Positions 1 to 64,000 of a stretch of DNA of 64,000 nt are shown piece by piece. The notes under the pieces are model-generated. The model made no database searches. It had not been told where the DNA came from and saw only the letters and a program-made list of their open reading frames with translations. Origin of the DNA: an uncultured virus (IMG/VR IMGVR_UViG_3300047491_000541) (lineage: Duplodnaviria; Heunggongvirae; Uroviricota; Caudoviricetes); IMG/VR virus record IMGVR_UViG_3300047491_000541. One strand, written 5' to 3'. The position numbers were made by a program, and so were the translations under genes. Within the stretch, counting starts at the first letter, position 1. The number at the start of each line of letters is the position of its first letter.

Positions 1-17
1 TTTTTTCTTACGTCCAT

Positions 18-43
18 ACATTACCGATTCTTGGCTTGAATAT
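18..43 (-). promoter_or_regulatory. conserved phage promoter-like motif (ATATTC-N12-GGTAATGT)
   Basis: Matches a motif found 11 times upstream of minus-strand genes with an invariant 12-nt spacer. Confidence 0.65.
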
Positions 44-74
44 GGATAAAAAGTTTTTTGTTCAAAACGTTGCA

Positions 75-320
75 TCAATCAAACAGATCGGTTAAGAACC
101 CCTTTTCAGTCAGGTCTTCCTTGTTCTTATTTGCCCGATTCTGAGCCGCCGCAAGCTGATTCGCCGTGAACAACAGACAACGCTCATTGCTTCCATCCGC
201 ATCCTCGACATGAACGGCAGTATATTCCAATGCCGCATTCGAGAATCCTGGACGATTCAAGTTCTTGACTCGTATGAGTCTGCCCTTGACCACTCTCACC
301 TTATCGATCTTCTGAGCCAT
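75..320 (-). CDS. hypothetical protein
   Basis: 81-aa ORF with GGAGGA RBS upstream. Confidence 0.7.
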   Translation of the reverse strand: MAQKIDKVRVVKGRLIRVKNLNRPGFSNAALEYTAVHVEDADGSNERCLLFTANQLAAAQNRANKNKEDLTEKGFLTDLFD

Positions 321-340
321 ATCGTCCTCCTCTTTCTTCT

Positions 341-1441
341 CTACATGTGAATCCCAAGAACTTGATCAACTCGCACACATTTATACGAGGACAATTTCTC
401 TAGAGTCACGCCATCCGATAAATACCCAACGCTCGTATCCCAACCGATCTTTTGAATCACCTCACGGCGAACCAAGACCTGCAACGCATCAATATGATAC
501 AACTTAACCGGGTCCCCAGTCAACACTTTTGGTGGCTTGCCAAGAACACCCTCATTAAGAGGTCCAAAATGAATGATCTTGCACACACAAAAGTCTGCAT
601 CGGATTTCTTAATAGCCTCAACCATCTTTTCGAGAAAATCAGGCAGAATCAGATTATCATCATCGAAGAATAGGACATACTCACCCTTTGCCTGTTTCAT
701 CATCTCGGCTCTCACCGTATTACCGAAATCGCATTCTTTCTTCGTCGTCGTATAACAATACCTAACTCTACGATCTCCTATTCCATCAACGAGTCTTGCA
801 ATACCCTGCTCATTTTCACCATCCGAACACACTATCTGCTCCCAATCCTTCTCGGTTTGAAGCAGCATACAGTCAATGCATCTACGCACCACCTGCGGAT
901 CACGATGATAGGTTGGAGTGATAACTGTCACCTTTACAGAACGACATTCAGGCTTAAGTTCATCTAAGCTCTGCACACCATCCACCAGAGACTCATATTC
1001 ATTTCCCATTCTGGCAGACTCTCTCAATCGTTCTCGTTCCTTTGGATTATCCCTTAGATAAGCCAGCCAATGCATCGCCCACTGTTCATTACTGAAAAGC
1101 CAACCAGTCTTTTGGTGTTCCACTACATCCTGTGAGAATCCATCTCTTACAACAACAGCCACACCAGCCTTGACCAATTTCAAGTAATCAGACTTGTTTG
1201 CAATTCCGATCCTTGAGAATAACGCCACATCAGCCTCTCGAATCAACAAATCAAGACTCTCATCATACGGAACAAATTCGACTCCATCTCTAGGAGTGAC
1301 TCCAACCGCCCCCTTCTGCATCACAATCCTTCGAGTATTTTCAAAATTGGCTGTCACACGAATAAACTCGGATATACCCCATCCATTATCCACAGTGACT
1401 ATTGTGTATTTCTTTTCAGCCATATCGACACAGAATTCCAA
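341..1441 (-). CDS. glycosyltransferase, family 2 C-terminal domain
   Basis: VTVITPTY, IVCSDG, GEYVLFFDDDN (DxD) GT-A motifs; likely start at MAEKK. Confidence 0.85.
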   Translation of the reverse strand: MEFCVDMAEKKYTIVTVDNGWGISEFIRVTANFENTRRIVMQKGAVGVTPRDGVEFVPYDESLDLLIREADVALFSRIGIANKSDYLKLVKAGVAVVVRDGFSQDVVEHQKTGWLFSNEQWAMHWLAYLRDNPKERERLRESARMGNEYESLVDGVQSLDELKPECRSVKVTVITPTYHRDPQVVRRCIDCMLLQTEKDWEQIVCSDGENEQGIARLVDGIGDRRVRYCYTTTKKECDFGNTVRAEMMKQAKGEYVLFFDDDNLILPDFLEKMVEAIKKSDADFCVCKIIHFGPLNEGVLGKPPKVLTGDPVKLYHIDALQVLVRREVIQKIGWDTSVGYLSDGVTLEKLSSYKCVRVDQVLGIHM

Positions 1442-1596
1442 AGATAAGAGGACGATAATAGCAATGAGTTAGTATGATCGGCAAGTAGTTTGCCGACAGT
1501 CTGCTCGACAATGTAGCGGACGATGTATTGAGGGGGTATAATAACTCCACCGGCTTTGCGGACCTCGGACTTATCCTCGATTTAAACCATGAGATA

Positions 1597-2085
1597 CTAC
1601 TTCGAGATTAACTGACGTGAAATCGCCAGAAGCTCTTTGACGACACTTGCCTTTAGCCGTATTTTCTTTGTTGCGTTGGCAACACGCAAAACAGCCTCAG
1701 CACCACCAGATTCCATCTCTTGCTCGAAATCATTGAACTTCATCTGAGTGTTCTCGTGAGTAGCGAAGTTGATGATATTCAGAGTTGTGAATGGACCCGC
1801 ATTTCTCTTACCCCAGATCAAAATGGCATCCATTGTATCCTGACGATCCCTAGAATAGAACTCGAATGTGGTATACGATCCATGACCACGAACACGCATA
1901 ATCGGAGCATGTTCCATCAGGAACAGCAGATACTTTTCACGATCCTTGATGTTCTTTGCCAATGCAGAAATATGTTCGGGAATGCCAAGCTTGGCAGCAT
2001 TCCTGTCATCACGAACCCATCTTTCGTGTTCATCGATGGGGAAAATCTTCCCTGAATTGTAGTTGATCCAATATCCTTCTTGCAT
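1597..2085 (-). CDS. hypothetical protein
   Basis: 162-aa ORF with AGGAG RBS. Confidence 0.7.
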   Translation of the reverse strand: MQEGYWINYNSGKIFPIDEHERWVRDDRNAAKLGIPEHISALAKNIKDREKYLLFLMEHAPIMRVRGHGSYTTFEFYSRDRQDTMDAILIWGKRNAGPFTTLNIINFATHENTQMKFNDFEQEMESGGAEAVLRVANATKKIRLKASVVKELLAISRQLISK

Positions 2086-2170
2086 GTTTATCTCCTATCT
2101 CCTATCTACAGGCGAATATCAAAAAAATATCACATGACGAGACGATCTCTCACCAATAATCGCCTATTTA

Positions 2171-2410
2171 CTACTGGACTTCCCAACTTCCGGAATACTC
2201 GATTCCGTCTTCTGGATCACGACTGGTCATGCGGATGTTATCGAAAAGCTTTCCGCTGTTGTATCCATCTGCCATTTGTTCTCGAATACGAACCATAGCA
2301 ATCTCTTCCAGTGCCTCGACATGGGCTGGCTTAATCGCTTTCTTGTCGCTTCTCCACCACCGATAAGTGATGCTTACCTTCCGTTCCATCTGCTTCATCA
2401 TTCGTCTCAT
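2171..2410 (-). CDS. hypothetical protein
   Basis: 79-aa ORF with AAGGA RBS, same strand as neighbours. Confidence 0.55.
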   Translation of the reverse strand: MRRMMKQMERKVSITYRWWRSDKKAIKPAHVEALEEIAMVRIREQMADGYNSGKLFDNIRMTSRDPEDGIEYSGSWEVQ

Positions 2411-2445
2411 TCCTTTACTTTGGCTTATACCATGTCCAACATTTT

Positions 2446-2940
2446 TTATTCTCCCAACACCACGAACCGATAGACTTCGCCGCGATCCAGATTCAATGTC
2501 CGATACATGTGATCCCGTTCCAGTTCAACCCATAGCGTGATAAGCTGGTCCCCATCCTTGCTCTTCCAGACCCGGTGAACCCGTCCTGTATACCGATCAC
2601 GAGGCAATCCAAGTTCCTCAGCCCTGGTCGCACACTTGATAGCCTGCGATGTCGGAGTCCCAAACGACTTGTAGTGAATGTGAACCCTCGTCCCATCCTC
2701 GATGCCATGCGGCCACGGAGCCGCTGTTACACCATGAACACGCCCAAGAGCCTCAAGGACATCCGTCTTGCTCATGACCGGCGAAGATACTCCTCCAACG
2801 GCCTGAACCGTCTGTGTATTCACCGGAGCCGCATTGGATGGCGTCTTAGTCACTTGGGTCGCCATCTTGCGAGCCATCGCCCTTGCCACTGCCGCCTTAA
2901 TCTCTGTCGCAGTCATGTTCATCTCCTTCATACAGCTCAA
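2446..2940 (-). CDS. hypothetical protein
   Basis: 164-aa ORF; probable start at MNMTATE after AAGGAG. Confidence 0.6.
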   Translation of the reverse strand: MSCMKEMNMTATEIKAAVARAMARKMATQVTKTPSNAAPVNTQTVQAVGGVSSPVMSKTDVLEALGRVHGVTAAPWPHGIEDGTRVHIHYKSFGTPTSQAIKCATRAEELGLPRDRYTGRVHRVWKSKDGDQLITLWVELERDHMYRTLNLDRGEVYRFVVLGE

Positions 2941-3393
2941 TATGACAGAACTGTTCTACTTGGCAACACGATCACATTTTCGCATCGAAGTTCAAATCCT
3001 CAACCGTGTAGTCTCCGATGTTGTCATGCTCCGCATATCCAGCCCCCAGCAATTCCGATGGCAACGTTGATGCAGAAACCTTGTCCCTCACATTCCTCAA
3101 GCACGTCGCCCTGCCGCATATTTAGTCGCCTTGCCAGATCGCGGATGCTGATTGGATCGTCTTGCCTGTCGCGGACAATGCGAACAAGGCGTTGGAGTTT
3201 ATCTTTCACTCGCTTCGCTCCTTTCAGAAAACTCAACTTTGTCGTTCGCAACCTTACGACGGGAATATTCCATCTTCGTATGGTTCCGCGCTCGGCTATA
3301 CTCGGTGAAGAATGCGCCGATGGCAAAGCACAGATCACCCATCCAATCAAAAACATACGCCAACGGAATGAACCAACCGGCGTCCCTCAACTT

Positions 3394-3463
3394 GCGAACA
3401 ATTCGCTTCACTCTATGCCTCCTTCGCATCGCTCACTCGACAAGAGTGAGCTTGGTCGTTCGC
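3394..3463 (+). repeat. attC-like recombination site
   Basis: GCGAAC..GCTTCACTCT / AGAGTGAGC..GTTCGC imperfect palindrome with one extra base in the left arm. Confidence 0.75.
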
Positions 3464-3603
3464 CTTTATCGGCAGATGGTATTGCCCGATTGCCTTACAA
3501 ACTGGACATCCGTACCCGCTAACGTATCCTGGCACCTGGCTATACGGCACATTATCAAACGGGCAAAGGCGTTCTCCTTTGCGAGGCCGACGCTTCGGGA
3601 ATG

Positions 3604-3673
3604 GGCGAACAATGCTCTTCACTCTACGCCCTTCGCTTCGCTCACTCGGCAAGAGTGAGCTTTGTCGTTGGGA
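3604..3673 (+). repeat. attC-like recombination site
   Basis: Near-copy of 3394-3463; its R'' GGCGAAC is the exact complement of the upstream core GTTCGCC at 3458. Confidence 0.8.
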
Positions 3674-4221
3674 GAATCGCTCTCCATGCTGTCGTCGGCC
3701 GGAAGAATGAACACGCCCTGCAACGCCTTCGCCTTGCGGTACGCCTCCAACGCTCCCGGGTAGATGCCGTCTTTCTCTGCGCCCCACAGTTCCATTCCCC
3801 GCGCCAGCGCAGCGATAAGTTCGAGCGCCTTGTCGATCGCCTTCGGGCTGTGCGGGCATCCATCGTGGTGCCCGGTCAGAAATCGGTGTGTGGGATCGAG
3901 ATCGCACCAGTTGTCACACTCGCACGGCGGTGGAGAGGTACGGCAACCAGCCGCCGCCGCAAAGTTTTTATGTCTGGCGGCGGCTGCCGCTCTGGCGCAA
4001 AAGTCAGCTTTGTTGTTCGACCTGCCAGCCTCACATCCTGCTTCGTCTCCCAACGGAGGCGATTTATCTGCGTCTCCAGTAGGCTGCTTCTGAATCCCCA
4101 ATTCCTTCTCCTTGAGGTTATTTGCCCGTTCCAGTTGATCTGCCACTCGTTTGAGTTGCCGACTAATTGGAGGCAACGTCGAGTCAAAGAGTTTTCGCCA
4201 ACCACCCGTAAAGTCCGGCAT
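3619..4221 (-). CDS. hypothetical mosaic protein ending inside an attC-like site
   Basis: 200-aa ORF whose C-terminus (NDKAHSCRVSEAKGVE) is the translated attC. Confidence 0.45.
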   Translation of the reverse strand: MPDFTGGWRKLFDSTLPPISRQLKRVADQLERANNLKEKELGIQKQPTGDADKSPPLGDEAGCEAGRSNNKADFCARAAAAARHKNFAAAAGCRTSPPPCECDNWCDLDPTHRFLTGHHDGCPHSPKAIDKALELIAALARGMELWGAEKDGIYPGALEAYRKAKALQGVFILPADDSMESDSPNDKAHSCRVSEAKGVE

Positions 4222-4222
4222 C

Positions 4223-4696
4223 TTATTTTCCTCTCTGAAGGTTATTGATCACATCCCGACCATACGCCACAGTCCTCTTGTTTTTCCAACCGTTAGGACC
4301 ACCATTATGAATCCGAGCATAGACTTCCACCGTCGGAATTTTACCCGTCTTCTTCTCATATCTCTCGCCATAGTGATTGAGGTAGACACGAAACGCCCAC
4401 TTTGCCTTCACAGGGTCTTTCATGTCCGCCAAAGTCAGCTTCGACTTGCCCCACTTCGCCAAAACGTCCTTCCCGGCGAATTTGTTCACGTCATCCAGAT
4501 AGGGTTGCCGAATTTGAAGCAGACCATAAGCCTTATGCCGAAGATGCTTGTCACCGACTGCGTTCACATCCCATTTGACATTTTCACGATTGACAACCGC
4601 AGTGTAGAAACTGTCAACATCAACATGCAGAGAATACCGATCTGCACGAACAGTAACCACCGACGCCATCAAAAACAGCATAAATAGAGTTTTCAT
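4223..4696 (-). CDS. lysozyme-like protein (i-type/destabilase-like) with N-terminal signal peptide
   Basis: AYGLLQIRQPYLDD and ARIHNGGPNG motifs; hydrophobic leader MKTLFMLFLMASVVTVRA. Confidence 0.75.
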   Translation of the reverse strand: MKTLFMLFLMASVVTVRADRYSLHVDVDSFYTAVVNRENVKWDVNAVGDKHLRHKAYGLLQIRQPYLDDVNKFAGKDVLAKWGKSKLTLADMKDPVKAKWAFRVYLNHYGERYEKKTGKIPTVEVYARIHNGGPNGWKNKRTVAYGRDVINNLQRGK

Positions 4697-4702
4697 ACTC
4701 AC

Positions 4703-4728
4703 ACATTACCAGAATTTCACCAGAATAA
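4703..4728 (-). promoter_or_regulatory. conserved phage promoter-like motif
   Basis: TTATTC-N12-GGTAATGT, 6 nt before ATG at 4696. Confidence 0.7.
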
Positions 4729-4816
4729 GGTTTTTATTTTGGATTGCTCATAAGGCCATGCTCTTTTCAAAAGAGTGAAAACGTCCTGTCGGATTAGTCC
4801 CTACTTTCCGTTTTAA

Positions 4817-5170
4817 TTATATCACATCATCAGGATCGTCCTTGACACCATCGATGATCCTAAGGGCATCACAGGAATTGAACGGCTCACCGTTGTCATC
4901 CACGATCTCTCCATTCTCGACATTCTTACGGACGGGCTGACCGTTCAGAGTTATCCCATGCACAACAGGAAAACGAGCCTCAAAACGAGCTTGTTCCTCG
5001 TCGTCCAAACGTTCAGCATCCATTGCCCAAGCCTCGTCGTCAGCAATCTGCTTCAGAATGGCTTGCTGATCCTCAAACTCATCCCCTTGAACTTCGATGT
5101 CCTGTGTCTCATGCATTTTCATCACCTTAGTTGATTCCGGTTCTGCCGGGGTCAGCCCATCGCTGGTCAC
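4817..5170 (-). CDS. acidic hypothetical protein
   Basis: 117-aa ORF downstream of a promoter motif. Confidence 0.55.
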   Translation of the reverse strand: MTSDGLTPAEPESTKVMKMHETQDIEVQGDEFEDQQAILKQIADDEAWAMDAERLDDEEQARFEARFPVVHGITLNGQPVRKNVENGEIVDDNGEPFNSCDALRIIDGVKDDPDDVI

Positions 5171-5198
5171 GCAGGAGAATCCTTATAATCACTCATGT

Positions 5199-5224
5199 AC
5201 ATTACCAAATCTGAGCCAGAATAA
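5199..5224 (-). promoter_or_regulatory. conserved phage promoter-like motif
   Basis: TTATTC-N12-GGTAATGT. Confidence 0.7.
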
Positions 5225-5239
5225 GGATAAAAAAATATG

Positions 5240-5278
5240 AAAACGAAAACCCCATATCCCAATGGGATACAGGGCGTT
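5240..5278 (-). terminator. rho-independent terminator
   Basis: Minus strand CCCTGTATCCC-ATT-GGGATATGGGG followed by TTTTCGTTTT, just after the AAA ATPase stop. Confidence 0.65.
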
Positions 5279-5300
5279 ACGACGCTAATACTCATCCTTC

Positions 5301-6758
5301 TTAAACCACTTGAAGAATCATTTTCGTCAGCAGCTTATTATTGGTGATCCATTGATGTGATTTCCCGCCGTCCTTGTGCCGTGCAAGACGGAGACAGATA
5401 TTGTGCCTCATATCCTCTGGAATGCTCTCTATCGTTATGAATTTCTGGAAATTCTCGATTCTCGTCTTGTCCGCCTTCGTGTCTGATTGCACGAGATAGG
5501 CAAACAATCGATCAAAGATCACGCCCAGAACATCCACTCGCTTCTCACGATCACCCATGAGTTTCTCGACGTGAGTCAATATCCACGGCCAATCTCTGCC
5601 TGCCAGAATCTGCTCCGGCTCAATGACGAGTTCGACATCCCGCTCCATGAACACGATCAATGAGGATACCGTTTCTTCGTCCAAGAGAGACATCGCAATT
5701 CTCTTGAACCGTCTTACATTTTCCTTGGAAGACAAGTCTGGAATCCTTTTCATATCCCTGAAACACTGGGCCAGAGTCCGAGGATTCGTCCGCTCCTTAC
5801 CGATCATCATTTCGGGATAGCGAAGCAGATAGCTGATTCCGCGAGTATCCAGACCAGCCGATTGTGCCCAAACTGCCCATTCCTTCGCATCATGCAGAAG
5901 CGTGATGGAACGGAAACGAGTCAAGATGGCACTGTCAATGGAGGTCACAAGATAGTCCTGCTCATCAGGATTGGCCGTTAGAACGATGTTACATCCCACT
6001 GGCAGCTTCCACGACACCATGCCATGGTTCTGCAAAAGCTGCATGATGCCCTTGATAATTCGCACACTAGCCCGGTTCCAGTCATCCAGCAGAAGGATGC
6101 TTGGCCCAGGATCAGAAGGAACCCAATCCGGTGGAGCATACCTTGTTTGAACGCCAGCAGAAGGCATGATCTGCCAGCCGTCCTTGAACCAACCATGACT
6201 CACCTCTTCAGGAACCCACACTTCCTGTGGACCACCTTCTCCGGCCTTAGCGACCTTGATGTGTCTGGAAGGCATTCCGTGAAGATCGCCCATTTCCTCG
6301 AACTGCGCGATTGGAACGTCATAGACGGTATAGCCGGGATAGTTTTTGCCCTGCCAGATCACAGGCTTATTACAATGCTGTTTGACGATAGCTGTTTTTC
6401 CAGTATTGTGAGAAACAATTCCGTTGGCATAATAAGCATGTTCATCGCTTAGAACTTCCCAATCATAGGTATCTCTCTTCCCCAAACGCTCATTGGCGAC
6501 GATGGACTTAAACCCGTCTTTTGTTTCGACCTTGTCGGTCTCCACATCGAGACGCTCAACCGTCTTCCAACCACCTTCTGTCATAACAAGGTGATCGTCA
6601 GAACACCCGAGAGAACTTCCATCTAGTCTCAAAAGATAGCACTCTTTTTGCCTCTTCAGATAAAGGTCTCCGATGGTCTTCCATCCTTGCGGCGTCTTGA
6701 CCTCGTATTGCCCGCCACTCTTGGCTAGTTCAAAAAAGTCTGCAATTTTCATTTTCAC
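5301..6758 (-). CDS. split-intein C-fragment (118 aa) fused to the C-extein of a MoxR-like AAA ATPase
   Basis: CSDDH (block B), TYDWEV (block F), YYANGIVSHN|T (block G, +1 Thr), then TGKT, Walker B LLLDD and LTANP. Confidence 0.85.
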   Translation of the reverse strand: MKMKIADFFELAKSGGQYEVKTPQGWKTIGDLYLKRQKECYLLRLDGSSLGCSDDHLVMTEGGWKTVERLDVETDKVETKDGFKSIVANERLGKRDTYDWEVLSDEHAYYANGIVSHNTGKTAIVKQHCNKPVIWQGKNYPGYTVYDVPIAQFEEMGDLHGMPSRHIKVAKAGEGGPQEVWVPEEVSHGWFKDGWQIMPSAGVQTRYAPPDWVPSDPGPSILLLDDWNRASVRIIKGIMQLLQNHGMVSWKLPVGCNIVLTANPDEQDYLVTSIDSAILTRFRSITLLHDAKEWAVWAQSAGLDTRGISYLLRYPEMMIGKERTNPRTLAQCFRDMKRIPDLSSKENVRRFKRIAMSLLDEETVSSLIVFMERDVELVIEPEQILAGRDWPWILTHVEKLMGDREKRVDVLGVIFDRLFAYLVQSDTKADKTRIENFQKFITIESIPEDMRHNICLRLARHKDGGKSHQWITNNKLLTKMILQVV

Positions 6759-6808
6759 GATTTATTTTGCCTTTTGGTCTATCTATCATTTTCTTATTGT
6801 ATTTGGGA

Positions 6809-7075
6809 TCATTCCGGTTTTGGATTTACAACGATGATTTTGTGACACCCAGTATCGCTGATTTTCCTGACCTCCACTTCGGTATCAGCAAGCACGCAAC
6901 CCGAGTGCCCCCAGATGCAAGTAGCGAACCGCTCATCCGATCCCGATGCTTCTGCATCTCTGTTGGATTGAAAAGCGTCTTCGAGAAATTCCCTGAGACC
7001 GTCATAATGGACTTGATCACCGTAACACCCCTTCAGGGAATGTTCCTTTTCGTTTGTATCCTTCTTGTCCGCCAT
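6809..7075 (-). CDS. AAA ATPase N-extein fused to a 29-aa split-intein N-fragment
   Basis: CIWGHSG|CVLADTEV: first half of Walker A followed by intein block A. Confidence 0.8.
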   Translation of the reverse strand: MADKKDTNEKEHSLKGCYGDQVHYDGLREFLEDAFQSNRDAEASGSDERFATCIWGHSGCVLADTEVEVRKISDTGCHKIIVVNPKPE

Positions 7076-7082
7076 AATTACC

Positions 7083-7619
7083 TCACAACCTCTCGTACTT
7101 GACCCGGAACGAAACATCTCGCTTTAAGCACTTTGACAGAGCCTTCAGGGCATCCGCATACTGCAATGATGTCGTCACTCCAGTTTTCAACTGATCCCGC
7201 AGGACATCCGATGAAACCTTTAGTGTCTCCGTCACCACGGATCGGATGCCAGCCTTGGTCAATGCCTCAGCCGCACGTTCGACATCAGCCGGAGGAAGTG
7301 TCAGAGTCATGGTTCGTTCGACAATGCCACTCAGGATGCCATTGTCGATAGCCTCACGAACCTGTGGGAACTGTTCGGCACTCACATCCAAGTCCACCTT
7401 CTCGACCGCGGAAACGACCACTGCCGCTGTCTTACCCAGAAGCCTGACACTCAACTCATCGCCATCGAGTTGATCCTTTGCGGAGTTGGTGATTTGAAGT
7501 TTGAGTCCCTTGTCTTCATACGACAGGTTCTTGATTTTGTTATCCACGTCATAACCATGATCGATAATCGCCGAAATGTCTTCTGATGCTGTTACTGCCC
7601 TGATCTCTCTCTTTGCCAT
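7083..7619 (-). CDS. hypothetical protein
   Basis: 178-aa ORF in operon, AAGGGT RBS. Confidence 0.7.
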   Translation of the reverse strand: MAKREIRAVTASEDISAIIDHGYDVDNKIKNLSYEDKGLKLQITNSAKDQLDGDELSVRLLGKTAAVVVSAVEKVDLDVSAEQFPQVREAIDNGILSGIVERTMTLTLPPADVERAAEALTKAGIRSVVTETLKVSSDVLRDQLKTGVTTSLQYADALKALSKCLKRDVSFRVKYERL

Positions 7620-7681
7620 GATTTTACCCTTTCACATTTCCAGCCGGATTAATCGGCTGACTCACTCACTCGCCATTATAC

Positions 7682-8338
7682 TCAAGCAACTCTGACTTCT
7701 GATTTTCCGTCTTTCTCACTCATCTGATAAACCTTGTCGGCATATGCTTGAAGCGGATGATGATGTGTTGAGAAGATAATCTGCATCCCCAACTGCTCGG
7801 TCAATGCCCGTAAGAACTTACCCACCAGTTCGATCTTGTTCGTATCGATGTGCTTCCAACATTCGTCTAGGATACAGACCTTATCTGTCTTCCTCGATCC
7901 GACCAACACCATGAGCCTGAGAGGCACACTGATCGTATCTGACACACCACCACCGATACCATCCATATCTCTACGAACCTCTCCCGCCTTGATGTCCCGG
8001 ACCATCTCGATTTCAAGATTGGAGCGACCACCCTTCACGGAATAAGAAAGTTCGACCCGATAGGAGTCGTCATAGATGAGTTTGAGAGCCTCTGATACGA
8101 CAGACTCGATCTTGCCCTTCATCGCGCCACGACGACCATCCGCCAAACCAGTCAGAAAGTTTAGAGCTTCCTTGGCTAGGTCTAAAGATGCAACGAGTTC
8201 GAGAATGCGCTGCTCCGCCGTATCGAGTTGGCGATTTAGCAACGCATTCTCGTTCCGTTTCTTTTCCAGCTCCTTCTTCCGAGCGTCAAGTGTTTGTTGT
8301 GCTGTAATCACACTTATCCCCGGCGTTGGAACAAACAC
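7682..8338 (-). CDS. Rad50/SbcC-like ABC ATPase C-terminal half
   Basis: Coiled coil, then signature-like DGIGGG, Walker B CILDE and H-loop STHH; no Walker A; true start uncertain. Confidence 0.75.
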   Translation of the reverse strand: MFVPTPGISVITAQQTLDARKKELEKKRNENALLNRQLDTAEQRILELVASLDLAKEALNFLTGLADGRRGAMKGKIESVVSEALKLIYDDSYRVELSYSVKGGRSNLEIEMVRDIKAGEVRRDMDGIGGGVSDTISVPLRLMVLVGSRKTDKVCILDECWKHIDTNKIELVGKFLRALTEQLGMQIIFSTHHHPLQAYADKVYQMSEKDGKSEVRVA

Positions 8339-8854
8339 GCTTGCACGTCTCGCACAGATAATCGCCGGATTCGTTGTCGCGCCACAACTTCATTGGTCTC
8401 CTTTCGCTCCCCGGAAACGGAGCGCCTGTCGTTGGCACGATTCATCTTCTCGGCGTACAGCACCGCTTTCCGCAGTGCCGTCACCGGCGTTCCGCGAAAC
8501 TGAACTCGCTGGCCGTCATTCGGCGGATAGGCATAATGCACGTATCCGCAGTCTCTGGTGAAGTACAAATACAGGTCGGTTCGCCCGACAAACCAACCAG
8601 TGTCTCGCGGAAGCTTCGCCGCACGCTTCTCCCACTGCAACCGAGTTCCAACCATTCGCCGCACCTTACGGGCGACCCGCTTGCGTTTCTTTGTAGTCAT
8701 GCATTCTCCTTGGCCGCCCGAAGGTGAGCGGTCGTCTTGGTCATTCATGGTGTTCCTCCTTGGCCGCCGGTCAGACTCCGGCGGCGTTGGAACGAACACG
8801 CTTGCACGTCTCGCACAGATATTCGCCAGATTCGTTGTCGCGCCACAACTTCAT
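8321..8854. repeat. 73-bp direct repeat (8321-8393 and 8782-8854)
   Basis: cggcgttggaacRaacacgcttgcacgtctcgcacagata...ccacaacttcat in both copies. Confidence 0.9.
8646..8740 (+). repeat. attC-like site (degenerate R')
   Basis: R'' TTCCAAC complements GTTGGAA at 8325; arms CGCCGCACCTTACGGGCG / CGCCCGAAGGTGAGCG with two extra left-arm bases. Confidence 0.7.
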
Positions 8855-8951
8855 CGGCTTTCCGGTCGTCTTCAATGCGCTGGCGTCGGAGCGTCCGCAT
8901 TGGTTGCACTCGCTAACACAATCCAATCTGATTGGCAGTCGCGTGAATCGC

Positions 8952-9356
8952 TCAGGCATGTTCGCCTCTCTTCGGCAAGTCATTAGGACACACCCTAATC
9001 TTATCCGCCTTGTCATCAATAACGACACTCATCCCCAAGATGGATTCGGTTTTGGCATCTTTAGCCCACGCCCACTTGAGGAATTGAGCAACAGTTACTG
9101 CCTCGGTATATGCCTCGTACTCTTCCGTGGGCATCACCACAACAGCTTGTTTTTCCACAATGGGAATACAGGCAACCGCTCTCCTGCCGCGAACTATTGC
9201 CTTCGCCAATTCCCTCACGCTCCTGCCGCGAACTATTTCCTCCGCCATTTCCCTCAGAACATCATCAACTTCCTTCTTTGATACTTTCCGACTCATCTCT
9301 TTGACGACACTCTTTCCGAAAACCGCCTTGTTCTGAATACCGCTTTGCTTTTTCAT
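8952..9356 (-). CDS. hypothetical protein
   Basis: 134-aa ORF with AAGGAG RBS; internal EIVRGR/AIVRGR duplication. Confidence 0.6.
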   Translation of the reverse strand: MKKQSGIQNKAVFGKSVVKEMSRKVSKKEVDDVLREMAEEIVRGRSVRELAKAIVRGRRAVACIPIVEKQAVVVMPTEEYEAYTEAVTVAQFLKWAWAKDAKTESILGMSVVIDDKADKIRVCPNDLPKRGEHA

Positions 9357-9703
9357 GTCTTCTCCTTGTTTTAAGACCAGTTAGTTCAACCCACTTCAAG
9401 ACGGGAGTCACATAAACTTGTGCCGTCCACAAGACTCCCATTTTGATGCTCTTCGTATTGTTACGACAACGACTACTTTCAATCAACTCCGAAGCGTTGA
9501 TTGGAGCTCGCCCCCCATAGCAAGACGCAAAGCTGCGAACTCCTCTAAATTCATCTCAATCCGAGCAAGGACTTCTTTATTCTTCTCAAACTCGAAGAAC
9601 CAATCCGCAATAACACTAGAAGTCCGATTGCGACTTCCTGAAACTCCTCAAGAGACGGAACATCTTCGAGTTCGATAGGATGGTCATAACAAAGGGCTGC
9701 CTA

Positions 9704-9895
9704 CTACACTGCTTTCCGAGGCAGAGCCCCGACGATCTGATCGTGGTCGATGCGTTCGATGGTCTGGTCCTTCATACGGACGAGGTAACGCATCTGTCGA
9801 TGCCCACGGTATTTATTCAGGATCACTGCCGGAATCGGGCGAGCCGAATCATCCCACTTAGTCTTGATCTTATCACCTACGTTATACGTCTTCAT
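9704..9895 (-). CDS. small hypothetical protein
   Basis: 63-aa ORF with AAGGAG RBS. Confidence 0.6.
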   Translation of the reverse strand: MKTYNVGDKIKTKWDDSARPIPAVILNKYRGHRQMRYLVRMKDQTIERIDHDQIVGALPRKAV

Positions 9896-9971
9896 CTGAT
9901 CTCCTTTTTACATTGACACAACCGGACAATCCGGCATGTCTTATTATACTCACACAACAATTTCTTTTTGT

Positions 9972-10055
9972 TTCATCCCCACTTCTTTGTGAGGTAAAGA
10001 GCCCTCGTTTCTGCAAACCCACCGACGATTCATCCCCACGCATGAGAGGGTAAAG
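9972..10055. CRISPR. two degenerate type I-E-like CRISPR repeats (possible mini-array)
   Basis: TTCATCCCCAC...GGTAAAG at 9972-9999 and 10029-10055, about 29 nt apart, in an intergenic gap. Confidence 0.35.
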
Positions 10056-10086
10056 TGGAAATTTGAGAAAAAATCTTTACTTTTTG

Positions 10087-10299
10087 TTATCCACGAACTT
10101 TCACATTCCCACAGGTGACTCTCACGGTTGTCCCCTGAAGTGCAGCCAATCGCACTCCGAACTGCGCTTCGGATACATCGTCCTTGTCAGTCAGTTCGAC
10201 GTGAAATCCGGCTTTAGTTAAAGCCCGTGTGATGACTCGTGCCGCTGTCGATTTCCCTGCGCCACGATCACCAACAACTAGGACATTCAATGCGCTCAT
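10087..10299 (-). CDS. small P-loop-containing protein
   Basis: GDRGAGKS Walker A-like motif; GGAG RBS. Confidence 0.55.
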   Translation of the reverse strand: MSALNVLVVGDRGAGKSTAARVITRALTKAGFHVELTDKDDVSEAQFGVRLAALQGTTVRVTCGNVKVRG

Positions 10300-10577
10300 A
10301 CAAATATCTCCATGTAAAAACCAAAGATTTTTCTTCGGATTTTTACTCGATCTCGAAATACGCAGCAGCGTCAGCAGCGATGGCGTCGATCATTCGCCAG
10401 TCACCGGAGATGGGACCCAGAGACCGCAGCCCGCCCATCCCGTGACCACTGGAGAAGTATCGCTCCACATCCGACCTGCGGATCGTTTCCATCTCGCCGT
10501 CGACCTTGATCTTCCAAACACGCTTCTTATTCATGCCTTGCCTCCGCTCTAAACACACTCGATCATATCGCCGACTT

Positions 10578-12551
10578 TCACGCCTGACCTCCAATCATTT
10601 TCCAGAGCTGGTCCTCAGAGATAATCAACGTGCCGCACTTCTTAGCCTTCTCTGTCTTGCTCGACTGACTCGAAGCATCTGCCTGAACGAGATATGTGAC
10701 ACCACGGGAAACACTTCCCTTGTTCTCACCGCCAGCTTTTTCAATCTCGATCTCGATTTCCTTACGACCCTTCGACATGGCTCCTGTGAGAACGAAACTT
10801 TTTCCGGCCAGAGGTCCAGACGAATCCTTGACCTCGATGATGTCAATGGCTTGAACCAACCGACCAATCATGGGAGTTATTGCCAGCAAACCATCGACGA
10901 TTTTCCTAGCCGTCAGCGTGCCGATTCCGGGCATACCCGTCAGATCACCAGTAGTCGCAGCCAAAACATTGGCGAGAGTTTTGTATTTCTTGGCGACATC
11001 CTTCGATGTGGTTGTCCCTAAACCATCGATCCCAAGTCCATCCAGAAAGACAGCGAGAGGAATTTCGGATTTCCCGAGAATAGCTCTCTGAGCTTTCTGA
11101 GCCGACGACTTGCCCCCGGTCACAGCCATAAGCTGCTCTTCGGTCAGATAATACAGATCGGGAATATCCTTGACGAATCCCTGACGACAGAGTTCCCGAA
11201 CAATGCCAGAACCGATCCCCAACACATCCAGAGTTTTCGTCCAATGCAGGACCCGGCGTTCAAGCTGAGCCGGACACATCGGATTGGTGCACCACAGATT
11301 GACTTCTTTCTCGTCGATGGAGACACGACCACCGCACGACGGACAAAATTCGATGGGCTTCTCGTAACCGGATTCACAACCGTGACGATCCACAACGCGA
11401 ACCACGGCTGGAATAATATCTCCCGCTTTCTCCAGCAGGATTTTATTACCAACCATGATTTCCAGCTCCCGGATTCGAGCGTAGTTGTGAAGCGTGATAT
11501 TGGAAATCGTAGAGCCAGCCAAGAGCGTCGGCTCGATCCGTGCCATCGGAGTCAGGCGACCCGTCCGTCCGACCTGCCAGTCAATGCAAAGCACGTTGGC
11601 GGTCTGTTGCTCAGGCTTGAATTTGAAGGCGATTTTGCCGAGAGGGTGATGCTCGCTCGAATCCCAACCAGCCTCTTCTTGGTCTTCGATGGAGTCCAGA
11701 GAGATGACCAAGCCATCAATCTCGAAATCCAATGTCGGACGCATAGTTTCCCATTCGAGAGCGACAGCCTCAAATTCGGAGATGTCCATCACCTGCATAC
11801 CAGCCAGAGGGACACCCGGAAGATTTGTAACCATCCATGCCCTCTTCTCGCTCTCGGTCTTGAACCGAGGCGCACCTACCACGTCGTAGGCGAGAACGGA
11901 AAGGTCACGACTAGCCGTTTCCTGCGGGTCCTGAGCCATCAGAGAACCAGTGCCGAGGTTCCGAGGGTTGGCTCCCTTGACTCCAGACGCCGTGAGCCGC
12001 TTGAAAACCGAGCGAGGCATGATGACTTCAGCACGAACTTCGACAGTCTGACCAGTCCCGATGGACTTGGGAACAGACCGAATCGTCCTTACATTATCCG
12101 TCACATCCTGACCGACCCGACCATCGCCACGAGTCGCTGCTTCGACGAGCTGGCCATCATCGTAATTCAGACGACTGGCACAGCCGTCGACCTTGGGCAT
12201 GACCACGATCTTGCCGTTGCACCGATCATATTTCCGATACCACGACATGACTTCGGCGGCGGAGGTTGCCTTATCCAGTGAACCCATCTTTTGACTGTGC
12301 GTCACCTTTCGCCCATAGGAAGGCGTTGCTCCGACGTTGTTCAAGACCGCTATCGCCTCTGCGATTTCCGGGGCTGTATGATCAATCTCTTCCAGATTCT
12401 CTGCCAGATTTTTAAGCTCCGAAACCAGATCATCGAATTCGGCATCAGTGATTTCGGCAGTCCCGTTGTAATACGACTGTGAGTAGCCCGGAATCAACAG
12501 GACCAACTCTGAAATCCGCTCGGTCATTTTATTCTTATTCATATTGCTCAT
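10578..12551 (-). CDS. ligA: NAD-dependent DNA ligase
   Basis: PKVDG (KxDG), ATRGDG, NPRN, EIDGLV, WQVGRTG, KAGDIIP, Zn finger CPSC..C..C, HhH, BRCT (LAGKSFVLTG). Confidence 0.97.
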   Translation of the reverse strand: MSNMNKNKMTERISELVLLIPGYSQSYYNGTAEITDAEFDDLVSELKNLAENLEEIDHTAPEIAEAIAVLNNVGATPSYGRKVTHSQKMGSLDKATSAAEVMSWYRKYDRCNGKIVVMPKVDGCASRLNYDDGQLVEAATRGDGRVGQDVTDNVRTIRSVPKSIGTGQTVEVRAEVIMPRSVFKRLTASGVKGANPRNLGTGSLMAQDPQETASRDLSVLAYDVVGAPRFKTESEKRAWMVTNLPGVPLAGMQVMDISEFEAVALEWETMRPTLDFEIDGLVISLDSIEDQEEAGWDSSEHHPLGKIAFKFKPEQQTANVLCIDWQVGRTGRLTPMARIEPTLLAGSTISNITLHNYARIRELEIMVGNKILLEKAGDIIPAVVRVVDRHGCESGYEKPIEFCPSCGGRVSIDEKEVNLWCTNPMCPAQLERRVLHWTKTLDVLGIGSGIVRELCRQGFVKDIPDLYYLTEEQLMAVTGGKSSAQKAQRAILGKSEIPLAVFLDGLGIDGLGTTTSKDVAKKYKTLANVLAATTGDLTGMPGIGTLTARKIVDGLLAITPMIGRLVQAIDIIEVKDSSGPLAGKSFVLTGAMSKGRKEIEIEIEKAGGENKGSVSRGVTYLVQADASSQSSKTEKAKKCGTLIISEDQLWKMIGGQA

Positions 12552-12603
12552 TCGTATTTCATCGGCATCGGGAATTGATTCCCGATGCCGACCCTTTCTC
12601 TTC

Positions 12604-13734
12604 TTACGCCGCCTGATACATACCACGACCACAGCGGACGATTCGCTTTTCGCCCTTGTTGATCGCCTTGGTCAGCCCGGAGATGAAGCTCTCATAGGGA
12701 GCCGCACAGGTCGTCTCATAGAGACCGGCCTTAACGGCCTCATCCATGATGTCACGAGAGGCGAGGGGCTTGCCGATTTTCGCCAGAACGACAAGGGCGG
12801 CTTCAACCACCGTCTTTCCACCGCCGACCTTGACCTTCGTCTTCCCACCGCCGACCTTGACCTTCTCGACCTTATTGACCCCCGAAGTCGGGACACTCGG
12901 AACGCCCGACTGAAAAGAAATCTTCTCCGCAACCAGCTTGACCGCCGTTTCGATCTTCTCAGCGAGAGCTTCGTACTTCGCCTCTTCACCAAGGAGTTGC
13001 TGATAGACCTTCATCAGATCACGAGCTTCCTCAATGTCCTCATTCTTGCCCTGAATGCTCGACAGCCGTTCGATGCGACCGACAGCAGCGACAGCCGATG
13101 CCACACGATCTTCGACTTCCGCCTCGACCGAGCCCCAGACGTTCTGACGCTCTTCGGTGCCATCCATCACTCGCTCGACATAGATGTGAGACTGCGAGTC
13201 GAACTCAGCGATCAGCGCCTTCGCTTGATCCAGAATTCCTGCGAATTTTGCCGGAATGAAATAGATGCCGCCCGTCGGACGCTTGGCGACTCCGTAACAC
13301 ATCCGAATGACCCGACGCAAGAAATACCGGATGTCTTCATCCGTGATCTTGCCGGTCGCATCTTTGAGGACTTTCCTGAATTCGTCACTGAGATTGCCTG
13401 TCACCGATACCTCGCCGGTCGCCTTGTCCAGCTTGATTGTGGTGTGCTGCTCGAAGCCGACCGAGTCGCCGTCCTGTTCACGTTCGAGGATGCCATAGAT
13501 GACCGCATCCATGGTTTCCTTGACCTTCTCTCCGATCCGGCGATCATTGCGAGTCCGACGATTGTGAAAGCTCTTGACCGCCCGTGACACCTCCAACTGC
13601 CGAGAGGGAAGCTTCATATCCGAAACATCAAAACCGTGCTTCGCAAGCAAGGTCTGAGCCATCACGCCATCGACTGACGTTTCCGGCAGCGTCCACCACA
13701 CATTCACGCCCAACGAATCCGAATTCATACCCAT
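12604..13734 (-). CDS. hypothetical protein with C-terminal winged HTH (HARE-HTH-like)
   Basis: 376 aa; tandem KVKVGGGKT linker, then VEAALVVLAKIGKPLASRDIMDEAVKAGLY. Confidence 0.6.
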   Translation of the reverse strand: MGMNSDSLGVNVWWTLPETSVDGVMAQTLLAKHGFDVSDMKLPSRQLEVSRAVKSFHNRRTRNDRRIGEKVKETMDAVIYGILEREQDGDSVGFEQHTTIKLDKATGEVSVTGNLSDEFRKVLKDATGKITDEDIRYFLRRVIRMCYGVAKRPTGGIYFIPAKFAGILDQAKALIAEFDSQSHIYVERVMDGTEERQNVWGSVEAEVEDRVASAVAAVGRIERLSSIQGKNEDIEEARDLMKVYQQLLGEEAKYEALAEKIETAVKLVAEKISFQSGVPSVPTSGVNKVEKVKVGGGKTKVKVGGGKTVVEAALVVLAKIGKPLASRDIMDEAVKAGLYETTCAAPYESFISGLTKAINKGEKRIVRCGRGMYQAA

Positions 13735-13775
13735 CTCCCTGTTTTTTACCTCTTAACTACTAACCTCACACCCAT

Positions 13776-13801
13776 ACATTACCGGAATACGCCCGAAATA
13801 A
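13776..13801 (-). promoter_or_regulatory. conserved phage promoter-like motif
   Basis: TTATTT-N12-GGTAATGT. Confidence 0.7.
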
Positions 13802-13811
13802 GGAAAGAGCT

Positions 13812-14273
13812 TTACTCAACAGACCGTTTTTCATCATTTTCCCGCTTCCTGCGAGCCTTTGTGCCTCTCGCAATCGGTTCCAGACCCAATTCCTCACGCC
13901 GTTCCTCTCGAATCTCCCTCACGATCTCAAAGAGATGTGCCTTGACAGCATCAATCATAAAGGGTTCGCCATCAATCATCAGGCGAGACTCCAAGGACGC
14001 CAGATCAACCAAATCCTCAGAACCCTCTGTGGCAGACACCGACTGAGACTTTTTCTCGACGACCTTCTCGATGGTTCCCTTTTTATCATTGTCGCCAAAG
14101 GCTATTTCCATGACCTGCTTTAACGAAATTGAGGTGCCCTTGCCATGCCTACCTTTTTCCTTGAAGGCGATCTGTCCACCGTCTTCCGATGGCAGGAGCA
14201 CGACGAAAACGGGGTTCTGATTCCTAGTGAGTCCAGAATCGCGGATCAAAGACTTGTCCAAATTAGTCGGCAT
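13812..14273 (-). CDS. hypothetical protein
   Basis: 153-aa ORF with AAGGGG RBS. Confidence 0.7.
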   Translation of the reverse strand: MPTNLDKSLIRDSGLTRNQNPVFVVLLPSEDGGQIAFKEKGRHGKGTSISLKQVMEIAFGDNDKKGTIEKVVEKKSQSVSATEGSEDLVDLASLESRLMIDGEPFMIDAVKAHLFEIVREIREERREELGLEPIARGTKARRKRENDEKRSVE

Positions 14274-14287
14274 AACTTTCCCCCTTA

Positions 14288-15211
14288 TCAGCTTGTTGCG
14301 TTATTCCAGCGAACAGAACCATTTCTGATGTCCTGAATGTGATCATCAAATCGCTTCCCCAATCCTTTAGGCAAGTCAACCTGTCCGATCTGCTTTACGA
14401 CCTTGACCGATCCACACCAATACCAATATGGATAGGCAGACGGACTATCAAGAATTTGAATCGAATTCAAGACTTGACTCTTCAATTTTTCAGAGCCGCA
14501 AGACCTGTCCTCTATCGCAAGAAACTTTCGACCCTTTTCAGTTCCGAAGTCTAAGATGGCAACGAAGTTTCCATTCGACTTCATATAAATGCCTCCGATT
14601 TCCAAGTCCTTCTCTGGAATTGGACCCATACCACGGAGAGTCTGCGAGTCTGCAATCTCTTTAAAGAGTGTTGAGCCGACACGAACAATACGAACCTGAC
14701 TCCCCATCACGACCCATATAAACTCCGCCGTGAAATATGTCCCTACTCCCTGCGGACCATTCTTGTTCTCGATGGCTCCCTCAAGAAGACATTCAGTCAC
14801 CACGTCCTCACGCAAGTCCACCAGCCAACCCTGTGGAGTCAGAACCTTGTAGACTACTCCGCCCTCTCCACGACTTTCGATCCCGACCCACCGCAAGTCC
14901 GTAAACTCCGAATTGACAAACTCATTCGTATCAAAAAGCTTTGCCTTGCCTCCGTATTGTGACTCAGAAGCCCATTTACCAGCCGACGACTTGAAGGCAT
15001 CACTGTTGCTTGGAACGACAAAGGCAGCCCTAGCCGTAAACTTCGAGAACTTGGGAGTCTCCCTTGGAATAACACTGGAAGAGCTACTCTTAATATAGGC
15101 AATCATCCGTTTTGGAATGCGACCTTTCCGGCATCGAACAACCTCCACTCCTTCGACTTCGGCCTCTGAGTCCGCTTTTGATAACGCTTCAAGCACTTCA
15201 TTGACTTTCAA
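14288..15211 (-). CDS. hypothetical protein
   Basis: 307-aa ORF, TTG start after GGGAGG. Confidence 0.7.
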   Translation of the reverse strand: MKVNEVLEALSKADSEAEVEGVEVVRCRKGRIPKRMIAYIKSSSSSVIPRETPKFSKFTARAAFVVPSNSDAFKSSAGKWASESQYGGKAKLFDTNEFVNSEFTDLRWVGIESRGEGGVVYKVLTPQGWLVDLREDVVTECLLEGAIENKNGPQGVGTYFTAEFIWVVMGSQVRIVRVGSTLFKEIADSQTLRGMGPIPEKDLEIGGIYMKSNGNFVAILDFGTEKGRKFLAIEDRSCGSEKLKSQVLNSIQILDSPSAYPYWYWCGSVKVVKQIGQVDLPKGLGKRFDDHIQDIRNGSVRWNNATS

Positions 15212-15331
15212 TATAAAACCCTCCCATCAGAACGAGCCGCATCTACCTTCCGCTGACGATCGCGACTGCGACCCCGCCAAGAAGACCCAACTCCATTTTC
15301 GTTTCATCTACTGCCTTCTTATCGGTTAGGG

Positions 15332-15685
15332 TCACTTGGTTTCGATTTCACCAGTTGTCCAGTCAATAACCACAATGCCGTGCTTTTCGAGAACAGCATT
15401 ATGGTAAAGCGCGTCGCCTTCGGTGCTGAGTTTGTTGCCTTCGGCGCGAAGTCTGCGACCTTCGGCGAGGAGTGTGTTGCCTTTGGTGATGAGGTTGCAG
15501 ATTTCGTCGAAGTGCTTGTCGCCTTCGTCGAAGTGCTTGTTGCCTTCAGCGAGAAGCTTGTTGCCTTCGACGAGAAGCGCGTCGCCTTCGACGCGGAGAT
15601 TGTCTCCTTTGGCGATGAGCGCGTTGCCAAAGTCGTGGAGCTTGTTTCGTGTTTCCCATGAGTCTTGAATTGGTTCGTGTTTCAT
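15332..15685 (-). CDS. heptad-repeat array protein 1
   Basis: 117 aa, family termini. Confidence 0.85.
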   Translation of the reverse strand: MKHEPIQDSWETRNKLHDFGNALIAKGDNLRVEGDALLVEGNKLLAEGNKHFDEGDKHFDEICNLITKGNTLLAEGRRLRAEGNKLSTEGDALYHNAVLEKHGIVVIDWTTGEIETK

Positions 15686-15717
15686 ACTACCTTCTTATCG
15701 GTTGGGTTCAGTTTGGT

Positions 15718-16284
15718 TCACTTGGTTTCGATTCCACCAGTTGTCCAGTCAATGACCGCGTCAGGACCGTGTTTTTCAATAACAGCATCACGGTAGAGAT
15801 TGTCGCCTTTTGCAATGAGCCCGTAGCCGTTGGCGTGGAGCGCGTTGCCTTTGGCAATGAGCCCGTAGCCTTTGGCGGTGAGCGCGTCGCCTTTGGCGAG
15901 GAGCACGTAGCCTTTGGCGGTGAGCTCGTCACCTTTGACAAGGAGCTTGCAACCTTTGGTAATGAGCCCGTAGCCTTTGGCAAGGAGCCTGTGACCTTTG
16001 GCAATGAGCTTATCGCCTTCGGCGTAGTGGGTGTTATTTTCGTCGATGAGCTTATCGCCTTCGGCACGAAGCTTGTTGCCTTCGGCACAGAGCTTGTAGC
16101 CTTCGGAGCGGAACTCGTCGCCTTCGGAGCGGAGCTCGTCGCCTTCGGAGCTTAATTTGTTTCCTTCGACGTAGTGGTTGCTGCTTTCATCGATGAGCTT
16201 GTCTCCTTCAACGCGGAGCCTGTTTCCTTCGACGTGTAATTCGTTGCGTGTTTTCCATGAGTCTTGAATCGTTCCGTGTTTCAT
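15718..16284 (-). CDS. heptad-repeat array protein 2
   Basis: 188 aa, family termini. Confidence 0.85.
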   Translation of the reverse strand: MKHGTIQDSWKTRNELHVEGNRLRVEGDKLIDESSNHYVEGNKLSSEGDELRSEGDEFRSEGYKLCAEGNKLRAEGDKLIDENNTHYAEGDKLIAKGHRLLAKGYGLITKGCKLLVKGDELTAKGYVLLAKGDALTAKGYGLIAKGNALHANGYGLIAKGDNLYRDAVIEKHGPDAVIDWTTGGIETK

Positions 16285-16316
16285 ACTGCCTTCTTATCGG
16301 TTGGGGCCAGTTGGAG

Positions 16317-16610
16317 TCACTTGGTTTCAATTTCACCTGTTGTCCAGTCAATGACCGCGTCAGGGCCGTGTTTTACGAGAACGGCATTGCGGTAGAGCCT
16401 GTAGCCTTTGGCGTGGAGCGTTTCGCTTTTGGCGAGGAGTCTGTAACCTTCATCGATGAGCGCGTTGCTTTTGGCAAGGAGCCTGTCGCCTTCGGAGAGG
16501 AGCCTGCAACCTTCGGTGCGAAGTCTGTTGCCCTTGGCATAGAGCTTGTCACCTTTGGCGCGGAGCTTGTTGCGTGTTTCCCATGCGTATTGAATCGGTT
16601 CGTGTCTCAT
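16317..16610 (-). CDS. heptad-repeat array protein 3
   Basis: 97 aa from MRHEP, family termini. Confidence 0.85.
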   Translation of the reverse strand: MRHEPIQYAWETRNKLRAKGDKLYAKGNRLRTEGCRLLSEGDRLLAKSNALIDEGYRLLAKSETLHAKGYRLYRNAVLVKHGPDAVIDWTTGEIETK

Positions 16611-16624
16611 CTGCTGTCTCCTTA

Positions 16625-17107
16625 TCACTTGGTTTCGATTTCACCAGTTACCCAATCGATAATCGCATCAGAACCGTGCTTTGCGTGAACGGCATCGCAG
16701 TAGAGCACGTCGCCTTCAGCGCGGTGACTGCATGCCTTTGCGCGGAGTGCATTACCTTCGGCGAGGTGTCTGCGACCTTCGGCGTGGAGTCTGTGGCCTT
16801 CGGCGTGAAGGCTGCGGCTTTTTGCAGCGAGCAATTGGCCTTTAGCGAGAAGTCTGCTGCCTTCGACACGGAGTCTACGACCTCCGACGCTGGGATTATC
16901 GCCTTCGACGTAGTGGCTGCGGATTTCGACGAATCGCTCGTCGGCTTCAGTCCTGAGCTTATTGGATTCATCGGTTAGCCGGCTGCCTTCGACGAGGATT
17001 TTGTTGGCCGCGTCGAAGTGCTTGTTGGATTCAGCGCAGAGCCTACTAGCCTCGGCGTGTAATTCGCTGCGTCTTTCCCATGCGTCTTTGATCGGTTCGT
17101 ATTTCAT
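16625..17107 (-). CDS. heptad-repeat array protein 4
   Basis: 160 aa, family termini. Confidence 0.85.
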   Translation of the reverse strand: MKYEPIKDAWERRSELHAEASRLCAESNKHFDAANKILVEGSRLTDESNKLRTEADERFVEIRSHYVEGDNPSVGGRRLRVEGSRLLAKGQLLAAKSRSLHAEGHRLHAEGRRHLAEGNALRAKACSHRAEGDVLYCDAVHAKHGSDAIIDWVTGEIETK

Positions 17108-17129
17108 AACGTCTCCTTATCAGTTGGGG

Positions 17130-17654
17130 TCACTTGGTTTCGATTTCACCGGTTGTCCAGTTGATAACCACGTCAGGACCGTGCTTTGCGTGAACGGCAC
17201 AGGTATAAAGTACCTGCCCTTCGGCACGGAGCTTAGTACCCTCGGCGTAGAGCGCGTCGCTCTCAGCGCATAGCCTGTTGCCCTCGGCGCGGAGATTGCG
17301 GCCTTTGGCGCGGAACTTGTCGCCCTCGGCAATGAGCTTGTCGCCCTCGGCGCGTAGCTTGCCGCCCTCGGCGAGGAGCCTGTTGCCCTCGGAGTGGAGC
17401 TTGGTACCTTCGGCACGGAGCTTAGTACCCTCGGCACAGAGCTTGCTGCCCTCTGCGTAGAGCCTGTTGCCCTCGGAGTGGAGCTTGGTGCCCTCGGCGC
17501 GGAGTTTGTCGCCCTTGGCATAGAGCTTGCTGCCCTCTGCGTAGAGCCTGTCGCCTTCGACGTGGGGTCTGTGAAATTCAGCAACGAGCTTGCGGCTTTT
17601 GGCGAGTAGTTCGTTGCGTCTTTCCCACGCATCTTGAATTGGTCCGTGTTTCAT
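17130..17654 (-). CDS. heptad-repeat array protein 5
   Basis: 174 aa, family termini. Confidence 0.85.
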   Translation of the reverse strand: MKHGPIQDAWERRNELLAKSRKLVAEFHRPHVEGDRLYAEGSKLYAKGDKLRAEGTKLHSEGNRLYAEGSKLCAEGTKLRAEGTKLHSEGNRLLAEGGKLRAEGDKLIAEGDKFRAKGRNLRAEGNRLCAESDALYAEGTKLRAEGQVLYTCAVHAKHGPDVVINWTTGEIETK

Positions 17655-17674
17655 GGCGTCTCCTTATCAGCTAG

Positions 17675-17968
17675 TCACTTGGTTTCGATTTCACCGGTTA
17701 TCCAGTCGATACCCACATCAGGGCCGTACTTTGCGAGAGCAGCACTACGATAAAGCCTGTCACCTTCGGCGCGGAACCCGCTACCTTCGGCGCGGAGCCT
17801 GCTACCTTCGGCGAAGTGTGCGTCGCCTTTGGCAAGGAGCCTGTTGCCCTCGGCACGGAGTCCGCAACCTTTGGCAAGGAGCTCATCGCCCTCGGCGCTG
17901 TGCTTGTCACCTTCGGCGTGTAATTCGTTGCGTGTTTTCCATATGTCTTGAATTTGCCCGTGCTTCAT
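17675..17968 (-). CDS. heptad-repeat array protein 6
   Basis: 97 aa, family termini. Confidence 0.85.
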   Translation of the reverse strand: MKHGQIQDIWKTRNELHAEGDKHSAEGDELLAKGCGLRAEGNRLLAKGDAHFAEGSRLRAEGSGFRAEGDRLYRSAALAKYGPDVGIDWITGEIETK

Positions 17969-18000
17969 GCCGTCTCCTTATCGGTTGAGTCCAGTTAGGG

Positions 18001-18483
18001 TCACTTGGTTTCAATTTCGCCAGTTATCCAGTTGATACTAGACTCAGGGCCGTACTTTGCGAGAACGGCATCGCGATAAAGCTTGCCGCCTTCGCCAATG
18101 CACTTGTTTGCTTCAACGATGAGCACGTCGCTTTTGGCGAGAAGCGCGGTGCCTTCGGCGCGGCGTTTGTAGCCTTCGGCGCGGAGTCTGCTACCTTCAG
18201 CGAGGAGATTGCAACCTTCGACGAGGAACTTGTCGCTTTCGGCACGGAGCCCTCCACCCTCGTCGATGAGACTGCACCTTCTGGCGGTGAGCACGTCGCT
18301 TTTTGCGATGAGTGCATCGCCTTCGGAGCTGAGCTTGTTGCCTTCGGCGAGGTACTCGTCGCTTTCATCGATAAGCCTCTCGCCTTCGGCGCGGGGTCCG
18401 TGAAGTTCAGCAACGAGCTTGCGGCTTTTGGCGAGTAGTTCGTTGCGTGTTTTCCATGCGTCTTGAATTGGTCCATGTTTCAT
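18001..18483 (-). CDS. heptad-repeat array protein 7
   Basis: 160 aa, family termini. Confidence 0.85.
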   Translation of the reverse strand: MKHGPIQDAWKTRNELLAKSRKLVAELHGPRAEGERLIDESDEYLAEGNKLSSEGDALIAKSDVLTARRCSLIDEGGGLRAESDKFLVEGCNLLAEGSRLRAEGYKRRAEGTALLAKSDVLIVEANKCIGEGGKLYRDAVLAKYGPESSINWITGEIETK

Positions 18484-18505
18484 ACTGTCTCCTTATCACT
18501 TGGGT

Positions 18506-18736
18506 TTAATTGGTTTCGATTCCACCAGTTGCCCAGTTGATAACCACGTCAGGACCGTGCTTTTCGAGAACAGCATCGCGGTAGAGATTGTTTCCTGCGG
18601 CGCGGAGTCTGCGGCCTTTGGCGTGAAGCGCGTCGCCTTCAGCGCAGAGTCTGCTGCCTTCGGCGAGGAGCTTGTCGCTTTCGGCGTGTACTTCGATGCG
18701 TGTTTTCCATGCGTCTTGAATTGGTTCGTGTTTCAT
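18506..18736 (-). CDS. heptad-repeat array protein 8 (shortest)
   Basis: 76 aa, family termini. Confidence 0.85.
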   Translation of the reverse strand: MKHEPIQDAWKTRIEVHAESDKLLAEGSRLCAEGDALHAKGRRLRAAGNNLYRDAVLEKHGPDVVINWATGGIETN

Positions 18737-18750
18737 CTACTGTCTCCTTG

Positions 18751-19320
18751 TCAGTTGGTTTCGATTTCACCGGTTGCCTAGTCGGTACTGGATTCAGTGG
18801 CCATGCTCTGCAACAAGAAAGCATCGCGGTAAAGCGCGTCACCTCTGGCGAGGAGTTTTTCTCCGTCAGCGCGGAGTCTGCTACCTTCAGCGTGAAGGCT
18901 GCTACCTTCGGTAAGGAGCCTGTCGCCTTCGGCGCGGAGTTTGCTACCTTCAGCACGGAGTCTGCTACCTTCGGTGTGAAGGCCACAACCTTTGACGAGG
19001 AGAGCATTGCCTTTGGCGTAGCGATTGCAGATTTCGGCGAAGTACTTGTTGGCTTCGTCGAAGCACTTGCCGCCTTCAGTGCTGAGTTTGTTGGCTTCGG
19101 CGCGGAGCCTACAACCTTCGGCGAGGTACTCGTTGCTTTCATCGATAAGCCTCTCGCCTTCGGCGAGGAGTCTGCGACCTTCGACGTGAAGGCTGCGGCT
19201 TTTGGCGAGGAGTACGTCGCCTTCGGTGTGGAGCACGTCACCTTTGGTGACGAGCGCGTTTCCTTCGGCGTATACCTCGTTTCGTATTTTCCACGCGTCT
19301 TGAATTGGTCCGTGTTTCAT
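18751..19320 (-). pseudogene. heptad-repeat array protein 9 with damaged C-terminus
   Basis: C-cap scrambled (AFLLQSMATESSTD); conserved Trp codon is TAG; in-frame ATGEIETN follows. Confidence 0.7.
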
Positions 19321-19352
19321 GGTGTCTCCTTATCGGTTGGGGCCAGTTGGAG

Positions 19353-19877
19353 TCACTTGGTTTCGATTTCGCCAATTGCCCAGTCGATGACTGCGTCAGG
19401 GCCGTGTTTTGCACGAACGGCGCAGGTGTAAAGTGCGCGTCCCTCGGCGCGGAGCTTGTCGCCCTTGGCGTATAGCTTGTTGCCCTTGGCATGGAGCTTG
19501 CTACCCTCGGAGTGGAGCTTGCTACCCTCGGAGTGAAGCTTGCTACCCTCGGAGTGAAGCTTGCCACCCTCGGCGTGGAGCCTGCCGCTTTCGGCGAGGA
19601 GCGTGTCACCTCTGATGAGGAGCTTATCTCCGTCAGCGCGGAGCGCGCTACCCTCGGAGTGGAGCTTGCCACCCTCTGCGTAGAGCCTGTCGCCCTCGGC
19701 GAGGAGCCTATCGCCTTCGGCATATAGCCTATCGCCTTCGGCGTGAAGCTTGGTACCTTCGGCGCGGAGCTTGCTGCCCTCGGCGTATAGCCTGCTGCCC
19801 TCTGCGTAGAGCCTGTCGCCTTCAGAGCGGAGCTTGGTGCGTGCTGCCCACGCTTCTTGAATCGGTTCGTGTTTCAT
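19353..19877 (-). CDS. heptad-repeat array protein 10
   Basis: 174 aa, perfect SEGSKLH tandem runs. Confidence 0.85.
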   Translation of the reverse strand: MKHEPIQEAWAARTKLRSEGDRLYAEGSRLYAEGSKLRAEGTKLHAEGDRLYAEGDRLLAEGDRLYAEGGKLHSEGSALRADGDKLLIRGDTLLAESGRLHAEGGKLHSEGSKLHSEGSKLHSEGSKLHAKGNKLYAKGDKLRAEGRALYTCAVRAKHGPDAVIDWAIGEIETK

Positions 19878-19911
19878 CTACTGCCTTCTTATCGGTTAGG
19901 GTCAGTTGGGT

Positions 19912-20379
19912 TCAGTTGGTTTCGATTTCACCGGTTATCCAGTCGATACTGGACTCAGGGCCGTACTTTACAATAACGGCATTGCGGTAGAGCTTGTTGC
20001 CTTCGTCGTGGAGTCTGCTACCCTCAGCGCGGAGTCTACGACCTTCACCGTAGTGTCTGCGACCTTCGGCGAAGTGCGTGCCGGCTTCGGCGCTGCGCCT
20101 GCTGGATTCGTCGCGGAGTCTGCTACCCTCGGAGCGGAGTCTGCTACCCTCGGCTGTGAGTGCGGGCTTATCGACCTCGGCACAGAGCTTGTTGCCCTCG
20201 GCGCGGAGCTTGTTGCCTTCGTCGTGGAGCCTGCCGGCTTCGGCGTAGAGCCTGTCACCTTCGGCGAAGCTTTTGCTGATTTCGGCGAAGTGCTTGTCGG
20301 CTTCGACGCTGAGTTTGTCGCCTTCGACGTGTAGCTCGTTGCGTGTTTTCCATGCGTCTTGAATCGGTTCGTGTTTCAT
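19912..20379 (-). CDS. heptad-repeat array protein 11
   Basis: 155 aa, family termini. Confidence 0.85.
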   Translation of the reverse strand: MKHEPIQDAWKTRNELHVEGDKLSVEADKHFAEISKSFAEGDRLYAEAGRLHDEGNKLRAEGNKLCAEVDKPALTAEGSRLRSEGSRLRDESSRRSAEAGTHFAEGRRHYGEGRRLRAEGSRLHDEGNKLYRNAVIVKYGPESSIDWITGEIETN

Positions 20380-20401
20380 GGAGACTTCTTATCAGTTAGA
20401 T

Positions 20402-20716
20402 TCAGTTGGTTTCGATTTCGCCGGTTTCCCAATCAATGACCGCAGTAGGCCCATACTTTGCGAGAACGGCAGCGCGGTAGAAATCGCTGCCTTCGACGCG
20501 GAATCGGCAACCTAAGGCGATAAGCTTGTCGCCTTCGACGAGGAGTTTGTCACCTTCGACGCGAAGCTTATCGCCTTCGACACGGAGATTGTAGCCTTCG
20601 AAGCGGAGATCATCTCCTTCAGCACGTAGCTTACCACCCGCTGCGCTGAGATTGTAGCCTGTGAAGTAGAGCTTATTGCGTGTTTTCCATGCGTCTTGAA
20701 TTGGTTCGTGTTTCAT
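20402..20716 (-). CDS. heptad-repeat array protein 12
   Basis: 104 aa, family termini. Confidence 0.85.
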   Translation of the reverse strand: MKHEPIQDAWKTRNKLYFTGYNLSAAGGKLRAEGDDLRFEGYNLRVEGDKLRVEGDKLLVEGDKLIALGCRFRVEGSDFYRAAVLAKYGPTAVIDWETGEIETN

Positions 20717-20750
20717 CTACTGCCTTCTTATAAGTTGAGTTCAGGGGTTG

Positions 20751-21212
20751 TCAGTTGGTTTCGATTTCGCCAGTTTTCCAATCAATAAATTGATTGGGGC
20801 CGTGTTTTTCAATAACAGCATCACGGTAGAGCTGGTTTCCTTTGGCGTAGAGCTTGACGTTTTTTGCGATGAGCGCGTCGCCTTTGACAAAGAGCTTGCA
20901 GCCTTTGGCGATGGACTTGTAGCCTTTGGCAAGGAGCCCGTAGCCTTTGACAAGGAGCTTGGCGCTTTCGGCACGGAGTCTATTGCCTTCGTCGCGGAGT
21001 CTGTTGCCTTCGGCGAGGTACTCGTTGCTTTCATCGATAAGCCTCTCGCCTTCGGCGAGGAACCTGTCGCCTTCGGCGTGTAGCTTGTAGCCTTCGGCAA
21101 TGAGCTCGTTGCTTTCGGCGAAGAGCTTGACGCTTTCTGCGCTGCGCTTGACGCCTTCGGCGAGTAATTCGTTGCGTCTTTCCCATGCATCTTGAATCGT
21201 TCCGTGTTTCAT
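20751..21212 (-). CDS. heptad-repeat array protein 13
   Basis: 153 aa, family termini. Confidence 0.85.
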   Translation of the reverse strand: MKHGTIQDAWERRNELLAEGVKRSAESVKLFAESNELIAEGYKLHAEGDRFLAEGERLIDESNEYLAEGNRLRDEGNRLRAESAKLLVKGYGLLAKGYKSIAKGCKLFVKGDALIAKNVKLYAKGNQLYRDAVIEKHGPNQFIDWKTGEIETN

Positions 21213-21224
21213 AACGTCTCCCTA

Positions 21225-21770
21225 TCACTTGGTTTCGATTTCACCGGTTGTCCAGTCAATGACCGCATCAGGACCGTGCTTTGCGTGAACAGCATCACGG
21301 TAGAGATTGTCGCCTTTTGCAAAGAGCCCGTAGCCTTTGGCGTAGAGCGCGTCGCCTTTGGCGAGGAGCCCGTAACCTTCGGCGAGGAGCTCGTCGCCTT
21401 TGACAAGGAGCTTGCTACCTTGGGCAACGAGTCTGTAGCCTTTGGCAAGGAGCCTGTAACCTTTGGCAATGCGCTTGTCACCCTCGGCGTAGAGCTTATA
21501 GCCTTTGGCGCGGCGCTCGTAGCCTTCGGCACGAAGCTTGTAGCCTTCGGCACGAAGCTTGTTGCCTTCGGCGCGGAATTTGTTTCCTTCTACGTGGAGC
21601 TTGTTTCCTTCGTCATAGAGCCTGTCTCCTTCGGCGCGAAGCCTGTTGCCTTCAGCGTAGTGGTTGTTGCTTTCATCGAAGAGCTTGTCGCCTTCGACGC
21701 GGAGTTTGTTCCCTTCGGCGTGTAATTCGCTTCGTGTTTCCCATGCGTCTTGAATTGATTCGTGTTTCAT
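21225..21770 (-). CDS. heptad-repeat array protein 14
   Basis: 181 aa, family termini. Confidence 0.85.
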   Translation of the reverse strand: MKHESIQDAWETRSELHAEGNKLRVEGDKLFDESNNHYAEGNRLRAEGDRLYDEGNKLHVEGNKFRAEGNKLRAEGYKLRAEGYERRAKGYKLYAEGDKRIAKGYRLLAKGYRLVAQGSKLLVKGDELLAEGYGLLAKGDALYAKGYGLFAKGDNLYRDAVHAKHGPDAVIDWTTGEIETK

Positions 21771-21779
21771 GGTGTCTCC

Positions 21780-22001
21780 TTATCGGTTCGGCGGCAGCGA
21801 TGCTCCCATGCAGTTTGGGCACACGTATCGCCAAGAATAGGTCTCGCTCGGTGAAAACAGGCCGTGATACCCGCAACCCAGACAGGTCATGCGTCGGCGA
21901 CGTGACCGCCAAACAAGCCCATCGACGGGACGGCTCATAGCGCGTCCTTCTGGGCAAAGGTTCTTCCCCGGTCCTGCGTTTGGTGCCTGTCCGATGTTCA
22001 T
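21780..22001 (-). CDS. small CxxC..CxxC zinc-ribbon-like protein (cassette-borne)
   Basis: CLGC..CPNC; GGAGGG RBS inside the attC loop. Confidence 0.55.
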   Translation of the reverse strand: MNIGQAPNAGPGKNLCPEGRAMSRPVDGLVWRSRRRRMTCLGCGYHGLFSPSETYSWRYVCPNCMGASLPPNR

Positions 22002-22034
22002 TTCCCCTCCATGAGCCGCCCGTCATGGGCAGCG
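21787..22034 (+). mobile_element. attC gene cassette inserted at an array junction
   Basis: Begins after G of GTTCGGC (21786) and ends at G of GTTAGAT (22034); removing it restores the normal junction. Confidence 0.8.
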
Positions 22035-22040
22035 TTAGAT
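21908..22040 (+). repeat. attC-like recombination site (133 bp)
   Basis: R'' GCCAAAC; arms GCCCATCGACGGGACGGCTCAT / ATGAGCCGCCCGTCATGGGC with two extrahelical bases; R' GTTAGAT. Confidence 0.85.
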
Positions 22041-22502
22041 TCACTTGGTTTCGATTTCACCAGTTTCCCAGTTGATAACCACATTAAGGCCATGTTTGCA
22101 GATCGCGGCATTGTGATAAAACCTGTCGCCTATGGCACGGATCCTGCTACCTTCGTCGAGGAATCTACGACCCTCGGTATAGAGAGTGTCGCTTTTGGCG
22201 CGAAGCCCATCGCCTTCGGCACGGAGCCTAATGCCTTCAGCGCGAAGCTTGACGCCTTCAGCGTGAAGGCTGTGGCCTTTGGTTCTGAGCTCGTCGCCTT
22301 CGGTTAGGAGTCTACGACCTTCGATGCCGAGCTCGGCGCCTCTGGCGATGAGCGCGTCGCCTTCGCCGTAGAGCCTATTGGCTTCGGCGTAGTGGGTGTT
22401 ATTTTCATCGATGAGCTTGTCGCCTTCTACGCGAAGCTTGTCGCCTTCGGCGTGGAATCCGTTGCGAATTTCCCACGCATCTTGAATCGTCTCGTGTTTC
22501 AT
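22041..22502 (-). CDS. heptad-repeat array protein 15
   Basis: 153 aa, family termini. Confidence 0.85.
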   Translation of the reverse strand: MKHETIQDAWEIRNGFHAEGDKLRVEGDKLIDENNTHYAEANRLYGEGDALIARGAELGIEGRRLLTEGDELRTKGHSLHAEGVKLRAEGIRLRAEGDGLRAKSDTLYTEGRRFLDEGSRIRAIGDRFYHNAAICKHGLNVVINWETGEIETK

Positions 22503-22530
22503 GGTGTCTCCTTATTGGTTGAGTTCGGGG

Positions 22531-22845
22531 TTACTTGGTTTCAATTTCACCTGTTGTCCAGTCGATGACTGCATCAGGGCCATACTTTGCGAGAACGGCA
22601 GCGCGGTAGAAATCGTTGCCTTCGACGCGGATCTTGTGGCCCTCGGCGATGAGCTTGGCGCCCTCGGCACGATGCTCGTCGCCTTTGGCGAGGAGCTTGT
22701 CGCCCTCGGCACGACGCTCGTCGCTTTTGGCGAGGAGCTTGTCGCCCTTGGCACAGCGCTTGAAACCCTCGTCGCGGAGCTTGACGCCCGCGGCGTAGAA
22801 TTCGTTGCGTGCTTCCCATGCATCTTTGATCGGTTCGTGTTTCAT
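22531..22845 (-). CDS. heptad-repeat array protein 16
   Basis: 104 aa, family termini. Confidence 0.85.
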   Translation of the reverse strand: MKHEPIKDAWEARNEFYAAGVKLRDEGFKRCAKGDKLLAKSDERRAEGDKLLAKGDEHRAEGAKLIAEGHKIRVEGNDFYRAAVLAKYGPDAVIDWTTGEIETK

Positions 22846-22867
22846 AACGTCTCCTTATCAGTTGGGT

Positions 22868-23434
22868 TCACTTGGTTTCGATTTCACCGGTTGTCCAGTC
22901 AATGACTACGTCATGGCCGTACTTTGCGTGAACAGCATCGCTGTAGAGATTGTCGCCTCTGGCGCGAAGCCTGTTTCCTTCGGCGAGGAGTTCGTTGCTT
23001 TCATCGATGAGCTTGTAGCCTTCAGCGTTGAGCTTGTCGCTTTCGGCGTGGAGCTTATTCCCTTCAGCGTGAAGTCTGTAACCTTCAGCGTGGAGGTTGA
23101 CGCCTTCGGCGATGCGCTTGTTGCTTTCATCGATTAGCGCGTCGCTTTTGGCGCGAATCACGTCGCCTTCGACGCGGAGCGCGTTGCATTTGGCGCGTAG
23201 TCTGCTACCTTCGGTGAGGAGTCTGCAACCTTCGGCAAGAAGCGCGTCTCCTCTGACGAGGAGCTTGTTTCCTTCGTCATAGAGCCTGTCTCCTTCGGCG
23301 CGAAGCCTGTTGCCTTCAGCGTAGTGGTTGTTGCTTTCATCGAAGAGCTTGTCGCCTTCGACGTGGAGCTTGTCGCTTTCGGCGCGTAATTCGCTGTATG
23401 TTTCCCATGCGTCTTTGATCGGTTCGTGCTTCAT
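22868..23434 (-). CDS. heptad-repeat array protein 17
   Basis: 188 aa, family termini. Confidence 0.85.
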   Translation of the reverse strand: MKHEPIKDAWETYSELRAESDKLHVEGDKLFDESNNHYAEGNRLRAEGDRLYDEGNKLLVRGDALLAEGCRLLTEGSRLRAKCNALRVEGDVIRAKSDALIDESNKRIAEGVNLHAEGYRLHAEGNKLHAESDKLNAEGYKLIDESNELLAEGNRLRARGDNLYSDAVHAKYGHDVVIDWTTGEIETK

Positions 23435-23456
23435 GGTGTCTCCTTATCGGTTGAGT

Positions 23457-23729
23457 TCAGTTGGTTTCGATTTCACCAGTTTCCCAGTTGATACTGGATT
23501 CAGGTCCGTGTTTTTCAATAACGGCATCGCGGTAGAGCTTGTCTCCGTCAGCGCGGTGTCTGCGACCTTCGGCATAAAAGCTGCTGCTTTTGGCGAGGAG
23601 ATTGTCGCCTTCGGCGTGAAGTCTGTTACCTTCGGTGACGAGCTTGTTGCCTTCGGCGCTGCGCTCGTCGCCTTTGGCGTGTAATTCGTTGCGTGTTTCC
23701 CATGCGTCTTGAATTTGCCCGTGTTTCAT
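23457..23729 (-). CDS. heptad-repeat array protein 18
   Basis: 90 aa, family termini. Confidence 0.85.
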   Translation of the reverse strand: MKHGQIQDAWETRNELHAKGDERSAEGNKLVTEGNRLHAEGDNLLAKSSSFYAEGRRHRADGDKLYRDAVIEKHGPESSINWETGEIETN

Positions 23730-23740
23730 CTACTGTCTCC

Positions 23741-24112
23741 TTATCGGTTTGGATTCAATTGGACTCCGATTTCGCCGGTTGACCAATCGATGACTGCATC
23801 AGGGCCGTGTTTTTCAATAACAGCACAGGTATAAAGTACCCGCCCTTCGGCGTGGAGCTTAGTGCCCTCGGCGTAGAGCGCGTCGCTCTCAGCTCGGAGT
23901 TTGTCACCCTCAGCGCGGCGTTTGTCCCCCTCGGCGCGAAGCTTGTCGTCCTTGACACAGAGCTTGGTACCCTTGGCACGGAGTGCGTCGCCTTCGGCGT
24001 GGAGCTTGTCACCCTCGACACAGCGCTTGAAGCCCTCGGCGCGGAGCTTGTCGCCCTCGGCGCAGCGCTTGTTGCGAATTTCCCACGCATCTTTAATCGT
24101 CTCGTGTTTCAT
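23741..24112 (-). CDS. heptad-repeat array protein 19
   Basis: 123 aa; C-terminus runs into the junction (GEIGVQLNPNR). Confidence 0.8.
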   Translation of the reverse strand: MKHETIKDAWEIRNKRCAEGDKLRAEGFKRCVEGDKLHAEGDALRAKGTKLCVKDDKLRAEGDKRRAEGDKLRAESDALYAEGTKLHAEGRVLYTCAVIEKHGPDAVIDWSTGEIGVQLNPNR

Positions 24113-24140
24113 GGTGTCTCCTTATTGGTTGAGTTCGAGG

Positions 24141-24455
24141 TCACTTGGCTTCGATTTCGCCAGTTGCCCAGTTGATACTAGACTCAGGGCCGTACTTTGC
24201 AAGAACAGCATGACGGTAGAGCCCGTCGCTTATGTCGTGGAGTCTGCAACCTTCTGCGAGGAACTTGTCGCTTCTATCGAGGAATCTGCGACCTTCGGCG
24301 GTGAGCTCGTCGCTTTTGGCGCGGAGTGCGTCGCCTTTGGCGAGGAGCTTGCATCCTTCGACGTAGAGCCTGTCACCTTCAGTGCTATGCCTGTCGCCTT
24401 CAGCGCGGAGCTTGTTGCGTGTTTCCCATGCGTCTTGAATTTGCCCGTGTTTCAT
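24141..24455 (-). CDS. heptad-repeat array protein 20
   Basis: 104 aa, family termini. Confidence 0.85.
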   Translation of the reverse strand: MKHGQIQDAWETRNKLRAEGDRHSTEGDRLYVEGCKLLAKGDALRAKSDELTAEGRRFLDRSDKFLAEGCRLHDISDGLYRHAVLAKYGPESSINWATGEIEAK

Positions 24456-24469
24456 CTACTGTCTCCTTA

Positions 24470-25045
24470 TCAGTTAGTCACTTTGGTTTCGATTTCGCCA
24501 GTTGCCCAGTTGATACTGGATTCAGGGCCGTACTTCGCACAAACAGCATCGCGGTAGAGATTGTCGCATCCGACGAGAAGCCTGTTTCCGTCAGCGAGGA
24601 GTCTGCGACCTTCGGCATGGAGCGTGTCGCTTTTGGCGATAAGCGCGTCGCCCGCAGCGCGGAGCCTGTTACCTTCGGCGAGGAGCTTGTCACCTTCAGT
24701 GCGGAGTCTGCGACCTTCGGCGAAGTACTTGTTGGCTTCATCGATGAACACGTCGCTTTTGGCGCGAAGCGCGTCGCCCGCAGTGCTGAGCCTGTCGCCT
24801 TCGGCGCGGAGTCTGCGACCTTCGCCGTTAAGTTTGCAACCTTCGGCAAGAAGCGCGTCTCCTCTGACGAGGAACTTGTCGCCCTCGGCAATGAGCTTGT
24901 CGCCTTCGGCGCGAAGCCTGTTGCCTTCAGCGTAGTGGTTGTTGCTTTCGACGAGAAGCGCGTCGCCTTCGACGCTGAGCTTGTTGCCTTCGGCGTGTAA
25001 TTCGCTGCGTCTTTCCCATGCGTCTTGAATTTGCCCGTGTTTCAT
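24470..25045 (-). CDS. heptad-repeat array protein 21
   Basis: 191 aa (188 + VTN extension). Confidence 0.85.
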   Translation of the reverse strand: MKHGQIQDAWERRSELHAEGNKLSVEGDALLVESNNHYAEGNRLRAEGDKLIAEGDKFLVRGDALLAEGCKLNGEGRRLRAEGDRLSTAGDALRAKSDVFIDEANKYFAEGRRLRTEGDKLLAEGNRLRAAGDALIAKSDTLHAEGRRLLADGNRLLVGCDNLYRDAVCAKYGPESSINWATGEIETKVTN

Positions 25046-25069
25046 CTACTGTCTCCTTATCAGTTAGAT

Positions 25070-25363
25070 TCACTTGGTTTCGATTTCGCCAGTTGCCCAG
25101 TTGATAACCGCATTAGGGCCATACTTTTCGAGAGCAGCTTTGCGGTAGAGCTTGCTTCCTTCGTCGCGGATCGCGTCGCCTCTGGCAATAAGCCTATCCC
25201 CGTCAGCACGGAGCTCGTCGCTTTTGGCGAGGAGCTCATAGCTTTTGGCGAGGAGCTTGTCGCCTTCGAAGCTGATCTTGTTGCCTTCAACACAGAGCTT
25301 GTTCCCTTTGGCGCGGAGCTTGCTGCGTGCTGCCCATGCTTCTGTGATTGGTCCATGTTTCAT
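25070..25363 (-). CDS. heptad-repeat array protein 22
   Basis: 97 aa from MKHGP. Confidence 0.85.
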   Translation of the reverse strand: MKHGPITEAWAARSKLRAKGNKLCVEGNKISFEGDKLLAKSYELLAKSDELRADGDRLIARGDAIRDEGSKLYRKAALEKYGPNAVINWATGEIETK

Positions 25364-25364
25364 C

Positions 25365-25667
25365 TTATGATACCCTCCCATTAGAACGAGCCGCATCTAC
25401 CTTCTGACGATCACGAAGCCACTGCTCGTGTTCCTCTGCAGCCTTCCGTTTACGCTCCTCAGAGGCCAGCAGAGCCTCACGGTCATACTCTTGCACTGGC
25501 ATTGGAGACCCTACCCGACACGTCCGCCAGTGATCCGCCCAATTCTTCTGACGCATCGTCAAACCACAGGCACACTTGACGACGAGCTCGTCCAAGCGAT
25601 TCTGCTCCAGAACACTCTTTCGATTATCCATAAACAACCCTTTTCTCGGAATCTCCCTCACATCCAT
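25365..25667 (-). CDS. hypothetical protein (CxC..H..C possible Zn site)
   Basis: ORF directly after a promoter motif; KCACG..DHWRTC. Confidence 0.55.
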   Translation of the reverse strand: MDVREIPRKGLFMDNRKSVLEQNRLDELVVKCACGLTMRQKNWADHWRTCRVGSPMPVQEYDREALLASEERKRKAAEEHEQWLRDRQKVDAARSNGRVS

Positions 25668-25693
25668 ACATTACCGGAAATCGGTTAGAATAA
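25668..25693 (-). promoter_or_regulatory. conserved phage promoter-like motif upstream of the heptad array
   Basis: TTATTC-N12-GGTAATGT. Confidence 0.7.
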
Positions 25694-25952
25694 GGAAGAA
25701 ATTTATAGATAGACGAGATTGCGTAACCCGTTGGAACATAACACAATACGACTCAAAACTATGCCGACAGCACAATCTCCTGCCGGATAAGCACCGCCTC
25801 CATCCGACGATGACAGGCTTCAATTTGCTCATCCAGGTTGCCTTTCCGTCTAGCCTCATCCTGCTCGTCCTGTAATCGGAGAATTCGCCTATCGATCCGA
25901 GCGATAATGGCATCAACCTTTTTTTGATCGTTCATATAATACCTCTCAAAAG

Positions 25953-26249
25953 TCAATCCTGAATCATATTCCATCGTCCACGTTCAACGCCCTTGGTGTC
26001 GAACATCACAACGTCGAATCGTGCCTTTCCAGATAAATCTGGCGGCTTACTGACGAGAGCGATCTGCCCAATTGTGTAATCGGGCGTTCCGTCTTGTTTG
26101 TTCATCCCGTCTCCGACTTTCCAGTGAGGGTCTTCAACGTCAACATCCGGGACATCAGGACAACCATCTCCATCTTCAACAGGCTCCTCCAGCGGTGGTA
26201 TGGCGAATCCAATAGGCGGGCTTTCAAACTCTTCTTTAAGAAGTTTCAT
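25953..26249 (-). CDS. hypothetical protein
   Basis: 98 aa, AAGGAG RBS. Confidence 0.6.
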   Translation of the reverse strand: MKLLKEEFESPPIGFAIPPLEEPVEDGDGCPDVPDVDVEDPHWKVGDGMNKQDGTPDYTIGQIALVSKPPDLSGKARFDVVMFDTKGVERGRWNMIQD

Positions 26250-26258
26250 GCTTCTCCT

Positions 26259-26612
26259 TCACTGATGTTTCTTCAGAATTTCATCGAGCTTGCTCTGCAC
26301 GACTGCCAGATGCCCACCACTCTTAGTCCCATGCTCGATGCGACAGTTGACCTCAGTCCTGAGACGCAGCACATCCTCACGGAGACTATCGTAAGTAGAC
26401 TTTTTGTTGCCACGATCCGCATATTCTTTGAAAATGCGTAGCCAGTGGTCGCTTCCCTCACCAATGGGAGTCTGCGACCAAGTGAAGCCACACAGAATAG
26501 CCATGCTGAAGGAGATGACTAAACGATCAGCCTGACCAGGATCTAGGTTTTTCAAAAGTTTACTGCGAAGAGGCTCTTCGGCTGACTCAAACCACACTTT
26601 AATTGTTTTCAT
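26259..26612 (-). CDS. hypothetical protein
   Basis: 117 aa, AAGGAG RBS. Confidence 0.65.
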   Translation of the reverse strand: MKTIKVWFESAEEPLRSKLLKNLDPGQADRLVISFSMAILCGFTWSQTPIGEGSDHWLRIFKEYADRGNKKSTYDSLREDVLRLRTEVNCRIEHGTKSGGHLAVVQSKLDEILKKHQ

Positions 26613-27036
26613 ACATCTCCTTCATATACTGGGTTAATTTTCTTCTGCCATTCCTCAAACCGATATTGTGCCGTCAATGCCTCAACGACCTGTTCGACAA
26701 CATCAGAACGCCATCTGCCGCTGCGAGCGTTGTCAACATGGCGAACCGCCTTTGGGCGGTTGTCCGCCCGTCAACGTCGTGTTATCAATATAGGCGGCAC
26801 GATAAGGCCACCATATGACATGAAACCATGCTCGCAACCACGCCATCCAGAAAAACGGATATGCCCCAAGCGGGTACGTGTAGCCTTCCCAAAACGTGCC
26901 GGGACCACCAACCTGTCCGGTAACAGAAAACTTGCGAACAAGAGTCTTCATGCTCTTGTGCAGAAAGAAAAGCGGGACAGACCAACCACCAGCTTTATTC
27001 CCTACGACAATCGCCCCCTTGCTCAGAGGCTGGACT

Positions 27037-27264
27037 TCATCCTTTTTCCGCCATCGCATCTTGAATATCCTCCCGTCGTTTCTGTCGCATGATTTTAACC
27101 CATTTTTCCTTCTCACTCCGCTTCCACCGATCACTCCCGATAGGCATCTCGTCCGTGGTGACTGCCCTTTTGTGATCATAATCCCAGACATGCTCGACGG
27201 TCTTCCCGTCGGAGGTCACCTTGATCCCGCCTAACAGCTTACAGATTCTAGCCAGACCACCCAT
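27037..27264 (-). CDS. hypothetical protein
   Basis: 75 aa, GAGGA RBS. Confidence 0.5.
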   Translation of the reverse strand: MGGLARICKLLGGIKVTSDGKTVEHVWDYDHKRAVTTDEMPIGSDRWKRSEKEKWVKIMRQKRREDIQDAMAEKG

Positions 27265-27456
27265 TATAAACGATCCTCACACCTTCTCAACTGTTCGGCA
27301 GCAATTCGTAACGCACAACACGGCGCACGTCGCTGATTCCCTTGCGAATCGCCGTCCATTCATCCTGTTCTGGCTCCACCCAGATTGTTTTCCACCCACC
27401 ATTAGGTTGCACAAATCCATCTATGTGCTCTCCCGCAAGGAGTACACGGATAGAAT

Positions 27457-27529
27457 GCCCAACAAGACGATTGAGTTGACCTTCATTCCTCGCTGCGCTC
27501 ACTTCGCACCCTCAGCTTCCACGTTGGCG
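27457..27529 (+). repeat. attC-like site
   Basis: R'' GCCCAAC (6/7 complement of GTTCGGC at 27293), TGAG/CTCA arms, R' GTTGGCG; loop resembles that of 52221. Confidence 0.65.
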
Positions 27530-27839
27530 TAAAAGACCAAAGCGTTTTATCTGCCCTCATGGTCTCATGTACGGATCGTGGTGTTGTGAACACCTGTAAC
27601 CGATTTATGCCCTGCGTCCAGCACCCTAACTCGCACCCGTTCGCGTCCTCAAAATATACGCAAGGACCGTCTACCATCTGCTGACCAGTTATGCTCCACC
27701 GCCTGTCACGTAGGGTAACGACCGATACGCGGTGCACGGGCATTTGAAGTTCGCCTCGCATAAATACCAAAGCGTTGCCCCACGTGGGAACGTCATCATA
27801 TAACTTACCGTAGCTACGTTCCTCAATCAGCTTACACAT
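27483..27839 (-). CDS. cassette-borne hypothetical protein
   Basis: 118 aa between two attC-like sites. Confidence 0.55.
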   Translation of the reverse strand: MCKLIEERSYGKLYDDVPTWGNALVFMRGELQMPVHRVSVVTLRDRRWSITGQQMVDGPCVYFEDANGCELGCWTQGINRLQVFTTPRSVHETMRADKTLWSFTPTWKLRVRSERSEE

Positions 27840-27858
27840 ATCATCACTCCCTCGGAAC

Positions 27859-27918
27859 GCCCAACAAGGCGCGCCAGATTATTTCGCTCCACTCAAAATC
27901 TAAGCTTTGTCGTTCTGC
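27859..27918 (+). repeat. attC-like site (60 bp)
   Basis: GCCCAAC AAGGCG..AGATT / AATCT..GCTTTGTC GTTCTGC. Confidence 0.65.
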
Positions 27919-28277
27919 TTCACTGGCCACCGCGTCTTCCGCGCTTCCGCGAGGGATGCCGCACGGCGGCGGCGCTCCATTACGGTCAGCGTCTTCGGTA
28001 CGCCCTTGCCCATCTTGCCGAGTTCAGAGGCAAAGCGTGACAGTGGTTTCGACCCAGTGACTTCGTTTGCCGCTCGTCGCCCTGCCGTACAAGCCAGTGA
28101 CGGATGCACGGTCGTTATGGGGTCCGTTGCCATTCCCGATCCCGACTCCGTTTCGCTATCAGCCACTTGCGGCTGGCGGTACTTGTGGCTTGCGCCTTCC
28201 CGCATTTCGCTACTTCTTCGTCCGCCGGGCTTCGCGTCGGCTTTCCTGTCCTTTCGGCTTTCGTTTTCCACTGTCAC
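27900..28277 (-). CDS. basic hypothetical protein
   Basis: 125 aa, preceded by a sigma70-like promoter; ends in attC (NDKA). Confidence 0.45.
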   Translation of the reverse strand: MTVENESRKDRKADAKPGGRRSSEMREGASHKYRQPQVADSETESGSGMATDPITTVHPSLACTAGRRAANEVTGSKPLSRFASELGKMGKGVPKTLTVMERRRRAASLAEARKTRWPVKQNDKA

Positions 28278-28283
28278 GCCATC

Positions 28284-28312
28284 ACCATATCAGCAAAGCG
28301 GTTTACTGTCAA
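28284..28312 (-). promoter_or_regulatory. sigma70-like promoter
   Basis: TTGACA-N17-TATGGT. Confidence 0.55.
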
Positions 28313-28416
28313 CAAGAAATCTTCAACTATTTTCAGGCACCGGAAAGGCAAAACCAGCGGCGATTGTTCCGTTTGCTCCGACGCGCCGAGCATGTTCATT
28401 CGCTTGTCGTGCTTTT

Positions 28417-28926
28417 TTACTCGATTTCAAAAACCTTGTAACCTTCCCAGTCAGAATCACCGTCAAAACGAAGACTACCACCAGCCTCGCCAACAATCCT
28501 TGCGATCTTATCTGCCGTCTTGTCCGTCTGAATCTTGATATGGAACATCCCCATCACTTCAGGCCACTCAGCTCCTTTGGCTTTAGCCGCCTCATCCTCC
28601 AGTTGAAGCAGCCTCTGGTCCCACTTTTCCTGAGTCCACCCACATCCACGATTGGTGGACTCAGAAAAAGTCCTCCAATCAAACTTTCTAAACATTTCCA
28701 GCTCAGTCTGCTTAGGAGTGGCGAGAAACCACCCACGACACTTCCGATGCCCATATCCCTTTTCAGCTAGAGCTTTAAAACAACTGTTGCCACAGGTGCC
28801 ACAGCACGTCCCTGCACCAAGGTCCGCCAACTCCTGAACCGTGGCCTCGACAGCAACGGCACCTGAATCAGAAGACTCGCCATTATCTTCCAGTGCGTAA
28901 GTTTCCTCTACCGTAAGATTTCTCAT
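28417..28926 (-). CDS. hypothetical protein
   Basis: 169 aa, GGGAGG RBS. Confidence 0.6.
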   Translation of the reverse strand: MRNLTVEETYALEDNGESSDSGAVAVEATVQELADLGAGTCCGTCGNSCFKALAEKGYGHRKCRGWFLATPKQTELEMFRKFDWRTFSESTNRGCGWTQEKWDQRLLQLEDEAAKAKGAEWPEVMGMFHIKIQTDKTADKIARIVGEAGGSLRFDGDSDWEGYKVFEIE

Positions 28927-29190
28927 GTCTTATCCCTCCCAGTCTTTACTTCTTGATCGTCCTTGGTTTGATTGAAACTTCAATCTCATACCCGCATACC
29001 AACGTCAGCAAGGTCGGCCACATGCCGAAAATGAGAATCAACCAAGCCATCAAAGCCTCGCCACAATCCTTAGACTCGCACAATTCTGTTTCTTTTTTCC
29101 TTACACATCGTCGTCTTCTTTACTTTACCGGCTCTGAAATCGTATCCAGATATTCCTTCGCCAGCGGTTTTTTGACATTCAACAAATCAC

Positions 29191-30405
29191 TCACATGTAG
29201 TCAATGTTCTTCTGAGTGAATTCCTTGAGCAGGTCCTTACCGATAATCGCCATTGCCTGCTCGTTGTAAATCGCCTTCTCCTCTGGCAGCAGAAACTCAA
29301 ATATCACATAATAGATTGCCTTGCCCAAGTTTCCAAAAACTCGGTACATGTCGGCGATATGAACGATGTGAGCCGTGCTGAAAGGACTGACCAGCTTGCC
29401 CTGACGAATGTGATCTCGAATCGCATCACGAAACTTGATGACCATCGCTGCAACACGATCATCTCCGATCTTCTCCACCAGAATGTGCCGCTCAACCTCC
29501 TTGTCATAACCCATGCGGAAACAGACTGAGATACGATTCAGAAGGGAGATGTCAAGCGCATCAGTCTGAGCCGAATAGGCAGACGATTCAACTCCGGTTG
29601 CTCCACGACCGACCGTATTCGCCGCCATCACAATACGAAGCCCGCTGTGACCACGAACCACCCGACCACCATCCTGATCAATCACGAAGGTGCGCCGAGC
29701 ATCATCGGACTCCAGCAGACGATTGATACCGATTGCGACATGAGCAGACATCGAAGCCGCTTCGGTGATAAACAGGATTCCGGGAGCACCGACCTCGTTC
29801 CCCTGTTCATCCAATCCTTCCGTAAGAGCCTGTTCGACAAGTCCCTTCTGGAAGGAAATAATGTTCTGCTTCGTCGCGGGATCGACGACGATGGTTTTCT
29901 CGCCGAAAAATATTTCCGAACCCATGTCACCACGACAGTTGATCTGAAAGACCTTGCGACCCAATTCACGTCCCACGTAGTGAACCAGACGATCCTTGCC
30001 GCATTGAGTCGGTCCAGTCAACCAAACCACATGCGAGGCATCATCTGTCAAGACGGAAATCATATCACCGGCAATTGCGGGAACAACATACGAATGCTGA
30101 TGCCTCTTGAGTGTCGGTGTTGCCGTCGGCGGCTTCGGCTTTTTTTCATCAGACGGAATCTTCGGTTGAGTCACCGGAACGGTTTTCTGACCCGCCGTGA
30201 TACGCCGTATCACAAGAGTCGTCGAACCACCCTGCGGGAAATCAACGATGATATTCTCATTGCTGAGGTCAATGCGAGTTCGAGCCTTATGCAGGCTGCT
30301 AATGATCCCCGAAACCCGAAAGTCATTGATGTCAATCTCGATCCGGTTGCTGCCATTAAGCAACCCTTGAACTTCGCCAACCAATTTAGTCGTTTCCGGT
30401 GTCAT
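29191..30405 (-). CDS. CobS/MoxR-like AAA+ ATPase
   Basis: LTGPTQCGKD Walker A variant, LFITEA Walker B variant, AANTVGRG sensor 1, LDISLLNR, FSTAH. Confidence 0.75.
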   Translation of the reverse strand: MTPETTKLVGEVQGLLNGSNRIEIDINDFRVSGIISSLHKARTRIDLSNENIIVDFPQGGSTTLVIRRITAGQKTVPVTQPKIPSDEKKPKPPTATPTLKRHQHSYVVPAIAGDMISVLTDDASHVVWLTGPTQCGKDRLVHYVGRELGRKVFQINCRGDMGSEIFFGEKTIVVDPATKQNIISFQKGLVEQALTEGLDEQGNEVGAPGILFITEAASMSAHVAIGINRLLESDDARRTFVIDQDGGRVVRGHSGLRIVMAANTVGRGATGVESSAYSAQTDALDISLLNRISVCFRMGYDKEVERHILVEKIGDDRVAAMVIKFRDAIRDHIRQGKLVSPFSTAHIVHIADMYRVFGNLGKAIYYVIFEFLLPEEKAIYNEQAMAIIGKDLLKEFTQKNIDYM

Positions 30406-30436
30406 TTCCTATTCTCCTGTTGTTGTCCACATACAT

Positions 30437-30462
30437 ACATTACCGAATCACTTCCGGAATAC
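30437..30462 (-). promoter_or_regulatory. conserved phage promoter-like motif
   Basis: GTATTC-N12-GGTAATGT. Confidence 0.65.
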
Positions 30463-30469
30463 GAAAAAA

Positions 30470-31192
30470 TTATGCCATAAATCGACCAGCAAAGTAACCA
30501 ACTTCACGCCCCCAATCACTTCTTACTACCAACATCCTTTGATCCGATTCCATTGTCTCCCGAATGATATAGTAGAGATTGCCTTTTGTAAGTCCTTGAG
30601 CTCCAACGGCATCGATACACTCCACCTTCGGCTCGATCATGATGTCCCCGTCCCGGTCTATAGCAAACCGGAATTCCTCTGGAGATCGCCTCTTGTCTCC
30701 ACCTTCCACAGTGATCCACAAACATTCATCAACGCTTCTGATTTTTTTCCACTCACCATCAGTCTTATCAAGAACCATGACACCAGGATACACATTTGTA
30801 TAATCTAAGATGACGAACACATCGGAACTAATAAACCCCTTGTCCTTGATCGAGAAAAGCAAGCCAGTCTTATTCTCAGTTGTCACAGCTACATTTACCA
30901 CCACGACCACCTGACCGACCATTAGATCAGAAAATGGCTTGGTGACGACCGCATAGACCTCCTCCAAAAACTCGAAGTCCCAACGCTTCACGAAACTCGA
31001 TTCTTCATACCACTCCTCTGTATGGTCCATCAACCGAACCATTACACCAGAGTCATCCTTGACATCGATGAAGGAGCGAAATTTTGAAAAAGTGGAATTT
31101 GAATTACTGGCATCCTCGATTTCCGGCTCGACAAGATATACCTTGCCAGTCGTGAATCGCTCGTCTGTCCCTATGTAACGTGCGAATATCAT
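30470..31192 (-). CDS. hypothetical protein
   Basis: 240-aa ORF. Confidence 0.65.
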   Translation of the reverse strand: MIFARYIGTDERFTTGKVYLVEPEIEDASNSNSTFSKFRSFIDVKDDSGVMVRLMDHTEEWYEESSFVKRWDFEFLEEVYAVVTKPFSDLMVGQVVVVVNVAVTTENKTGLLFSIKDKGFISSDVFVILDYTNVYPGVMVLDKTDGEWKKIRSVDECLWITVEGGDKRRSPEEFRFAIDRDGDIMIEPKVECIDAVGAQGLTKGNLYYIIRETMESDQRMLVVRSDWGREVGYFAGRFMA

Positions 31193-31256
31193 CCTATCCC
31201 TTCAAGCTCTCTGAGGTCAACTTCCTGCTCTCTAAGAGACTCCTTCTTCACATCCT

Positions 31257-31991
31257 TCACAGATATGAAGTGCTTATGGGGAACTCTCGGAGTATCTGGC
31301 TGTATGATCCTGATTTTAAAATCAGGATCTTTTCAAGTTCCTTTGCGTGTTTGATCTTCCGCTGCTTCGCCTCACATTGATATTGATCAGGTGTCAAGAA
31401 CCGAACCTTGAAAAACTCGCCCTTCTGACCCATCTTGTCATAGACATACACCATCGTCTCGTCTTTGTGTTTCTTGACGAGATACTCGATACCAATATCG
31501 AAACGATCTTCAATACCGTCGTTGTCGATGCAGACCATAACCTCATCGAGTTGCACCAAGTTATCTCCGGGAGACTTGCTGATATTGACCTGCGGAGCCG
31601 GAAGCATAACATCGTCGGAAAGTGGTGAATCCGCATCCTTGTTACCCCAATCTTCAGGCTCAAGATTTTCCTTGATGCCAGCACTCTTCAAGTCCAGACG
31701 AATCGGAGATGCGCCATTAGCCTTCATATGATCGTCATACTTGACGCTCTCGATGTCAAGATACCCATCACGCTCCTGCTCCTTCCAGAGAGTTTGCTGA
31801 TATTGAACTGCGAAAGGCTCTTGATCGTAAGTCGCCTTCGCCTGCACATTCAGCTTCTTGCCACGGCGTCCCCATTTTGCCAACACAGTCCACTGGTCTT
31901 TACCCGTGTGCCGAATACAACACATGTAGACCTTGTCGTTATTTTGCGACGGTCTAAAACAGTGACCAACGATGTTGTTTTTCTTGTTCAT
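31257..31991 (-). CDS. WGR-like domain protein
   Basis: DKVY..WTVLAKWGRRG..GY pattern at the N-terminus. Confidence 0.55.
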   Translation of the reverse strand: MNKKNNIVGHCFRPSQNNDKVYMCCIRHTGKDQWTVLAKWGRRGKKLNVQAKATYDQEPFAVQYQQTLWKEQERDGYLDIESVKYDDHMKANGASPIRLDLKSAGIKENLEPEDWGNKDADSPLSDDVMLPAPQVNISKSPGDNLVQLDEVMVCIDNDGIEDRFDIGIEYLVKKHKDETMVYVYDKMGQKGEFFKVRFLTPDQYQCEAKQRKIKHAKELEKILILKSGSYSQILREFPISTSYL

Positions 31992-31993
31992 TC

Positions 31994-34063
31994 CTAAACC
32001 CGAACCTTACCTTCAGTGACGATCCTAGTGAACTCTCGGACAAACCCCGGACCAATCTCATTCACCTTTTCAAGATTTATAAACCACTCTTTGCCGTAAA
32101 ACGCTCTCGGCGATTCAGTCTGAACTCCGAATCCATAAACCTCGATGCCTTCCTTCCGAACTCGCTTACAAACCCTCTTCAAGTTGTCGCACATCTCTTC
32201 GTCATTGCCGTGACCAGCACAAGGCTCTCCGTCAGACAGCGAGAAGATCACCTTCCGCCGCTCAGGACGCTGCTTCAACCGAAACGCCGCATACTCGACA
32301 ACTTCACCGTCGATATTGTGATGGTGACAACCCGTATGAACCATGCGATGACGAACATTAACCCACTTCTCGCTAAAGAGCTTATAGTGATTGTAAACAA
32401 TCGGATTGACACGAGTAAAACCATCCATCTTTGGCATATCTCGTGATCCACTAGCATAAGCCGTCGTGGTTCCGATGATCTCAAACGGAATCCCGATGGA
32501 GTTTAAAGCCTCTCCAATCGCCATAGCCAGAAGTTGCACTTCATAGAAATTGCACATGCTTCCAGATTCATCAATCGTGATAGCGACAGCCACATCCAGT
32601 TTCATCCCGTCACGAGTCCGATAGAAAACATCGCGACTAAGATTCTTCGCAATCGCAACCAGACGTTGATGATCAATTTTACCCTGACGAAGATAAGGGT
32701 TCTTCCTGCACTTACTAAGACTACGAAGAGCCTGTTCCAGAGCACGAGTCATCGAAGTGACCGTCACAGACATCTGCGAGAGCCGTTCCCGATATGAAGT
32801 CTTATCAGATTCAGAAGTTTTCGGAGCCGAATGACGATCTAGGTCTCGACGAGACAAATACTTCTTATCCCCAGAAGGCAGATTCTTGAAGAACTCTTCA
32901 AGGTCCTCATTCTGAGCCTGTTCACGAGAAAGTCCGTCGAACTCGTCTTCCAAGTCCCGATGATCCTTACCGTCTCCCTTGCCGCCCTTCGGCTCATCAT
33001 TCTTCGGCACATAAGGAACATCGCCGCCAGCCTTCATGCTTCCATTGGGCTCGCCATCTCCATCTTCGCCGTTTTCTGAGTCAGGTTTGCTCTTGTTGGA
33101 CTTCCCACCATTCTTGCTTTCTTTACCACCCTTGCTCCCATCAGGTCCATCGTCTTCTGAATCTCCTTCAGAACCTTCGCCATTCTCTCCTTCGCCTTCG
33201 CCGCTATCCCCTTCTCCAGCATCGTCAGCACCCTCACCATCGCCCTTGTCCTTACCCTCATCAGAGTCATCACCCTTGTCGCCGGATTTCTTATCATCAC
33301 CCTTTTCGGGTTTCTGATTCTCGTAGTCATCAAAATCGTTGGAGCCTCCAGACTGAGGTTCGCCTCCCTGCTCTCCCTGCTCTCCCTGCTCTCCCTGCTG
33401 CTTTTTCTGTTCCTGCGGAGGAGGCTGATTCTGCTTCCACTCATCATTCACATCTTTCAGAAGCTTGTAAATGACTTTCGCCAGATCGAGAGCCTCATTG
33501 GCATTCTTGCACTGCTTGACCTTGATGAATTCGGAATGAGCGGCATCAACATAATCCTGAGCCTTGCGACCAAGATGCCACGCAGGTTGAATCCCCTCAA
33601 CCATAAAAGACATCGCACATAATGCTTCCCACAGAGGAGCGTCCTTTCCAGACGACATCTGCTCGGCAATCTTCCGATTATAGTAATGAGTATTCCAGTG
33701 GAAAACGACCGCACAACCCTTGTGCCGAGAAGACTCAACCGCTTCCATCCGACGATCCTCAAGGGCATTCCAAATCTCATGGAGTGCGCCCTTGGGATAA
33801 TCAGCCTTCGTAAGACTCGTCTCGTCAATGTGCCCAGCTTCGTGATAAACCCGACCACGTAGAAGCATCAGAGCTTCCTGAGTGATCCCGGATGCACAAG
33901 CCATACGGGGAATCCGAATGATCCTCTTGTAGATGTCGGCGTCAACGGCGGTCCCATTGTGGTAAACCACCTGAACATTTTTATCCCGCCCAATCCACCG
34001 AGCCAGAACAGACATGGCGTCTTCTGCCTCATGCTCGCCGTAATATGTCGCCGTATCGTTCAT
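31994..34063 (-). CDS. CobT-like vWA-domain protein
   Basis: N-terminal HEAGH..NALED.R.E, long acidic Gly-rich linker, MIDAS DESGSM, RRKVIFSLSDGEP. Confidence 0.85.
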   Translation of the reverse strand: MNDTATYYGEHEAEDAMSVLARWIGRDKNVQVVYHNGTAVDADIYKRIIRIPRMACASGITQEALMLLRGRVYHEAGHIDETSLTKADYPKGALHEIWNALEDRRMEAVESSRHKGCAVVFHWNTHYYNRKIAEQMSSGKDAPLWEALCAMSFMVEGIQPAWHLGRKAQDYVDAAHSEFIKVKQCKNANEALDLAKVIYKLLKDVNDEWKQNQPPPQEQKKQQGEQGEQGEQGGEPQSGGSNDFDDYENQKPEKGDDKKSGDKGDDSDEGKDKGDGEGADDAGEGDSGEGEGENGEGSEGDSEDDGPDGSKGGKESKNGGKSNKSKPDSENGEDGDGEPNGSMKAGGDVPYVPKNDEPKGGKGDGKDHRDLEDEFDGLSREQAQNEDLEEFFKNLPSGDKKYLSRRDLDRHSAPKTSESDKTSYRERLSQMSVTVTSMTRALEQALRSLSKCRKNPYLRQGKIDHQRLVAIAKNLSRDVFYRTRDGMKLDVAVAITIDESGSMCNFYEVQLLAMAIGEALNSIGIPFEIIGTTTAYASGSRDMPKMDGFTRVNPIVYNHYKLFSEKWVNVRHRMVHTGCHHHNIDGEVVEYAAFRLKQRPERRKVIFSLSDGEPCAGHGNDEEMCDNLKRVCKRVRKEGIEVYGFGVQTESPRAFYGKEWFINLEKVNEIGPGFVREFTRIVTEGKVRV

Positions 34064-34069
34064 ACCCAT

Positions 34070-34095
34070 ACATTACCGGAACCAGCCCGGAATAA
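34070..34095 (-). promoter_or_regulatory. conserved phage promoter-like motif
   Basis: TTATTC-N12-GGTAATGT, 6 nt before ATG at 34063. Confidence 0.7.
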
Positions 34096-34136
34096 GATAA
34101 AAAACGACACAATAAATGCAAAATATTCGTCGAGCT

Positions 34137-35816
34137 TTAAGATGCTCTATTGCATGGACTTATAGACACCAAACCCTTGTTTCCAGACTGCTTGAACTTA
34201 GCAACGAACTTGACGATCTCAGGAGTCACACGACCCTTCTGATTCACCGCCATCACCATCGACAACTTCAACAGATTCTTGATGTCACGACCAGAGAGGT
34301 TAGGCATCATCTTAACGATCCTCACGATCTCCGCACCCGTCAGCCCAACCACATTCTGTTCCGACATCACCTTCCACATCCGAACTTGATCACTCTCGCT
34401 CGGCATCTCGTAGGTAAACCGAGCCGTAGTCCGACTGATGATCGCATCATCCGTGAGCGTCCCACGGTTCGTTGTCATGAAAAGAACACCCTTGTAATAT
34501 TCCAATACGCGCAGGAAGACGCCCACGATGGCATTCTGCCGAATGTCATCGCCCCTTTCACGGATATAGACATCAGCCTCATCGAGTAGTAGAATAGCAC
34601 CCCATCTCTCCGCCCTCTTAAGCACTTCCTTGAGTTGTTCCTCGACCTTCTCCGCCGTAATTCCCAACTGGCTCGACTGCACTTTGTAGAGCGGGCGATG
34701 CATCTTTTCGCTGTAAACCTCTGCGGTCAAGGTCTTCCCAATACCAGGGGAACCTTCGATCAGAACGATTGTTCCGCCCTCCTTGCCGCCAACGATATCC
34801 GCGAACTTAGTCTTCGAGTGCTCAATGAGCACGGCCAGGAAATCCTTCACGTCCGTCGGAAGAATGAGTTTCTGATCTACCGTATCGTCATAGACATACG
34901 GCTCGGCGTTATTCACATGCACCCGATAATCAGCGTGCTCGTCCAGATCGAACATCTCATACACAGGATGAATAGGCAGCTTCCACACCTTCTCCTCGTT
35001 CTTGTCCCAATACGGCGAATGAATCGCATCCGCATCACGTTCACGATCAGGAGGATCCATCACCATCTTGGCAGGACGACCAGCCTGACCAACAGGACGG
35101 AAACTATTATTATACCAGCCCGCAATAAGTTTCGCCTTGCCTACCACAGACATCTGAAATCCGTCCACATCGCAATGCGCAAGATACCGCTTGACTTCCT
35201 TCTGGTATGATTCCATACGAGCTGGCGTCTCAAGATAGAAACCCTTGCCGGCTAGAATCTCACTCATCTTCTTTTGGCGAATATCCTCTACTTCAATTTG
35301 AATCGTCTTCCCCTCAGTGTTAGAGGATCCGCGAGACCCACGAAGCTTCCGTTTGTTCTCTCCCGTATTGATGCCGACCAATTCGATTGTTACAACCGCA
35401 GGTCCCATTTCCGTAGCTGTGAAATATTTGATCTCATTCACAAACCAAGGGACAAATTGACCATCCTGAGTCTGCTCAAAAAGATAGTGGTTTTGAGAAG
35501 CCTCAACAAACTTTCTCATGGCAGGCTCGACATGTTCCAGCCTGGAAACAACCGATCCATCCGGATTATCCTTGATCTCCATCCACTGCTGAACAACATT
35601 CTGGCTCAGCTTAGCTGACCGATCACCAGAGTCCGCCTTCTTTCCGAGATACTCATGAAACCTCTTGATGCTCGCATCAGACCAATCGGCAATGGAAATT
35701 TTCATCTTACCTTTGCCCGTGCTAAGGTTATACTTAGTCCCCAATACATCGACTTCATCAGCCGTCATGAGTCCTTTGATCTCATCAAACCACTCTTCAT
35801 TAACAATGACTCTCAT
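34137..35816 (-). CDS. AAA family ATPase
   Basis: GSPGIGKT, LLLDEAD, FLRVLEYYKGVLFMTTNR, LSGRDIKN. Confidence 0.9.
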   Translation of the reverse strand: MRVIVNEEWFDEIKGLMTADEVDVLGTKYNLSTGKGKMKISIADWSDASIKRFHEYLGKKADSGDRSAKLSQNVVQQWMEIKDNPDGSVVSRLEHVEPAMRKFVEASQNHYLFEQTQDGQFVPWFVNEIKYFTATEMGPAVVTIELVGINTGENKRKLRGSRGSSNTEGKTIQIEVEDIRQKKMSEILAGKGFYLETPARMESYQKEVKRYLAHCDVDGFQMSVVGKAKLIAGWYNNSFRPVGQAGRPAKMVMDPPDRERDADAIHSPYWDKNEEKVWKLPIHPVYEMFDLDEHADYRVHVNNAEPYVYDDTVDQKLILPTDVKDFLAVLIEHSKTKFADIVGGKEGGTIVLIEGSPGIGKTLTAEVYSEKMHRPLYKVQSSQLGITAEKVEEQLKEVLKRAERWGAILLLDEADVYIRERGDDIRQNAIVGVFLRVLEYYKGVLFMTTNRGTLTDDAIISRTTARFTYEMPSESDQVRMWKVMSEQNVVGLTGAEIVRIVKMMPNLSGRDIKNLLKLSMVMAVNQKGRVTPEIVKFVAKFKQSGNKGLVSISPCNRAS

Positions 35817-35839
35817 AAAAATCTACCCTTCTTGACAAG

Positions 35840-35865
35840 ACATTACCGAAAACAAATCGAAATAA
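35840..35865 (-). promoter_or_regulatory. conserved phage promoter-like motif
   Basis: TTATTT-N12-GGTAATGT. Confidence 0.7.
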
Positions 35866-35870
35866 GTAAA

Positions 35871-36317
35871 TTATTCCAACATAGTCCGTAACCGCATCAG
35901 ACGGCTACAGAACTCGTCACTGGTCAGGATCGTTACTTTGGGACTAGCCTTGCCTATGGAATGAGTTAGGACGGCATCTCCAGTCGCCCTAAGAGCCCTC
36001 CTGAAACTCTCGCTCTGATCGAACATCTCGCGATAGGCTAGATCGAGAAGCCTCTGATATTCGTCCGAGTCCCTATTGAAGACCTCTCCCTGCCAAAAGA
36101 GTTGCCTTGTCACCCACCACTTTTCACCTCTTCCAAAGACCTTGGCATTCCATCCAGTCAGAGCACAAACATGCTGCTGTGTTTCTTTATTCGAGAATTT
36201 TAGACTCTGCAACCAGCCTTCAAAAGACCGACACTCAACCCCATCAAACACAAAAGGATGAGACGCAAAATTGCTCAACGCACTGGCTGGATATTCATTT
36301 TTTGAGCCGATGTCCAT
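35871..36317 (-). CDS. T4 gp30.3-like / NADAR-family protein
   Basis: ALSNFASHPFVFDG..SFEGWLQSLKF..LFWQG..FRRALRATG..LTHSIG..TILT.DEFC. Confidence 0.7.
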   Translation of the reverse strand: MDIGSKNEYPASALSNFASHPFVFDGVECRSFEGWLQSLKFSNKETQQHVCALTGWNAKVFGRGEKWWVTRQLFWQGEVFNRDSDEYQRLLDLAYREMFDQSESFRRALRATGDAVLTHSIGKASPKVTILTSDEFCSRLMRLRTMLE

Positions 36318-36664
36318 CTTACATCACGTTATTGTCTCATACCGGGCTGTACGGTGTATACTCTTTACACGTTCGCGTTGCCGTTCTTCCTTTCATGCAA
36401 GACCGCTGATCCATACATGTGATGAATGAATGAGCGCAGTCGTCGCATGTTGCGGCCTTCATGGCTACATGGCCGCATGTAAGACACCGAACACATTTGC
36501 TGGGTCTATTCGTCACTCGCTGGCGTTCGTTATTCAATCCTCACCTCCATCGTTGTGCTTGCACTTGTGAAAGCGTGCCTTGAGCCGTGCGAAGCGTGGC
36601 GCGAACGTGCGCCCACAGTTGAAGCAGATCGCTGCGCCCGGGTGCCGGATGCGCTCGACAATAG

Positions 36665-36765
36665 GACTAACCATGCGCCGGACCGTACCGGCAATAGTCA
36701 CAAACCGTTTCTTCATAGTCTCAACTTTCTCCTGCTTTTGCTGGCCGGTCAGCTTGTCGTTCGGT
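36665..36765 (+). repeat. attC-like site (101 bp) with a gene start in its loop
   Basis: GACTAAC..GCCGGACC / GGTCAGC TTGTC GTTCGGT; loop holds RBS and ATG of MKKRFVTIAG. Confidence 0.65.
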
Positions 36766-37738
36766 ATCACACGCTCCGTTGTGGGTGTGCCGTCGAAGAA
36801 ACACAGATTGCGCTGTGCTTCATCCAGCGTTGGGAAAGAATCACAACACGCCGCTCCTACCCATGAATTGATCCACGCATCAACCCACCACCAGTGCACC
36901 AGCCAGTGCCGTTGCTGGATCACGTATTCCTTACGCCCGTCATGCATTGTCCGTTCAACGATTCTTGCCTTCATGTCGTCTCTCCTTTCGAGGACGCGCC
37001 AATAACCGCGTCCTTAGTTGCAATAAATGGCTCATTATTTCTCTTCGCCATCTTTTAGTCTCACCATTATACCCAGACGATGGTTCTGGACATCTCCCAC
37101 TTCCGCGCTATCCATCCAGCGTGAAAGTCTGTTGTCGTCGTCTCTGTTCCCGTGTTCCATCCATCCAAACAAAGACAGAGAGTGGACGGAAGAGACAAAC
37201 TGTGTTTCCATCACACCTTCTGTACTTTCACAATACAAAAACCGCTTGCTCATTTTTCACCTTCTTTTGATTGGACATCCCGCCAGTAGCAAAACTGGTC
37301 GCCAGGAACGTATTCAAACACTCCAAAGTCAGGTTGTCCCTCCGGGATTTGATTGCCGAGGCACCAATCCCGCCACCCGTTATCGACCCTCAATGAGATA
37401 ATGCTGTGTCCAGTCGTCGCGGTGCGACTTGTCCCAATTCCCAATGCCATCATCGTCCTTCTCCTTGTGTTACGGAACGCCCAGCATACTTTGCTTCGCG
37501 TCGATATAAAGCTGAGCTTGATAGTTGGGCGGCAACGTAGTACGTGCAACCTCAAACGCCGGATGGTCTACAGGGCAACGCGGATGCGTAGTGTCCACGA
37601 TCCGTGCAAGCACACGCTCAAGGGTGCGTATCCGCATATTGGCGGCTCCAAGCATCGTATCCGCATCGCCCCGGGCTTCTTCACAAGCTGACTCATATTC
37701 TTTATAGTTCATTTGTCTTTCTCCTTGTGTTGCGGAAC

Positions 37739-37797
37739 TCCCAACAAGGCGCTCCAGTTGACTTCACTTCGTTCGCGACTGAGCTTTGCCGTTCGGC
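37739..37797 (+). repeat. attC-like site (59 bp)
   Basis: TCCCAAC AAGGCG CTCCAG..CTGAG CTTTGCC GTTCGGC; extra C in L''; R'' matches GTTGGGC at 37524. Confidence 0.85.
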
Positions 37798-37951
37798 GCA
37801 TGTGTCCTGTCAGATGCATAAAGGTGCTCCGCTTGGCATTTACGGCATTCCAACAGGTTGAGCGTGACCGATCCTTCCTTCGAGTTGTCCGCCTTCAACA
37901 CGTCGAAACGGCGACTACCAAGCGTAACCCACTCGTGGTGGCAGAAGGCAC

Positions 37952-38052
37952 GCCGAACCAAGGCTCGCAGCGCACCCAAAACCCGCGCAATAGTTGTTCT
38001 CATATTCGGTCCTTCTCAGCGGTTTTTGGGCTGCTGAAGCCCATCGTTGGCC
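37952..38052 (+). repeat. attC-like site (101 bp)
   Basis: R'' GCCGAAC exactly complements GTTCGGC at 37791; CCCAAAA/TTTTGGG inner arms; R' GTTGGCC. Confidence 0.8.
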
Positions 38053-38397
38053 TTCGCTAGTACCTGTGCTATGTCTGACTCGACCAGCGTTGTCGGGTCG
38101 TCATTGTCACGCCTATAGGCGATCTCGTCGGCGGCGCGGGATAACAAGTCCAAGAAGTCGTCCAAGCGTACGGCTTCGCTGCCACTCGACTTCACGTTGT
38201 CGAGCGTCTCCTCGTTCCCAAACTGCGCATCGGGGTTTGACGGACGAACATCCTGCACCAAATTGCGGATGTCACGCATAGCCTCCATCGGCAGATCGAA
38301 TGCCGGCTCAATCAGTTCGTAATCAGGGACGTATCCGCGTTTGGCGTTGATGTTCCACAGCCGTATGGTCGCGAGCACGATATTCTGTTCTCTGTCG

Positions 38398-38595
38398 CTA
38401 AGGTTTTTCATCGTCTTCTCCTTCCAGGAAAGCGGCCCACTTTGCTTGCCGCTGAGCTTCTTCGACGGCTTCTTCATACCGTCGCTGTCTGAAATCAGGC
38501 AGCAAAGGAGCCAAGTCACCGTATTCGTCACAAAAATGTTCCCACTCAGCATCAACCTCCGAGCCGTGTTCTGAAAACCATTCGTCAAAAGTCAT
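38398..38595 (-). CDS. small acidic hypothetical protein
   Basis: MTFDEWFSEHGSEVDAEW after GGAGG; paralog at 47.9-48.0 kb. Confidence 0.6.
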   Translation of the reverse strand: MTFDEWFSEHGSEVDAEWEHFCDEYGDLAPLLPDFRQRRYEEAVEEAQRQAKWAAFLEGEDDEKP

Positions 38596-38754
38596 ACTAA
38601 CCTCCATCAAACGGTTAGAGCGTATTCGCTACGCTCTCCGCTCATCCTTGTCGTTGGCCTTCGCTAGTACCTGTTCTATGTCTGACTCGATACCCGTTAC
38701 CGGGTCGTCATTGTCACGCCTATAGGCGATCTCGTCGGCGGCGCGGGATAACAA

Positions 38755-38806
38755 GTCCAACAAGTCGTCCGAGCGTACGGCTTCGCCGCTCAACTTCACG
38801 TTCGGC
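38755..38806 (+). repeat. attC-like site (52 bp)
   Basis: GTCCAAC..GAGCG / CGCTC..GTTCGGC; degenerate copy at 38148-38202. Confidence 0.7.
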
Positions 38807-39037
38807 GGTACATGGCACACCACCGACTTTTCATCGAGTCTGCGTGCCAGATACTCTATGCGGTCGTATGTCCAGGCATAGCCATAACACCACAGCCACA
38901 GTCCGTCATGCAGGTGAATGAGCCGCGATCCGTCTCCGTTTCGCACCACACTTCCTGGCGGGAGTTGTGCCACGTTTGCGGCAGTTACTCGCTGCCCCGG
39001 TTCAGTTGTGCCCATCAGTCCAGTCCCAGCACGAAAC

Positions 39038-39135
39038 GCCGAACAAGGCGCTGCTGCCAACATGGTGTGGAGACTCGCTTTACTTTGCATTTGGAGTCCT
39101 TTCCTCCCCGCCACACGGCGGGGCTTTGTCGGCCG
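39038..39135 (+). repeat. attC-like site (degenerate R'), paralog of 47111
   Basis: R'' GCCGAAC complements GTTCGGC at 38800; aaggcgctgctgccaacat..ctttgcatttggagtcctttcc shared with 47111-47205. Confidence 0.65.
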
Positions 39136-39597
39136 GCAGAAAGTACCGATACTTTGCCAACGCTTCGCCTTCCGGCACATATCCGACCCTCCGCCCACGA
39201 ACAAGTTCACGAAGTGGCGTGATGAACTCAGTCGTGTACGGATACGACCCGTTCGCAAACGACGGTATGACGTTTTGCGGCCCGATTGCCGCATAAAAAG
39301 ACTCCATGTCTACTTCTACAAATGCGGTCATCGAACTACCTCATCTTTGTCGTTTGGTCCATATAGATTTCCTGAAGCTTCCCAGCATCCCAAATCTTGT
39401 GAAGTGTCCACATAACTCAGCTCCCTTTCCGTTTCTTCACTACAATCCGGTATCGCTCCGGGACACTCTCCGGCGATGCCAATCCCGTCCGCTGCACGTA
39501 TCGGTAAATTCGTTCGGCATGGGCGTGTCCACGCTTCTTCCGCTGTCTAGCACTTGCGTCTTTCACGATTTTACCGTGGAGCCTCCCTATCAGACCA

Positions 39598-39984
39598 TTA
39601 GACCAGCTCTGCGACGAGCTTGGTCGTGATCTTGCCAGCGCAGATCGTGGTCGTGGTCGCCTTGATCGCCGCAATGGCCTCTGCCGCCTTCGCCTTCAGG
39701 CCATCAACGAGGGCCTCGTCCGCCGTCACAGCCTCACGAACTAGGGCGTCCACCGTGACGCCATTGAGCTTCGAGAGAGCCGCAGCCAACAGGAGCCACG
39801 GGTCCGCCTTCGCCACGATTGCCGACTCGTAGTCATCGCCCTTCTTGAGCGAACCCGTGATCTTGACCGTGAAAGACACAGGATACTCACCGGCTTTCAC
39901 ATTCGCCCCGGCTGCCTTCATCGCCGTATCCTTGATGACCTTCGCCAGAGCAACCACTTCCACGCTTTCCATTGCCTTACTCAT
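39598..39984 (-). CDS. Ala/Lys-rich hypothetical protein
   Basis: ORF from MSKAMES downstream of a promoter motif. Confidence 0.7.
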   Translation of the reverse strand: MSKAMESVEVVALAKVIKDTAMKAAGANVKAGEYPVSFTVKITGSLKKGDDYESAIVAKADPWLLLAAALSKLNGVTVDALVREAVTADEALVDGLKAKAAEAIAAIKATTTTICAGKITTKLVAELV

Positions 39985-40028
39985 AACCGTCTCTCTCTTG
40001 TTGTTTGACTTAATCCCCTTACACCCAT

Positions 40029-40054
40029 ACATTACCGGAATCCAGTCAGAATAA
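40029..40054 (-). promoter_or_regulatory. conserved phage promoter-like motif
   Basis: TTATTC-N12-GGTAATGT. Confidence 0.7.
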
Positions 40055-40127
40055 GGAATAAAAATGAAAAATCGGCAGCCCATCAAAGCCTCCGAACTTA
40101 TTCACCATCAAGCACTTACGTCATTCA

Positions 40128-40610
40128 TCAGACGGAATCAGCCACATTGAGCGATATTCCTCTCATAAGAGATGGTTTTCGACGAGCTGGTTTTCGTTCT
40201 CCGACGGCAAACCGGATTTCATATATCCGTCTTGGATCGAGCCGTTTGATCGTATCTGAAACAGTCTCCCGGAATTGCTCTTGTCGCATCTCCTTGAACA
40301 GCCTCTCGTCCCCAATGTCTTGTTTGCCTCTCCCAACATCGCCATAAACGAAGATGAACTCGTGAGCATTTTCTCGAACTAGAGTCGGCTCCTTGAACTT
40401 GAAAGCCTTTCCATTGATCGTCAAAATCAGTTCACCAGCAAAGACATCTCGATACACTTCATCTATATAACCAGAAACTTTCTTTCCTGTCTCCGCATGA
40501 ATGAATGATACCATCCGATGAAGCATTCTATAAACAACATACCGATCACTTCGTGATGAATGCGATGTTTTGAATAAGCCTGCAGGTATTTCCAATTCAG
40601 GTTCCTTCAT
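40128..40610 (-). CDS. hypothetical protein
   Basis: 160 aa, AAGGA RBS. Confidence 0.65.
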   Translation of the reverse strand: MKEPELEIPAGLFKTSHSSRSDRYVVYRMLHRMVSFIHAETGKKVSGYIDEVYRDVFAGELILTINGKAFKFKEPTLVRENAHEFIFVYGDVGRGKQDIGDERLFKEMRQEQFRETVSDTIKRLDPRRIYEIRFAVGERKPARRKPSLMRGISLNVADSV

Positions 40611-40689
40611 ATCTAATTCCTTTCTTCCGTATAAATAGCACGATACTGAATCGCCGTCAAGCCCCGACCCTAGAGATGTTTACAGGAAA

Positions 40690-41667
40690 TCAATCTGAAC
40701 AAGCTCTCTGCATCCGCTTCAGATACTCCGCCAGCCCCTCCCGCCACGGCATGGGCGCAGTGCCGAGCAGCGCGGTGATCTTGTCCTTGGACAGGACCGA
40801 ATAGGCGGGGCGCCGCGCCCGCGTGGGATAGGCCGCCGTGTCGCACGGCTCGATGCGGCAGGTGCCCGGAACCATGCCCAGCCGCCGTCCCTCCCCGGCG
40901 ATGGCCGAGGCAAATTCATACCAGGTTGTTTCGCCGCCGTCGGTGACATGGTAGATGCCGGAAGCATCGGGAAAGCGGGTGATGAGCGCCAGGATCACGG
41001 CGCAGAGCGAGGTGACGCGGGTAGGCGTGCCAAACTGGTCTGCGACCACCTGGATGCGTTCCCGCTCACGCATCAGGCGCAGCATCGTATGGACGAAGTT
41101 GCCGCCGTGGCGCCCGTAGAGCCATGCGGTGCGCAGAATGATCGCGCCGGGACAAGCCTCCAGAACCAGTCGCTCGCCGTCCGCCTTGGTCTGCGCATAG
41201 ACGCCGATTGGGCAGACGAGATCATCCTCGACGTACGGACGGCGCCCTGTACCGTCAAAGACATAGTCCGTCGAGAGGTGGATCAGCCGCGCGCCGCAGG
41301 CGGTTGCGATCATCGCGCAATTGGCCGCGCCTTGAGCATTCAGCCGACGCGCCTGATCGGAATCATCCTCCGCCCGGTCGACCGCCGTGTAGGCGGCCGC
41401 GTTCACGACCCAGTCAATCCGCCGTCCCGCCGCAAACGCCCGCAGCGCCGACGCATCGCCGATATCGCATTCGCGATCCGTCCCCACGCAGGGCCGCCCG
41501 GCGGCGGCCAGCGTCTCGGTCAGCTCGCGCCCCAGCATCCCTAGGCAGCCGACCACCCACACCGCCGCCGGTTTGGCACGCGCTTCCGCGATGGATGCCG
41601 CACGGCGGCGCTTTACAAGGTCTTGCATCATGTCTATCAGTGTCATTTGTTCCTCCATGCCAGACAC
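40690..41667 (-). CDS. rfbD: dTDP-4-dehydrorhamnose reductase with foreign N-terminal extension
   Basis: GCLGMLG, NAAAYTAVD, HLSTDYVFDG, YAQTK, LRTAWLYG, VADQFGTPT, RRPAYSVL. Confidence 0.93.
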   Translation of the reverse strand: MSGMEEQMTLIDMMQDLVKRRRAASIAEARAKPAAVWVVGCLGMLGRELTETLAAAGRPCVGTDRECDIGDASALRAFAAGRRIDWVVNAAAYTAVDRAEDDSDQARRLNAQGAANCAMIATACGARLIHLSTDYVFDGTGRRPYVEDDLVCPIGVYAQTKADGERLVLEACPGAIILRTAWLYGRHGGNFVHTMLRLMRERERIQVVADQFGTPTRVTSLCAVILALITRFPDASGIYHVTDGGETTWYEFASAIAGEGRRLGMVPGTCRIEPCDTAAYPTRARRPAYSVLSKDKITALLGTAPMPWREGLAEYLKRMQRACSD

Positions 41668-41725
41668 CCAACAAATGGCGTTAGCCTACTTCGCTTCGCT
41701 CCGAGGCTGCGCCCCGTTGTTGGCT
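41666..41725 (+). repeat. attC-like site (60 bp)
   Basis: ACCCAAC..GGCGTTAGCCT / AGGCTGCGCC..GTTGGCT with CGCTTCGCT loop. Confidence 0.8.
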
Positions 41726-42479
41726 GTTCGGACGATCAAGAAAGCGTATCTCGATGCCCCAGTATCCCCATCCGATCATCAGCGATGCAGCGCATTGCCC
41801 GTTGTGCCGCTCGCGCAACCATAGTCCGCAGGACGGCCACAGGATAAAAACGTCATCTCGGTATGTGTGGAACTCAACCATGTAAACCTCCGTCTGAACA
41901 TCCGGCCATTTATTGGCCGTTATTGAGGTGTATCGCGCTGTTGACCCGCTCGATCAGCATAATCACGGCTCGCTCGCATCTTGCCTTGCCGGTCATTATT
42001 CAATCCCTAGCGCTTGGCGCATCTCTCTACGCGCTTGCTTTGCTCCGCGCTCAGTCCCGGCCTTGTGTCCGGCGAGCCATGCGTCCTTTACCTGCCGCAA
42101 CACGTCTTGTTCGTGGGAGTGTTCTCCGTTCATCAGCGTCATGAACTCTCCATCGTAATCCCACAACTCGGCCCGCTTCTCAGTCACGGATTCGCCGCCA
42201 TTCCCGCCGACCAGCGTGTCCTCAAACAGCAATGCGCTCACGTCGTCGCCCAGGTCGTAATTGCCTTTCGGTTCAATAGTGCAAACCATCTCACTCCGCT
42301 CGAAGTTTGATTTGTCATTCATGCCGCTTGCCTTTCGATAGGTTGTCGCTTGCCCATGTTGCATTCTACCCGGATTGCACCTTGCTCTTTCATCTTTTCC
42401 TTCCCGCCCCGGCTTGTGTTAGCTAGGGCATTGACGGGACGCTATTCAGTGCCCGTCATGCTGTTGTTATGCGCCCTAT

Positions 42480-43103
42480 TCATTGCTCAAAAAAGTCCTG
42501 ATAGGCCGTGCGACACGCCGTGCAGCCACACTCGCCTTTGCATGGGTCATTGCACTTTGCTGTGCACGTACACGGGATTCCGTCATACGGGTCAAAGATG
42601 CGCGAACCAGCGCCTCCACATGTATTCGCCTTGTTGGCAGGACAATCGGTGCCGGATGATTTGCAGTCGTCATGCGTGCGTTCCATAATGGTTTCGATTT
42701 CACCAGTTTCCCGGTTGATACTGGAGTCGGGTCCGTACTTCTCACAAACAGCATCGCGGTAGAGCGCGTCACCCTTGGCAATGAGCTTGTAGCCTTTGGC
42801 GCGGAGCGCGTCACCTTTGGCAAGGAGATTGCGACCTTTGGCGAGGAGCTTGTAGCCTTTAGCAATGAGCCCGTAGCCTCTGGCGTAGAGCCTGTTTTCG
42901 CCAGCACGGAGTCCTTGACCTTCGGCATGGAGATTGTCGCTTTTGGCAAGGTGCTTGTCGCCTTCAGCGCGGAGCTTGTTGCCTTCGGTAATGAGCTTGA
43001 CGCTTTCATAGAGGGGCCTGTCTCCTTCGACGATGAGCTTATTGCCCTCAGCGCGAAGCTTGTTGCGTGCTTCCCATGCGTCTTGAATCGGTTCGTGTTT
43101 CAT
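42480..43103 (-). CDS. orphan heptad-repeat family protein fused to a Cys-rich C-terminal module
   Basis: MKHEPIQDAW..GEIET, then CTCTAKCNDPCKGECGCTAC. Confidence 0.75.
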   Translation of the reverse strand: MKHEPIQDAWEARNKLRAEGNKLIVEGDRPLYESVKLITEGNKLRAEGDKHLAKSDNLHAEGQGLRAGENRLYARGYGLIAKGYKLLAKGRNLLAKGDALRAKGYKLIAKGDALYRDAVCEKYGPDSSINRETGEIETIMERTHDDCKSSGTDCPANKANTCGGAGSRIFDPYDGIPCTCTAKCNDPCKGECGCTACRTAYQDFFEQ

Positions 43104-43141
43104 CTACTATCTCCACCCGACCTTATCGTCTGTCATTAAGT

Positions 43142-43405
43142 CTATCTTTCTGGTTTTGGATTGGATTCCGAAGTCCGGTCAAGCCCGGCGTTCTGCACAT
43201 AGGCGGTTGCCGCTCCACAGGTACACTGATGCGCAGTTTTCCCGTGCTTCTGGCAGTTCCACCAGCCGAGGCTGGCGCGGTACTCGTGGACGGCAGCCCA
43301 CAGATCGGAGAGTGCCGCAATCCATTCCTCCGGCGTGCGCTTATCATTGGCCCACACGCAGAGCACCTTGGAGGCCGCCTGCTCAAGGCGTTCTGAATCC
43401 GTCAT
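43142..43405 (-). CDS. cassette-borne hypothetical protein
   Basis: 87 aa, GGAGGAG RBS. Confidence 0.55.
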   Translation of the reverse strand: MTDSERLEQAASKVLCVWANDKRTPEEWIAALSDLWAAVHEYRASLGWWNCQKHGKTAHQCTCGAATAYVQNAGLDRTSESNPKPER

Positions 43406-43879
43406 GTCTTTTCTCCTCCATCATACGTTTCTCCCGCCGGGTCGCCCACCCTGCACGGCTCGACGCTTCATGCTTTCGTTGACCTCGTGACCCGGCTGAC
43501 AGTCCCATGTGCCATCGGGGCGCTGCGCGTTGTGCGGAGGAACGTAGCCATCTGCGCCGCAGATGGCGCGGACCGCCTCAACGCTGATCCCCCAGCGCGA
43601 GGATAAGTAGCCGTCCGTGTAGTGGTTCCGTGCGGCGCGGGCAATCTTGCGGTGTTGGTCCCTGTCCAGCCCGTAGGCCATTGGGTGCAGTGATGCAAGG
43701 CCAACCATTGCAGGCACCGTACCATGATCCCGCGCCGGTGTTGTTGTTGAGGCAGTCGTTGTCATTCTGGCTCCTGTCCGGTGCTGCTGTTGGTCTGCTG
43801 ATAAGGTCCGTCGCCAAGGGCGTCACAATGATTACAGTATCCAGCAGGGTCAGTCGCTTTTTTACACGACGGGCAAACA

Positions 43880-43942
43880 GCAGAACAATCCGATGGAGAA
43901 CTATCGCCGCTTCGCGCCGAAGTCTCGGCTTTGTTGTCCCCA
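43880..43942 (+). repeat. attC-like site (degenerate)
   Basis: GCAGAAC..GGAGA..CGCTTCGCG..TCTC..GCTTTGTT. Confidence 0.55.
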
Positions 43943-44941
43943 ACCACCCGCGCATCCCGATCCATCATACGTTTCTCCCGCCGTGTCACCCACCCTGCAC
44001 GGCTCGACGCCGACGCATTGCTGTGACGCCGAAGCGTCGTTGCCAATGCGCCGCGCTCGTATGCCGACTTTTCCCAATCGGCGACCGTGCCGCACAAAAT
44101 ACGAAATGGCTTGATCTGGATAATCATCTTATAACCTCCTCGCCGTTCGGCGACTTCATCGCGATGTACTCCTCGAAAATCATTCGCAGGTCTGCGGCGC
44201 GACAGTTGCCGATGATCCTTGAACCAGGCTCCCACGAAATAGCGCAGCGCAGGCCGTGGGCAGCAACCGAAAGCAGGTCTCCGTCAGTGCATGTCGTCGA
44301 GCCGTCCGGTTCATAACTACCGTATGTCCGCTGTGCGTCTTTGTCATTCATGGTGTTCTTCCTGTGCCGCCGGAGTCTGACCGGCGGCGTTGTTGTGGCT
44401 CCGCTTCGCCTTTTCCTTGCGTGTATTCCACGCCCGCTTTCGGGCGGCGGCGGACGGCTGGCCCATCGCAAAACCCTTCTTTACCTTGGCCCGCCCCCCG
44501 GCCTGCGGGCCGGGGAGCTTCCATTCGTGATTGCAGGCGGGACACTTCATCGCAGTACGATCCCCTGTGAATCAAATGGCGCGAAACGCGACACCCAACT
44601 TTGGGTGTCCCCAAAGCACGCCCGCCCGATCCATGCGAAGGATGGAACGTCTTCCGTGTCAATCGTTCTTGCCCAGACGACCAATCCAAACAGTAGCCAC
44701 TCCTTTCGGAGTGACTGCTGTTCGAGAGATTTCCTAACGACTCGTAGTCGCACTTCGACTTTCACAAAGTCACCTCCTCTTCCATCCGCTTCACACACCG
44801 GAATGTCGGATCTCCGCCACAAACGCCGAAAGTCTTGCGGACCTTCTCGGCCCATTCGCGGACTTCGGCGAGTGTGGCGAACGTCTTGGTTTCTTCCGTT
44901 TCCTACACCGTCACGATGTACTGTTCTGTTTTCATGGCGCC

Positions 44942-44970
44942 ATTATCACATAAGCCGTTATGCCAGTCAA
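44942..44970 (-). promoter_or_regulatory. sigma70-like promoter
   Basis: TTGACT-N17-GATAAT. Confidence 0.5.
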
Positions 44971-45443
44971 CAACCATTTTCATCTTTTTTGCGCGCTGTT
45001 CGGCTTCCTCGGCTTCCAGTGTTCACACGTCGCCCACAGCCCAGAGATGATGCACGACCGCTTCCGGCCCGCCGACTCGTGCAGGCAGTGCTTCATAGCT
45101 TCCTTTTGCCATTCCCCGTCATGGTCCCAATGCTCGCAGCACATGCACACGCGGTCAGCCGAACCAGACGGTGGAGCATATTCGCTACCGCTCAATGCCC
45201 ACCTCCTTCCCGCAGTGCCGACACCGCCAGTCCCGCCAAAAACCTACGGCAGCGGCCGTGACGAGAAACATTGCTAGAACAATGAGCGGATGCCACCCGC
45301 CATTATGCCCACACTCGATGCAGTACATTGATCTCCCTTCCGCACCGGCTGACCCGAAAGGCCCACCAGCTCATCGAGCGGATGCGCTATCGCGTCCCGC
45401 TCCTGCTATTGTTACCCATCATACTCTCATTACCGTCCGGCCA

Positions 45444-45926
45444 TTATTGGCCGTTACTGAGGTGTATCGCTCTGTTCTCACACGGCATGTTCGGAGCATG
45501 AGAGTGCCCACACCTGTCGCAAAGGTCAGCCGTATGTCGCTTCAGCCCAGACATGTGCGAACAAGAGCATTGAGCGCGACTCGCTACCGCTCGCGGCTCA
45601 TGCTCGGCGTTATGCGTCGCTAGTGCAGCCAGGAACTCCCTTACCCTCTGCATTAGGTACTTGTCGCGCACTCGCTCGACAACGCCGCAGATTCCGCCGT
45701 GGTGCTCTTCCCATCGTCGACAACGCCGCTTGTACAGGTCTAGCATGTCGGCAAACGTGTAGGTGTTCCACTCGTTACTCCGGCCTTCTTCCCATCGCCA
45801 ATGCCATTGCGCCGCCAATTCGGCCTCTTCAAGCGCCAACAACTTATCGTCTGCCGTTCTAACTATCTCTGTCAGTACATCGCCAATCTGCCCTTGAGTT
45901 GGTTCATTCATTTGTTCCTCCTCCAT
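45444..45926 (-). CDS. cassette-fusion hypothetical protein
   Basis: 160 aa reading in frame through attC 45556-45615 (HNAEHEPRAVASRAQCSCSH). Confidence 0.55.
   Translation of the reverse strand: MEEEQMNEPTQGQIGDVLTEIVRTADDKLLALEEAELAAQWHWRWEEGRSNEWNTYTFADMLDLYKRRCRRWEEHHGGICGVVERVRDKYLMQRVREFLAALATHNAEHEPRAVASRAQCSCSHMSGLKRHTADLCDRCGHSHAPNMPCENRAIHLSNGQ
45556..45615 (+). repeat. attC-like site (60 bp)
   Basis: TGCGAAC..GCATTGAGC / GCTCATGC TCGGC GTTATGC; extra T; R'' 6/7 with GTTCTCA at 45474. Confidence 0.85.
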
Positions 45927-46130
45927 TCCATCTCATTACCGCGTCCGGCCATTTATTGTCTCGTCCCTGGCCATACCGTGATAGTCGTCACCTGCAGCGG
46001 ATCGCCCGTACCTGACGTGCGGTACGGTTGAGGCGGCTGGTTTATGCCAATCGTGATGTGGCAATTGCATTCCGGCATCCACGGGGCAAGTCCCTTGCCG
46101 CAGCGTGGGCATTGCCAGCCTACTGGAACC

Positions 46131-46275
46131 GGCGCACAAGGCGGCTCATCCCTACGACTGGCCTGTTCCTTGGTCGTGCTATCGTTCTTCTTCATGGTCG
46201 TGTTATCGGTCTTCTTCATGGTCATTCCTCCTTTTGTTATTTCCGGCCAGCCGAGGCTGACCGATGGCGTTACCC
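46131..46275 (+). repeat. long attC-like site, family ending GGCCAGCCGAGGCTGACC
   Basis: CCCTACGACTGGCC / GGCCAGCCGAGG arms; related ends at 50155, 50899, 51226. Confidence 0.55.
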
Positions 46276-46578
46276 ATCATACTCTCGTTACCGCCTCCGG
46301 CCATTTATTGGCCGTTATTGAGGCGTATCGCGCTGTTGTGTGCTGGCTCCATTTCCGTGTAGACGTATGCCCCGACATCATCGCTATCGTCGTGGGCTAC
46401 CCACCATACGTCGCCGCCGTGTCCCGGCACCATCTCCTTGACTGTGCCGATCACGCCTTCCGTGCGACACTCCAAGTGTCGCGGCTTGACGAACATTCCC
46501 GTAGTCTCACCGAGCTTCCCGATCTTCACCAACATTCCGATCTTCACTTCGCTGTCGTTCATATTTCCTCCAATCAGC

Positions 46579-46639
46579 ACCCAACAACGGGGTGCAGAAC
46601 TACCTCTCTTCGCTCGGAGTCTGACCACGAGCATTCGGC
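46579..46639 (+). repeat. attC-like site (61 bp)
   Basis: ACCCAAC..GGTGCAGA / TCTGACC..ATTCGGC; extra G in the left arm. Confidence 0.75.
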
Positions 46640-47163
46640 CTAAAGATCACCACCGCGCTTGCGAACGGCGCACAGTTGTTTGGTGCGTGTCGCCCATCGG
46701 CCACTGAAGGCGTCACTGGGCGGATGGATTTGCCGCCGGTCGTTTGGAATTTTAGTCGTCCGCGCACAAATCGGATTTCGCCTTTGATGGCATATTCATG
46801 CCACCATACTGAATCCGTCCGCGCTGGCACAAGGCACACCACAGTCGCGCCGTATTGGCTTTCCATGTAGGCTTTCTCCACCCACGCACGTATGACTTTC
46901 GCGCAGCGCGGTCCGCTGGTATATGGCGGATTAAGCCACACTGTTTCACCCGTCCACGATTGTTTCAGGCCGTCATCCTCCACCGTGTAGTGCTTAACGC
47001 ACTTGGCATTTTCGTGAGTGCTCGCAGCATCGAGCGTGAATCGAAACTCGGCGTTGAGCTTGTCGAAGAAGTCCTGCGGAGTGGCCCATTCTGATGTGGA
47101 CGCGCTAAACGCCGAACAAGGCGCTGCTGCCAACATAGTGTTGAGATTCAGCTCACTTTGCAT
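46600..47163 (-). CDS. phage-type DNA N6-adenine methyltransferase
   Basis: EWATPQDFFDKLNAEF.FTLDAA, DDGLKQSW, WLNPPY, LVPARTD..WW, GRLKF, APFAS; start MQSEL inside an attC loop. Confidence 0.88.
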   Translation of the reverse strand: MQSELNLNTMLAAAPCSAFSASTSEWATPQDFFDKLNAEFRFTLDAASTHENAKCVKHYTVEDDGLKQSWTGETVWLNPPYTSGPRCAKVIRAWVEKAYMESQYGATVVCLVPARTDSVWWHEYAIKGEIRFVRGRLKFQTTGGKSIRPVTPSVADGRHAPNNCAPFASAVVIFRPNARGQTPSEER

Positions 47164-47205
47164 TTGGAGTCCTTTCCGCCCCGCCGCAGAGCTTGGTCGT
47201 TGGCC
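47111..47205 (+). repeat. attC-like site (95 bp)
   Basis: GCCGAAC..GCTGCTGC / GCAGAGC TTGGTC GTTGGCC. Confidence 0.75.
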
Positions 47206-47817
47206 GGAAGAAGATGGAGCTCGAACAGGTTGTAGCATGGATGGCACTTTCCGATTTCGTCGGTGCATAGCCACCGCTGGTCGCCAATGTGCTTCGTCAG
47301 CGTGACGCGGAGGCGAGAACTGACAACGAATGCCTCGCGTCCAACAAGGCAATCGAGAGGTACGGCAACCCGCCGCCGGGGTTTCTTCTCTTGCATCACA
47401 GTCCTTTCTTGGCTGGTTGCCCATCACCGCTGGCGTTGGGCGAGGGAGGATTGCGCCTCCCCGCCGCGCGTGTTACAGCTCAATGCGCGATAACAGGTTC
47501 TCCATGCTCACGCGAAGCTGTTCGTTTACCCGTTCAGTAAGGCGTTCGATCTCTTCAGCCATTGGGGCCATCTGTTGTCGCGGTGCCGTGGGCTTCGCTT
47601 CGCACGGCGTGGTGTTTGGCCGCAGGACCATACAAATCCGCTGTTCGAGTTCGATGTAGACATCTTCCAAGTGCGCTATGGCATTCTCCAGCCTCACCAT
47701 TTGCTCCGTAATTTGCGGCTTCTGCTCTTCTACCGCAGCTCTGATTGTGCATCTCGATTCCATCTTCGTTCTCCCTGTCCCCCCGTGTTTTGTTGTTGCT
47801 GGTCGGACTGGGGAAAC

Positions 47818-47877
47818 GCCCAATCAGCAAATACAACCTATCTCGCTCCGCTCGAAGTTTGATTTATCACGTCGGCC
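47818..47877 (+). repeat. attC-like site (60 bp, degenerate cores)
   Basis: GCCCAAT..AAATACAA / TTGATTT..GTCGGCC; GCTCGAAGTTTGATTT shared with 42298 and 50511. Confidence 0.6.
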
Positions 47878-47920
47878 TTGACGCATATTGGGATGTTGGC
47901 TTCATTGTACCGCTGCATCT

Positions 47921-48026
47921 TGAAGTCAGACAGCAAAGGAGCCAAGTCACCGTATTCGTCTCAAATACGTTCCCACTCAGCATCGACCTCTGAACCATGT
48001 TCTGAAATCCATTCGTCGTAAGTCAT
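47921..48026 (-). pseudogene. decayed paralog of 38398-38595
   Basis: MTYDEWISEHGSEVDAEWERI*DEYGDLAPLL, TGA at 47961-47963. Confidence 0.65.
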
Positions 48027-48258
48027 AATAATTTCCAATCATCCTTGTTGTTCGATGTATCGGCTTTCGCAGCCTCGATTTCCTTTGCCGCACGGTGTCC
48101 AGCCATACGGCACTTGCCGGCGAGCCGCATCATCCCGCGTACAGTTTCGGTCAGAGCCATCCGGCAATCGAGGCAGACGGTGATTCCCTCGCTGCCGTTG
48201 CAGTACAGGGCAAGGTGCTTGGCGTCGACTGCAAGGCAGTCCTGCCAACAAATAGAAC

Positions 48259-48318
48259 ATTGAACAAAGTTATTCATGCTACCTCCCTCCTCTCGGAGCA
48301 TGACGCTCCGTGTTCTGC
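48259..48318 (+). repeat. attC-like site (60 bp)
   Basis: ATTGAAC..TTCATGCT / AGCATGA..GTTCTGC; ATG of MNNFVQC in the arm, GGAGG in the loop. Confidence 0.65.
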
Positions 48319-48635
48319 GGATGCTTCACGGCCTTGACGCTTATCGGGATGTTCGCCTTACGAATCACAACCTCGATGCGCGACTTACCAACGGGATTTG
48401 CCGAATGGCATCGAGTTCCGTCTTTCGGCCATACGCCATGCGCTTCCATCCAACACACAACCTTGTACCCGGTATCATCGCCTCCGAGGTCGTGATCCAG
48501 GCTGCACTCTACGACGTGCCCCTGTTCCAGAACGGAAATGGCTTCCGCGCTCGTCCTGGCAACAGTCCATCCGTAGAGCCCAAACCGTTCAGGATCGCGT
48601 TGATCGTCGACGAAAAGGCGAATAAGAGGATTCAT
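48279..48635 (-). CDS. cyclic-phosphate-processing receiver-like domain protein
   Basis: LFVDDQR..ART..EAI..SLDHDLG..TGY..HSANPVG. Confidence 0.75.
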   Translation of the reverse strand: MNPLIRLFVDDQRDPERFGLYGWTVARTSAEAISVLEQGHVVECSLDHDLGGDDTGYKVVCWMEAHGVWPKDGTRCHSANPVGKSRIEVVIRKANIPISVKAVKHPQNTERHAPRGGR

Positions 48636-48675
48636 GCTACGTCCTTTAGGCCGAGCATGATGCTCGGCGTTCGGC
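48617..48675 (+). repeat. attC-like site (59 bp)
   Basis: GGCGAAT..TTCATGCT / AGCATGA TGCTCGGC GTTCGGC; paralog of 48259. Confidence 0.65.
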
Positions 48676-48754
48676 GGATGCTTCACGGCGCCGTTGATCG
48701 TCTTGTCATTGTCCATCGTTTCCTCCCGGCGCGGATTCATCCGCGCCTGACTTG

Positions 48755-49198
48755 TTAATTCTGCCCATCACGAATGATGTTCGCCTTGGCCCCGCAGCGG
48801 AGGCACTGAAAGCGATGCGCGGCCAGCAGGTTTCCGTCAACCGCGCCAGAGCCGATGCGCGTCCACTCGTGCCGACACAAAAGGGACGGCAAAACCAGCC
48901 GTCGGACTGTACGGACAACCGCCGCAAGCGTGGTCAACTTAGCCCCTCCTCCTGGCTGTTTTTGCCGCCGGTCAGCGTTGCGTTTGGTAGATTTTGACAA
49001 AGCTACTGCCAAACCTGACACGACACTGGCAAACAGGACTGACCCAAAGAACAGCACCCCAATCAGATCACCACGCAGAGCGGACTTTACGACACCGTAT
49101 AGTAACGCTCCAATCACCGGGAGCACCAGCAGAAGGAGCGCCGTCCATAGCAATTTTCTTTTCATTCTGTATCCCCTTTCGAAGGCATAACTGCTCAA
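48755..49198 (-). CDS. membrane protein fused through an attC-like site to a Zn-ribbon module
   Basis: Two hydrophobic helices, then CRHEW..C..CG; attC-like element at 48889-48988. Confidence 0.5.
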   Translation of the reverse strand: MSSYAFERGYRMKRKLLWTALLLLVLPVIGALLYGVVKSALRGDLIGVLFFGSVLFASVVSGLAVALSKSTKRNADRRQKQPGGGAKLTTLAAVVRTVRRLVLPSLLCRHEWTRIGSGAVDGNLLAAHRFQCLRCGAKANIIRDGQN

Positions 49199-49430
49199 TC
49201 ACTTGTTCGCCTTATCAAGTCCGAGAACGAGCCTTTGCTTGTCCCAGATGATTCTGATGACTTGTGCGAGCTGAAAATCCACCATCGGCTCTAGTTTGAG
49301 CGCGACTCGCAAGTCCACAATTGATCCGTGGATTGCTTCATACAACTTTTGTTGCTTGTCTGCTGGCAGTTTCATGGTTCCTTTCCAGACGCCGAACCCG
49401 GCGCACGTCGCTCCACTTTGTCGTTCACAC

Positions 49431-49778
49431 TCAATCGATGTCCCAGTTCCGTAAGCCACACTTCGGGCAGACTGCCGTATCCTTTGCCCGATTCCACGAT
49501 TCCCACGTCCACCACTTCATGCGACGGACGTTCCGAATCTCCTTGGCAATCTCCAGTATCAGCACATGCCAAGAGAAGATGCGCGTACGACCATACGCCT
49601 CCTCGCCGAAAAGCATAATGCGTGGACGGACAAGCCATCGAATGTCCGACCACAGCTTCGTCAGTGGGTTGTAGCTCTTGTGCCAGAAGTCATCTTGCGA
49701 CCAGTGGCAACCCTTCGTGTGGCAATGCAAATACGCCATGTCAGTCTCCTTTCTGAATGCGCGAACAACTCGCTTCAC
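49431..49778 (-). CDS. cassette-borne hypothetical protein
   Basis: MAYLHC..C.WSQDDFW..CPKCG; AAGGAG RBS before MAYL. Confidence 0.6.
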   Translation of the reverse strand: MKRVVRAFRKETDMAYLHCHTKGCHWSQDDFWHKSYNPLTKLWSDIRWLVRPRIMLFGEEAYGRTRIFSWHVLILEIAKEIRNVRRMKWWTWESWNRAKDTAVCPKCGLRNWDID

Positions 49779-49804
49779 CGCGAAGGTGAGGCGCAGCGTT
49801 CACC
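49760..49804 (+). repeat. short attC-like site
   Basis: CGCGAAC..CTTCACC GCGAA GGTGAG..GTTCACC. Confidence 0.55.
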
Positions 49805-50478
49805 ACCCGCTTCCGTTCCGCCTGCGTCAGCGTCTTAGTCTTTCCCCTGCCCATGCGCCCCAGTGATTGCGCGGCCTTATTCACAGACATGGGATAACCT
49901 CCGCTTCACCGTCCAAGACCCACCGGCAAACCGTCCCGGTTTGCTCGGTCGCACCCTTTGCCAACCTTGCGCGGTGCACCTCGGTGTATGAGGTGCCCGG
50001 CATTCTGCACATCGGCAAGCCTCCGTCGCCGAACCAAAACTTTCCGCGCCCGTTGCCACGCACGATCTCCCGTCCGTTCCCGCCAACCATTGTCCATGCC
50101 TGCACGCTACGGGTGTCCCGCGACGACTTCTTGGTTGTTTTCATGTTTCATTTCGGGCCAGCCGAGGCTGACCGTTGGCGTGACTGGCATCCCGCTGTCG
50201 GAGCATACCGTTGAGGCAGAAGTTGAACACCGCCAGCAGCTCGTCCGGCTTTGCCGGTCGCCCCCACGCGGCGACGTACTGCTCGTCAATGTTACGCAGT
50301 ACCGGCCCCATCAGGTCGGCTGGGCCGTCCCCGTTGTACATCTCGTCCTCGGCATCACGCCCCGGCACCGCGTTCACCAGTTGCGGATTCGTCGGACACT
50401 TATGCGAGCAGTCAATCTGCCCGCGCTCTACGCTGTCGATTTTCCACCAGCCCATGACTCGTCTCCTTTTAATGCGCA

Positions 50479-50538
50479 CGCGAACAACCGCGTGCAGTTT
50501 ACGTCGCTTTGCTCGAAGTTTGATTTGTCGCGTTCGGT
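50479..50538 (+). repeat. attC-like site (60 bp)
   Basis: CGCGAAC AACCGCG..GCTCGAAGTTTGATTT GTCGC GTTCGGT. Confidence 0.65.
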
Positions 50539-51106
50539 TTATGGATTTCCTCGTATAGCAGCCCCGTCAGACGCATGATCCTTAAAGCGCGCGGCAAGTC
50601 GAACGGTGGAAGACTGTGAGCGTATGCCAGAATTGGAGCGCACACCGGGCACGCCTTCACTTGGCCGATGGTGGCAGAACAATGCGGTTCAGCCCTACGA
50701 CTGGCCCGCGCCTTGGTTATGCTTGCGGTCTTCTTCATGGTCTATCCCCCCTTGGTGTCTCCTTTCGATGAAAAAAGCCTAACACCCAGCTTTAGCCGTC
50801 GCCTGAAGCCTCGCCCGATCTGGGGCGTTCTGCGACAGCATCCACGCAACGGTTGTGCTAACGGTCTTCTTGGTCTTCTTGGTCTTCTTGGTCTTCTTGG
50901 CCAGCCGAGGCTGTCCGCTGGCGTTCGCCGTACATGCTTTCTGTGGACCAGCGTGGCAATGGTGGCAGAAGCCATATCCGCACCTGACGCACACTGGTCC
51001 GTTGTGGAAATCGCTCCCTTCGTAAGCTAAGATGTCCAGCGTTCCGTCTTTGTTGCACTTCCATACGTGACCACGAGCACCCCGTTTCGTTTCATAGGAA
51101 CGAAGC

Positions 51107-51258
51107 GGCGAAGAAGGCGATACAACCCTGCGGCTGGTCCTCGCTTCGGTTGTGCTAACGGTCTTCTTGGTCTTCTTCTTGGTCTTCTTCATGGTCTTCT
51201 TCATGGTCTGTCATCCTTTGTTATTCCGGCCAGCCGAGGCTGACCGATGGCGTTCCCA
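51107..51258 (+). repeat. long attC-like site with KKT microsatellite in the loop
   Basis: R'' GGCGAAG vs upstream GTTCGCC (50923); ggtcttct(t) repeats. Confidence 0.5.
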
Positions 51259-51695
51259 TCATACATTACCGAGTCCGGCAATTTATTAGGCATATCGCGC
51301 TATTCGGCTTCATCGTTTCGGCGTACTTCGCAGGGTCGATGTCTCGCAGTTCGGCCAGCATCTCAAGCCCGATCCTCCCCCACGTCGTAAGCGGAATCTT
51401 GTCTGGGTTCAGTATGTGCCGAGCAAGTCGATAGCAGAGCCCAGCTAGTTGCTCCTCCGTATTACGGGGAGCTGCGGTCGTTTCAGGTGTTGGCATCGGT
51501 CTCCTTTCGCTCCCCGTTTCCGGGAAGCACGGCGTTCTTGCCGCATAGCGGACTGTTGGCCTTCTCGCGCCGTTGCCACACATCAAGAGACATTTTGAGC
51601 GGCGCCGATATTGGACACCATGTACTTTGGTGCCAGACGAACGCGCCAAGGTGGTCGTACTCGATCTTGTCAGGCGTCTGCCCACAGAACGGACA

Positions 51696-51774
51696 GGCCA
51701 ACAAGTCAGCGGAGGTTATCTCCATTCCGTCGCTTCGCTTCTTCGTTTCCGAAACCTCACTTTTGTTGTTGGCC
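51696..51774 (+). repeat. attC-like site (79 bp)
   Basis: R'' GGCCAAC exactly complements GTTGGCC at 51555; GAGGTT/AACCTC arms. Confidence 0.75.
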
Positions 51775-51936
51775 TCGTTGACGCATAGCGGGTTGTTCGG
51801 CATGTACCCTGCACGCAGTGCGTCACCCAATGCTTCTTTTGCAAGTTCCGATGGCTCTTCGCCGATGCTCACCATGTAGCGGCACTGGTCCTTCAACGCA
51901 TCGGCCAGCTTACATGCGATCTTGAATGCTTCAACC

Positions 51937-52009
51937 GCCGAACAAGGCGGTTGAGCCGTACATTCATTCCGCTTCGCTTCATTCATAACGCTCACCTTTC
52001 TAGTTCGGC
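51937..52009 (+). repeat. attC-like site (73 bp)
   Basis: R'' GCCGAAC exactly complements GTTCGGC at 51795; GGTTGAGC/GCTCACC with extra T. Confidence 0.85.
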
Positions 52010-52220
52010 GCAGACAACCACTTTGCAACGTCCGACGGCCTTACCATGCCGTCGCTCGTGCGCTTCCGCTGCCCACGGCCAAACGTGTCCGGGTCCATCC
52101 CACGTATCGTCCACGCCCCGGCGCACCGGCGTTCACCATGCTCGCTGTACGCGACGACGTTTCCACCGCGTCCGACTCGCCACCGCCACCTTGTCCCGGA
52201 AACGGTCAACAGACGACCGC

Positions 52221-52296
52221 GCCGAACAAAGCGTCGGAGGCTACCTTCATTCCTCGCTTCGCTCGTCATTTCGGAGCCTCAACTTTCTAGTTTGTC
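52221..52296 (+). repeat. attC-like site (76 bp)
   Basis: R'' GCCGAAC exactly complements GTTCGGC at 52003; GAGGCT/AGCCTC arms. Confidence 0.8.
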
Positions 52297-52544
52297 TCGA
52301 AGACGTGGAACACCTGCGCCCCTTCACGCATCTGGACCGTGCCGACGTACTGCCCCGGCTCGTCGGGCAGGTAGAGGCCCGTCCAGTACACGCGGAACGT
52401 GCGCGGGCAGGTTTTCGCGTTTGGGTCAACCAGCGCCCACAGGTGCGGCTCGCCGTGTTGATCCTGAACCGCCAGCAGCTTCGCGCCGTGCGGCATGTCG
52501 ATTGTCGTTTCCGGTTTCAGTGTCCATTTCCAAATCGTCTTCAT
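52287..52544 (-). CDS. small conserved phage protein
   Basis: MKTIWKW.L..MP.GA..L.VQ.Q..LWALVDP..TG..YVGTVQ..FHVFE pattern. Confidence 0.65.
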   Translation of the reverse strand: MKTIWKWTLKPETTIDMPHGAKLLAVQDQHGEPHLWALVDPNAKTCPRTFRVYWTGLYLPDEPGQYVGTVQMREGAQVFHVFETN

Positions 52545-52579
52545 CGTATCGTATTCTTTCCGCACTGGCCGACCAAGAA

Positions 52580-52637
52580 GGCCAACCAGCACATCGAAGC
52601 GACGGCTACCCGCCGCGCTTCATGCTTTCTTTGGCGG
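52580..52637 (+). repeat. attC-like site
   Basis: GGCCAAC..ATCGAAGCG / CGCTTCAT..TTTGGCG; next R'' CGCCAAC at 52831 matches. Confidence 0.6.
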
Positions 52638-53104
52638 TACGCTGGCGCTGTCGGTGCTCCCGGCAGTGGTCCGCGCGGCAGTAGCCGCCATTGTGCTTGG
52701 TCATAGCCTCGCATCCGGGCAGGGCGCAACGGTGTGCCGTGCGCTCAGTGGGTCGGCGTATCCCGCAGGCCGCAAGCGCCTGTTGTGATCTTTCGTGGTC
52801 TCCTCTCGCCATCAAAGTCCAGACGGCACCCGCCAACAAGGCGGTGGAGAGAGCCTGGTTATCCGCGCACTTGCTGCTTGTCGTCATGACGTTTCCACTC
52901 CCCATTATTGCCCCATCTCGTCTGTGAAGTACCAGGTCGTCCCGTTGCACTTCGGGCACTTTGCCTTTTCAATTTCCGCCTTTGCTTCTTCCCTCGATAG
53001 CCGCTCCAAGACGATGCCGAACGGTTCTGTTTTCTCGAAGCCGTCCCTGTTCTCACAGTCCTTGCACCTTGCCCAGTTTACCGACTTTCCCATGTGTCCT
53101 CCAA

Positions 53105-53386
53105 TCAACGTCCTCCATCGTGCCGAGGCGCATCCCCGTCGTTGGAAATCATTGCAAATCCGTCGTCTATCCGTTTTCGGAGCGCGTCTGATGTCGGAAG
53201 GTCTAGCATTGACGCGCCGACCGGACACACACGCGCCGGGAACTCGTGCTTGCGGCATTCATCCGGTCTGCGGTCGTAGATGCCGCAGAATACGAACGCC
53301 CCGCGTTCAACAAGGTGCGGACATGGTTTGGGAGCAGACAGAGGTGACATCCGCTTACAGCAGTCGCCACAGTGCAGACAGTACAT
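53105..53386 (-). CDS. YkgJ-family (CxxCxxCC) Fe-S/Zn cluster protein
   Basis: CLHCGDCC..CPHL..CGIYDRRPDECR. Confidence 0.75.
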   Translation of the reverse strand: MYCLHCGDCCKRMSPLSAPKPCPHLVERGAFVFCGIYDRRPDECRKHEFPARVCPVGASMLDLPTSDALRKRIDDGFAMISNDGDAPRHDGGR

Positions 53387-53862
53387 TAGCGTACCTCCGA
53401 TCCAGAATATACCGACAAATGGCTGGTGCCTACATCGTCCCGCCCCGGCACATCACCGGAGTTATTGCCACACATCGGGCTGTTCGCATACTCAAACCGC
53501 TCGCGCATCTGTCGCACCTTGTCATGCGGCACGCCGTGTACGTTCTGCCACTCTCCACGCATCACGACTTCACGCACTTCGTAGCCGAGGCGCTTTGCCA
53601 CAGCGCGATAGTATTCCATCTCCCACAGGCGGGTAAACGTGTTTGAGACGACGCACGGGCGACCGGCCTCCATCGCCTGACGTGCTTTTTCCTGACACCA
53701 CTCGTGCGCCTGTTTGATCTTCTCCGGATCATATCCGCCGTTGGCGTCAAACCACTTGTCAGCCTCATAATGATCTGGAATGCCGAGCGTTTTGGCGTAC
53801 GTGGTCTTTCCACTTCCCGGCACGCCGCGAATCAAATAAAGAATTCGAACAGGGGTCGTCAC
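53386..53862 (-). CDS. P-loop polynucleotide kinase-like protein (AAA_33)
   Basis: LIRGVPGSGKTT, EAD, AHEWC, VVSNTF..WEM..Y, NVHGVP. Confidence 0.85.
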   Translation of the reverse strand: MTTPVRILYLIRGVPGSGKTTYAKTLGIPDHYEADKWFDANGGYDPEKIKQAHEWCQEKARQAMEAGRPCVVSNTFTRLWEMEYYRAVAKRLGYEVREVVMRGEWQNVHGVPHDKVRQMRERFEYANSPMCGNNSGDVPGRDDVGTSHLSVYSGSEVR

Positions 53863-54123
53863 CGTACACCTCCCACTGCGCGTCCGGTTGCCGGTGCGCC
53901 TGTGCGTTCGCCGTCTTTCCGTATATCGGACTGTTGGCCTAGAGCAATGCTTCGCATTTTTGGTCTTTCAGAACTCCGTCTTCCGCTCGTGCCTGTCCGC
54001 AGAACCCGAGAGAACACGTTAGATTCCCGCCCTCGTTTGAGAAGTGTTCGCAAATTTCGCGTTCTCCGAAATGCTCCCAGCAGTACGACCCGCTCGGAAC
54101 TTTTATCGGCAGGTTGACCTTTT

Positions 54124-54420
54124 TCATGTTCTCCTTTCGCACTGGCCGATGGCTGCGAGGGCGTAGCGCAGTGCCCGTTCTAGCTTTGCCGTTTCGTGTC
54201 CACGTTGTGCAAACTCATTCGCCCATTTCTCAGTCATGGCGGTCAGTTCGGTTTCGAGTTTTTGAATCCGCTCGATAGCCGCTCCTACCGTGTCGGATGA
54301 TCGCTTGTCTCCTTGACTCAGTAAGGCTCCTTGCAACTGTTGCAAGGCGCTTGTGAGGGTCAAGGACTGGCCTTGCTCTATGCTGTCCAGTTTAATAGTC
54401 GTATCCTTTTCGTTCTTCAT
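54124..54420 (-). CDS. coiled-coil hypothetical protein
   Basis: ORF from MKNEK downstream of a promoter motif. Confidence 0.5.
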   Translation of the reverse strand: MKNEKDTTIKLDSIEQGQSLTLTSALQQLQGALLSQGDKRSSDTVGAAIERIQKLETELTAMTEKWANEFAQRGHETAKLERALRYALAAIGQCERRT

Positions 54421-54451
54421 GCCAGCACTATCGCATAACCATTTCATACAT

Positions 54452-54477
54452 ACATTACCGAATTTCGGTCAGAATAA
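54452..54477 (-). promoter_or_regulatory. conserved phage promoter-like motif
   Basis: TTATTC-N12-GGTAATGT. Confidence 0.7.
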
Positions 54478-54607
54478 GAAAAAAATTTTTCAGTTTTCAC
54501 GGTTTTACCATATAAGTGAGATTTCTCACCCCTTATGCCAGTCAATAACAATTTTTTCAATTTCTGTCGCTCGGAAGGGACCGGAATCCCAAACAGGGTC
54601 TCGGAGC

Positions 54608-55438
54608 CTACGGGTTCCCGCGAGGTTCTAGCCCAGTGTTGGCACTACTGACGCGCCGCCTTGCCACCCGGCAAAACTCTTCATTCGCGTCAATTCCGAT
54701 GTACTTTCGCCCTGTCTCGTTGGCGGCTTCCGTTGTCGCGCCTGCACCGTTGTGCGGGTCAAGAACCACGTCGCCGGGGTAGGTGTAGAGTTTGATGAGC
54801 CTGCGCGGTATCTCCACCGGGAACACGGCTGGGTGTTCCTTGCAAGACGCCCCGCGCACGAACCACACGTCCAGCGTCCACGCCATCCACTCCGCCTTCG
54901 TCATATCTCCACGGACGCACAGGCCGCGCCCTTCACCTGACAACACCCGCCGACCGCGCCCGCCCTTCGAGAAAATCAGGATCGGTTCAGATGCACACCG
55001 TATGCTCGGTCCAGACGGGGAAAGGTACGTTCCCCATCCACAACCTCCGCCGCCACACCCGCCGCTTGTGTGGACGTTGTTCGAGTCCCCCTTGATCCAG
55101 ATGATCTTGTCAAGCATCGTCCATCCAACAGCCTTCGCCACGGTCTTGAACTGGAAAGGAACGTCCCGACGGGGCTTCTTACCCATCCACCACGGTAAAT
55201 TGACAGCAAGGCGGCACCCTGGCCGCGTCACCCTGAAAACTTCGCCAAGCCATGCTTCCGTCTGGCTCCAGTAGTCGCCCCACGGCAGAGCATCCGACGT
55301 TGTGCCATAGTCCTTGCCGCAGTTGTAGGGCGGCGAAGTCACGGTCAGATCAATGCACTCGGATGGGAGCGAAGACAAGACGGCCAGACGGTCGCCGTGG
55401 ACAATCTGCCCCAATAAAGCGGTGGAGGGTACGCTCAT
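54608..55438 (-). CDS. beta-class N4-cytosine/N6-adenine DNA methyltransferase
   Basis: IDLTVTSPPY, HPAVFP..IPRRLI, VLDPHNGAGATT, YIGID. Confidence 0.9.
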   Translation of the reverse strand: MSVPSTALLGQIVHGDRLAVLSSLPSECIDLTVTSPPYNCGKDYGTTSDALPWGDYWSQTEAWLGEVFRVTRPGCRLAVNLPWWMGKKPRRDVPFQFKTVAKAVGWTMLDKIIWIKGDSNNVHTSGGCGGGGCGWGTYLSPSGPSIRCASEPILIFSKGGRGRRVLSGEGRGLCVRGDMTKAEWMAWTLDVWFVRGASCKEHPAVFPVEIPRRLIKLYTYPGDVVLDPHNGAGATTEAANETGRKYIGIDANEEFCRVARRRVSSANTGLEPRGNP

Positions 55439-55466
55439 AACGGCAGAATCCTTTTGATTTCTCCTT

Positions 55467-55751
55467 TCATCGCGAATCCTTCCACGCTTTCCACGCTTTG
55501 GCGCGTGACCATGCGCCTAACTGTTTGCGGCACTTCGCGCTCGAATCACTGCAATCTGCGCCTAGCGACTTAGCAGGGCACTTCAAACAAGTCCTGTAGC
55601 CGTCAATGAGTCCAGCCAGTACCTGCACCTGCCGCTCGGCAATCTCCGCACGGGCGGTCAGGGTAGTAAGTTCTCGGTTCAGTGTATCCGCAAGCTCTCG
55701 TAATTCAACGGTCTGCTTGAATGGTTTGTCAATCTTCGGTTTCGCTCTCAT
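55467..55751 (-). CDS. hypothetical protein
   Basis: 94-aa ORF. Confidence 0.5.
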   Translation of the reverse strand: MRAKPKIDKPFKQTVELRELADTLNRELTTLTARAEIAERQVQVLAGLIDGYRTCLKCPAKSLGADCSDSSAKCRKQLGAWSRAKAWKAWKDSR

Positions 55752-55870
55752 CCCTTGCCTACCTTCTCTGCTGCGTGATTCTTTTCGAGAACGAACTTAA
55801 TACCCCAGTTTCCGCCCCAGAAGATCGTCTTCTAGTCGCCTTTAGTTCATCCACGCCTTGATTTCTTTTA

Positions 55871-56254
55871 TCAATCATCATCGTGTAGTTCGTCACAAAT
55901 CCGACTCGGTATCAGATCATCAAGCTCTGTACGATCATCGTCCTCGTCGTCTTTTTCACCCTCCTCGTCATCCTCGTCAACATCATTGTCCCGAGCAGAA
56001 CTCTTGATTGGTAAGTAATACCGAACATTCTTAACATCAGAGAATAGATAAGAATCCTCGTTGTCGCTCGACAAGTCCATAAAATCATTGTCCTTTATTC
56101 TCGGCCAACAAGGACCAATCTCCAAATTGTTCTTAAGCCGAATATCACAAAACTCTGGAAAAGGCTTGGTGTTTCTGAATGTTTCCCAAACCTTGCCCGG
56201 ACGAACATGATTGTCTTGCATCCAATCCGCTTTGTCAAAATCACTCATAATCAC
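55871..56254 (-). CDS. hypothetical protein with acidic tail
   Basis: 127 aa, GAGGAG RBS, downstream of a promoter motif. Confidence 0.65.
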   Translation of the reverse strand: MIMSDFDKADWMQDNHVRPGKVWETFRNTKPFPEFCDIRLKNNLEIGPCWPRIKDNDFMDLSSDNEDSYLFSDVKNVRYYLPIKSSARDNDVDEDDEEGEKDDEDDDRTELDDLIPSRICDELHDDD

Positions 56255-56282
56255 TCCTCATTTATCCCTTGTCATTCAAATC

Positions 56283-56308
56283 ACATTACCAAATGGACGA
56301 TGAAATAT
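56283..56308 (-). promoter_or_regulatory. conserved phage promoter-like motif
   Basis: ATATTT-N12-GGTAATGT. Confidence 0.6.
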
Positions 56309-56318
56309 AATTTATATT

Positions 56319-56615
56319 TTAAAAGTTTATAGGACCACTCCCTAAAACATAACCATCTGGATGATCGCCTACCGATTCCAATAGAGGTAAGAGCTTGGTC
56401 GAAGAGACGATCTGAGCCTCACCAGCCTCACCATACCGGATTGAAACCAGGGTAGCTCTCCGTGGAGGATCAGCAGGACTCCCGACTAGATTCTTAAATG
56501 CCTTCTCGACACCCTGAACCTCGGCGAAAAGCTGAACATTGATCTCGCCACTCTCTTCCTCCATCAACAACACGCCTAATTCTTTTCTCATGCACCTCTC
56601 CATTTCCAGAACCAC
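56319..56615 (-). CDS. hypothetical protein
   Basis: 98-aa ORF coupled to the RmlC stop. Confidence 0.6.
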   Translation of the reverse strand: MVLEMERCMRKELGVLLMEEESGEINVQLFAEVQGVEKAFKNLVGSPADPPRRATLVSIRYGEAGEAQIVSSTKLLPLLESVGDHPDGYVLGSGPINF

Positions 56616-57115
56616 TTTTTCTCGACCTTACGAATCATGTCTTCCACACTATATCTTGGATTACCCTCATGCCTCATCTCATCAGGAATGTCTTTCTTCA
56701 ATTTTCCACGATAGAGCTTGTCCGGCAAGTTGATAACCAAACCATCATCCTGACCGGTGTTCGCATAGGCATGAATGACTCCCGGTGGAACAACCACCGT
56801 AGTCGGCTTGGATACTAAAATCGTTTTCTTGATGCCATAAGTCTTAGAAAGAAAACGCTCATCCCAAAGCCTGACAACCCACTCCCCAGTCAAAAAGATG
56901 AATATGTCGGTTTGCTGAACATGCTCGTGTGGACCTCGCACGGTGTCCGGCTTCGTGCAAGAGATGTATGACATCGCTGGCATCACCGGAATATCCAAGT
57001 CATCCGAACGCCATACCTCCATGAGCCATCCTCGATGATCCTCATTCTTCGCGAGCAACTTGACCGAAACACCATCAATAAAATATCCAGATTTCCATTC
57101 CATTTTCCCCCCCAT
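56588..57115 (-). CDS. rfbC: dTDP-4-dehydrorhamnose 3,5-epimerase (RmlC-like cupin)
   Basis: IDGV..DHRGWLMEVWR, YIS.T..VRGPHEH..QTD, VVVPPGVIHAY, INLPD.LY. Confidence 0.8.
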   Translation of the reverse strand: MGGKMEWKSGYFIDGVSVKLLAKNEDHRGWLMEVWRSDDLDIPVMPAMSYISCTKPDTVRGPHEHVQQTDIFIFLTGEWVVRLWDERFLSKTYGIKKTILVSKPTTVVVPPGVIHAYANTGQDDGLVINLPDKLYRGKLKKDIPDEMRHEGNPRYSVEDMIRKVEKKWFWKWRGA

Positions 57116-57360
57116 ACACTCGTTTGCCTACATCAACGACTACCGTTCCATATTGTTGCTGTCCACGTCATCGTAAGCGGCCTTTAGTAAAACCTGCGCC
57201 ATCTCATATACACCCTCCGGACCATACTTGCATAACAACATATCCACAGACTCAGCCTCACTTGGATTGAAAGAAACAACCTCTTTGGGCAGACGAGATA
57301 CCGGAGAACATTCTTCGGTCACGCTACCGATTGGACCATTATAATTGCAATGTGCCATTA

Positions 57361-57756
57361 TCACCCTCCCTTTCGCTTTGGTTTACCTAACTTCTTTGCC
57401 TCATCCACGAAGGCATCAAGTGTTTTATTCACATATTCTTTCCAAAGGTCATTCGCTATGCGAGTCAACATCCCATTCTTCGCTATATCCTCAATCTTTA
57501 TAGGAACCCCTCCTATACGAATTTGAAGAGCCGCTAGACACTTCACAAGCATCTGCCCATCACCCTTGACCGTATGCACTAAAACGATGACTGTGGGCAG
57601 TATCCGTCCGTTTACCATGATGTCCACGGACCAATTACTTAAAGTGATCTCAGTTGCGGTGTCCCCAGCGTTGCCTTTATCATCAAAGTCCACCAGAATG
57701 TTCTGACCCGATGGACCCAATACCACATACCCATTTGGAATGTCTGTCGCCTTCAT
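57361..57756 (-). CDS. hypothetical protein
   Basis: 131-aa ORF in operon. Confidence 0.6.
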   Translation of the reverse strand: MKATDIPNGYVVLGPSGQNILVDFDDKGNAGDTATEITLSNWSVDIMVNGRILPTVIVLVHTVKGDGQMLVKCLAALQIRIGGVPIKIEDIAKNGMLTRIANDLWKEYVNKTLDAFVDEAKKLGKPKRKGG

Positions 57757-57889
57757 TTAACCCCTATCCCATTAATCATTCAAACTGTCGTATTCTACCC
57801 CGCCTGCCAACTTCCTGATAAGAAAAAACATCATTTCCACCGCAATCAGAACATAGTCCATCTATATGTCGAACACGTAGCACGTACAT

Positions 57890-58183
57890 TCATCTAACCC
57901 TCTCATCATCGTAAACATAAACCCTCCCACCCGGAAAATTGCCGACAGACATAGTCCTGTCAAACTTGTATTCACAACGACAATACCCGTACTTCATCCA
58001 CTCTCTTAAATCACTGGCGCTCTGAAACACCGTCCTGCTCAAACATAGGGAACACTCCACCCAATACCAAGTCTCATGCCCTAAAGCCTCATTCAAAACC
58101 ATCCTAAGCCGATCTAGAGTCATGACCTTGAAAAAGGAAATCTCCCTATCTACTTCTTGCTCTGCTTGAACTATCCCGCCCAT
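57890..58183 (-). CDS. hypothetical protein
   Basis: 97 aa with CxxC. Confidence 0.5.
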   Translation of the reverse strand: MGGIVQAEQEVDREISFFKVMTLDRLRMVLNEALGHETWYWVECSLCLSRTVFQSASDLREWMKYGYCRCEYKFDRTMSVGNFPGGRVYVYDDERVR

Positions 58184-58379
58184 TCTTTACCTTTTTGTTT
58201 TTACTAAACCACTTGATGCTATCATACCCCTTCCGGTATCGATCTATATCCTTGACCCGACTCACTGACCCCTTGCCCGCCTCATGCTCTCCTATCATCT
58301 TACCCCTCTCCAAATAACTCTGATAAACCACTAAATCTTCCGCTTCATCCACCCATGTACAAAAATAGCCATTTTCCAA

Positions 58380-58930
58380 AACCTCGAAATTTTAAATTTT
58401 GAAACACCCTTTCTCTAAATATCTTCTTTCAACCATTTTACCCCATTTCCTAAAATGTAAATTTTATAAATTTCCGAAACGTAGAATAGGCCCCCGCTCT
58501 TGAAATTCATTCAGCTAGATTTATAGCTGTCCTATCCTATCCTATCCTGTTAAACTTACCCCTCTGATTATACCCTATCTCTGATTATACCCTACCCTCC
58601 GCTTTCACGATGATCCTCCCCCTCCCACAGACACCATCTCTGACGGATCTGCAGGCTTTTTATAATTTTAATGTGTTCCACCAAACTGTAAAATGAGCGT
58701 AATAATATAATAAGCATAGTTTTCGCCCTTGACGGACTACACACCATTCTACTCTGTAAATAGTTTGCAATTGAATCACTTATGAGATTTTACAAGCATT
58801 TTTTACTTGATTCTGAAAGTGAGTGTAAATACCACTTTTCGTGAGTGTAAATACTTTCAAAAGTAAAGAAAAAAGTTTGGTTTTATACATCATAGGGGGA
58901 CTTGTAAGATTAACCCATTTTGGGTGTCAC
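58380..58930. other. AT-rich non-coding region with short direct repeats (possible origin or regulatory region)
   Basis: cctat x3, ctctgattatacccta x2 (58562, 58579), gtgagtgtaaatac x2 (58819, 58841); no ORF >=60 aa. Confidence 0.35.
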
Positions 58931-59685
58931 GTCCTCAGTAAGTCTTCGTTATCAGAACAGTTCTCTCCGAGTTTTTATCGCTAGGGATAGTGTCCTGCGG
59001 ATACCACATAGTCGGCTCACTATCGAATGAAGTCAGCTTGTAGCCCTGACACCGCTTTGCAAAATGAGACTCCAACATGTGGATACATGTAATGCAATTT
59101 CTTGGATCAAAATTCCCCAGACCAACTTTGTCTTTTTTCTCCGACATATGCCTAGCTTTTTTGATAGTTTTTGTCTCTATTTATGTCCTTATATGATACT
59201 ACCCTTACTTTTACCCTTACTTAGTGATTATTACCCTTTCTCGCCTTCTAGGTGGGGGGGGTCAATTTCTATTAATTACAAGTGACGTATAAACTGAAGA
59301 TTTTTCTATAGTATAGGAGAACATCAATTTACAACAGCGTGTGGAAATATTATTATGGGTGTTTGATTTCGACCCATCTTTTTGGTTATTAGAGGGGTGT
59401 TGGTTTCATTGTGTCTGACTTCATGCGTCCTTTTTGGGGCATATAAGATTCGATGTCCCATCTGCGTGTTTCGGCTTAACAGGACAGAACAAGCGACCGT
59501 TGAACAAAAGGTGGAAACACCTTCATGTGTCACGGGCTACGGTAATAAATGCCCATCCAAGAACCGTTGAAGTAGATTCATGGTGGCGTTATGGTCATGC
59601 GGATGACGCTGACCACAGGCGGTGCTTCGTTTATGATATTTGGACGGGAGTATGAGGCTTTCCTGTTGCCGGGAATATTGTGGCT

Positions 59686-60222
59686 TTAATCATTGGTCCA
59701 CCTCCATTTTCTAAACAATGATTTTTGTGATTGAGCTTTAAATTCCGTATTTGTGAATGAGTGTCCGGCAGCGTTGGTATAGACTGGCAGGTTATTCGTC
59801 ACATAGGCCAGATAAAATATTTTATTGACATCATTGGCAGCCAGAGCAGACGGGATAAAGGACCAGTCTACTTTGGCCATTTTGATGATTTGATCGGGAG
59901 CATTGGGGATCGGATTAGGCATAGCCTCAACGACGGTTGTATTACCGCCTCTGGCTGCGCTGAAAATCATAAGTGTGCAGATTAAGCCATAGAGGGTTTT
60001 GATTGAGAGTTTTTGCCCATTACTGGCAGTGACCATTAGGACGGCAAAGATGGCACTTAGTGACAGTGCTACGATAGCCGATGGCAAGACAGGGAAGGAC
60101 GAGCAAAGGCTCGTGGTGAAGGCCAGAACCATGGCTGAGCACGCTCCTGCCCCTACTACTGGCTTTGGACTGAGAAATTCGGACAGTTTGACTGCTTGTG
60201 AGGGTTCGACTGGTTCTGGCAT
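59686..60222 (-). CDS. membrane protein (three predicted TM helices)
   Basis: Hydrophobic segments in the N-terminal half; AAGGAG RBS. Confidence 0.65.
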   Translation of the reverse strand: MPEPVEPSQAVKLSEFLSPKPVVGAGACSAMVLAFTTSLCSSFPVLPSAIVALSLSAIFAVLMVTASNGQKLSIKTLYGLICTLMIFSAARGGNTTVVEAMPNPIPNAPDQIIKMAKVDWSFIPSALAANDVNKIFYLAYVTNNLPVYTNAAGHSFTNTEFKAQSQKSLFRKWRWTND

Positions 60223-60564
60223 GATTTTGGTCTCCTTGTTTTTGAGTTATCGTTCTATAGTGATAAATCGAAAAGGTCTGCCTGCAGGAGCCGAATTCAG
60301 TTTAGCGTCATTCTTGGAGGATTAATTGGCGACGGCTCTGATGATTTAGATATAGCAGACTGACCATTAGGTTTGCAATAGCCTCCGCCAACGACGACCA
60401 ATAATTTGACGGCAAAATACAAAAACAAAACAAAAATCAAACAGCCTAATGGCCCCCACCTGTCGTCGTCGTCTTCTGCTTCTTCTGCTTTATAGAGCCC
60501 GTACAGTTTTGCCACGTCGATGCAATGCTGACCCTCTGGAGTGGGTGGTTGTTCTGGGTTATCA

Positions 60565-61353
60565 TCACTCACTGAGATTACCTCTTCGTTGTCTCTTGCG
60601 AAAAGACCATTTATCAAAGCCATGAGATTCAGCCTTGATTTTGTCAAGAACTGGATGATCTTTTATTGATCCATCCCTTTTCACATCCCTCTTAGCCAGT
60701 TCATTTGTAAGATACCTCTCAATTGAATTAAATGCGGAAAATGGATCAATCCTCCGGTGCATCAGGACGACAGAAAGAACTGGATTTATGATAACTGAGG
60801 ATGAATACTGGCATAGTCCATCCCTTCTCGCGTAATTAGCATCATCGCCCATCATTTCTGGAACACCGTCGGCATGACAGAAAATAGGGGCATTCAATTT
60901 ACGATGCATTTCATCGATGGAGATTTTCTGAGCGACAGCATGACCGGGCAATTTTACGGCGGTAAAATCTATTGCGCCCCACGGCTTATCAGCTAGATCG
61001 AAAAGAGCCTTCATCCTTTTTTGGGGCGAGAAATCAAATGCATTTTTATCATTGATAATCTTGGACGGCAGATCATTATACGAGAAGACATAAGACTCCC
61101 GACCAGAAGTTGTGGTTATACGAGCCACTGGGATAGCTTTCCCGCAGAACCAAATGACAAAACCGAAAACGTCAACACCAGCAGGCTGCCTCTGAGGCTT
61201 ATAAATCCGCTCGCCAAGGAGAACTGGAGAAGGAATGGCAAATTTGACATCAACTACTTTTGGTTTTCTTTCCCAAGAGTAGGTTTGATCTGACATCATT
61301 TTATCACGAGCTAGATAGTCGTAATAGTCTTTGTATGTGCTAATTAGTTTCAC
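60565..61353 (-). CDS. conserved phage hypothetical protein
   Basis: MKLIS.YKDYYD start and KAESHGFDKWSFRK end. Confidence 0.7.
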   Translation of the reverse strand: MKLISTYKDYYDYLARDKMMSDQTYSWERKPKVVDVKFAIPSPVLLGERIYKPQRQPAGVDVFGFVIWFCGKAIPVARITTTSGRESYVFSYNDLPSKIINDKNAFDFSPQKRMKALFDLADKPWGAIDFTAVKLPGHAVAQKISIDEMHRKLNAPIFCHADGVPEMMGDDANYARRDGLCQYSSSVIINPVLSVVLMHRRIDPFSAFNSIERYLTNELAKRDVKRDGSIKDHPVLDKIKAESHGFDKWSFRKRQRRGNLSE

Positions 61354-61811
61354 TCTTGTCTTACTTCCTGTTCGATAGGTCTATTTTCTACTAAATTGGT
61401 ATGTCCATCGAGATAAAGAAAACGCACGGCATTAGTCCCCTGATAGTCCCCCGAACATACTGGACACTGAAATCTTGCATAGGTCGGAAGTCTTTTAATG
61501 GAATCACATACTGGGCAAGCCGGACTTGAAAACTCGTCGGTTTGACAAATTGAGCAAAAAATTTGTTTGGTTGGTTCTGGATTAACTTTGAGTCCCTTAG
61601 ATATGATTGACAACATCTTTTCCTTCTCCACTGGAGAGAATTCTCCTTCGGGTTTAAAGTTGACAGTCATACGGGAATAAGGCAAGGCAAGATATTGAGT
61701 GCCGTTCCCACCGACACAACCAGCCAAAATAAAACCAATAAACACGGTTGGCAACAATACCATCTTAAACATTCTCATCTTTTTATTCCTTTTTTTTAGA
61801 TAAAAACTCAT
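61350..61811 (-). CDS. putative lipoprotein with Cys motifs
   Basis: Lipobox-like LAGC after a hydrophobic stretch; CxxC x3. Confidence 0.55.
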   Translation of the reverse strand: MSFYLKKRNKKMRMFKMVLLPTVFIGFILAGCVGGNGTQYLALPYSRMTVNFKPEGEFSPVEKEKMLSIISKGLKVNPEPTKQIFCSICQTDEFSSPACPVCDSIKRLPTYARFQCPVCSGDYQGTNAVRFLYLDGHTNLVENRPIEQEVRQE

Positions 61812-62056
61812 TCATGGTCATTATACCCCTCAGACATGTTTTTATGAGATTCTTTCTTCATCTCTCACGACGATTGTCCCTGAAGGTACTTTATAAAACA
61901 TCCGTGGATGAATGTGATCCCATATCAATTGTTCCACATAGAACTTTACTAAAAACTACAGATTTTTCTTTAGTTTTCACAATCATGATCTTTCAGTTGA
62001 TATATCGGAAGAACAAAAAACTAAAGATTTTTCTTCACTTTTCTCATTTTACAATT

Positions 62057-62422
62057 TCATTCTGTCTGTCCAAGTGGATGCAAGATATGGATGACACCCC
62101 CTGCTGTGACGTGGAAATTTAAATGTTCAGGCAATTCTCGTAAACACAACTCTTGCAACTTAGACAGGATTGATTTCAAAAGTTCTTGACCAGACTTCAT
62201 CTTATTACTTCCACTGACATGAAGATAGAGTGTGTCATTATAATAATCCATAGAGACAATCATCCGGGTATTATCCTCAAAGTCGAAAATATTTTCCCGA
62301 TGATTTCCGGGGCGATCAGCACCCGCATTACACATCTTTTCAACGTCGTAGATTCGTTTCAGGGCAAACGGAAATCTTGCCGTCAGGTCTTGAATCGATT
62401 CTTTTTTAAATGGCAATCCCAT
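62057..62422 (-). CDS. hypothetical protein
   Basis: 121-aa ORF. Confidence 0.6.
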   Translation of the reverse strand: MGLPFKKESIQDLTARFPFALKRIYDVEKMCNAGADRPGNHRENIFDFEDNTRMIVSMDYYNDTLYLHVSGSNKMKSGQELLKSILSKLQELCLRELPEHLNFHVTAGGVIHILHPLGQTE

Positions 62423-62513
62423 AAAGTAACACCTATCGGTAATATCTACAACGAACTAAGCACAATCTGAATCATAATGATGATTATGAGGAAAGTTGAT
62501 GTAATATCGTCAC

Positions 62514-62777
62514 TCATACTCTTCCGATCCTCACGGTGATTTTCGTATGATCAAGCGTAATGTCCATCTCGGTCATGTTGGCATCTCGAAGCACCTTGTC
62601 CAGAGTAATCGCAGCCGCCTGAGCGGTCGTGCTACTGAATCCAACAGGATCATACAAATCCTTTGCAATCGTCCGAACGCCCCTAGCTAGAGTCTCATCA
62701 CTCCATTCCAGAAATGTCGGGGCTGCACGCTCGGCATCTGTCAACGTCTTGTCAAAATCTTCCACTTTGGTGCTCAT
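62514..62777 (-). CDS. hypothetical protein
   Basis: 87 aa, AAGGAG RBS. Confidence 0.65.
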   Translation of the reverse strand: MSTKVEDFDKTLTDAERAAPTFLEWSDETLARGVRTIAKDLYDPVGFSSTTAQAAAITLDKVLRDANMTEMDITLDHTKITVRIGRV

Positions 62778-63002
62778 GTCACAACTCCTTATTCTGTTTC
62801 TATTTCTTTTCTATTTCATCCAAGACGAGTTCCCAAACAGAATCCAGTGTCTCGTCTTCAGCCCAAGGAACATGCTTATCCGCCCATGTATCGAATGTGG
62901 CACGGCGAAATGAAGAATGCTTCATGCTTTTTACGAATGCCTTGGCTACATCAACGTTGATCGTGTTCTTTCCCATAGACCCTCCCATAATCCCAGTGAA
63001 CA

Positions 63003-63599
63003 TCAATTGGAGATCACAAATGGTTTACCACAATAAGGGCAGAACGCCCAAGACTTCCAACACTCTTCGCTACAGGTGGACTTCCCGCAAAGAGTCATCG
63101 GCTCATACTCGATATGCCCTGAAATCATGTCGTCAGGCTGCCGTTCACACCTCATCCCACACTTCGGCTTCTCAACCAGTTCCTTGATCGTGTCCGCCAA
63201 AGCCTTCAATCCTGCCGGAGTATCCACATGGTAATGACCACAGGCAAGCCCGTGAAACCAATCGCGAGGGCTAGGACACCCACAATGACCATCGATCCTT
63301 ACTTCCTGCCCAATAGCATTATGGAGTCTCTCTGCGGCTTTTACTTCGATCCCCGGTCCCTTGCAAACCCAGTAATTCCAAGACCGCTCGAATGTCCAGC
63401 CGTACAGTGAACCCATGATCGCTGACTTCACTTCGGCATTAAGATGTTGTCGACATTGATCCATGCCGCGACGAAGAAATTCGTAATTATTACGATGACG
63501 AAGAAATTCGTGGTTGTCGACATTGATCCCTGCCGCTTTCAACTCAGCAGCCAGGACATCATCTGTCTTCAAAACCCCAGCCATATTAGGAAAACTCAT
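63003..63599 (-). CDS. hypothetical protein with C-terminal Zn ribbon
   Basis: 198 aa, GGAGG RBS; FCPYCG. Confidence 0.7.
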   Translation of the reverse strand: MSFPNMAGVLKTDDVLAAELKAAGINVDNHEFLRHRNNYEFLRRGMDQCRQHLNAEVKSAIMGSLYGWTFERSWNYWVCKGPGIEVKAAERLHNAIGQEVRIDGHCGCPSPRDWFHGLACGHYHVDTPAGLKALADTIKELVEKPKCGMRCERQPDDMISGHIEYEPMTLCGKSTCSEECWKSWAFCPYCGKPFVISN

Positions 63600-64000
63600 T
63601 TCATGCCTCCAATCTAATATTCACGAATCCGGGTTGATCTGCACAAGGCTCACGCTCTGGTCCACCCTTAAGGTCTTTATTGCCCTTGCGAACGATTGCC
63701 CACCCGTTACCAGTCCAACACTCCTTCTGAGTGTTGGCGAATTCCTTGACCTCTTCATCTGTCCAATCCTCTGGAACACAGACTTGCATGTCTGACACGT
63801 TGATATACATTATCTTTGGTTTCATTTTATTCTCCCTTCTTAGAAAGAAGTTGTGGATCATCCGAAATGCCACCAGACAACCCGACCATATACTCCACAA
63901 AAGATGATCTTGTCTCAAGAGTAATCGGCAATGATGAAAAAACTGTATGAGTCCCGTAGTGTGGCTGAACTCCAATTAAGAAACCAGTGTCAATACATTT

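What the first reader, a model, noticed from the sequence alone, without database searches (positions are those of the whole stretch)
15332..25363. 10-kb tandem array of 22 paralogous genes with fixed caps and a variable count of 7-aa repeats
Seen: each gene has its own RBS, an N-cap MKH(E/G)xIQDAW and a C-cap LYRxAVxxK(H/Y)GPxxxI(D/N)WxTGEIET(K/N), around a 21-nt repeat (consensus GCC GAA GGC NNC AAG CTC NNC; AEGxKLx). Lengths are mostly 76+7n aa (76, 90, 97, 104, 153, 160, 174, 181, 188). Repeat blocks are shared patchwise between non-adjacent genes: LAKGYGLI/LLVKGDEL in genes 2, 13 and 14, and DESNNHYAEGNRL-like blocks in 14, 17 and 21. This points to recombination between copies. One promoter motif (25668) lies upstream of the array. 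Inference: a length- and surface-diversified library of coiled-coil or helical-hairpin proteins, e.g. molecular rulers, decoys or inhibitors of host defence proteins. I recognise no named family.
Basis: partly seen in the sequence, partly recalled or inferred. Interest (0 to 1): 0.88.

Follow-up and report, generated by a model that had tools for sequence, protein, structure and literature searches.

The report
Phage array of expandable helical-hairpin genes
A large uncultured freshwater phage carries 22 side-by-side copies (plus one stray copy) of a small, unnamed protein whose two conserved ends flank a rod of 7-residue units that differs in length and surface from copy to copy; it looks like a diversified panel of binding proteins, but its targets are unknown.

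Summary
There are 22 co-oriented minus-strand genes at 15332-25363, each with its own RBS. All have the same N-cap and C-cap around in-register heptads x-A-E-G-x-K-L, encoded by a 21-nt repeat.

The family has no name in Pfam, NCBIfam, annotated PHROGs or the PDB, but it is widespread and confined to phages. It occurs in at least 52 IMG/VR contigs, usually as 1-5 copies, and none was found in prokaryote genomes. A sister phage has only 2 copies in the same slot, so this array is a lineage-specific expansion.

AlphaFold2 with an alignment gives a helical hairpin with a short C-terminal beta-hairpin (pLDDT 94.7, pTM 0.80, all five models above pLDDT 91). Gly falls every seventh residue.

The caps are under purifying selection (dN/dS 0.24-0.34). 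Heptad positions 1 and 5 evolve at dN/dS about 1.1-1.3. The copies are mosaics of one another.

The array lies in a roughly 12-kb unit behind a recurring phage promoter-like motif, among ligase, methyltransferase and other accessory genes. Annotated neighbours of homologues elsewhere are replication, recombination or anti-restriction genes, and none is structural.

My best reading is an early, non-structural panel of host-factor binders for take-over or counter-defence. That function is inferred, not shown. Gene order across the array is not confirmed by long reads.

The parts
15332..15685 (-). g1, 117 aa family member (C-cap one residue short)
15718..16284 (-). g2, 188 aa; first 11 variable heptads carry E at position 3, 9 of the last 10 carry K
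16317..16610 (-). g3, 97 aa
16625..17107 (-). g4, 160 aa; DNPSVGG loop-like stretch near the midpoint
17130..17654 (-). g5, 174 aa; folded without an alignment as one long helix plus a C-terminal beta-hairpin
17675..17968 (-). g6, 97 aa; folded with an alignment as a helical hairpin (helices 4-39 and 42-81) plus a C-terminal beta-hairpin
18001..18483 (-). g7, 160 aa
18506..18736 (-). g8, 76 aa, the shortest copy (5 variable heptads)
18778..19320 (-). g9, 180 aa; C-cap damaged by a compensated frameshift and TGG->TAG at the conserved Trp; probably decaying
19353..19877 (-). g10, 174 aa
19912..20379 (-). g11, 155 aa; 2-aa insertion (VDKPALT) breaks the heptad register near the midpoint
20402..20716 (-). 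g12, 104 aa
20751..21212 (-). g13, 153 aa
21225..21770 (-). g14, 181 aa; shares 104 nt exactly with g17
21771..22040 (-). 270-nt gap inside the array; holds a 73-aa CxxC...CxxC ORF (21780-22001); contigs of public runs branch to other sequence at 21908 and 22036
22041..22502 (-). g15, 153 aa
22531..22845 (-). g16, 104 aa
22868..23434 (-). g17, 188 aa
23457..23729 (-). g18, 90 aa
23741..24112 (-). g19, 123 aa; normal stop lost, C-terminus reads on into the next RBS region
24141..24455 (-). g20, 104 aa
24470..25045 (-). g21, 191 aa (188 plus 3 extra residues)
25070..25363 (-). g22, 97 aa; first array gene in the direction of transcription
25365..25667 (-). 100-aa ORF with no family, heading the unit between the motif and the array
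25666..25684 (-). phage promoter-like motif CCGATTTCCGGTAATGTAT; the other copies are at 13774-13792, 40027-40045 and 54450-54468
14288..15211 (-). 307-aa ORF just downstream of the array in the same unit (phrog_12487, unknown function); no counterpart among the ORFs of sister contig L010
42480..43103 (-). g23, orphan 23rd copy, 207 aa; conserved Trp replaced by Arg, stop lost, Cys-rich tail of about 65 aa

Best explanation
SHOWN. This is a real array of 22 paralogous genes, plus one orphan copy 17 kb away, in a large uncultured freshwater phage. Each gene encodes a small protein with no Pfam or NCBIfam match, from an unnamed family found only in phage sequence. The architecture is a conserved N-cap (MKHxxIQDAWxxRxxL), then 5 to 21 heptads x1-A2-E3-G4-x5-K6-L7, then a conserved C-cap (LYRDAVxxKxGPxxxIxWxTGEIETK).

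PREDICTED. The chain folds back on itself as an antiparallel two-helix hairpin, followed by a short C-terminal beta-hairpin.

INFERRED from the residue numbering of that model:
- The two caps meet at the open end of the hairpin and act as a clasp.
- Gly faces Gly across the two arms (small-X6-small, or Alacoil-like, packing).
- Gain or loss of any whole heptad keeps both the clasp and the Gly-Gly register. This would explain the 76+7n length rule and would make rod length freely adjustable, roughly 4 to 12 nm.

SHOWN. The 21-nt DNA repeat and the exchange of blocks between copies generate variants. Selection keeps the caps constant while positions 1 and 5 (and partly 6) vary. A sister phage has only 2 copies at the same locus.

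INFERRED function. The array is transcribed as part of one roughly 12-kb unit from a phage-specific promoter-like motif. It sits in the part of the genome that holds DNA-metabolism, DNA-modification and other accessory genes. The proteins are most likely early, non-structural binders (inhibitors or decoys) of host factors. The panel would be an expanded repertoire for host take-over or counter-defence.
For: Anatomy. 301 heptads are in register. Position 4 is Gly in 238 of 301, Ser in 41 and Ala in 10. Position 7 is Leu in 236 of 301.

Fold: AlphaFold2 with the 22-sequence alignment A2 gives helices 4-39 and 42-81 plus a C-terminal beta-hairpin. pLDDT is 94.7, pTM is 0.80, and the five models have pLDDT 91-95. 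The best structural matches are all helical hairpins, for example 5los_A (Z 9.3, rmsd 2.5 over 81 residues), Snf7, PspA and a lengthened ROP variant.

Sequence support for pairing of the N-half with the C-half: K/R at heptad position 3 occurs in 58 of 150 C-half heptads against 23 of 141 N-half heptads (Fisher p = 2e-5). In g2, the first 11 variable heptads carry E and 9 of the last 10 carry K.

Selection: dN/dS is 0.24 for the N-cap and 0.34 for the C-cap, against 1.28 for heptad position 1 and 1.07 for position 5.

Codon use: the array's codon use is not the phage's. Position-7 Leu is CTC in 177 of 236 and never CTG or TTG, whereas other genes use CTG 30%, TTG 22% and CTC 18%. Arg is CGY at position 1 (79 of 82) but AGR at position 6 (77 of 79). 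The heptads therefore descend from one 21-nt unit.

Mosaicism: pairwise identity of N-caps and of C-caps is uncorrelated (r = 0.05), and g14 and g17 share 104 nt exactly.

Expansion: contig L010 has flanking genes 71-89% identical in protein and 78-87% in DNA. Between the same two flanking genes it holds only 2 family genes.

Family range:
- The profile search gave 2857 hits at E <= 1e-3. Of the 150 listed, 66 are 330 aa or shorter.
- 57 of 60 IMG/VR loci, from 52 contigs, hold family genes.
- 29 of the 30 nearest ESM Atlas clusters are unnamed. The four clusters shown are 92-100% viral.
- No relative was found in genomes of 185,579 prokaryote species.

Context in the window: NAD ligase, Dam and N6/N4 methyltransferases, a gp30.3/NADAR-like protein, CobS/CobT-like proteins and sugar-modification genes.

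Context elsewhere: of 100 neighbours of homologues in 26 loci, 32 matched a PHROG. These were 22 DNA/RNA metabolism, 2 DNA methyltransferase, 1 Lar-like restriction alleviation and 7 of unknown function. None was head, tail or lysis.

Operon: the motif at 25666 lies directly upstream, and the next copy on the same strand is at 13774.
Against: No experiment or expression data bear on function.

dN/dS of 1.1-1.3 at the variable positions fits relaxed constraint as well as diversifying selection. The estimate is crude, because it uses Nei-Gojobori on heptads whose phylogeny is unknown.

Folded without an alignment, g5 came out as one continuous helix, confident in only 2 of 5 models. The hairpin could therefore equally be an antiparallel dimer. 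The oligomer predictor was not available, and I could not inspect model coordinates, so the clasp and the Gly-Gly contacts are deduced from residue numbering.

The E/K asymmetry is driven mainly by g2, g13, g14 and g23, which share blocks by descent and are not independent.

Irregular heptads are not significantly enriched at the midpoint (p = 0.10).

Three copies are damaged or altered (g9, g19, g23), so some decay is under way.

68 of the 100 neighbours have no PHROG match. For the single copy in the complete 209-kb phage (L002), the neighbours tell nothing.

About 22 of the 60 IMG/VR loci lie at contig ends. Arrays may therefore be under-assembled elsewhere, and 22 copies may be less exceptional than it looks.
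Confidence: 0.5

Rival explanations
1. Gam-like role. The family could be a nuclease inhibitor or an accessory protein of the phage recombination module, protecting DNA ends or recombination intermediates. The array would then target several host nucleases.
For: In 3 of 26 homologue loci (L057, L058, L066) the family gene lies just upstream of a RecT/Bet-like annealing protein and an exonuclease. From recalled knowledge, that is the position gam holds in lambda's gam-bet-exo order. Other neighbours are NinB/Orf, RusA/RuvC resolvases, helicases and ParB-like nucleases. In the window the unit lies next to the ligase module.
Against: The proteins match no Pfam family at gathering score, Gam included. 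Net charge ranges from -11 to +6, with most copies within 5 of zero, so this is not an acidic DNA mimic. Only 3 of 26 loci show the arrangement. Nothing explains why a nuclease inhibitor would need 4-12 nm length variants.
Confidence: 0.15
2. Virion-associated proteins: decoration or whisker fibres, or internal or ejected proteins. The C-cap would act as an oligomerisation nucleus, like the foldon of T4 fibritin.
For: Folded without an alignment, g5 is one long helix ending in a small beta-hairpin. From recalled knowledge, that outline resembles a coiled coil plus foldon. Weak PHROG hits to 'virion structural protein' (phrog_23208, E = 3e-5 at best) and to scaffolding protein come from the coiled-coil region.
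Against: The alignment-based model is a hairpin in 5 of 5 models. None of the 32 annotated neighbours across 26 loci is structural. The window context is ligase, methyltransferases and accessory genes. Neither the sequence search nor the fold searches of the PDB gave a clear match.
Confidence: 0.12
3. Largely neutral or selfish amplification. The 21-nt repeat and tandem homology drive unequal crossing-over. Most copies would add dosage at best, and many would be drifting.
For: dN/dS is about 1 at the variable positions. Three copies are damaged or altered: g9, g19 and g23. The sister phage manages with 2 copies. A review states that large phages undergo accordion-like genome expansions (PMC13359090, passages read).
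Against: The caps have dN/dS of 0.24-0.34 while synonymous divergence between copies is about 0.7. The copies are therefore old and individually constrained. 20 of 22 keep an intact C-cap and all 22 keep an RBS-like sequence. Position 1 uses a restricted residue set: R, L, H, I, Y and F dominate, with no D, E or K among 301 heptads.
Confidence: 0.12
4. Assembly artefact. The array's length or gene order is inflated by mis-assembly of repeats, or by collapsing several strains into one contig.
For: No contig of the public runs spans the array. It breaks into about 80 pieces of 400-560 nt. Alternative joins exist at 21908-22036. About 22 of the 60 IMG/VR family loci end at contig ends.
Against: Every bin of the array is covered in three runs from two studies, with no differing letters. 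Summed depth in two of the three runs is 1 to about 2.5 times that of the unique flanks; in the third run some bins fall to about half. All 22 genes are distinct. The longest exact match between copies is 104 nt and the next is 55 nt, which is short enough for paired short reads to resolve.
Confidence: 0.05
5. Targeted hypermutation. The variable codons would be written by a diversity-generating retroelement or a similar mechanism.
For: The variable codons are NNY with conserved third bases. From recalled knowledge, this superficially resembles AAC-to-NNC diversification.
Against: Pfam scans of 58 window ORFs found no reverse transcriptase. At the variable positions C or G, not A, is the commonest base, so the variation is not adenine-specific. 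There is not one differing letter across 13.5 kb among three runs from two studies.
Confidence: 0.01

Closest known systems
Alacoil / small-X6-small antiparallel coiled coils (e.g. ROP); name and definition recalled
   Same: A small residue falls every seventh position (Gly, Ser or Ala in 289 of 301 heptads). The model is an antiparallel two-helix hairpin. A lengthened ROP variant is among the structural matches (9cfs_B, Z 7.2).
   Different: The small residue is Gly rather than Ala. The fold is a single-chain hairpin flanked by conserved terminal caps. Repeat number is freely variable. There is no sequence relationship, and packing distances were not measured.
Viral multigene families expanded by tandem duplication ('genomic accordions', e.g. 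in poxviruses)
   Same: There is a lineage-specific expansion from 2 to 22 copies at one locus between related viruses. The array sits in an accessory region. The review passages read (PMC13359090) link such expansions to counteracting host defences.
   Different: The copies here are old (dS about 0.7) and differ in length, so this is not a recent dosage amplification. The scaffold is a new small hairpin. No host target is known.
Streptococcal M proteins (recalled; weak PDB hit 9mmx_C, E = 0.022)
   Same: Both are heptad-based helical rods whose repeat blocks vary in number and sequence through recombination between DNA repeats.
   Different: M proteins are long, cell-wall-anchored parallel dimers encoded by a single gene. 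These are 76-191 aa and carry neither a signal-peptide-like N-terminus (they begin MKHxxIQDAW) nor an LPXTG anchor motif, and they occur as 23 genes in a phage.
Lambda Gam (recalled)
   Same: Both are small helical early phage proteins. In 3 of 26 loci the family gene lies just upstream of recT/bet-like and exonuclease genes.
   Different: No sequence match. The proteins are not acidic. Function was not tested.
Earlier finding of this scan, e1-2101676: 'expandable alanine-tyrosine hairpin' phage proteins
   Same: That note describes small early phage proteins with a conserved head and a helical hairpin of 7-residue units, gained and lost through 21-bp repeats. This is the same architecture as found here.
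   Different: The heptad differs (AAYxxAx against xAEGxKL). That finding had two genes rather than 22. Kinship was not tested, because I did not see its sequence. It is an unchecked AI note and not independent evidence.

Membership tests
Alacoil / small-X6-small antiparallel coiled coil | Small residue (Gly/Ala/Ser) every 7th position | tested here: met
   Position 4 is Gly in 238, Ser in 41 and Ala in 10 of 301 heptads
Alacoil / small-X6-small antiparallel coiled coil | Antiparallel helix pair | tested here: inconclusive
   The alignment-based AF2 model is a hairpin in 5 of 5 models and matches hairpins. The single-sequence model of g5 is one helix. This is prediction only.
Alacoil / small-X6-small antiparallel coiled coil | Unusually close helix spacing, with the small residues at the contact | not testable with these tools
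   Model coordinates could not be read. Gly-Gly register is deduced from numbering: Gly 20, 27 and 34 pair with Gly 62, 55 and 48 about a turn at residues 40-41.
Diversity-generating retroelement target | Nearby reverse transcriptase and template repeat | tested here: not met
   Pfam scans of 58 window ORFs found no reverse transcriptase. Only this 64-kb window could be searched.
Diversity-generating retroelement target | Adenine-specific variation, and variability between samples | tested here: not met
   Base spectra at the variable positions are not centred on A. No differing letters among 3 runs.
Lambda Gam / Mu Gam | Sequence match to the family profile | tested here: not met
   No Gam family among Pfam hits at E <= 1 for 11 copies, nor at E <= 0.01 for the extended homologues
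T4 fibritin-like fibre with foldon | Homology to the fibritin/foldon sequence | tested here: not met
   The profile search of PDB sequences returned 7 weak hits (best E = 0.016), none of them fibritin
T4 fibritin-like fibre with foldon | Parallel trimer | not tested
   The complex predictor was not available
Hep_Hag / YadA-head repeats | Match to the family profile; 14-residue SHAEGxxTxAxGxx repeat | tested here: not met
   The long proteins hit by the array profile carry SHAEG repeats (4 of 5 inspected). The array proteins themselves do not match Hep_Hag at E <= 1 and are predicted helical.
WXG100 / ESAT-6 hairpins | Family profile match and a WxG motif in the loop | tested here: not met
   No Pfam hit. 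Only weak fold rows (3o9o_B at E = 0.94 and 3gvm_A at E = 1.4). The turn in the model is at E40-G41 with no Trp.

The most novel reading that the evidence does not exclude
Phages may carry a natural combinatorial library of rigid binding proteins. The scaffold would be a clasped glycine-zipper hairpin whose length is set by heptad gain and loss and whose binding stripe (positions 1 and 5) is reshuffled among copies by gene conversion. A single phage would then field some twenty binders against different host defence or house-keeping proteins. That would be a phage counterpart of a repeat-protein immune repertoire, and a ready-made design scaffold of tunable length.
Probability: 0.25. Interest if true: 0.9.

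Novelty: categorically new. Interest (0 to 1): 0.72.

Why it matters
If the reading holds, an abundant and unnamed class of small early phage proteins gains both an architecture and a mode of evolution. The architecture is two conserved caps flanking a glycine-zipper hairpin. The mode of evolution is change by whole heptads and by exchange of blocks between copies.

This array would be the clearest case so far of a phage expanding one such scaffold into a repertoire. That makes several questions testable:
- which host proteins the copies bind;
- whether rod length matters for binding;
- whether tandem expansions of this kind are a general phage route to counter-defence.

The packing principle and the accordion principle are both familiar. 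What is new is the family, its modular length rule and the size of the array. Function remains unknown, and this is the main limit on the finding.

Tried and rejected
Named families: Pfam, PHROGs and NCBIfam gave only sub-threshold coiled-coil noise or PHROGs of unknown function.

Solved structures: the sequence search of the PDB gave a best E of 0.016. Foldseek against the PDB and BFVD gave nothing at E <= 1e-3. VIA-align gave generic hairpins with Z <= 9.7, below the level that is meaningful for helical folds.

Cultured phages: no DNA or protein match for the array. The CobS-like protein found nothing. The AAA protein found only distant PBS1/AR9-type and Rhizobium phage hits.

Whole genome: none is held for this window.

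Prokaryote genomes: two scans found 0 relatives among 69 and 21 candidate stretches.

DNA-level search for the exact repeat in IMG/VR: 0 matches.

RNA: no RNA holder was listed, and the one metatranscriptome laid (X4) gave no contigs on the stretch. This says nothing about expression.

Midpoint test: irregular heptads are not significantly centred on the midpoint (p = 0.10). They are nearly absent from the last 40% of the rod (1 of 128 heptads, against 21 of 194 in the first 60%); I have no explanation.

Other reading frames: long ORFs exist on the plus strand and in the other minus-strand frames, for example the xELxAFG and PKATSS series. These are by-products of the repeat. Only the frame reported here has the caps, the RBS sequences and the homologues.

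Sigma-70 promoter at 25668: not reported by the scan.

Literature: four full-text searches found no description of the family. The terms included 'AEGDKL' and combinations of phage, tandem array, paralogous, heptad and coiled-coil.

Earlier findings: the look-up by sequence and the look-up by place both returned nothing.

Full report
OBSERVATION

The region 15332-25363 holds 22 open reading frames on the minus strand, separated by 11-41 nt except for one 270-nt gap. Transcription runs from g22 to g1.

Every gene starts M(K/R)(H/Y) and has the N-cap. 20 of 22 end with an intact C-cap. Upstream, 17 of 22 have AGGAG or GGGAG and 5 of 22 have AAGAAG(G).

Lengths are 76-191 aa, and 17 of 22 are exactly 76+7n. 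The five exceptions have small changes:
- g1 has a cap one residue shorter.
- g11 has a 2-aa insertion.
- g21 has 3 extra terminal residues.
- g19 has lost its stop.
- g9 has a compensated 2+1-nt frameshift and TGG->TAG at the conserved Trp.

Tandem Repeats Finder reports 54 rows with period 21 or multiples of it. Anchored on the C-cap, all genes fall into one heptad register, x1-A2-E3-G4-x5-K6-L7.

Counts over 301 heptads:
- Position 2 is Ala in 194.
- Position 3 is Glu in 207 and Lys in 65.
- Position 4 is Gly in 238, Ser in 41 and Ala in 10.
- Position 7 is Leu in 236.
- Positions 1 and 5 are highly variable. Position 6 is K, R, A, E, N and others.

It is 207 aa, has Arg in place of the conserved Trp, has lost its stop, and carries a Cys-rich tail.

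NUCLEOTIDE-LEVEL SIGNALS

The array does not use the phage's codons. Position-7 Leu is CTC (177) or CTT (48) and never CTG or TTG. Sixteen other genes of the window use CTG 30%, TTG 22% and CTC 18%. Position-2 Ala is never GCG, against 32% elsewhere.

Arg is CGY at position 1 (79 of 82) but AGR at position 6 (77 of 79). Each heptad position has therefore explored the one- or two-step neighbours of its own ancestral codon. All heptads descend from one 21-nt unit.

Nei-Gojobori estimates give dN/dS of 0.24 for the N-cap (22 genes) and 0.34 for the C-cap (20 genes). Heptad positions 2, 4, 6 and 7 give 0.24-0.71, position 1 gives 1.28 and position 5 gives 1.07 (position 3 has no estimate because its synonymous sites are saturated); dS between copies is about 0.7. 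The copies are old, the caps are constrained, and the variable positions evolve at or slightly above the neutral rate. This is not proof of positive selection. Position 1 also uses a restricted residue set, with no D, E or K among 301 heptads.

The copies are mosaics. Pairwise identity of N-caps and of C-caps is uncorrelated (r = 0.05). Exact matches of 104 nt (g14/g17), 55 nt (g9/g13) and 47 nt (g14/g17/g21) lie at equal offsets in non-adjacent genes.

IS THE ASSEMBLY REAL?

Three DNA runs from two studies (lake and freshwater metagenomes) hold 95% of the array's sampled words. Laid on 13500-27000, their contigs cover all 30 bins with no differing letters. Summed depth in two of the runs is 1 to about 2.5 times that of the flanks. 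In the third run some bins fall to about half.

The contigs break the array into about 80 pieces of 400-560 nt, and none spans it. Alternative joins exist at 21908-22036, in the 270-nt gap. The gene sequences are therefore independently supported, but their order and number are not.

The longest exact repeat between copies is 104 nt, so paired short reads could resolve the array. I put an artefact at about 5%.

WHAT THE PROTEINS ARE

No Pfam, NCBIfam or annotated PHROG family matches, and no solved structure is related by sequence.

Folded without an alignment, g5 is one helix (5-158) plus a C-terminal beta-hairpin, and only 2 of 5 models are confident.

Folded with a 22-sequence alignment, g6 is a hairpin: helices 4-39 and 42-81, then a beta-hairpin. 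pLDDT is 94.7, pTM is 0.80, and all five models are above pLDDT 91. Fold searches return only generic hairpins, such as ESCRT-III, PspA, FadA and a lengthened ROP, with Z <= 9.7. This supports the geometry of the model but names no family.

From the residue numbering, Gly 20, 27 and 34 would face Gly 62, 55 and 48 about a turn at E40-G41.

If the caps meet, each added heptad shifts the pairing sum by 7 and so keeps Gly opposite Gly. This would explain why length changes only in whole heptads, and why both caps are conserved: they would form a clasp at the open end. These points are inference.

One piece of sequence evidence fits pairing of the N-half with the C-half. K/R at position 3 is enriched in C-halves (58 of 150 against 23 of 141, p = 2e-5). 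In g2 the first 11 variable heptads carry E and 9 of the last 10 carry K. This signal rests largely on four copies that share blocks.

Irregular heptads are not significantly centred on the midpoint (p = 0.10). An antiparallel dimer would fit the same data, and the complex predictor was unavailable.

THE FAMILY ELSEWHERE

A word-indexed search found only the window's own proteins. That record notes a contig of 73,299 nt.

A profile search of 1.84 billion representative proteins gave 2857 hits at E <= 1e-3 and 418 at E <= 1e-10. Of the 150 listed, 66 are 330 aa or shorter and show the same cap-heptad-cap design, 25 of them by a strict two-cap pattern. The long hits are mostly SHAEG (YadA-head-like) repeat proteins, 4 of the 5 I inspected, and I regard these as spurious.

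A degenerate two-heptad DNA pattern found 60 loci in 52 IMG/VR contigs, and 57 of those loci hold family genes. Most have one copy. A few have clusters of different lengths. One 39.6-kb contig has five copies in frames of 89, 103, 151, 168 and 179 aa. Others have three or two. A 138-kb phage has six dispersed matches, some broken, and three of them share a conserved upstream sequence.

About 22 of the 60 loci lie at contig ends, so copy numbers elsewhere are probably underestimated.

The nearest ESM Atlas clusters are unnamed (29 of 30), and the four shown are 92-100% viral. Two scans of 185,579 prokaryote species genomes found no relative.

EXPANSION

Metagenome contig L010 (11,953 nt) is a sister phage. 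Its flanking genes are 71-89% identical in protein and 78-87% in DNA, and they include the CobT-like and CobS-like genes. Between the same two flanking genes it holds only two family genes, of 73 and 110 aa. The 22-gene array is thus a lineage-specific expansion, or else L010 has contracted.

CONTEXT AND REGULATION

All genes around the array are on the minus strand. The window encodes:
- an NAD-dependent ligase;
- Dam and N6/N4 methyltransferases;
- a T4 gp30.3/NADAR-like protein;
- a cREC_REC-domain protein and a WGR-domain protein;
- CobS/CobT-like proteins and an AAA protease-like protein;
- RmlD and a dTDP-sugar isomerase-like protein;
- a family-2 glycosyltransferase.
It encodes no reverse transcriptase and no tRNA.

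The 'promoter motif' at 25668 is not a sigma-70 match. It is a 19-nt motif that recurs four times on the minus strand, at 13774, 25666, 40027 and 54450, against 0.02 expected by chance. It is conserved at both corresponding places in L010.

One copy lies directly upstream of a 100-aa ORF and the array. The next copy follows the 153-aa gene downstream. The array therefore probably belongs to one unit of about 12 kb.

Among 100 neighbours of homologues in 26 IMG/VR loci, 32 match a PHROG. Of these, 22 are DNA/RNA metabolism (RecT/Bet, exonuclease, NinB, helicases, resolvases, ParB-like, primase, RNase H, HNH), 2 are DNA methyltransferases, 1 is Lar-like restriction alleviation and 7 are of unknown function. 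None is head, tail or lysis. In 3 of the 26 loci the family gene directly precedes RecT/Bet and exonuclease genes.

INTERPRETATION

Architecture, mode of evolution, expansion and phage restriction are shown. The clasped hairpin is predicted. Function is inferred.

I think the most likely reading (about 0.5 overall) is an early, non-structural panel of host-factor binders for take-over or counter-defence.

The rivals are:
- a Gam-like nuclease inhibitor or recombination accessory (0.15);
- virion fibres or internal proteins (0.12);
- largely neutral amplification (0.12);
- assembly inflation (0.05);
- DGR-type hypermutation (0.01), which is contradicted by the absence of a reverse transcriptase, by base spectra that are not centred on A, and by zero variation among runs.

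NOVELTY

Four literature searches found no description of the family. One review supplies the accordion concept for large phages (PMC13359090, passages read).

The architecture has therefore been met before in this scan. I could not test whether the two families are related.

The packing and accordion principles are known. The family, its length rule and an array of this size are not.

Noticed in passing
window 42480-43103 (-): An orphan 23rd family copy lies 17 kb from the array. The conserved Trp is replaced by Arg, the stop is lost, and about 65 Cys-rich residues follow the C-cap. This may be a read-through fusion with a downstream small gene.
   Followed up: partly
window 13774-13792, 25666-25684, 40027-40045, 54450-54468 (all -): A 19-nt motif (..TTCCGGTAATGTAT..) with a conserved upstream TCTTTCCTTATT box recurs 4 times against 0.02 expected by chance. 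It is conserved in sister contig L010. It is probably a phage-specific promoter that divides the region into units.
   Followed up: partly
window 21771-22040: The only large gap in the array holds a 73-aa ORF with two CxxC pairs. Contigs of the public runs branch to other sequence at 21908 and 22036, and show replaced letters at 21934-22018. This suggests a structural variant, or a segment shared with another element in the samples.
   Followed up: no
L001 8142-12858 (138-kb IMG/VR phage): A family gene with an extra C-terminal domain of about 85 aa lies between two large ORFs (601 and 827 aa) that, by my reading of their sequences and with no family search run, look like the two halves of a split DnaE-type polymerase. 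At least three of the dispersed copies in this phage share a conserved upstream sequence, and some copies carry stops.
   Followed up: partly
window 29191-34069 and 35871-36317, 48279-48740: A CobS-like AAA protein and a CobT-like VWA protein are syntenic with L010, and a WGR-domain protein lies between them. The window also holds a T4 gp30.3/NADAR-like protein and a cREC_REC (cyclic-phosphate processing receiver) domain protein. Together these look like accessory or counter-defence genes.
   Followed up: no
IMG/VR loci L018-L077: About 22 of the 60 loci with the heptad pattern lie within a few hundred bases of a contig end, and two contigs have family genes at both ends. Short-read assemblies seem to break in these genes, so copy number and length variants are probably undercounted.
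   Followed up: no
window 15332-25363, heptad rods: Irregular heptads (two or more departures from the consensus) are almost absent from the last 40% of the rods (1 of 128 heptads, against 21 of 194 in the first 60%). They cluster at relative positions 0.15-0.27 and 0.41-0.59. I have no explanation.
   Followed up: partly

What the first reader, a model, noticed from the sequence alone, without database searches (positions are those of the whole stretch)
21786..22040. An attC cassette has inserted precisely at the GTT of a heptad-array junction, linking the two systems
Seen: normal junctions read gtctccttatcR-GTTAGATTCACTTGG (e.g. about 25051-25077). Here the junction is split into ttatcg-G|TTCGGC...[248 bp]...G|TTAGATTCACTTGG. 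The insert ends in a textbook attC (R'' GCCAAAC matching its own first bases GTTCGGC 6/7, two extrahelical bases) and carries a small CxxC..CxxC gene. Removing 21787-22034 restores the junction exactly. Inference: strong evidence of real site-specific integration, with the array junction acting as an attI/attG-like target.
Basis: partly seen in the sequence, partly recalled or inferred. Interest (0 to 1): 0.85.

Follow-up and report, generated by a model that had tools for sequence, protein, structure and literature searches.

The report
Integron-type mini-cassette inserted in phage gene array
A 248-base mobile gene cassette carrying a textbook integron recombination hairpin (attC) sits exactly at a GTT between two genes of a tandem gene array in an uncultured freshwater phage, and it belongs to a family of such mini-cassettes scattered through unrelated phage genomes.

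Summary
One of the 21 junctions in the heptad-gene array is 270 nt long. The other 20 are 11-41 nt. Removing 21787-22034 leaves a normal 22-nt junction.

The insert ends in a 133-nt hairpin (21908-22040). Its layout matches the aadA1 attC of plasmid R100, found as a positive control with the same scan parameters.

Related hairpins occur in 13 of 41 metagenome matches and in one viral contig, all phage-like. One cargo recurs with four different right flanks, each diverging right after GTT. In four distinct cassettes the exact complement of R'' lies 145-158 nt upstream. These cassettes are 229-242 bp long.

Contigs from three runs of two studies bridge both ends of the insert with no differences.

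The window also holds about 20 short attC-like hairpins, all on the + strand. They show strong covariation, and a model built from them hits the aadA1 and aadA2 attCs.

Unlike classical cassettes, the ORF lies on the bottom strand and starts inside the hairpin loop.

I found no integrase and no empty-site allele. My verdict is a real attC x secondary-site (attG-type) insertion.

The parts
15332..25363 (-). Tandem array of 22 paralogous heptad-repeat genes. Each has a conserved MKHEPIQDAW N-terminus and a VIDWTTGEIETK C-terminus. This is the target locus.
   Evidence: ORFs, repeat families, alignment A1, gene and junction table.
21225..21770 (-). Array gene (181 aa) immediately downstream of the insert in the direction of transcription.
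21771..21786 (.). Left half of the split junction, GGTGTCTCCTTATCGG. On the minus strand it holds the Shine-Dalgarno of gene 21225-21770 and the TAA (21780-21782) that stops the cassette ORF. G21786 is the target's G of GTT.
21787..22034 (+). The 248-bp cassette, with the top strand on +. It starts TTCGGC and ends ...CAGCG. It consists of cargo 21787-21907 followed by the attC.
   Evidence: Removing it restores a 22-nt junction. The cargo is single-copy in the samples while the attC arms are multi-copy (depths). Relatives are 229-242 bp.
21786..21792 (+). Left hybrid core GTTCGGC (target G plus the cassette's first six bases). Its complement matches R'' at 6 of 7 positions.
21908..22040 (+). 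The 133-nt attC site: R'' 21908-21914, spacer AAG, 5' arm 21918-21938, loop 21939-22010, 3' arm 22011-22029, spacer CAGC, R' GTTAGAT 22034-22040.
   Evidence: Layout scan 15/15, DNA folds, same parameters as the aadA1 attC, homology limits 21908 and 22036 in other copies.
21923..21923 (+). First extrahelical base: C on the top strand, G on the bottom strand. It is position 16 counted from the outer end of R''.
   Evidence: attCaadA7 extrahelical bases are named G16 and T23 in PMC5027507 (passages read). I did not verify that paper's numbering convention.
21930..21930 (+). Second extrahelical base: A on the top strand, T on the bottom strand. It is position 23, with 6 paired bases between it and the first.
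21978..21984 (+). Internal GTTTGGT in the loop. It pairs with all 7 bases of R'' (one G-T wobble) and may be a relic R' of a shorter ancestral site.
21780..22001 (-). 73-aa ORF on the bottom strand with CxxC-x19-CxxC. GGAGGGG plus ATG lie in the hairpin loop. Residues 1-30 are encoded by the attC. The stop codon lies outside the cassette.
   Evidence: The N-terminal 30 aa are shared with P0001-P0003, which then diverge. No Pfam hit. No homologue of residues 30-73.
22035..22040 (.). Right half of the split junction, TTAGAT. It is followed by the stop codon of gene 22041-22502.
22041..22502 (-). Array gene (153 aa) immediately upstream of the insert in the direction of transcription.
3179..3673 (+). 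Mini-array of three short attC-like sites (3179-3250, 3393-3464, 3604-3673) with spacers of about 140 nt. R'' of the 2nd and 3rd sites is the exact complement of R' of the preceding site.
37739..52296 (+). Region rich in short attC-like sites, all with the top strand on +. Examples: 37739-37797, 38602-38659, 38755-38806, 41666-41725, 47111-47205, 50479-50538, 51696-51774, 51937-52009, 52221-52296.
   Evidence: Covariance model R1, covariation counts.

Best explanation
A small integron-type gene cassette of 248 bp was inserted into the 22-nt intergenic junction between two heptad-array genes. The cassette consists of a 121-bp cargo and a 133-bp attC whose last G is the cassette's final base.

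Inferred mechanism: the bottom (minus) strand of the attC folded into the bulged hairpin. A tyrosine recombinase of the integron-integrase kind cut between A and C of the bottom-strand AAC, which is G|TT on the top strand. It exchanged strands with the GTT of the junction's GTTAGAT core, which acted as a secondary, attG-type site.

The result is G|TTCGGC...cassette...G|TTAGAT. The target GTT appears on both sides. R' is now a hybrid, and it no longer matches R''.

The cassette's small zinc-ribbon ORF lies on the bottom strand, co-directional with the phage genes. Its ribosome-binding site and start codon sit in the unpaired hairpin loop. It can therefore be read from the array's transcript, and it ends at the TAA that overlaps the next gene's Shine-Dalgarno.

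Shown: the anatomy, the boundaries, the family and its mobility, and the presence of the insert in natural populations. Inferred: the enzyme, the single-strand mechanism and expression of the ORF.
For: 1. Boundaries. One of 21 junctions carries 248 extra bases, and removing them gives a normal 22-nt junction.

2. Layout. R box, spacer, L box, bulge, 6 bp, bulge and stem all pair (15/15), and this is the only such hit in 128 kb. The same scan finds the aadA1 attC of In2/R100 with identical parameters, including bulged C and A on the top strand. The bulges lie on the arm opposite the bottom-strand 5'-AAC-3', as PMC5027507 describes for recombinogenic bottom strands (passages read).

3. Mobility. 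Of 41 metagenome matches to the 5' arm, 13 are true relatives and 11 of those have both arms. There are 10 distinct right flanks, and all begin at GTT. L012, L030, L033 and L037 share cargo and hairpin but diverge right after GCGTT. L033 and L037 diverge on the left just before GTTGGCA.

4. R'' complements the cassette's own start. The exact complementary 7-mer lies 146, 158, 152 and 145 nt upstream of R'' in L005, L020, L029 and L033/L037. These have four different R'' sequences. In the window the match is 6 of 7, at 122 nt.

5. Same samples. Other hairpin copies there match the window only from 21908 to 22036, with different flanks (loose ends and joints).

6. The insert is real. A 405-nt contig spans it with 0 differences in 3 runs from 2 studies, at the same depth as the unique flanks.

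7. Context. A companion family of short hairpins in the window has the attC layout, with 87.9% of cells paired and 10 of 16 pairs showing compensatory changes. All lie on the + strand. Their covariance model hits the aadA1 and aadA2 attCs at 40.2 and 39.5 bits and nothing else in 76 kb. A duplicated segment at 38044/38651 starts exactly at CGTTGGCC, after two different attC-like sites.

8. Precedent. Insertion of attC cassettes at GWT genome sites is described in bioRxiv 10.1101/2022.09.11.507474 (sections read). In PMC9892861, 5 of 6 phage-borne attC sites recombined with IntI1 (section 3.4 read).
Against: - No integrase. No Pfam Phage_integrase hit appeared among 125 minus-strand ORFs. No tblastn hit with E below 0.7 to IntI1 or two phage tyrosine recombinases appeared in the window or in 14 related loci. 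The rest of the phage genome is not available.
- No IntI in related viral records. None of the 11 viral records with companion-type sites has an integron integrase above cut-off, and 5 of them are at least 99% complete.
- No empty-site allele. The only joints that skip the insert come from paralogous junctions, with 14-19 differences.
- Orientation. The ORF is on the bottom strand and starts inside the attC, the reverse of classical cassettes.
- Consensus. R'' departs from RYYYAAC at one position.
- Model score. The short-family model scores the long site only 9 bits.
- Other breakpoints. Three relatives (L016, L023, L001) keep only the 5' arm and break inside the loop next to the Shine-Dalgarno. 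So not all rearrangements of this element occur at GTT.
- Mixed R''/R' test. Among short-family neighbours within 500 nt, the preceding R' matched better in 5 cases, tied in 1 and matched worse in 3.
Confidence: 0.75

Rival explanations
1. PeSL-like shuffling. In this reading the hairpin with its Shine-Dalgarno and start codon is a phage regulatory module. Units bounded by such modules are moved by homologous or illegitimate recombination between conserved motifs, as proposed for T4-type hyperplastic regions, and no integron-type recombinase is involved.
For: - The window looks like a large T4-like phage: gp30.3, NAD-dependent ligase, CobT/AAA, Dam.
- The related contigs encode Bet/RecT annealing proteins and exonucleases.
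- L016, L023 and L001 break within the loop beside the conserved GTCTCCTT motif. That motif also occurs in the array junctions.
- PeSLs combine a stem-loop, a promoter, an SD and a start codon, and they form mini-circles (PMC4122927, passages read).
Against: - No sigma-70-like promoter is found in 21500-22300 (0 found).
- Breakpoints of the complete copies fall exactly at GTT, in 10 distinct right flanks.
- The outer R'' bases covary with each cassette's first bases. Homologous exchange does not predict this.
- The bulge layout equals that of a true attC.
- The window insert shares no sequence with the junction other than the GTT.
Confidence: 0.1
2. The element is mobile and uses a folded single-strand hairpin, but a different machinery moves it. 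Candidates are a phage Xer-like recombinase that is not an integron integrase, or an IS200/IS605-type HUH transposase acting in trans. The resemblance to attC would then be convergent.
For: - The one complete viral genome with a relative (G001, 57.9 kb) encodes two Xer-like tyrosine recombinases. One lies about 3 kb from the element. Both score only 17-24 bits on the integron-integrase model, against a cut-off of 265.
- No integron integrase is found in 11 viral records with companion sites.
- The family was not found in 27 candidate matches from 185,579 prokaryote genomes.
Against: - The R box, spacer, L box and two-bulge layout is specific to integrase substrates and is matched position for position.
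- The companion model hits aadA attCs.
- No HUH transposase was seen in the Pfam or PHROG scans.
- G001 shares no proteins with the window.
- No relatives of the G001 recombinase were found in viral contigs.
Confidence: 0.1
3. This is not an insertion. Either the 248 bp are an ancestral intergenic gene around which the array expanded, or the junction is an assembly chimera within a repetitive array.
For: The array is repetitive (21-nt periodicity), so misassembly is conceivable. No empty-site allele was recovered.
Against: - Twenty of 21 paralogous junctions lack the insert, and the two halves flanking it rejoin into a standard junction.
- Independent contigs from 3 runs of 2 studies bridge both ends with 0 differences.
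- The insert's hairpin is a multi-copy mobile family found elsewhere.
Confidence: 0.03

Closest known systems
Integron gene cassettes inserted at secondary genome sites (attC x attG; SALINs). Source: Loot et al., bioRxiv 10.1101/2022.09.11.507474, outline and sections 27, 31 and 33 read.
   Same: - A single attC-bearing cassette away from any attI or integrase.
- The crossover lies at G|TT (GWT consensus).
- The insertion is intergenic, where read-through can express the cassette.
- The attC has an R box, an L box, an unpaired spacer and two extrahelical bases.
   Different: - The host is a phage genome, not a bacterial chromosome.
- The right-hand CRGM motif of the E. coli hotspots is absent; positions +6 to +9 read TTCA.
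- The ORF is on the bottom strand and starts in the hairpin loop.
- The cassette is tiny (248 bp).
- The enzyme is unknown.
Phage-borne attC clusters (CALINs). Source: Qi et al. 2023, PMC9892861, abstract and section 3.4 read.
   Same: attC sites lie in virulent or uncharacterised phage genomes without an integrase. The window's 37-52 kb region and its 3.2-3.7 kb mini-array fit this description.
   Different: - That paper reports arrays found by IntegronFinder in isolated phages. The section I read does not describe a resolved insertion event with internal empty-site comparators.
- It also does not describe a hairpin family shared across unrelated uncultured phages.
- Here, all sites are antisense to the genes.
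The attC sites of aadA1 and aadA2 (class 1 integrons) and VCR repeats of Vibrio
   Same: - The layout parameters are identical to the aadA1 attC.
- The window site has bulged G and T on the bottom strand at positions 16 and 23. The names G16 and T23 are used for attCaadA7 in PMC5027507.
- Its length of 133 nt equals that of VCR2 as given in the same paper.
- The companion family shares the CGCTTCGC loop (GAA on the bottom strand) with aadA1.
   Different: - There is no sequence similarity beyond the core motifs for the long site.
- The 72-nt loop carries a ribosome-binding site and a start codon on the bottom strand.
PeSL mobile regulatory cassettes of T4-type phages. Source: Comeau et al. 2014, PMC4122927, passages read.
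   Same: Repeated intergenic stem-loops beside small ORFan genes occur in plastic regions of a large phage. Units seem to move as small circles.
   Different: PeSLs contain an early promoter, and exchange within them is thought to be mainly homologous. Here no promoter is found, and the breakpoints obey the attC rule.

Membership tests
integron attC site / gene cassette | Inverse core sites: R'' RYYYAAC and R' GTTRRRY, able to pair. | tested here: met
   R' GTTAGAT fits the consensus perfectly. R'' GCCAAAC fits at 6 of 7 positions (the 4th base is A, not Y). Pairing with the cassette's own start GTTCGGC is 6 of 7. Consensus taken from PMC5027507.
integron attC site / gene cassette | Folded layout: R box, unpaired central spacer, L box, then 2-3 extrahelical bases on the arm opposite the bottom-strand 5'-AAC-3', then a variable terminal structure. 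| tested here: met
   15 of 15 pairs in the fixed layout. Bulged T and G appear on the 3' arm of the minus strand in the fold. The same scan with the same parameters finds the aadA1 attC of R100.
integron attC site / gene cassette | Crossover at G|TT of R', so conserved attC sequence ends there and neighbours vary beyond it. | tested here: met
   There are 10 distinct right flanks, all diverging after GTT. One cargo has 4 different flanks. In-sample copies match only up to 22036.
integron attC site / gene cassette | R'' complements the cassette's own first bases, because R' is rebuilt on circularisation. | tested here: met
   Exact complement at 145-158 nt upstream in 4 distinct cassettes; 6 of 7 in the window. 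The left boundary of the L033/L037 cassette was confirmed by flank divergence.
integron attC site / gene cassette | ORF on the top strand, followed by the attC, so that it is promoterless and read from Pc. | tested here: not met
   The ORF is on the bottom strand and starts in the loop. In 8 of 8 contigs with annotated genes the element's top strand is opposite to the genes.
integron attC site / gene cassette | Recombined by an integron integrase. | not testable with these tools
   This needs a suicide-conjugation assay. Precedent for phage attCs exists in PMC9892861.
integron attC site / gene cassette | Recognised by a curated attC covariance model (IntegronFinder or HattCI). | tested here: inconclusive
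   No such model is on hand. As a surrogate I used model R1, built from the window's short family. It hits 2 of 5 expected class 1 attCs (aadA1, aadA2) with no false hit in 76 kb. It scores the long site only 9 bits.
complete integron (intI + attI + Pc) | An integron integrase gene next to the cassettes. | tested here: not met
   None in the 64-kb window. The remainder of the genome is not held.
attG secondary site | GWT at the cleavage point. | tested here: met
   GTT in the restored junction. Six reconstructed target sites of the family all read GTTR.
attG secondary site | CRGM motif at +6 to +9, as at the E. coli hotspots. | tested here: not met
   Positions +6 to +9 read TTCA. The motif is taken from the preprint's section 33.
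PeSL (promoter-early stem-loop) | A sigma-70-like early promoter between the stem-loop and the SD. | tested here: not met
   0 promoter-like sites in 21500-22300.

The most novel reading that the evidence does not exclude
These are not stray bacterial cassettes. They could be a phage-adapted cassette system with three features:
- A family of 230-250-bp mini-cassettes has an attC bottom strand that is the sense strand.
- The hairpin loop supplies the ribosome-binding site, the start codon and a shared N-terminal leader (MTTRKRAMSRPVDGLV or MNIGQ...MSRPVDGLV) for varied tiny, often Cys-rich, proteins.
- The cassettes circulate among unrelated phages by inserting at GTT sites just upstream of Shine-Dalgarno sequences.

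They might use a recombinase that is not a canonical IntI, either phage Xer-like or borrowed from the host. That would make phages a separate cassette ecosystem with its own rules of orientation and expression.
Probability: 0.3. Interest if true: 0.85.

Novelty: new variant of a known kind. Interest (0 to 1): 0.62.

Why it matters
Cassette insertion at secondary (attG) sites has been shown mainly by laboratory assays and inferred from isolated attC sites in bacterial genomes. Here a natural event is resolved to the base in a phage. Twenty paralogous junctions serve as built-in empty-site comparators, and the same cassette family is seen in at least six different insertion contexts.

This shows that integron-type recombination shapes phage genomes outside integrons. 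It also points to a pool of mini-cassettes that seems confined to phages: none was found in 185,579 prokaryote genomes by the pattern I used. It offers defined substrates for testing which integrase acts on phage DNA, namely the hairpin and a 22-nt target.

The reversed gene orientation, with translation signals in the hairpin loop, is a design not described for classical cassettes in the passages I read.

Tried and rejected
- Empty-site alleles. Contigs of runs X1-X3 gave two joints that skip the insert (21770>22041 and 21788>22040). Both come from records with 14-19 differences, that is, from other junctions of the array. These runs are contigs, which drop rare variants, so nothing can be concluded.
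- Close relatives of the phage. There was no DNA match in 50,697 phage records. Only distant cyanophage hits appeared for the AAA protein. The array profile found one viral contig with a single-copy homologue and no other similarity.
- L043. This 186-kb viral contig matched the 3'-arm pattern, but it is a chance match inside a coding region.
- Prokaryote genomes. None of the 27 pattern matches has the rest of the hairpin.
- A general energy-based hairpin scan did not discriminate, giving 21 hits on the plus strand and 21 on the minus strand.
- The fixed-layout scan at 10 of 12 or better gave 10 plus and 1 minus in the window. It also gave 5 plus and 4 minus in 50 kb of R100, so that threshold is noisy and I do not rely on it.
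- Model R1 does not recognise the long site.
- Cargo. There was no exact 29-mer in viral contigs and no homologue of residues 30-73. The ESM Atlas gave only generic small zinc-finger leads at 0.92-0.93.
- Relatives of the G001 recombinase. The search returned only the recombinase itself.
- The whole genome and earlier findings were not available.
- The loop-specific pattern of the long-loop variant gave no viral match.
- The DNA behind P0001-P0003 could not be fetched.

Full report
**What the window is.** Nearly all genes lie on the minus strand. Pfam hits include T4 gp30.3, an NAD-dependent DNA ligase, CobT/VWA and AAA proteins, Dam and N4/N6 methylases and dTDP-sugar enzymes. This points to a large uncultured phage. 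No genome is held for it. There is no DNA match among 50,697 phage records. The stretch is present in lake and freshwater metagenomes of two studies.

**The array and the insert.**
- From 15332 to 25363 there are 22 paralogous minus-strand genes with 21-nt heptad periodicity and conserved ends.
- The 21 junctions between them are 11-41 nt long, except one of 270 nt.
- Taking out 21787-22034 leaves GGTGTCTCCTTATCGGTTAGAT, 22 nt. By my reading of the listing, it differs at 2 of 22 positions from the junction at 23435-23456. Its right half is the same as in the junctions at 20380-20401 and 25046-25069.
- GTT stands at both ends of the insert.
- GTT occurs in 17 of the 21 junction contexts, and a full GTTRRRY in 11 of 21. 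These junctions are paralogous copies, not independent events.

**The hairpin.**
- On the + strand, 21908-22040 reads: GCCAAAC, AAG, CCCAT(C)GACGGG(A)CGGCTCAT, a 72-nt loop, ATGAGCCG-CCCGTC-ATGGG, CAGC, GTTAGAT.
- Both strands fold into this stem with two single-base bulges. The energies are -26.7 and -24.1 kcal/mol, with z-scores of -2.0 and -2.45.
- On the minus strand the bulges are T and G. [quoted passage not shown] PMC5027507 gives this as the mark of the recombinogenic bottom strand (passages read).
- I scanned for this layout: a 7-bp R box, 5 unpaired bases, 3 bp, a bulge, 6 bp, a bulge, then further pairs. This site was the only 15/15 hit on either strand of the window.
- As a positive control I fetched In2 of plasmid R100. 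The same scan found the aadA1 attC at 13475-13534 with identical offsets and the same bulged C and A on the top strand.
- With that fixed layout at 12/12, the window has 2 hits on the plus strand and none on the minus strand. Thirty Markov shuffles gave 0.0 and 0.03.
- Looser thresholds are noisy in real DNA, so I do not use them.

**Relatives show a mobile unit with attC-type ends.**
- The 73-aa minus-strand ORF found three proteins. They share only its first 30 residues, the part encoded by the hairpin, and then diverge.
- A 20-nt pattern from the 5' arm matched 41 metagenome loci. Thirteen are true relatives: L003, L005, L010, L012, L016, L020, L023, L028, L029, L030, L033, L037 and L039. 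The other 28 are chance matches. One viral contig, L001, is also a relative.
- Eleven relatives have both arms around a shorter loop. Their right flanks fall into 10 different sequences, and every one starts at GTT.
- L012, L030, L033 and L037 carry the same cargo and hairpin but four different right flanks. L033 and L037 also diverge on the left, just before GTTGGCA. That 7-mer is the exact complement of their R'', TGCCAAC.
- I then asked, for every copy, whether the exact complement of R'' occurs upstream. It does in four cassettes with four different R'' sequences: at 146 nt in L005, 158 nt in L020, 152 nt in L029 and 145 nt in L033/L037. The window has a 6-of-7 match at 122 nt, which is the left end of the insert.
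- A given 7-mer is expected about once in 16 kb, so this is far beyond chance.
- The units are 229-248 bp long.
- Their left contexts are not hairpins. They are ordinary intergenic DNA a few bases from the next gene's Shine-Dalgarno. So these are solitary cassettes at secondary GTT sites, in six different contexts.

**Evidence from the natural population.**
- In three runs (two studies), a 405-nt contig covers 21670-22074 with no differences. Its depth is like that of the unique flanks.
- Other contigs in the same samples match the window only between 21908 and 22036. They carry different sequence outside those limits, and short-loop variants inside them.
- This independently marks R'' and the GTT of R' as the limits of the conserved element.
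- No true empty-site allele was seen. The joints that skip the insert belong to other junctions of the array.

**Where the family lives.**
- The related contigs are phage-like. They encode a Bet/RecT annealing protein, an exonuclease, ParB-like and DNA methyltransferase proteins, endonuclease VII, HNH endonucleases and an RNA ligase.
- In 8 of 8 contigs with annotated genes, the top strand of the element is opposite to the genes.
- None of the 27 pattern matches in one genome each of 185,579 prokaryote species is a relative.

**The second system in the window.**
- A family of roughly 60-80-nt hairpins has the layout R''(nnSnAAC), AAGGC, 3 bp, bulge, 6 bp, bulged A, a loop with CGCTTCGC, stem, TTTGTC, GTTCGSC.
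- On 10 aligned members, 87.9% of cells pair and 10 of 16 pairs show changes on both sides. The covariation score is 0.479, against 0.157 for shuffles (0 of 500 reach it) and at most 0.14 when the partners are slid.
- A covariance model built from these 10 sequences finds 23 matches on the + strand of the window at E up to 1. On the minus strand it finds only the reverse of two near-palindromic training sites.
- The same model hits the aadA1 attC of R100 (40.2 bits) and the aadA2 attC of another plasmid (39.5 bits). It hits nothing else in 76 kb. It misses the dfrA15, dfrA12 and gcuF sites, so it finds 2 of 5 expected attCs.
- In L029, L028 and L020, short and long sites lie on one strand.
- In the mini-array at 3179-3673, R'' of the second and third sites is the exact complement of R' of the site before it. 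The match to their own R' is only 6 and 4 of 7. Across all neighbours within 500 nt the test is mixed: 5 for, 1 tie, 3 against.
- A 139-nt duplication at 38044 and 38651 begins exactly at CGTTGGCC, after two different attC-like sites.
- The insert's first bases, GTTCGGC, are the commonest R' of this family.

**What differs from a classical cassette.**
- The ORF at 21780-22001 is on the bottom strand.
- Its Shine-Dalgarno and ATG lie in the hairpin loop.
- In the short-loop relatives the loop carries AAGGAGA and an ATG that gives MTTRKRAMSRPVDGLV. The cargo then follows in frame.
- In the window, L020 and L029, the ORF has no stop codon inside the cassette and ends in the flank.
- The window's cargo has CxxC-x19-CxxC but no Pfam hit and no homologue.

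**The enzyme is unknown.**
- There is no tyrosine recombinase among 125 minus-strand ORFs. tblastn with IntI1 and two phage recombinases found none in the window or in 14 related loci.
- G001, the one complete viral genome with a relative, has two Xer-like recombinases that fail the integron-integrase model.
- None of the 11 viral records with short-family sites has an integron integrase above cut-off.
- This fits the published picture of attC clusters in phages that lack an integrase yet are recombined by IntI1 (PMC9892861, section 3.4 read).
- It also fits integrase-driven insertion of cassettes at GWT sites (bioRxiv 10.1101/2022.09.11.507474, sections 27, 31 and 33 read).
- PeSL-type shuffling (PMC4122927, passages read) is the nearest phage-specific rival. 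However, there is no promoter in the element, and the end rules point to attC recombination.

**Verdict.** This is a real integron-type cassette, inserted at the GTT of an array junction that served as a secondary site. It is a known mechanism in a new setting, carried by an unusual, apparently phage-restricted family of mini-cassettes.

Noticed in passing
window 15332-25363; also 42480-43103: The array holds 22 tandem paralogues of a small heptad-repeat protein (xEGxKLx units of 21 nt, 76-191 aa). The N- and C-terminal ends are conserved and the middle varies in length. One diverged copy lies 17 kb away. The only viral-contig relative (L077) has a single copy. The function is unknown and there is no Pfam family.
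   Followed up: partly
window 5-51, 5186, 13763, 25655, 30424, 34057, 40016, 54439 (family D13): Eight copies of a 47-nt motif (...CATACATTACCGRAA...GAATAAGRAA...) sit in front of minus-strand gene blocks. It is probably a phage promoter or regulatory site.
   Followed up: no
window 3179-3673: Three short attC-like sites are only about 140 nt apart, so the 'cassettes' between them are too small for ordinary genes. Each R'' is the exact complement of the preceding R'.
   Followed up: partly
window 46229, 50140, 50883, 51212 (D20) and 46136-51220 (D14-D16): A GGCCAGCCGAGGCTGACCG hairpin is repeated, along with CTTCTTCATGGTC-type gene starts. This suggests a small paralogous gene family in the cassette-rich region.
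   Followed up: no
L016, L023 (metagenome) and L001 3001-3060 (viral): These are half-sites. The 5' arm and loop of the long hairpin are kept, but the 3' arm is replaced. The break lies in the loop next to the GTCTCCTT Shine-Dalgarno complement. So a second kind of rearrangement, not at GTT, acts on these elements.
   Followed up: partly
window 21978-21984: GTTTGGT inside the long loop pairs with all of R'' and is preceded by a degenerate copy of the 3' arm (CCCCGGTCCTGC). The long-loop form may have arisen by fusion of two sites. The same long loop is implied by proteins P0001-P0003.
   Followed up: partly
window 38044-38182 and 38651-38789; 38467-38606 and 47898-48037: Partial duplications of gene ends (93% and 83% identity). 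The first pair starts exactly at the GTT of two different attC-like sites.
   Followed up: partly
G001 (IMGVR_UViG_3300035670_000247) 55638-56615 minus strand; attC-like sites at 53990-54092 and 54655-54726: A Xer-like tyrosine recombinase has an insertion of about 70 aa between its two matched stretches. It lies 1-3 kb from attC-like sites in a complete 57.9-kb phage genome. It is not an IntI by the NCBIfam model.
   Followed up: partly
L076 13475-13534 (R100) versus the window's short family: The aadA1 attC loop shares CGCTTCGC with the phage family's loop. On the bottom strand this is GCGAAGC. I recall, without checking here, that d(GCGAAGC) is known as an unusually stable DNA mini-hairpin.
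   Followed up: no

Follow-up and report, generated by a model that had tools for sequence, protein, structure and literature searches.

The window analysed here is a stretch of 64,000 nucleotides from an uncultured virus of the Caudoviricetes (IMG/VR IMGVR_UViG_3300047491_000541), and its positions 36300-55440 carry minus-strand genes interspersed with imperfect hairpins on the + strand. Six ORFs in this region pass Pfam cut-offs and all six are on the minus strand, whereas none of the 108 plus-strand frames of at least 110 aa has any Pfam match at E<=1e-4. Among the genes are a Dam methyltransferase cassette gene at 46600-47163 (-; PF05869, 94.7 bits; open frame 46600-47427), which starts in the loop of the hairpin at 47111 and ends within the hairpin at 46579, and, at the right edge of the region, an N6/N4 DNA methyltransferase gene at 54608-55438 (-; PF01555, 124.3 bits). 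The region also holds repeats of other kinds. A promoter-like phage repeat at 40016-40062 (-; family D13), with another copy at 54439 and 8 copies in the window, is a putative promoter, and a short hairpin followed by GCGTT at 46245-46270 (+; family D20) resembles a right half-site lacking the left box; the latter has four copies in total (the others at 50156, 50899 and 51228), each with a paralogous small gene downstream of it, and the likeness among the copies ends at GCGTT. Relatives of the phage whose AAA protein is ~70% identical are free of sites over the 17 kb that can be inspected, and GC content is 0.52-0.60 in the region against 0.41-0.51 in its flanks; both observations point to acquired DNA.

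Using a covariance model (R1) seeded with 11 window sites that were chosen by eye and by an architecture scan, we searched the whole 64-kb window with filters off and obtained 45 matches at E<=10. Twenty of these reach E<0.01, all 20 of them on the + strand, and the only minus-strand matches with E<0.2 are reverse reads of the sites at 41666 and 51696, whose outer boxes are self-complementary. This search of both strands, with a model built from window sites, bears out the attC array that the sequence-only reading had proposed. The range given in that reading, 36300-55440, holds 15 of the 20 sites together with five weaker + matches (E 0.05-0.5), but it is too narrow: five further sites, starting at 3179, 3393, 3604, 27457 and 27859, form one 3-site cluster at 3.2-3.7 kb and one 2-site cluster at 27.5-27.9 kb. 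The 20 sites are 52-95 nt long (58-61 nt in 11), and the 15 sites within 19 kb constitute a CALIN, that is, at least two close attC sites without an integrase. The array is not a pure alternation of site and gene, as there are about 20 sites for about 55 genes, many sites in the window are half-sites or degenerate, and some long stretches, such as 52297-53843, are site-free.

In the leftmost cluster, the site at 3179-3250 (+; 82.0 bits, E 6.8e-19) has the left box (R'') TGCGAAC, the right box (R') GTTCGCA, 5- and 6-nt spacers and two bulges in the left arm; the R'' of the site at 3393-3464 (+; 75.4 bits) is the exact complement of that R', and the R'' GGCGAAC of the site at 3604-3673 (+; 68.9 bits) exactly complements GTTCGCC at 3458. 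The second cluster beyond the flagged range comprises 27457-27529 (+; 33.5 bits, E 2.9e-6) and 27859-27918 (+; 58.3 bits). The main region begins with 37739-37797 (+; 57.3 bits), whose R' GTTCGGC at 37791 complements GCCGAAC at 37952, followed by 38602-38659 (+; 24.4 bits; GTT at 38655) and 38755-38806 (+; 24.3 bits), whose R' GTTCGGC at 38800 complements GCCGAAC at 39038; the latter heptamer opens a degenerate site at 39038-39135 (+; 10.1 bits, E 3.4), a homologue of the site at 47111 that has lost the GTT of its R'. The site at 41666-41725 (57.7 bits on +, 19.4 bits on minus) lies directly upstream, in the gene sense, of an rmlD-like gene at 40690-41646, and is followed by 43880-43939 (+; 20.4 bits, E 0.0073) and 45556-45615 (+; 32.9 bits). 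The site at 46579-46639 (+; 43.0 bits), into which the 3' end of the Dam gene extends, has R' ATTCGGC, and its TTCGGC tail complements the R'' of the long (95 nt) site at 47111-47205 (+; 25.0 bits), whose loop contains the ATG of Dam together with its ribosome-binding site. Farther right are 48259-48318 (+; 24.8 bits), 48617-48675 (+; 30.4 bits), 50479-50538 (+; 20.4 bits) and 51696-51774 (+; 67.3 bits), the last with self-complementary R boxes and located within the open frame 51483-52028. The site at 51937-52009 (+; 68.0 bits) carries the TAG stop of ORF 52000-52269 in its right spacer and the ATG of the next gene in its loop, the site at 52221-52296 (+; 68.3 bits), whose R'' exactly complements the R' of site 51937, carries the stop codon (52287) of a DUF7352 gene in its right spacer, and the series ends with 53844-53912 (+; 20.0 bits, E 0.0095).

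The anatomy of these hairpins is that of integron-type attC sites, as proposed earlier: boxes, spacers, a covarying stem and homology to sites beside IntI all agree. The canonical attC geometry combines left-arm extrahelical bases with an asymmetric spacer, and we calibrated it on the bacterial integron described below. Both 7-nt boxes (AAC/GTT) are intact in most of the 20 sites with E<0.01, and in the 11 seed sites the outer boxes carry AAC in 11/11 and GTT in 10/11, with ATT in the remaining one; the left spacer is 5 nt and the right spacer 6 nt. In the 11-site alignment, 83.5% of cells pair compared with 67.3% in shuffles, a score reached by 0/500 shuffles, and pairing falls to 29-42% when the partner is shifted by 1-3 columns. 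The inner helix (L''/L') is 87.6% paired, with changes on both sides at 9 of its 11 pairs. The extra bases had been placed always in the left arm; the left bias is strong, but "nearly always" is more accurate, with 20 of 22 bulged bases on the left (+) arm when the count covers the 12 sites below E 0.01 also caught by a fixed 5/6-spacer scan.

Three lines of evidence identify + as the attC top strand, in agreement with the earlier assignment: the 5- versus 6-nt spacers together with the side of the extra bases, the strand of R1 matches in a complete bacterial integron, where they lie on the strand of the cassette genes, and the ends of the duplicated units described below, which coincide with the right-hand box GTT. 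The bacterial integron is on contig L079 (G001:C4) of a Smithella MAG, where R1 finds three sites (65.5, 44.2 and 33.3 bits) upstream of an integron integrase that scores 448.6 bits on TIGR02249 (cut-off 265); these sites lie on the strand opposite to the integrase, the one that encodes the cassette ORFs. The arrangement recurs in a second integron (G001:C142), with a site of 49.5 bits beside an IntI of 422.7 bits, and an alignment of 39 sites shows boxes, spacers and loop motif common to the window and the bacterial sites. A canonical cassette has a promoterless ORF on the top strand and attC on its 3' side; in the window, sites are on + and the supported genes on minus, so that the claim of genes antisense to the attC top strand stands. 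Genes start in or adjoining the attC of their own cassette, ribosome-binding sites and start codons lie inside several hairpins, and stop codons lie in their spacers. Because several ORFs run through sites, some of these cassettes may no longer be separable. A Dam with 48% identity lies between two antisense sites in another viral contig (L123).

Reciprocity between neighbouring boxes is above chance. All seven heptamer pairs named in the sequence-only reading (3458/3604, 8325/8646, 37791/37952, 38800/39038, 51555/51696, 51795/51937 and 52003/52221) are exact 7/7 reverse complements, and the left box of a site matches the preceding right box better than in shuffled pairings, with 4 of 21 neighbouring pairs exact in the four variable bases, compared with an expectation of 1.27 (permutation P about 0.026). 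This P is only modest because box diversity is low, GCCGAAC/GTTCGGC recurring; among pairs less than 700 nt apart, 4/12 are exactly reciprocal. Without any choice of sites, 18 of the 339 GTTNNNN heptamers in the region have an exact reverse complement 100-600 nt downstream, compared with a mean of 6.05 (maximum 15) in 200 shuffles and 9/400 in the reversed sequence. The use of this reciprocity as evidence for the top strand has to be abandoned, since R' of one site and R'' of the next form an inverted repeat around the inter-site segment that reads alike on both strands.

A cassette-like unit at 38047-38208 (+; family D17) has a second copy at 38653-38806 with 93% identity, and both copies start and stop at the GTT of an R' box. 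Lake metagenome contigs part from the window right after the GTT of site 38602 (38655); metagenome contigs also leave it just ahead of the GTT at 47895, and a joint lies within the R' triplet 47871-47873. Breakpoints in these contigs fall at GTT at these places but not throughout: one contig, with joint 51550>52296, contains the DUF7352 segment with a different 6-base tail and, because of that tail, misfits a simple G|TT exchange.

Neither the 119 minus-strand ORFs nor the 108 plus-strand frames of the window match Phage_integrase (PF00589) or another recombinase family, as the earlier description of an array with no integrase in view had it, and no array within the 64 kb has intI next to it. 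A single array head (attI plus Pc) is unlikely because the sites lie at several separate loci. Among 15 other viral records with such sites, 5 of which are estimated to be at least 90% complete, none has an IntI/Xer-like protein at E<=0.001. The antisense layout is not unique to the window. In a survey whose seed motifs all came from this single attC family, 17 other viral contigs have sites and Pfam-supported neighbours, and 13 are antisense only, 3 sense only and 1 mixed, where orientation was judged from neighbours within 1.3-2.5 kb that may lie outside cassettes. The three sense-only contigs each have a single site, and all arrays with 2-13 sites belong to antisense or mixed contigs.

Our results favour a model whereby the hairpins are true attC sites in integrase-less CALINs of a large freshwater phage, with an IntI acting in trans, and we consider this model probable. 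The phage appears not to be temperate. In our model, CALINs would sit in phage accessory regions, and a unit would begin with the TT of one right-hand GTT box, extend to the G of the following one and comprise one or a few genes with their own attC; attC would be at the 5' end of the gene, its loop often providing the ribosome-binding site and start codon, and the preceding gene would end in or just beyond the right-hand box. Because the genes lie opposite the attC top strand, the bottom strand, which is the strand recombined by integron integrases, is the sense strand of the phage genes. Gain, loss and duplication of units may be the work of an IntI-type integrase that acts in trans, its most likely source being the infected host, and that would cleave the folded minus strand at G|TT. 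If the genes are co-oriented with replication, the direction of which is taken here from GC skew alone, the bottom strand would be on the lagging-strand template as well as being the non-template strand, and would be able to fold, and arrays would grow only in the inverted orientation; a phage gene trapped between two sites might then become a mobilisable "backwards" cassette. Consistent with such an effect, PMC11023631 describes a sharp rise in cassette excision for attC bottom strands placed on the lagging-strand template. IntI is also reported to be able to place cassettes into GWT sites that are not att sites (bioRxiv 10.1101/2022.09.11.507474). We speculate, and regard as possible rather than expected, that virulent phages keep their own pool of "backwards" cassettes by borrowing the host integron integrase and that genes move between phages in this way. 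If so, these phages would form a network that exchanges genes from phage to phage at the expense of host integrases and offers a natural route for making new cassettes, and such a cassette captured by a bacterial integron would lie antisense to Pc and be silent.

It is conceivable, if unlikely, that the array is an inert relic: rare host-integrase or illegitimate events would have brought attC DNA into the phage, which now only carries it along, with the inverted orientation reflecting selection on expression or hairpin effects without current recombination. Degenerate sites and half-sites, ORFs that read through sites, exact reciprocity in only 4/21 neighbouring pairs and the lack of an integrase in the window and in 15 similar viral records all fit this view. 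However, nine to ten sites retain intact boxes and a covarying stem and reach 43-82 bits, the duplicated unit has 93% identity and both its ends at GTT, metagenome contigs switch context exactly at GTT boxes, and the confinement of multi-site viral arrays to antisense or mixed contigs, with the three sense contigs single-site, argues against passive carriage.

We give still less weight to a self-contained system with a phage-encoded attC-recognising recombinase outside the 64-kb window. The window is only part of the genome, and complete integrons are reported in temperate phages (PMC9892861), but neither strand of the window encodes a recombinase and the 15 viral records with the same site family, including the 5 estimated to be at least 90% complete, have no IntI/Xer-like match. 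Least plausible of all, and in our view very improbable, is that the hairpins are merely attC-like regulatory elements acting as RNA or DNA in translation control or mRNA processing, or as terminators or T4-type promoter stem-loops. The ribosome-binding sites and start codons in hairpins and the stop codons in spacers would suit such a role, and an RNA role could also explain the compensatory stem changes; yet it leaves the match of right box to next left box and the duplication ends at GTT unexplained, and the homology to sites adjoining a TIGR02249 integrase is box for box and loop for loop. A secondary regulatory role alongside attC function is possible.

The promoter-early stem-loops (PeSLs) of T4-type phages recur on either side of small accessory genes in the hyperplastic regions of these large phages, and have been proposed to mediate modular shuffling; they consist of a promoter joined to a stem-loop and work by homologous recombination. 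Compared with PeSLs as generally described, the window sites are distinguished by attC geometry and homology to integron sites. The Smithella L079 integron shares the attC family with the window (boxes, 5/6 spacers, bulges and loop motif), but it has intI, cassette ORFs on the attC top strand and attC 3' of the gene, whereas the window lacks intI and has genes on the bottom strand with attC at the 5' end of each gene. The experimentally inverted chromosomal integron of Vibrio cholerae, as described in PMC11023631, places bottom strands on the lagging-strand template, as would the window if replication follows the genes; there, however, the array was inverted together with its genes and each cassette remains canonical, whereas in the window genes are inverted with respect to attC. 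For the phage CALINs surveyed in 2023, the main text of PMC9892861 reports 17 CALINs in 10,705 phage genomes and recombination with attI1 by IntI1 for 5 of 6 phage attC sites tested. Like the window, those phages have attC without intI and frequently carry DNA methyltransferases in the cargo, but the examples figured there have 2-3 sites and cassettes oriented as in bacterial arrays, and neither "opposite" nor "antisense" appears in that main text. The window has 20 sites in its 64 kb, distributed over at least four loci, with all supported genes antisense to the attC top strand. Small integrase-less attC clusters in phages have been known since 2023 (PMC9892861), and what is new here is the size of the array and the inverted orientation of its genes.

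The inverted array of integron attC sites is a real and well-supported feature of the window. A covariance model built from 11 sites of the window (R1) was searched against both strands with filters off, and matches at E<0.01 were taken as sites. As the sequence-only reading had anticipated, the model recovered an array: 20 sites, 20/20 on the + strand, of which 15 lie within 36300-55440 and five outside it (starting at 3179, 3393, 3604, 27457 and 27859), together with five weaker + strand matches in the flagged region. The only minus-strand matches at E<0.2 were reverse reads of two sites with self-complementary outer boxes. On the + strand a unit runs from a 7-nt box ending in AAC (R'') through a 5-nt spacer, left arm, loop, right arm and 6-nt spacer to a 7-nt GTT box (R'); both the sequence itself and an architecture scan place AAC at the close of the left-hand box and GTT at the opening of the right-hand box. 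CGCTTCGCT is frequent in the loop. In the 11-site alignment, 83.5% of the cells pair, compared with 67.3% after shuffling (0/500 shuffles as high), 9/11 inner-stem pairs change on both sides, and shifting the partner by 1-3 columns lowers pairing to 29-42%. Close to positions 4 and 11 of the left arm there are extra bases, one or two per site. Such bases had been said to lie always in the left arm; the excess holds but the "always" does not, because 20/22 bulged bases are on the left in the 12 strong sites that a fixed 5/6-spacer scan also recovers. Hairpin scans based on minimum free energy with DNA parameters were abandoned, as they missed most sites, whose stems are short and bulged, and gave many false peaks at the repeat genes at 15-25 kb.

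Half-sites and degenerate copies are common, and there are about 20 sites for about 55 genes. A stretch of about 20 nt that comes after the R' box and closes with a second GTTNNNN heptamer is repeated at 47878-47901, 48333-48356, 51537-51561, 51778-51801 and 53917-53939; it could be what remains of a decayed site (its right half) or else a secondary recombination site of a simple kind. In one metagenome contig, the DUF7352 segment is joined directly to this motif.

We calibrated the sites against bacterial integrons. Scanning 185,579 species genomes with a motif yielded 69 loci, of which only six (L032, L055, L057, L077, L079 and L085) match R1 at E<0.01. A 42-nt match of another kind, with no R1 match, is common to many Acidobacteriota loci and MAGs (L024-L027, L029, L038, L039, L042, L049, L050, L058, L068, L070, L080, L082 and others). 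One of the six, L079, is a 5.8-kb contig of a Smithella MAG that encodes an integron integrase (448.6 bits on TIGR02249, cut-off 265) and, upstream of the integrase gene and on the opposite strand, three R1 sites (65.5, 44.2 and 33.3 bits) that share the strand of the ORFs between them. A second integron of the same MAG, C142 (IntI 422.7 bits), has the same layout, and the Nitrospirae and Opitutaceae MAGs with R1 sites likewise encode integrases above the TIGR02249 cut-off. Since a 39-site alignment has boxes, spacers, bulge positions and a loop motif common to the window and bacterial sites, the window sites belong to a real attC family shared with integrase-bearing integrons, and since the L079 and C142 sites lie on the strand of the cassette ORFs, R1 in its forward direction reads the canonical top strand. 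A search of the window with Rfam at gathering thresholds gave no matches, which has no bearing on attC identity.

The + strand is thus the attC top strand in the window, and the genes are on the minus strand. This confirms the opposition that the sequence-only reading had described, R1 sites on + and supported genes on minus, but one of the arguments that it gave fails: reciprocity, the complementarity of the R' of one site to the R'' of the next, forms an inverted repeat around the inter-site segment and is identical on either strand. We had first accepted reciprocity as strand evidence and then rejected it for this symmetry. Wobble pairs in the inner stems of the window, compared as a guide to the folded strand, are evenly divided (G.T on top versus A.C on top, 7 versus 7).

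Nearly all credible genes of the window are on the minus strand, and their Pfam and PHROG matches are of phage type, including an NAD-dependent DNA ligase (10578-12632), CobT-like and AAA proteins (31994-35816), a T4 gp30.3-like protein (35871-36317), a Dam methyltransferase (46600-47163, minus strand), an N6/N4 methyltransferase and an RmlD-like reductase. None of the 108 plus-strand open frames of at least 110 aa has a Pfam match at E<=1e-4. The window is found in contigs of three runs from two freshwater/lake studies; Megablast found no DNA-level relative among 50,697 phage records, no close relative of the gp30.3-like protein was found in IMG/VR, and two methyltransferase relatives (L002 and L003) share no further gene with the window and have no R1 sites. 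GC content is 0.52-0.60 in the flagged region versus 0.41-0.51 in the flanks, and GC skew on + is negative almost throughout. A 47-nt repeat, D13, occurs in eight copies (5, 5186, 13763, 25655, 30424, 34057, 40016 and 54439) upstream of minus-strand gene blocks and reads as a promoter-like element of the phage; a variant of its motif directly adjoins the right ends of sites at 41902, 45945, 46297 and 51275. A tandem series of about 22 paralogous genes (90-190 aa, minus strand) occupies 15300-25400, where AT skew is strongly negative (-0.2 to -0.34). Repeats of 21 nt (7 residues) make up these genes, whose N- and C-terminal ends are conserved, and one further copy (42480-43103) is placed within the attC region. 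Two genes of low GC content at 39598-40610, which have a promoter-like repeat of their own, lie in the attC region too; their homologues in L112 (9332-10338), a 70%-identical relative, adjoin the homologue of gene 29191-30405; given these different neighbours, the block has moved.

The start of the Dam gene lies in the loop of site 47111-47205 and its end within site 46579-46639. The loop of site 52221-52296 likewise contains the start of ORF 52000-52269, whose TAG stop is in the right spacer of site 51937-52009, and the right spacer of site 52221-52296 contains the stop codon of the DUF7352 gene. From these start and stop positions, an attC here lies at the 5' end of its own gene and partly encodes the translation start, so that the units reverse the attC-gene layout of a textbook cassette. 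Site 51696-51774 lacks an in-frame stop codon and a 181-aa frame runs through it; sites of this type seem to allow fusions of protein modules. The proteins of 38016-38552 and 38629-39091 have in common a C-terminal module of about 50 aa, encoded by the 160-nt duplicated unit described below, and differ in their N-terminal parts; Dam and the product of the 38629 ORF, though unrelated, have in common an N-terminal peptide whose coding sequence is the left half of homologous sites.

Reciprocity, uninformative about strand, is nonetheless present. All seven heptamer pairs that the sequence-only reading had listed are exact where it placed them. Among the 22 + strand sites at E<=0.1, 4/21 neighbouring pairs are exact in the four variable bases versus 1.27 expected (permutation P ~0.026), and of the 12 pairs with a spacing below 700 nt, four are exact and two match in 3/4 bases; the further exact pairs 37791/37952 and 38800/39038 involve sites that fall short of the E<=0.1 threshold. 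Complementarity also exceeds that of shuffled sequence when no sites are preselected: 18/339 GTTNNNN heptamers in the region have an exact complement 100-600 nt downstream, versus a mean of 6.05 and a maximum of 15 in 200 shuffles. At 3458/3604, 38800/39038, 46633/47111 and 37791/37952, the site's own boxes mismatch yet its R' fits the next R''.

The ends of the units are consistent with units of cassette type. A 160-nt unit is present in two copies of 93% identity (38047-38208 and 38653-38806), and in both the likeness extends from the preceding site's GTT to the GTT of the unit's own site. Similarly, the four paralogous small genes of family D20 have 5' flanks that are alike up to GCGTT and divergent past it. 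Such boundaries, at the right-hand box on +, are what crossover at G|TT with + as the top strand would produce. Logan contigs matched at 90% likeness, which show other contexts rather than events, add three changes of context at site boxes: in the lake/freshwater runs X1 and X3 (one sample) contigs diverge from the window just past the GTT at 38655, in X3 a contig departs directly before the GTT at 47895, and the R' box at 47871 has its first three bases swapped at a joint present in all three runs. Against a simple G|TT rule, the joint 51550>52296 (X3) gives the DUF7352 segment another 6-base tail. Most Logan joints have sides of less than 30 nt at 90% likeness and probably derive from other organisms, and only joints at site boxes were used; stretches of low or high contig depth were excluded as evidence of absence. 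Summed contig depth at 43968-44606 and 52275-52913 is about 10x that of neighbouring bins (~1480-1540 versus ~130, X1), probably because genomes of higher abundance in the same lake samples also carry these segments.

No integrase is in view, as had been reported: neither strand of the 64-kb window matches any recombinase family. Likewise, 0/15 viral records with sites match the integrase model at E<=0.001; estimated completeness is at least 90% in 5/15 of these records, and the model matches ordinary Xer-type genes in 14/14 control genomes. In L112 and L113, metagenome relatives of the phage whose AAA proteins are ~70% identical, the available 17 kb contains no sites, so the sites look like a lineage-specific acquisition.

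When the loci from three IMG/VR motif scans were searched with R1, 21 distinct viral contigs had sites at E<0.01; the first site pattern had given 14 loci, with real sites only in L010 and L021. Orientation was judged by ORFs near the sites that pass Pfam curated cut-offs. Sites are antisense only in 13 contigs (L010, L116, L118, L119, L120, L123, L125, L126, L129, L134, L141, L142 and L143), sense only in three with a single site each (L114, L115 and L117) and mixed in L021, and four have no Pfam-supported neighbour (L122, L124, L132 and L138). The nine contigs with at least two sites comprise eight antisense only, one mixed and none sense only. Bacterial sites are in sense in 4/4 contigs (L079, L107, L077 and L057), giving an antisense-to-sense ratio of 13:3 for viral versus 0:4 for bacterial contigs (Fisher's test, p = 0.007) in a small survey that is seeded by the attC family of the window and uses neighbours within 1.3-2.5 kb, which may be outside the cassette. 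Within these bounds, the survey suggests that multi-site viral arrays are, as a rule, antisense to their genes. L142, a 111,747-nt IMG/VR contig with 13 same-family sites on one strand within 8 kb (2569-7649), is an independent large inverted array; its GC skew is negative, its sole Pfam-supported gene (RNA ligase-like) is on the other strand, and it has no protein in common with the window. L123 encodes a Dam 48% identical to that of the window, likewise between two antisense sites, and six sites are opposite to operon-like ORFs in L032, a phage-like contig binned with Planctomycetota. In the viral contig L119, a Tad6 (anti-Thoeris) gene at 5632-6012 adjoins antisense attC sites, and counter-defence genes are therefore among the cargo near such arrays.

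For an array with attC sites of defined identity and strand, genes in reverse, no integrase and units that end at GTT, we propose that an IntI-type host enzyme would act in trans on the folded minus strand. Two parts of this proposal have support in published work: IntI-mediated cassette insertion occurs at GWT sites that are not att sites, without strand bias in E. coli (bioRxiv 10.1101/2022.09.11.507474), and excision is greatly raised with attC bottom strands on the lagging-strand template (PMC11023631). If replication follows the gene direction, the bottom strand would be the lagging-strand template and also, in transcription, the non-template strand; the G-richness of the minus strand is a hint at replication along this direction, not proof of it. 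Sites in the inverted orientation would then be those that recombine and multiply, and such orientation-dependent growth fits the survey, because multi-site viral arrays are antisense and the sense-oriented ones are singletons. Any phage gene flanked by two such sites would become an excisable "backwards" cassette.

If the antisense rule holds, it provides a testable model in which strand accessibility sets where arrays grow, two sites around a gene make a new cassette, and lytic phages use host integrases in trans. The array bears on the origin of integron cassettes and on the role of phages in cassette traffic, which has only just been raised. Its cargo includes gene kinds that phages use against host defences, methyltransferases in the window and the anti-Thoeris gene Tad6 in one related array. 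In lakes, the system may thus have a part in shaping the arms race between phages and their hosts.

Integrase-less attC clusters (CALINs) were described in virulent phages in 2023, with 17 CALINs in 10,705 genomes, and IntI1 was active on 5/6 tested phage attC sites (PMC9892861). In a limited full-text literature search, inverted attC-gene polarity in phages was not found in titles or abstracts, and the main text of PMC9892861 does not use the words "opposite" or "antisense". The window holds one of the densest integrase-less attC arrays that we found described, with the reverse of the textbook cassette polarity. It is much larger than the recently described phage CALINs and its polarity is apparently general, and whereas the phage cassettes are described in PMC9892861 as having the bacterial orientation, the genes of the window are antisense to the attC top strand.
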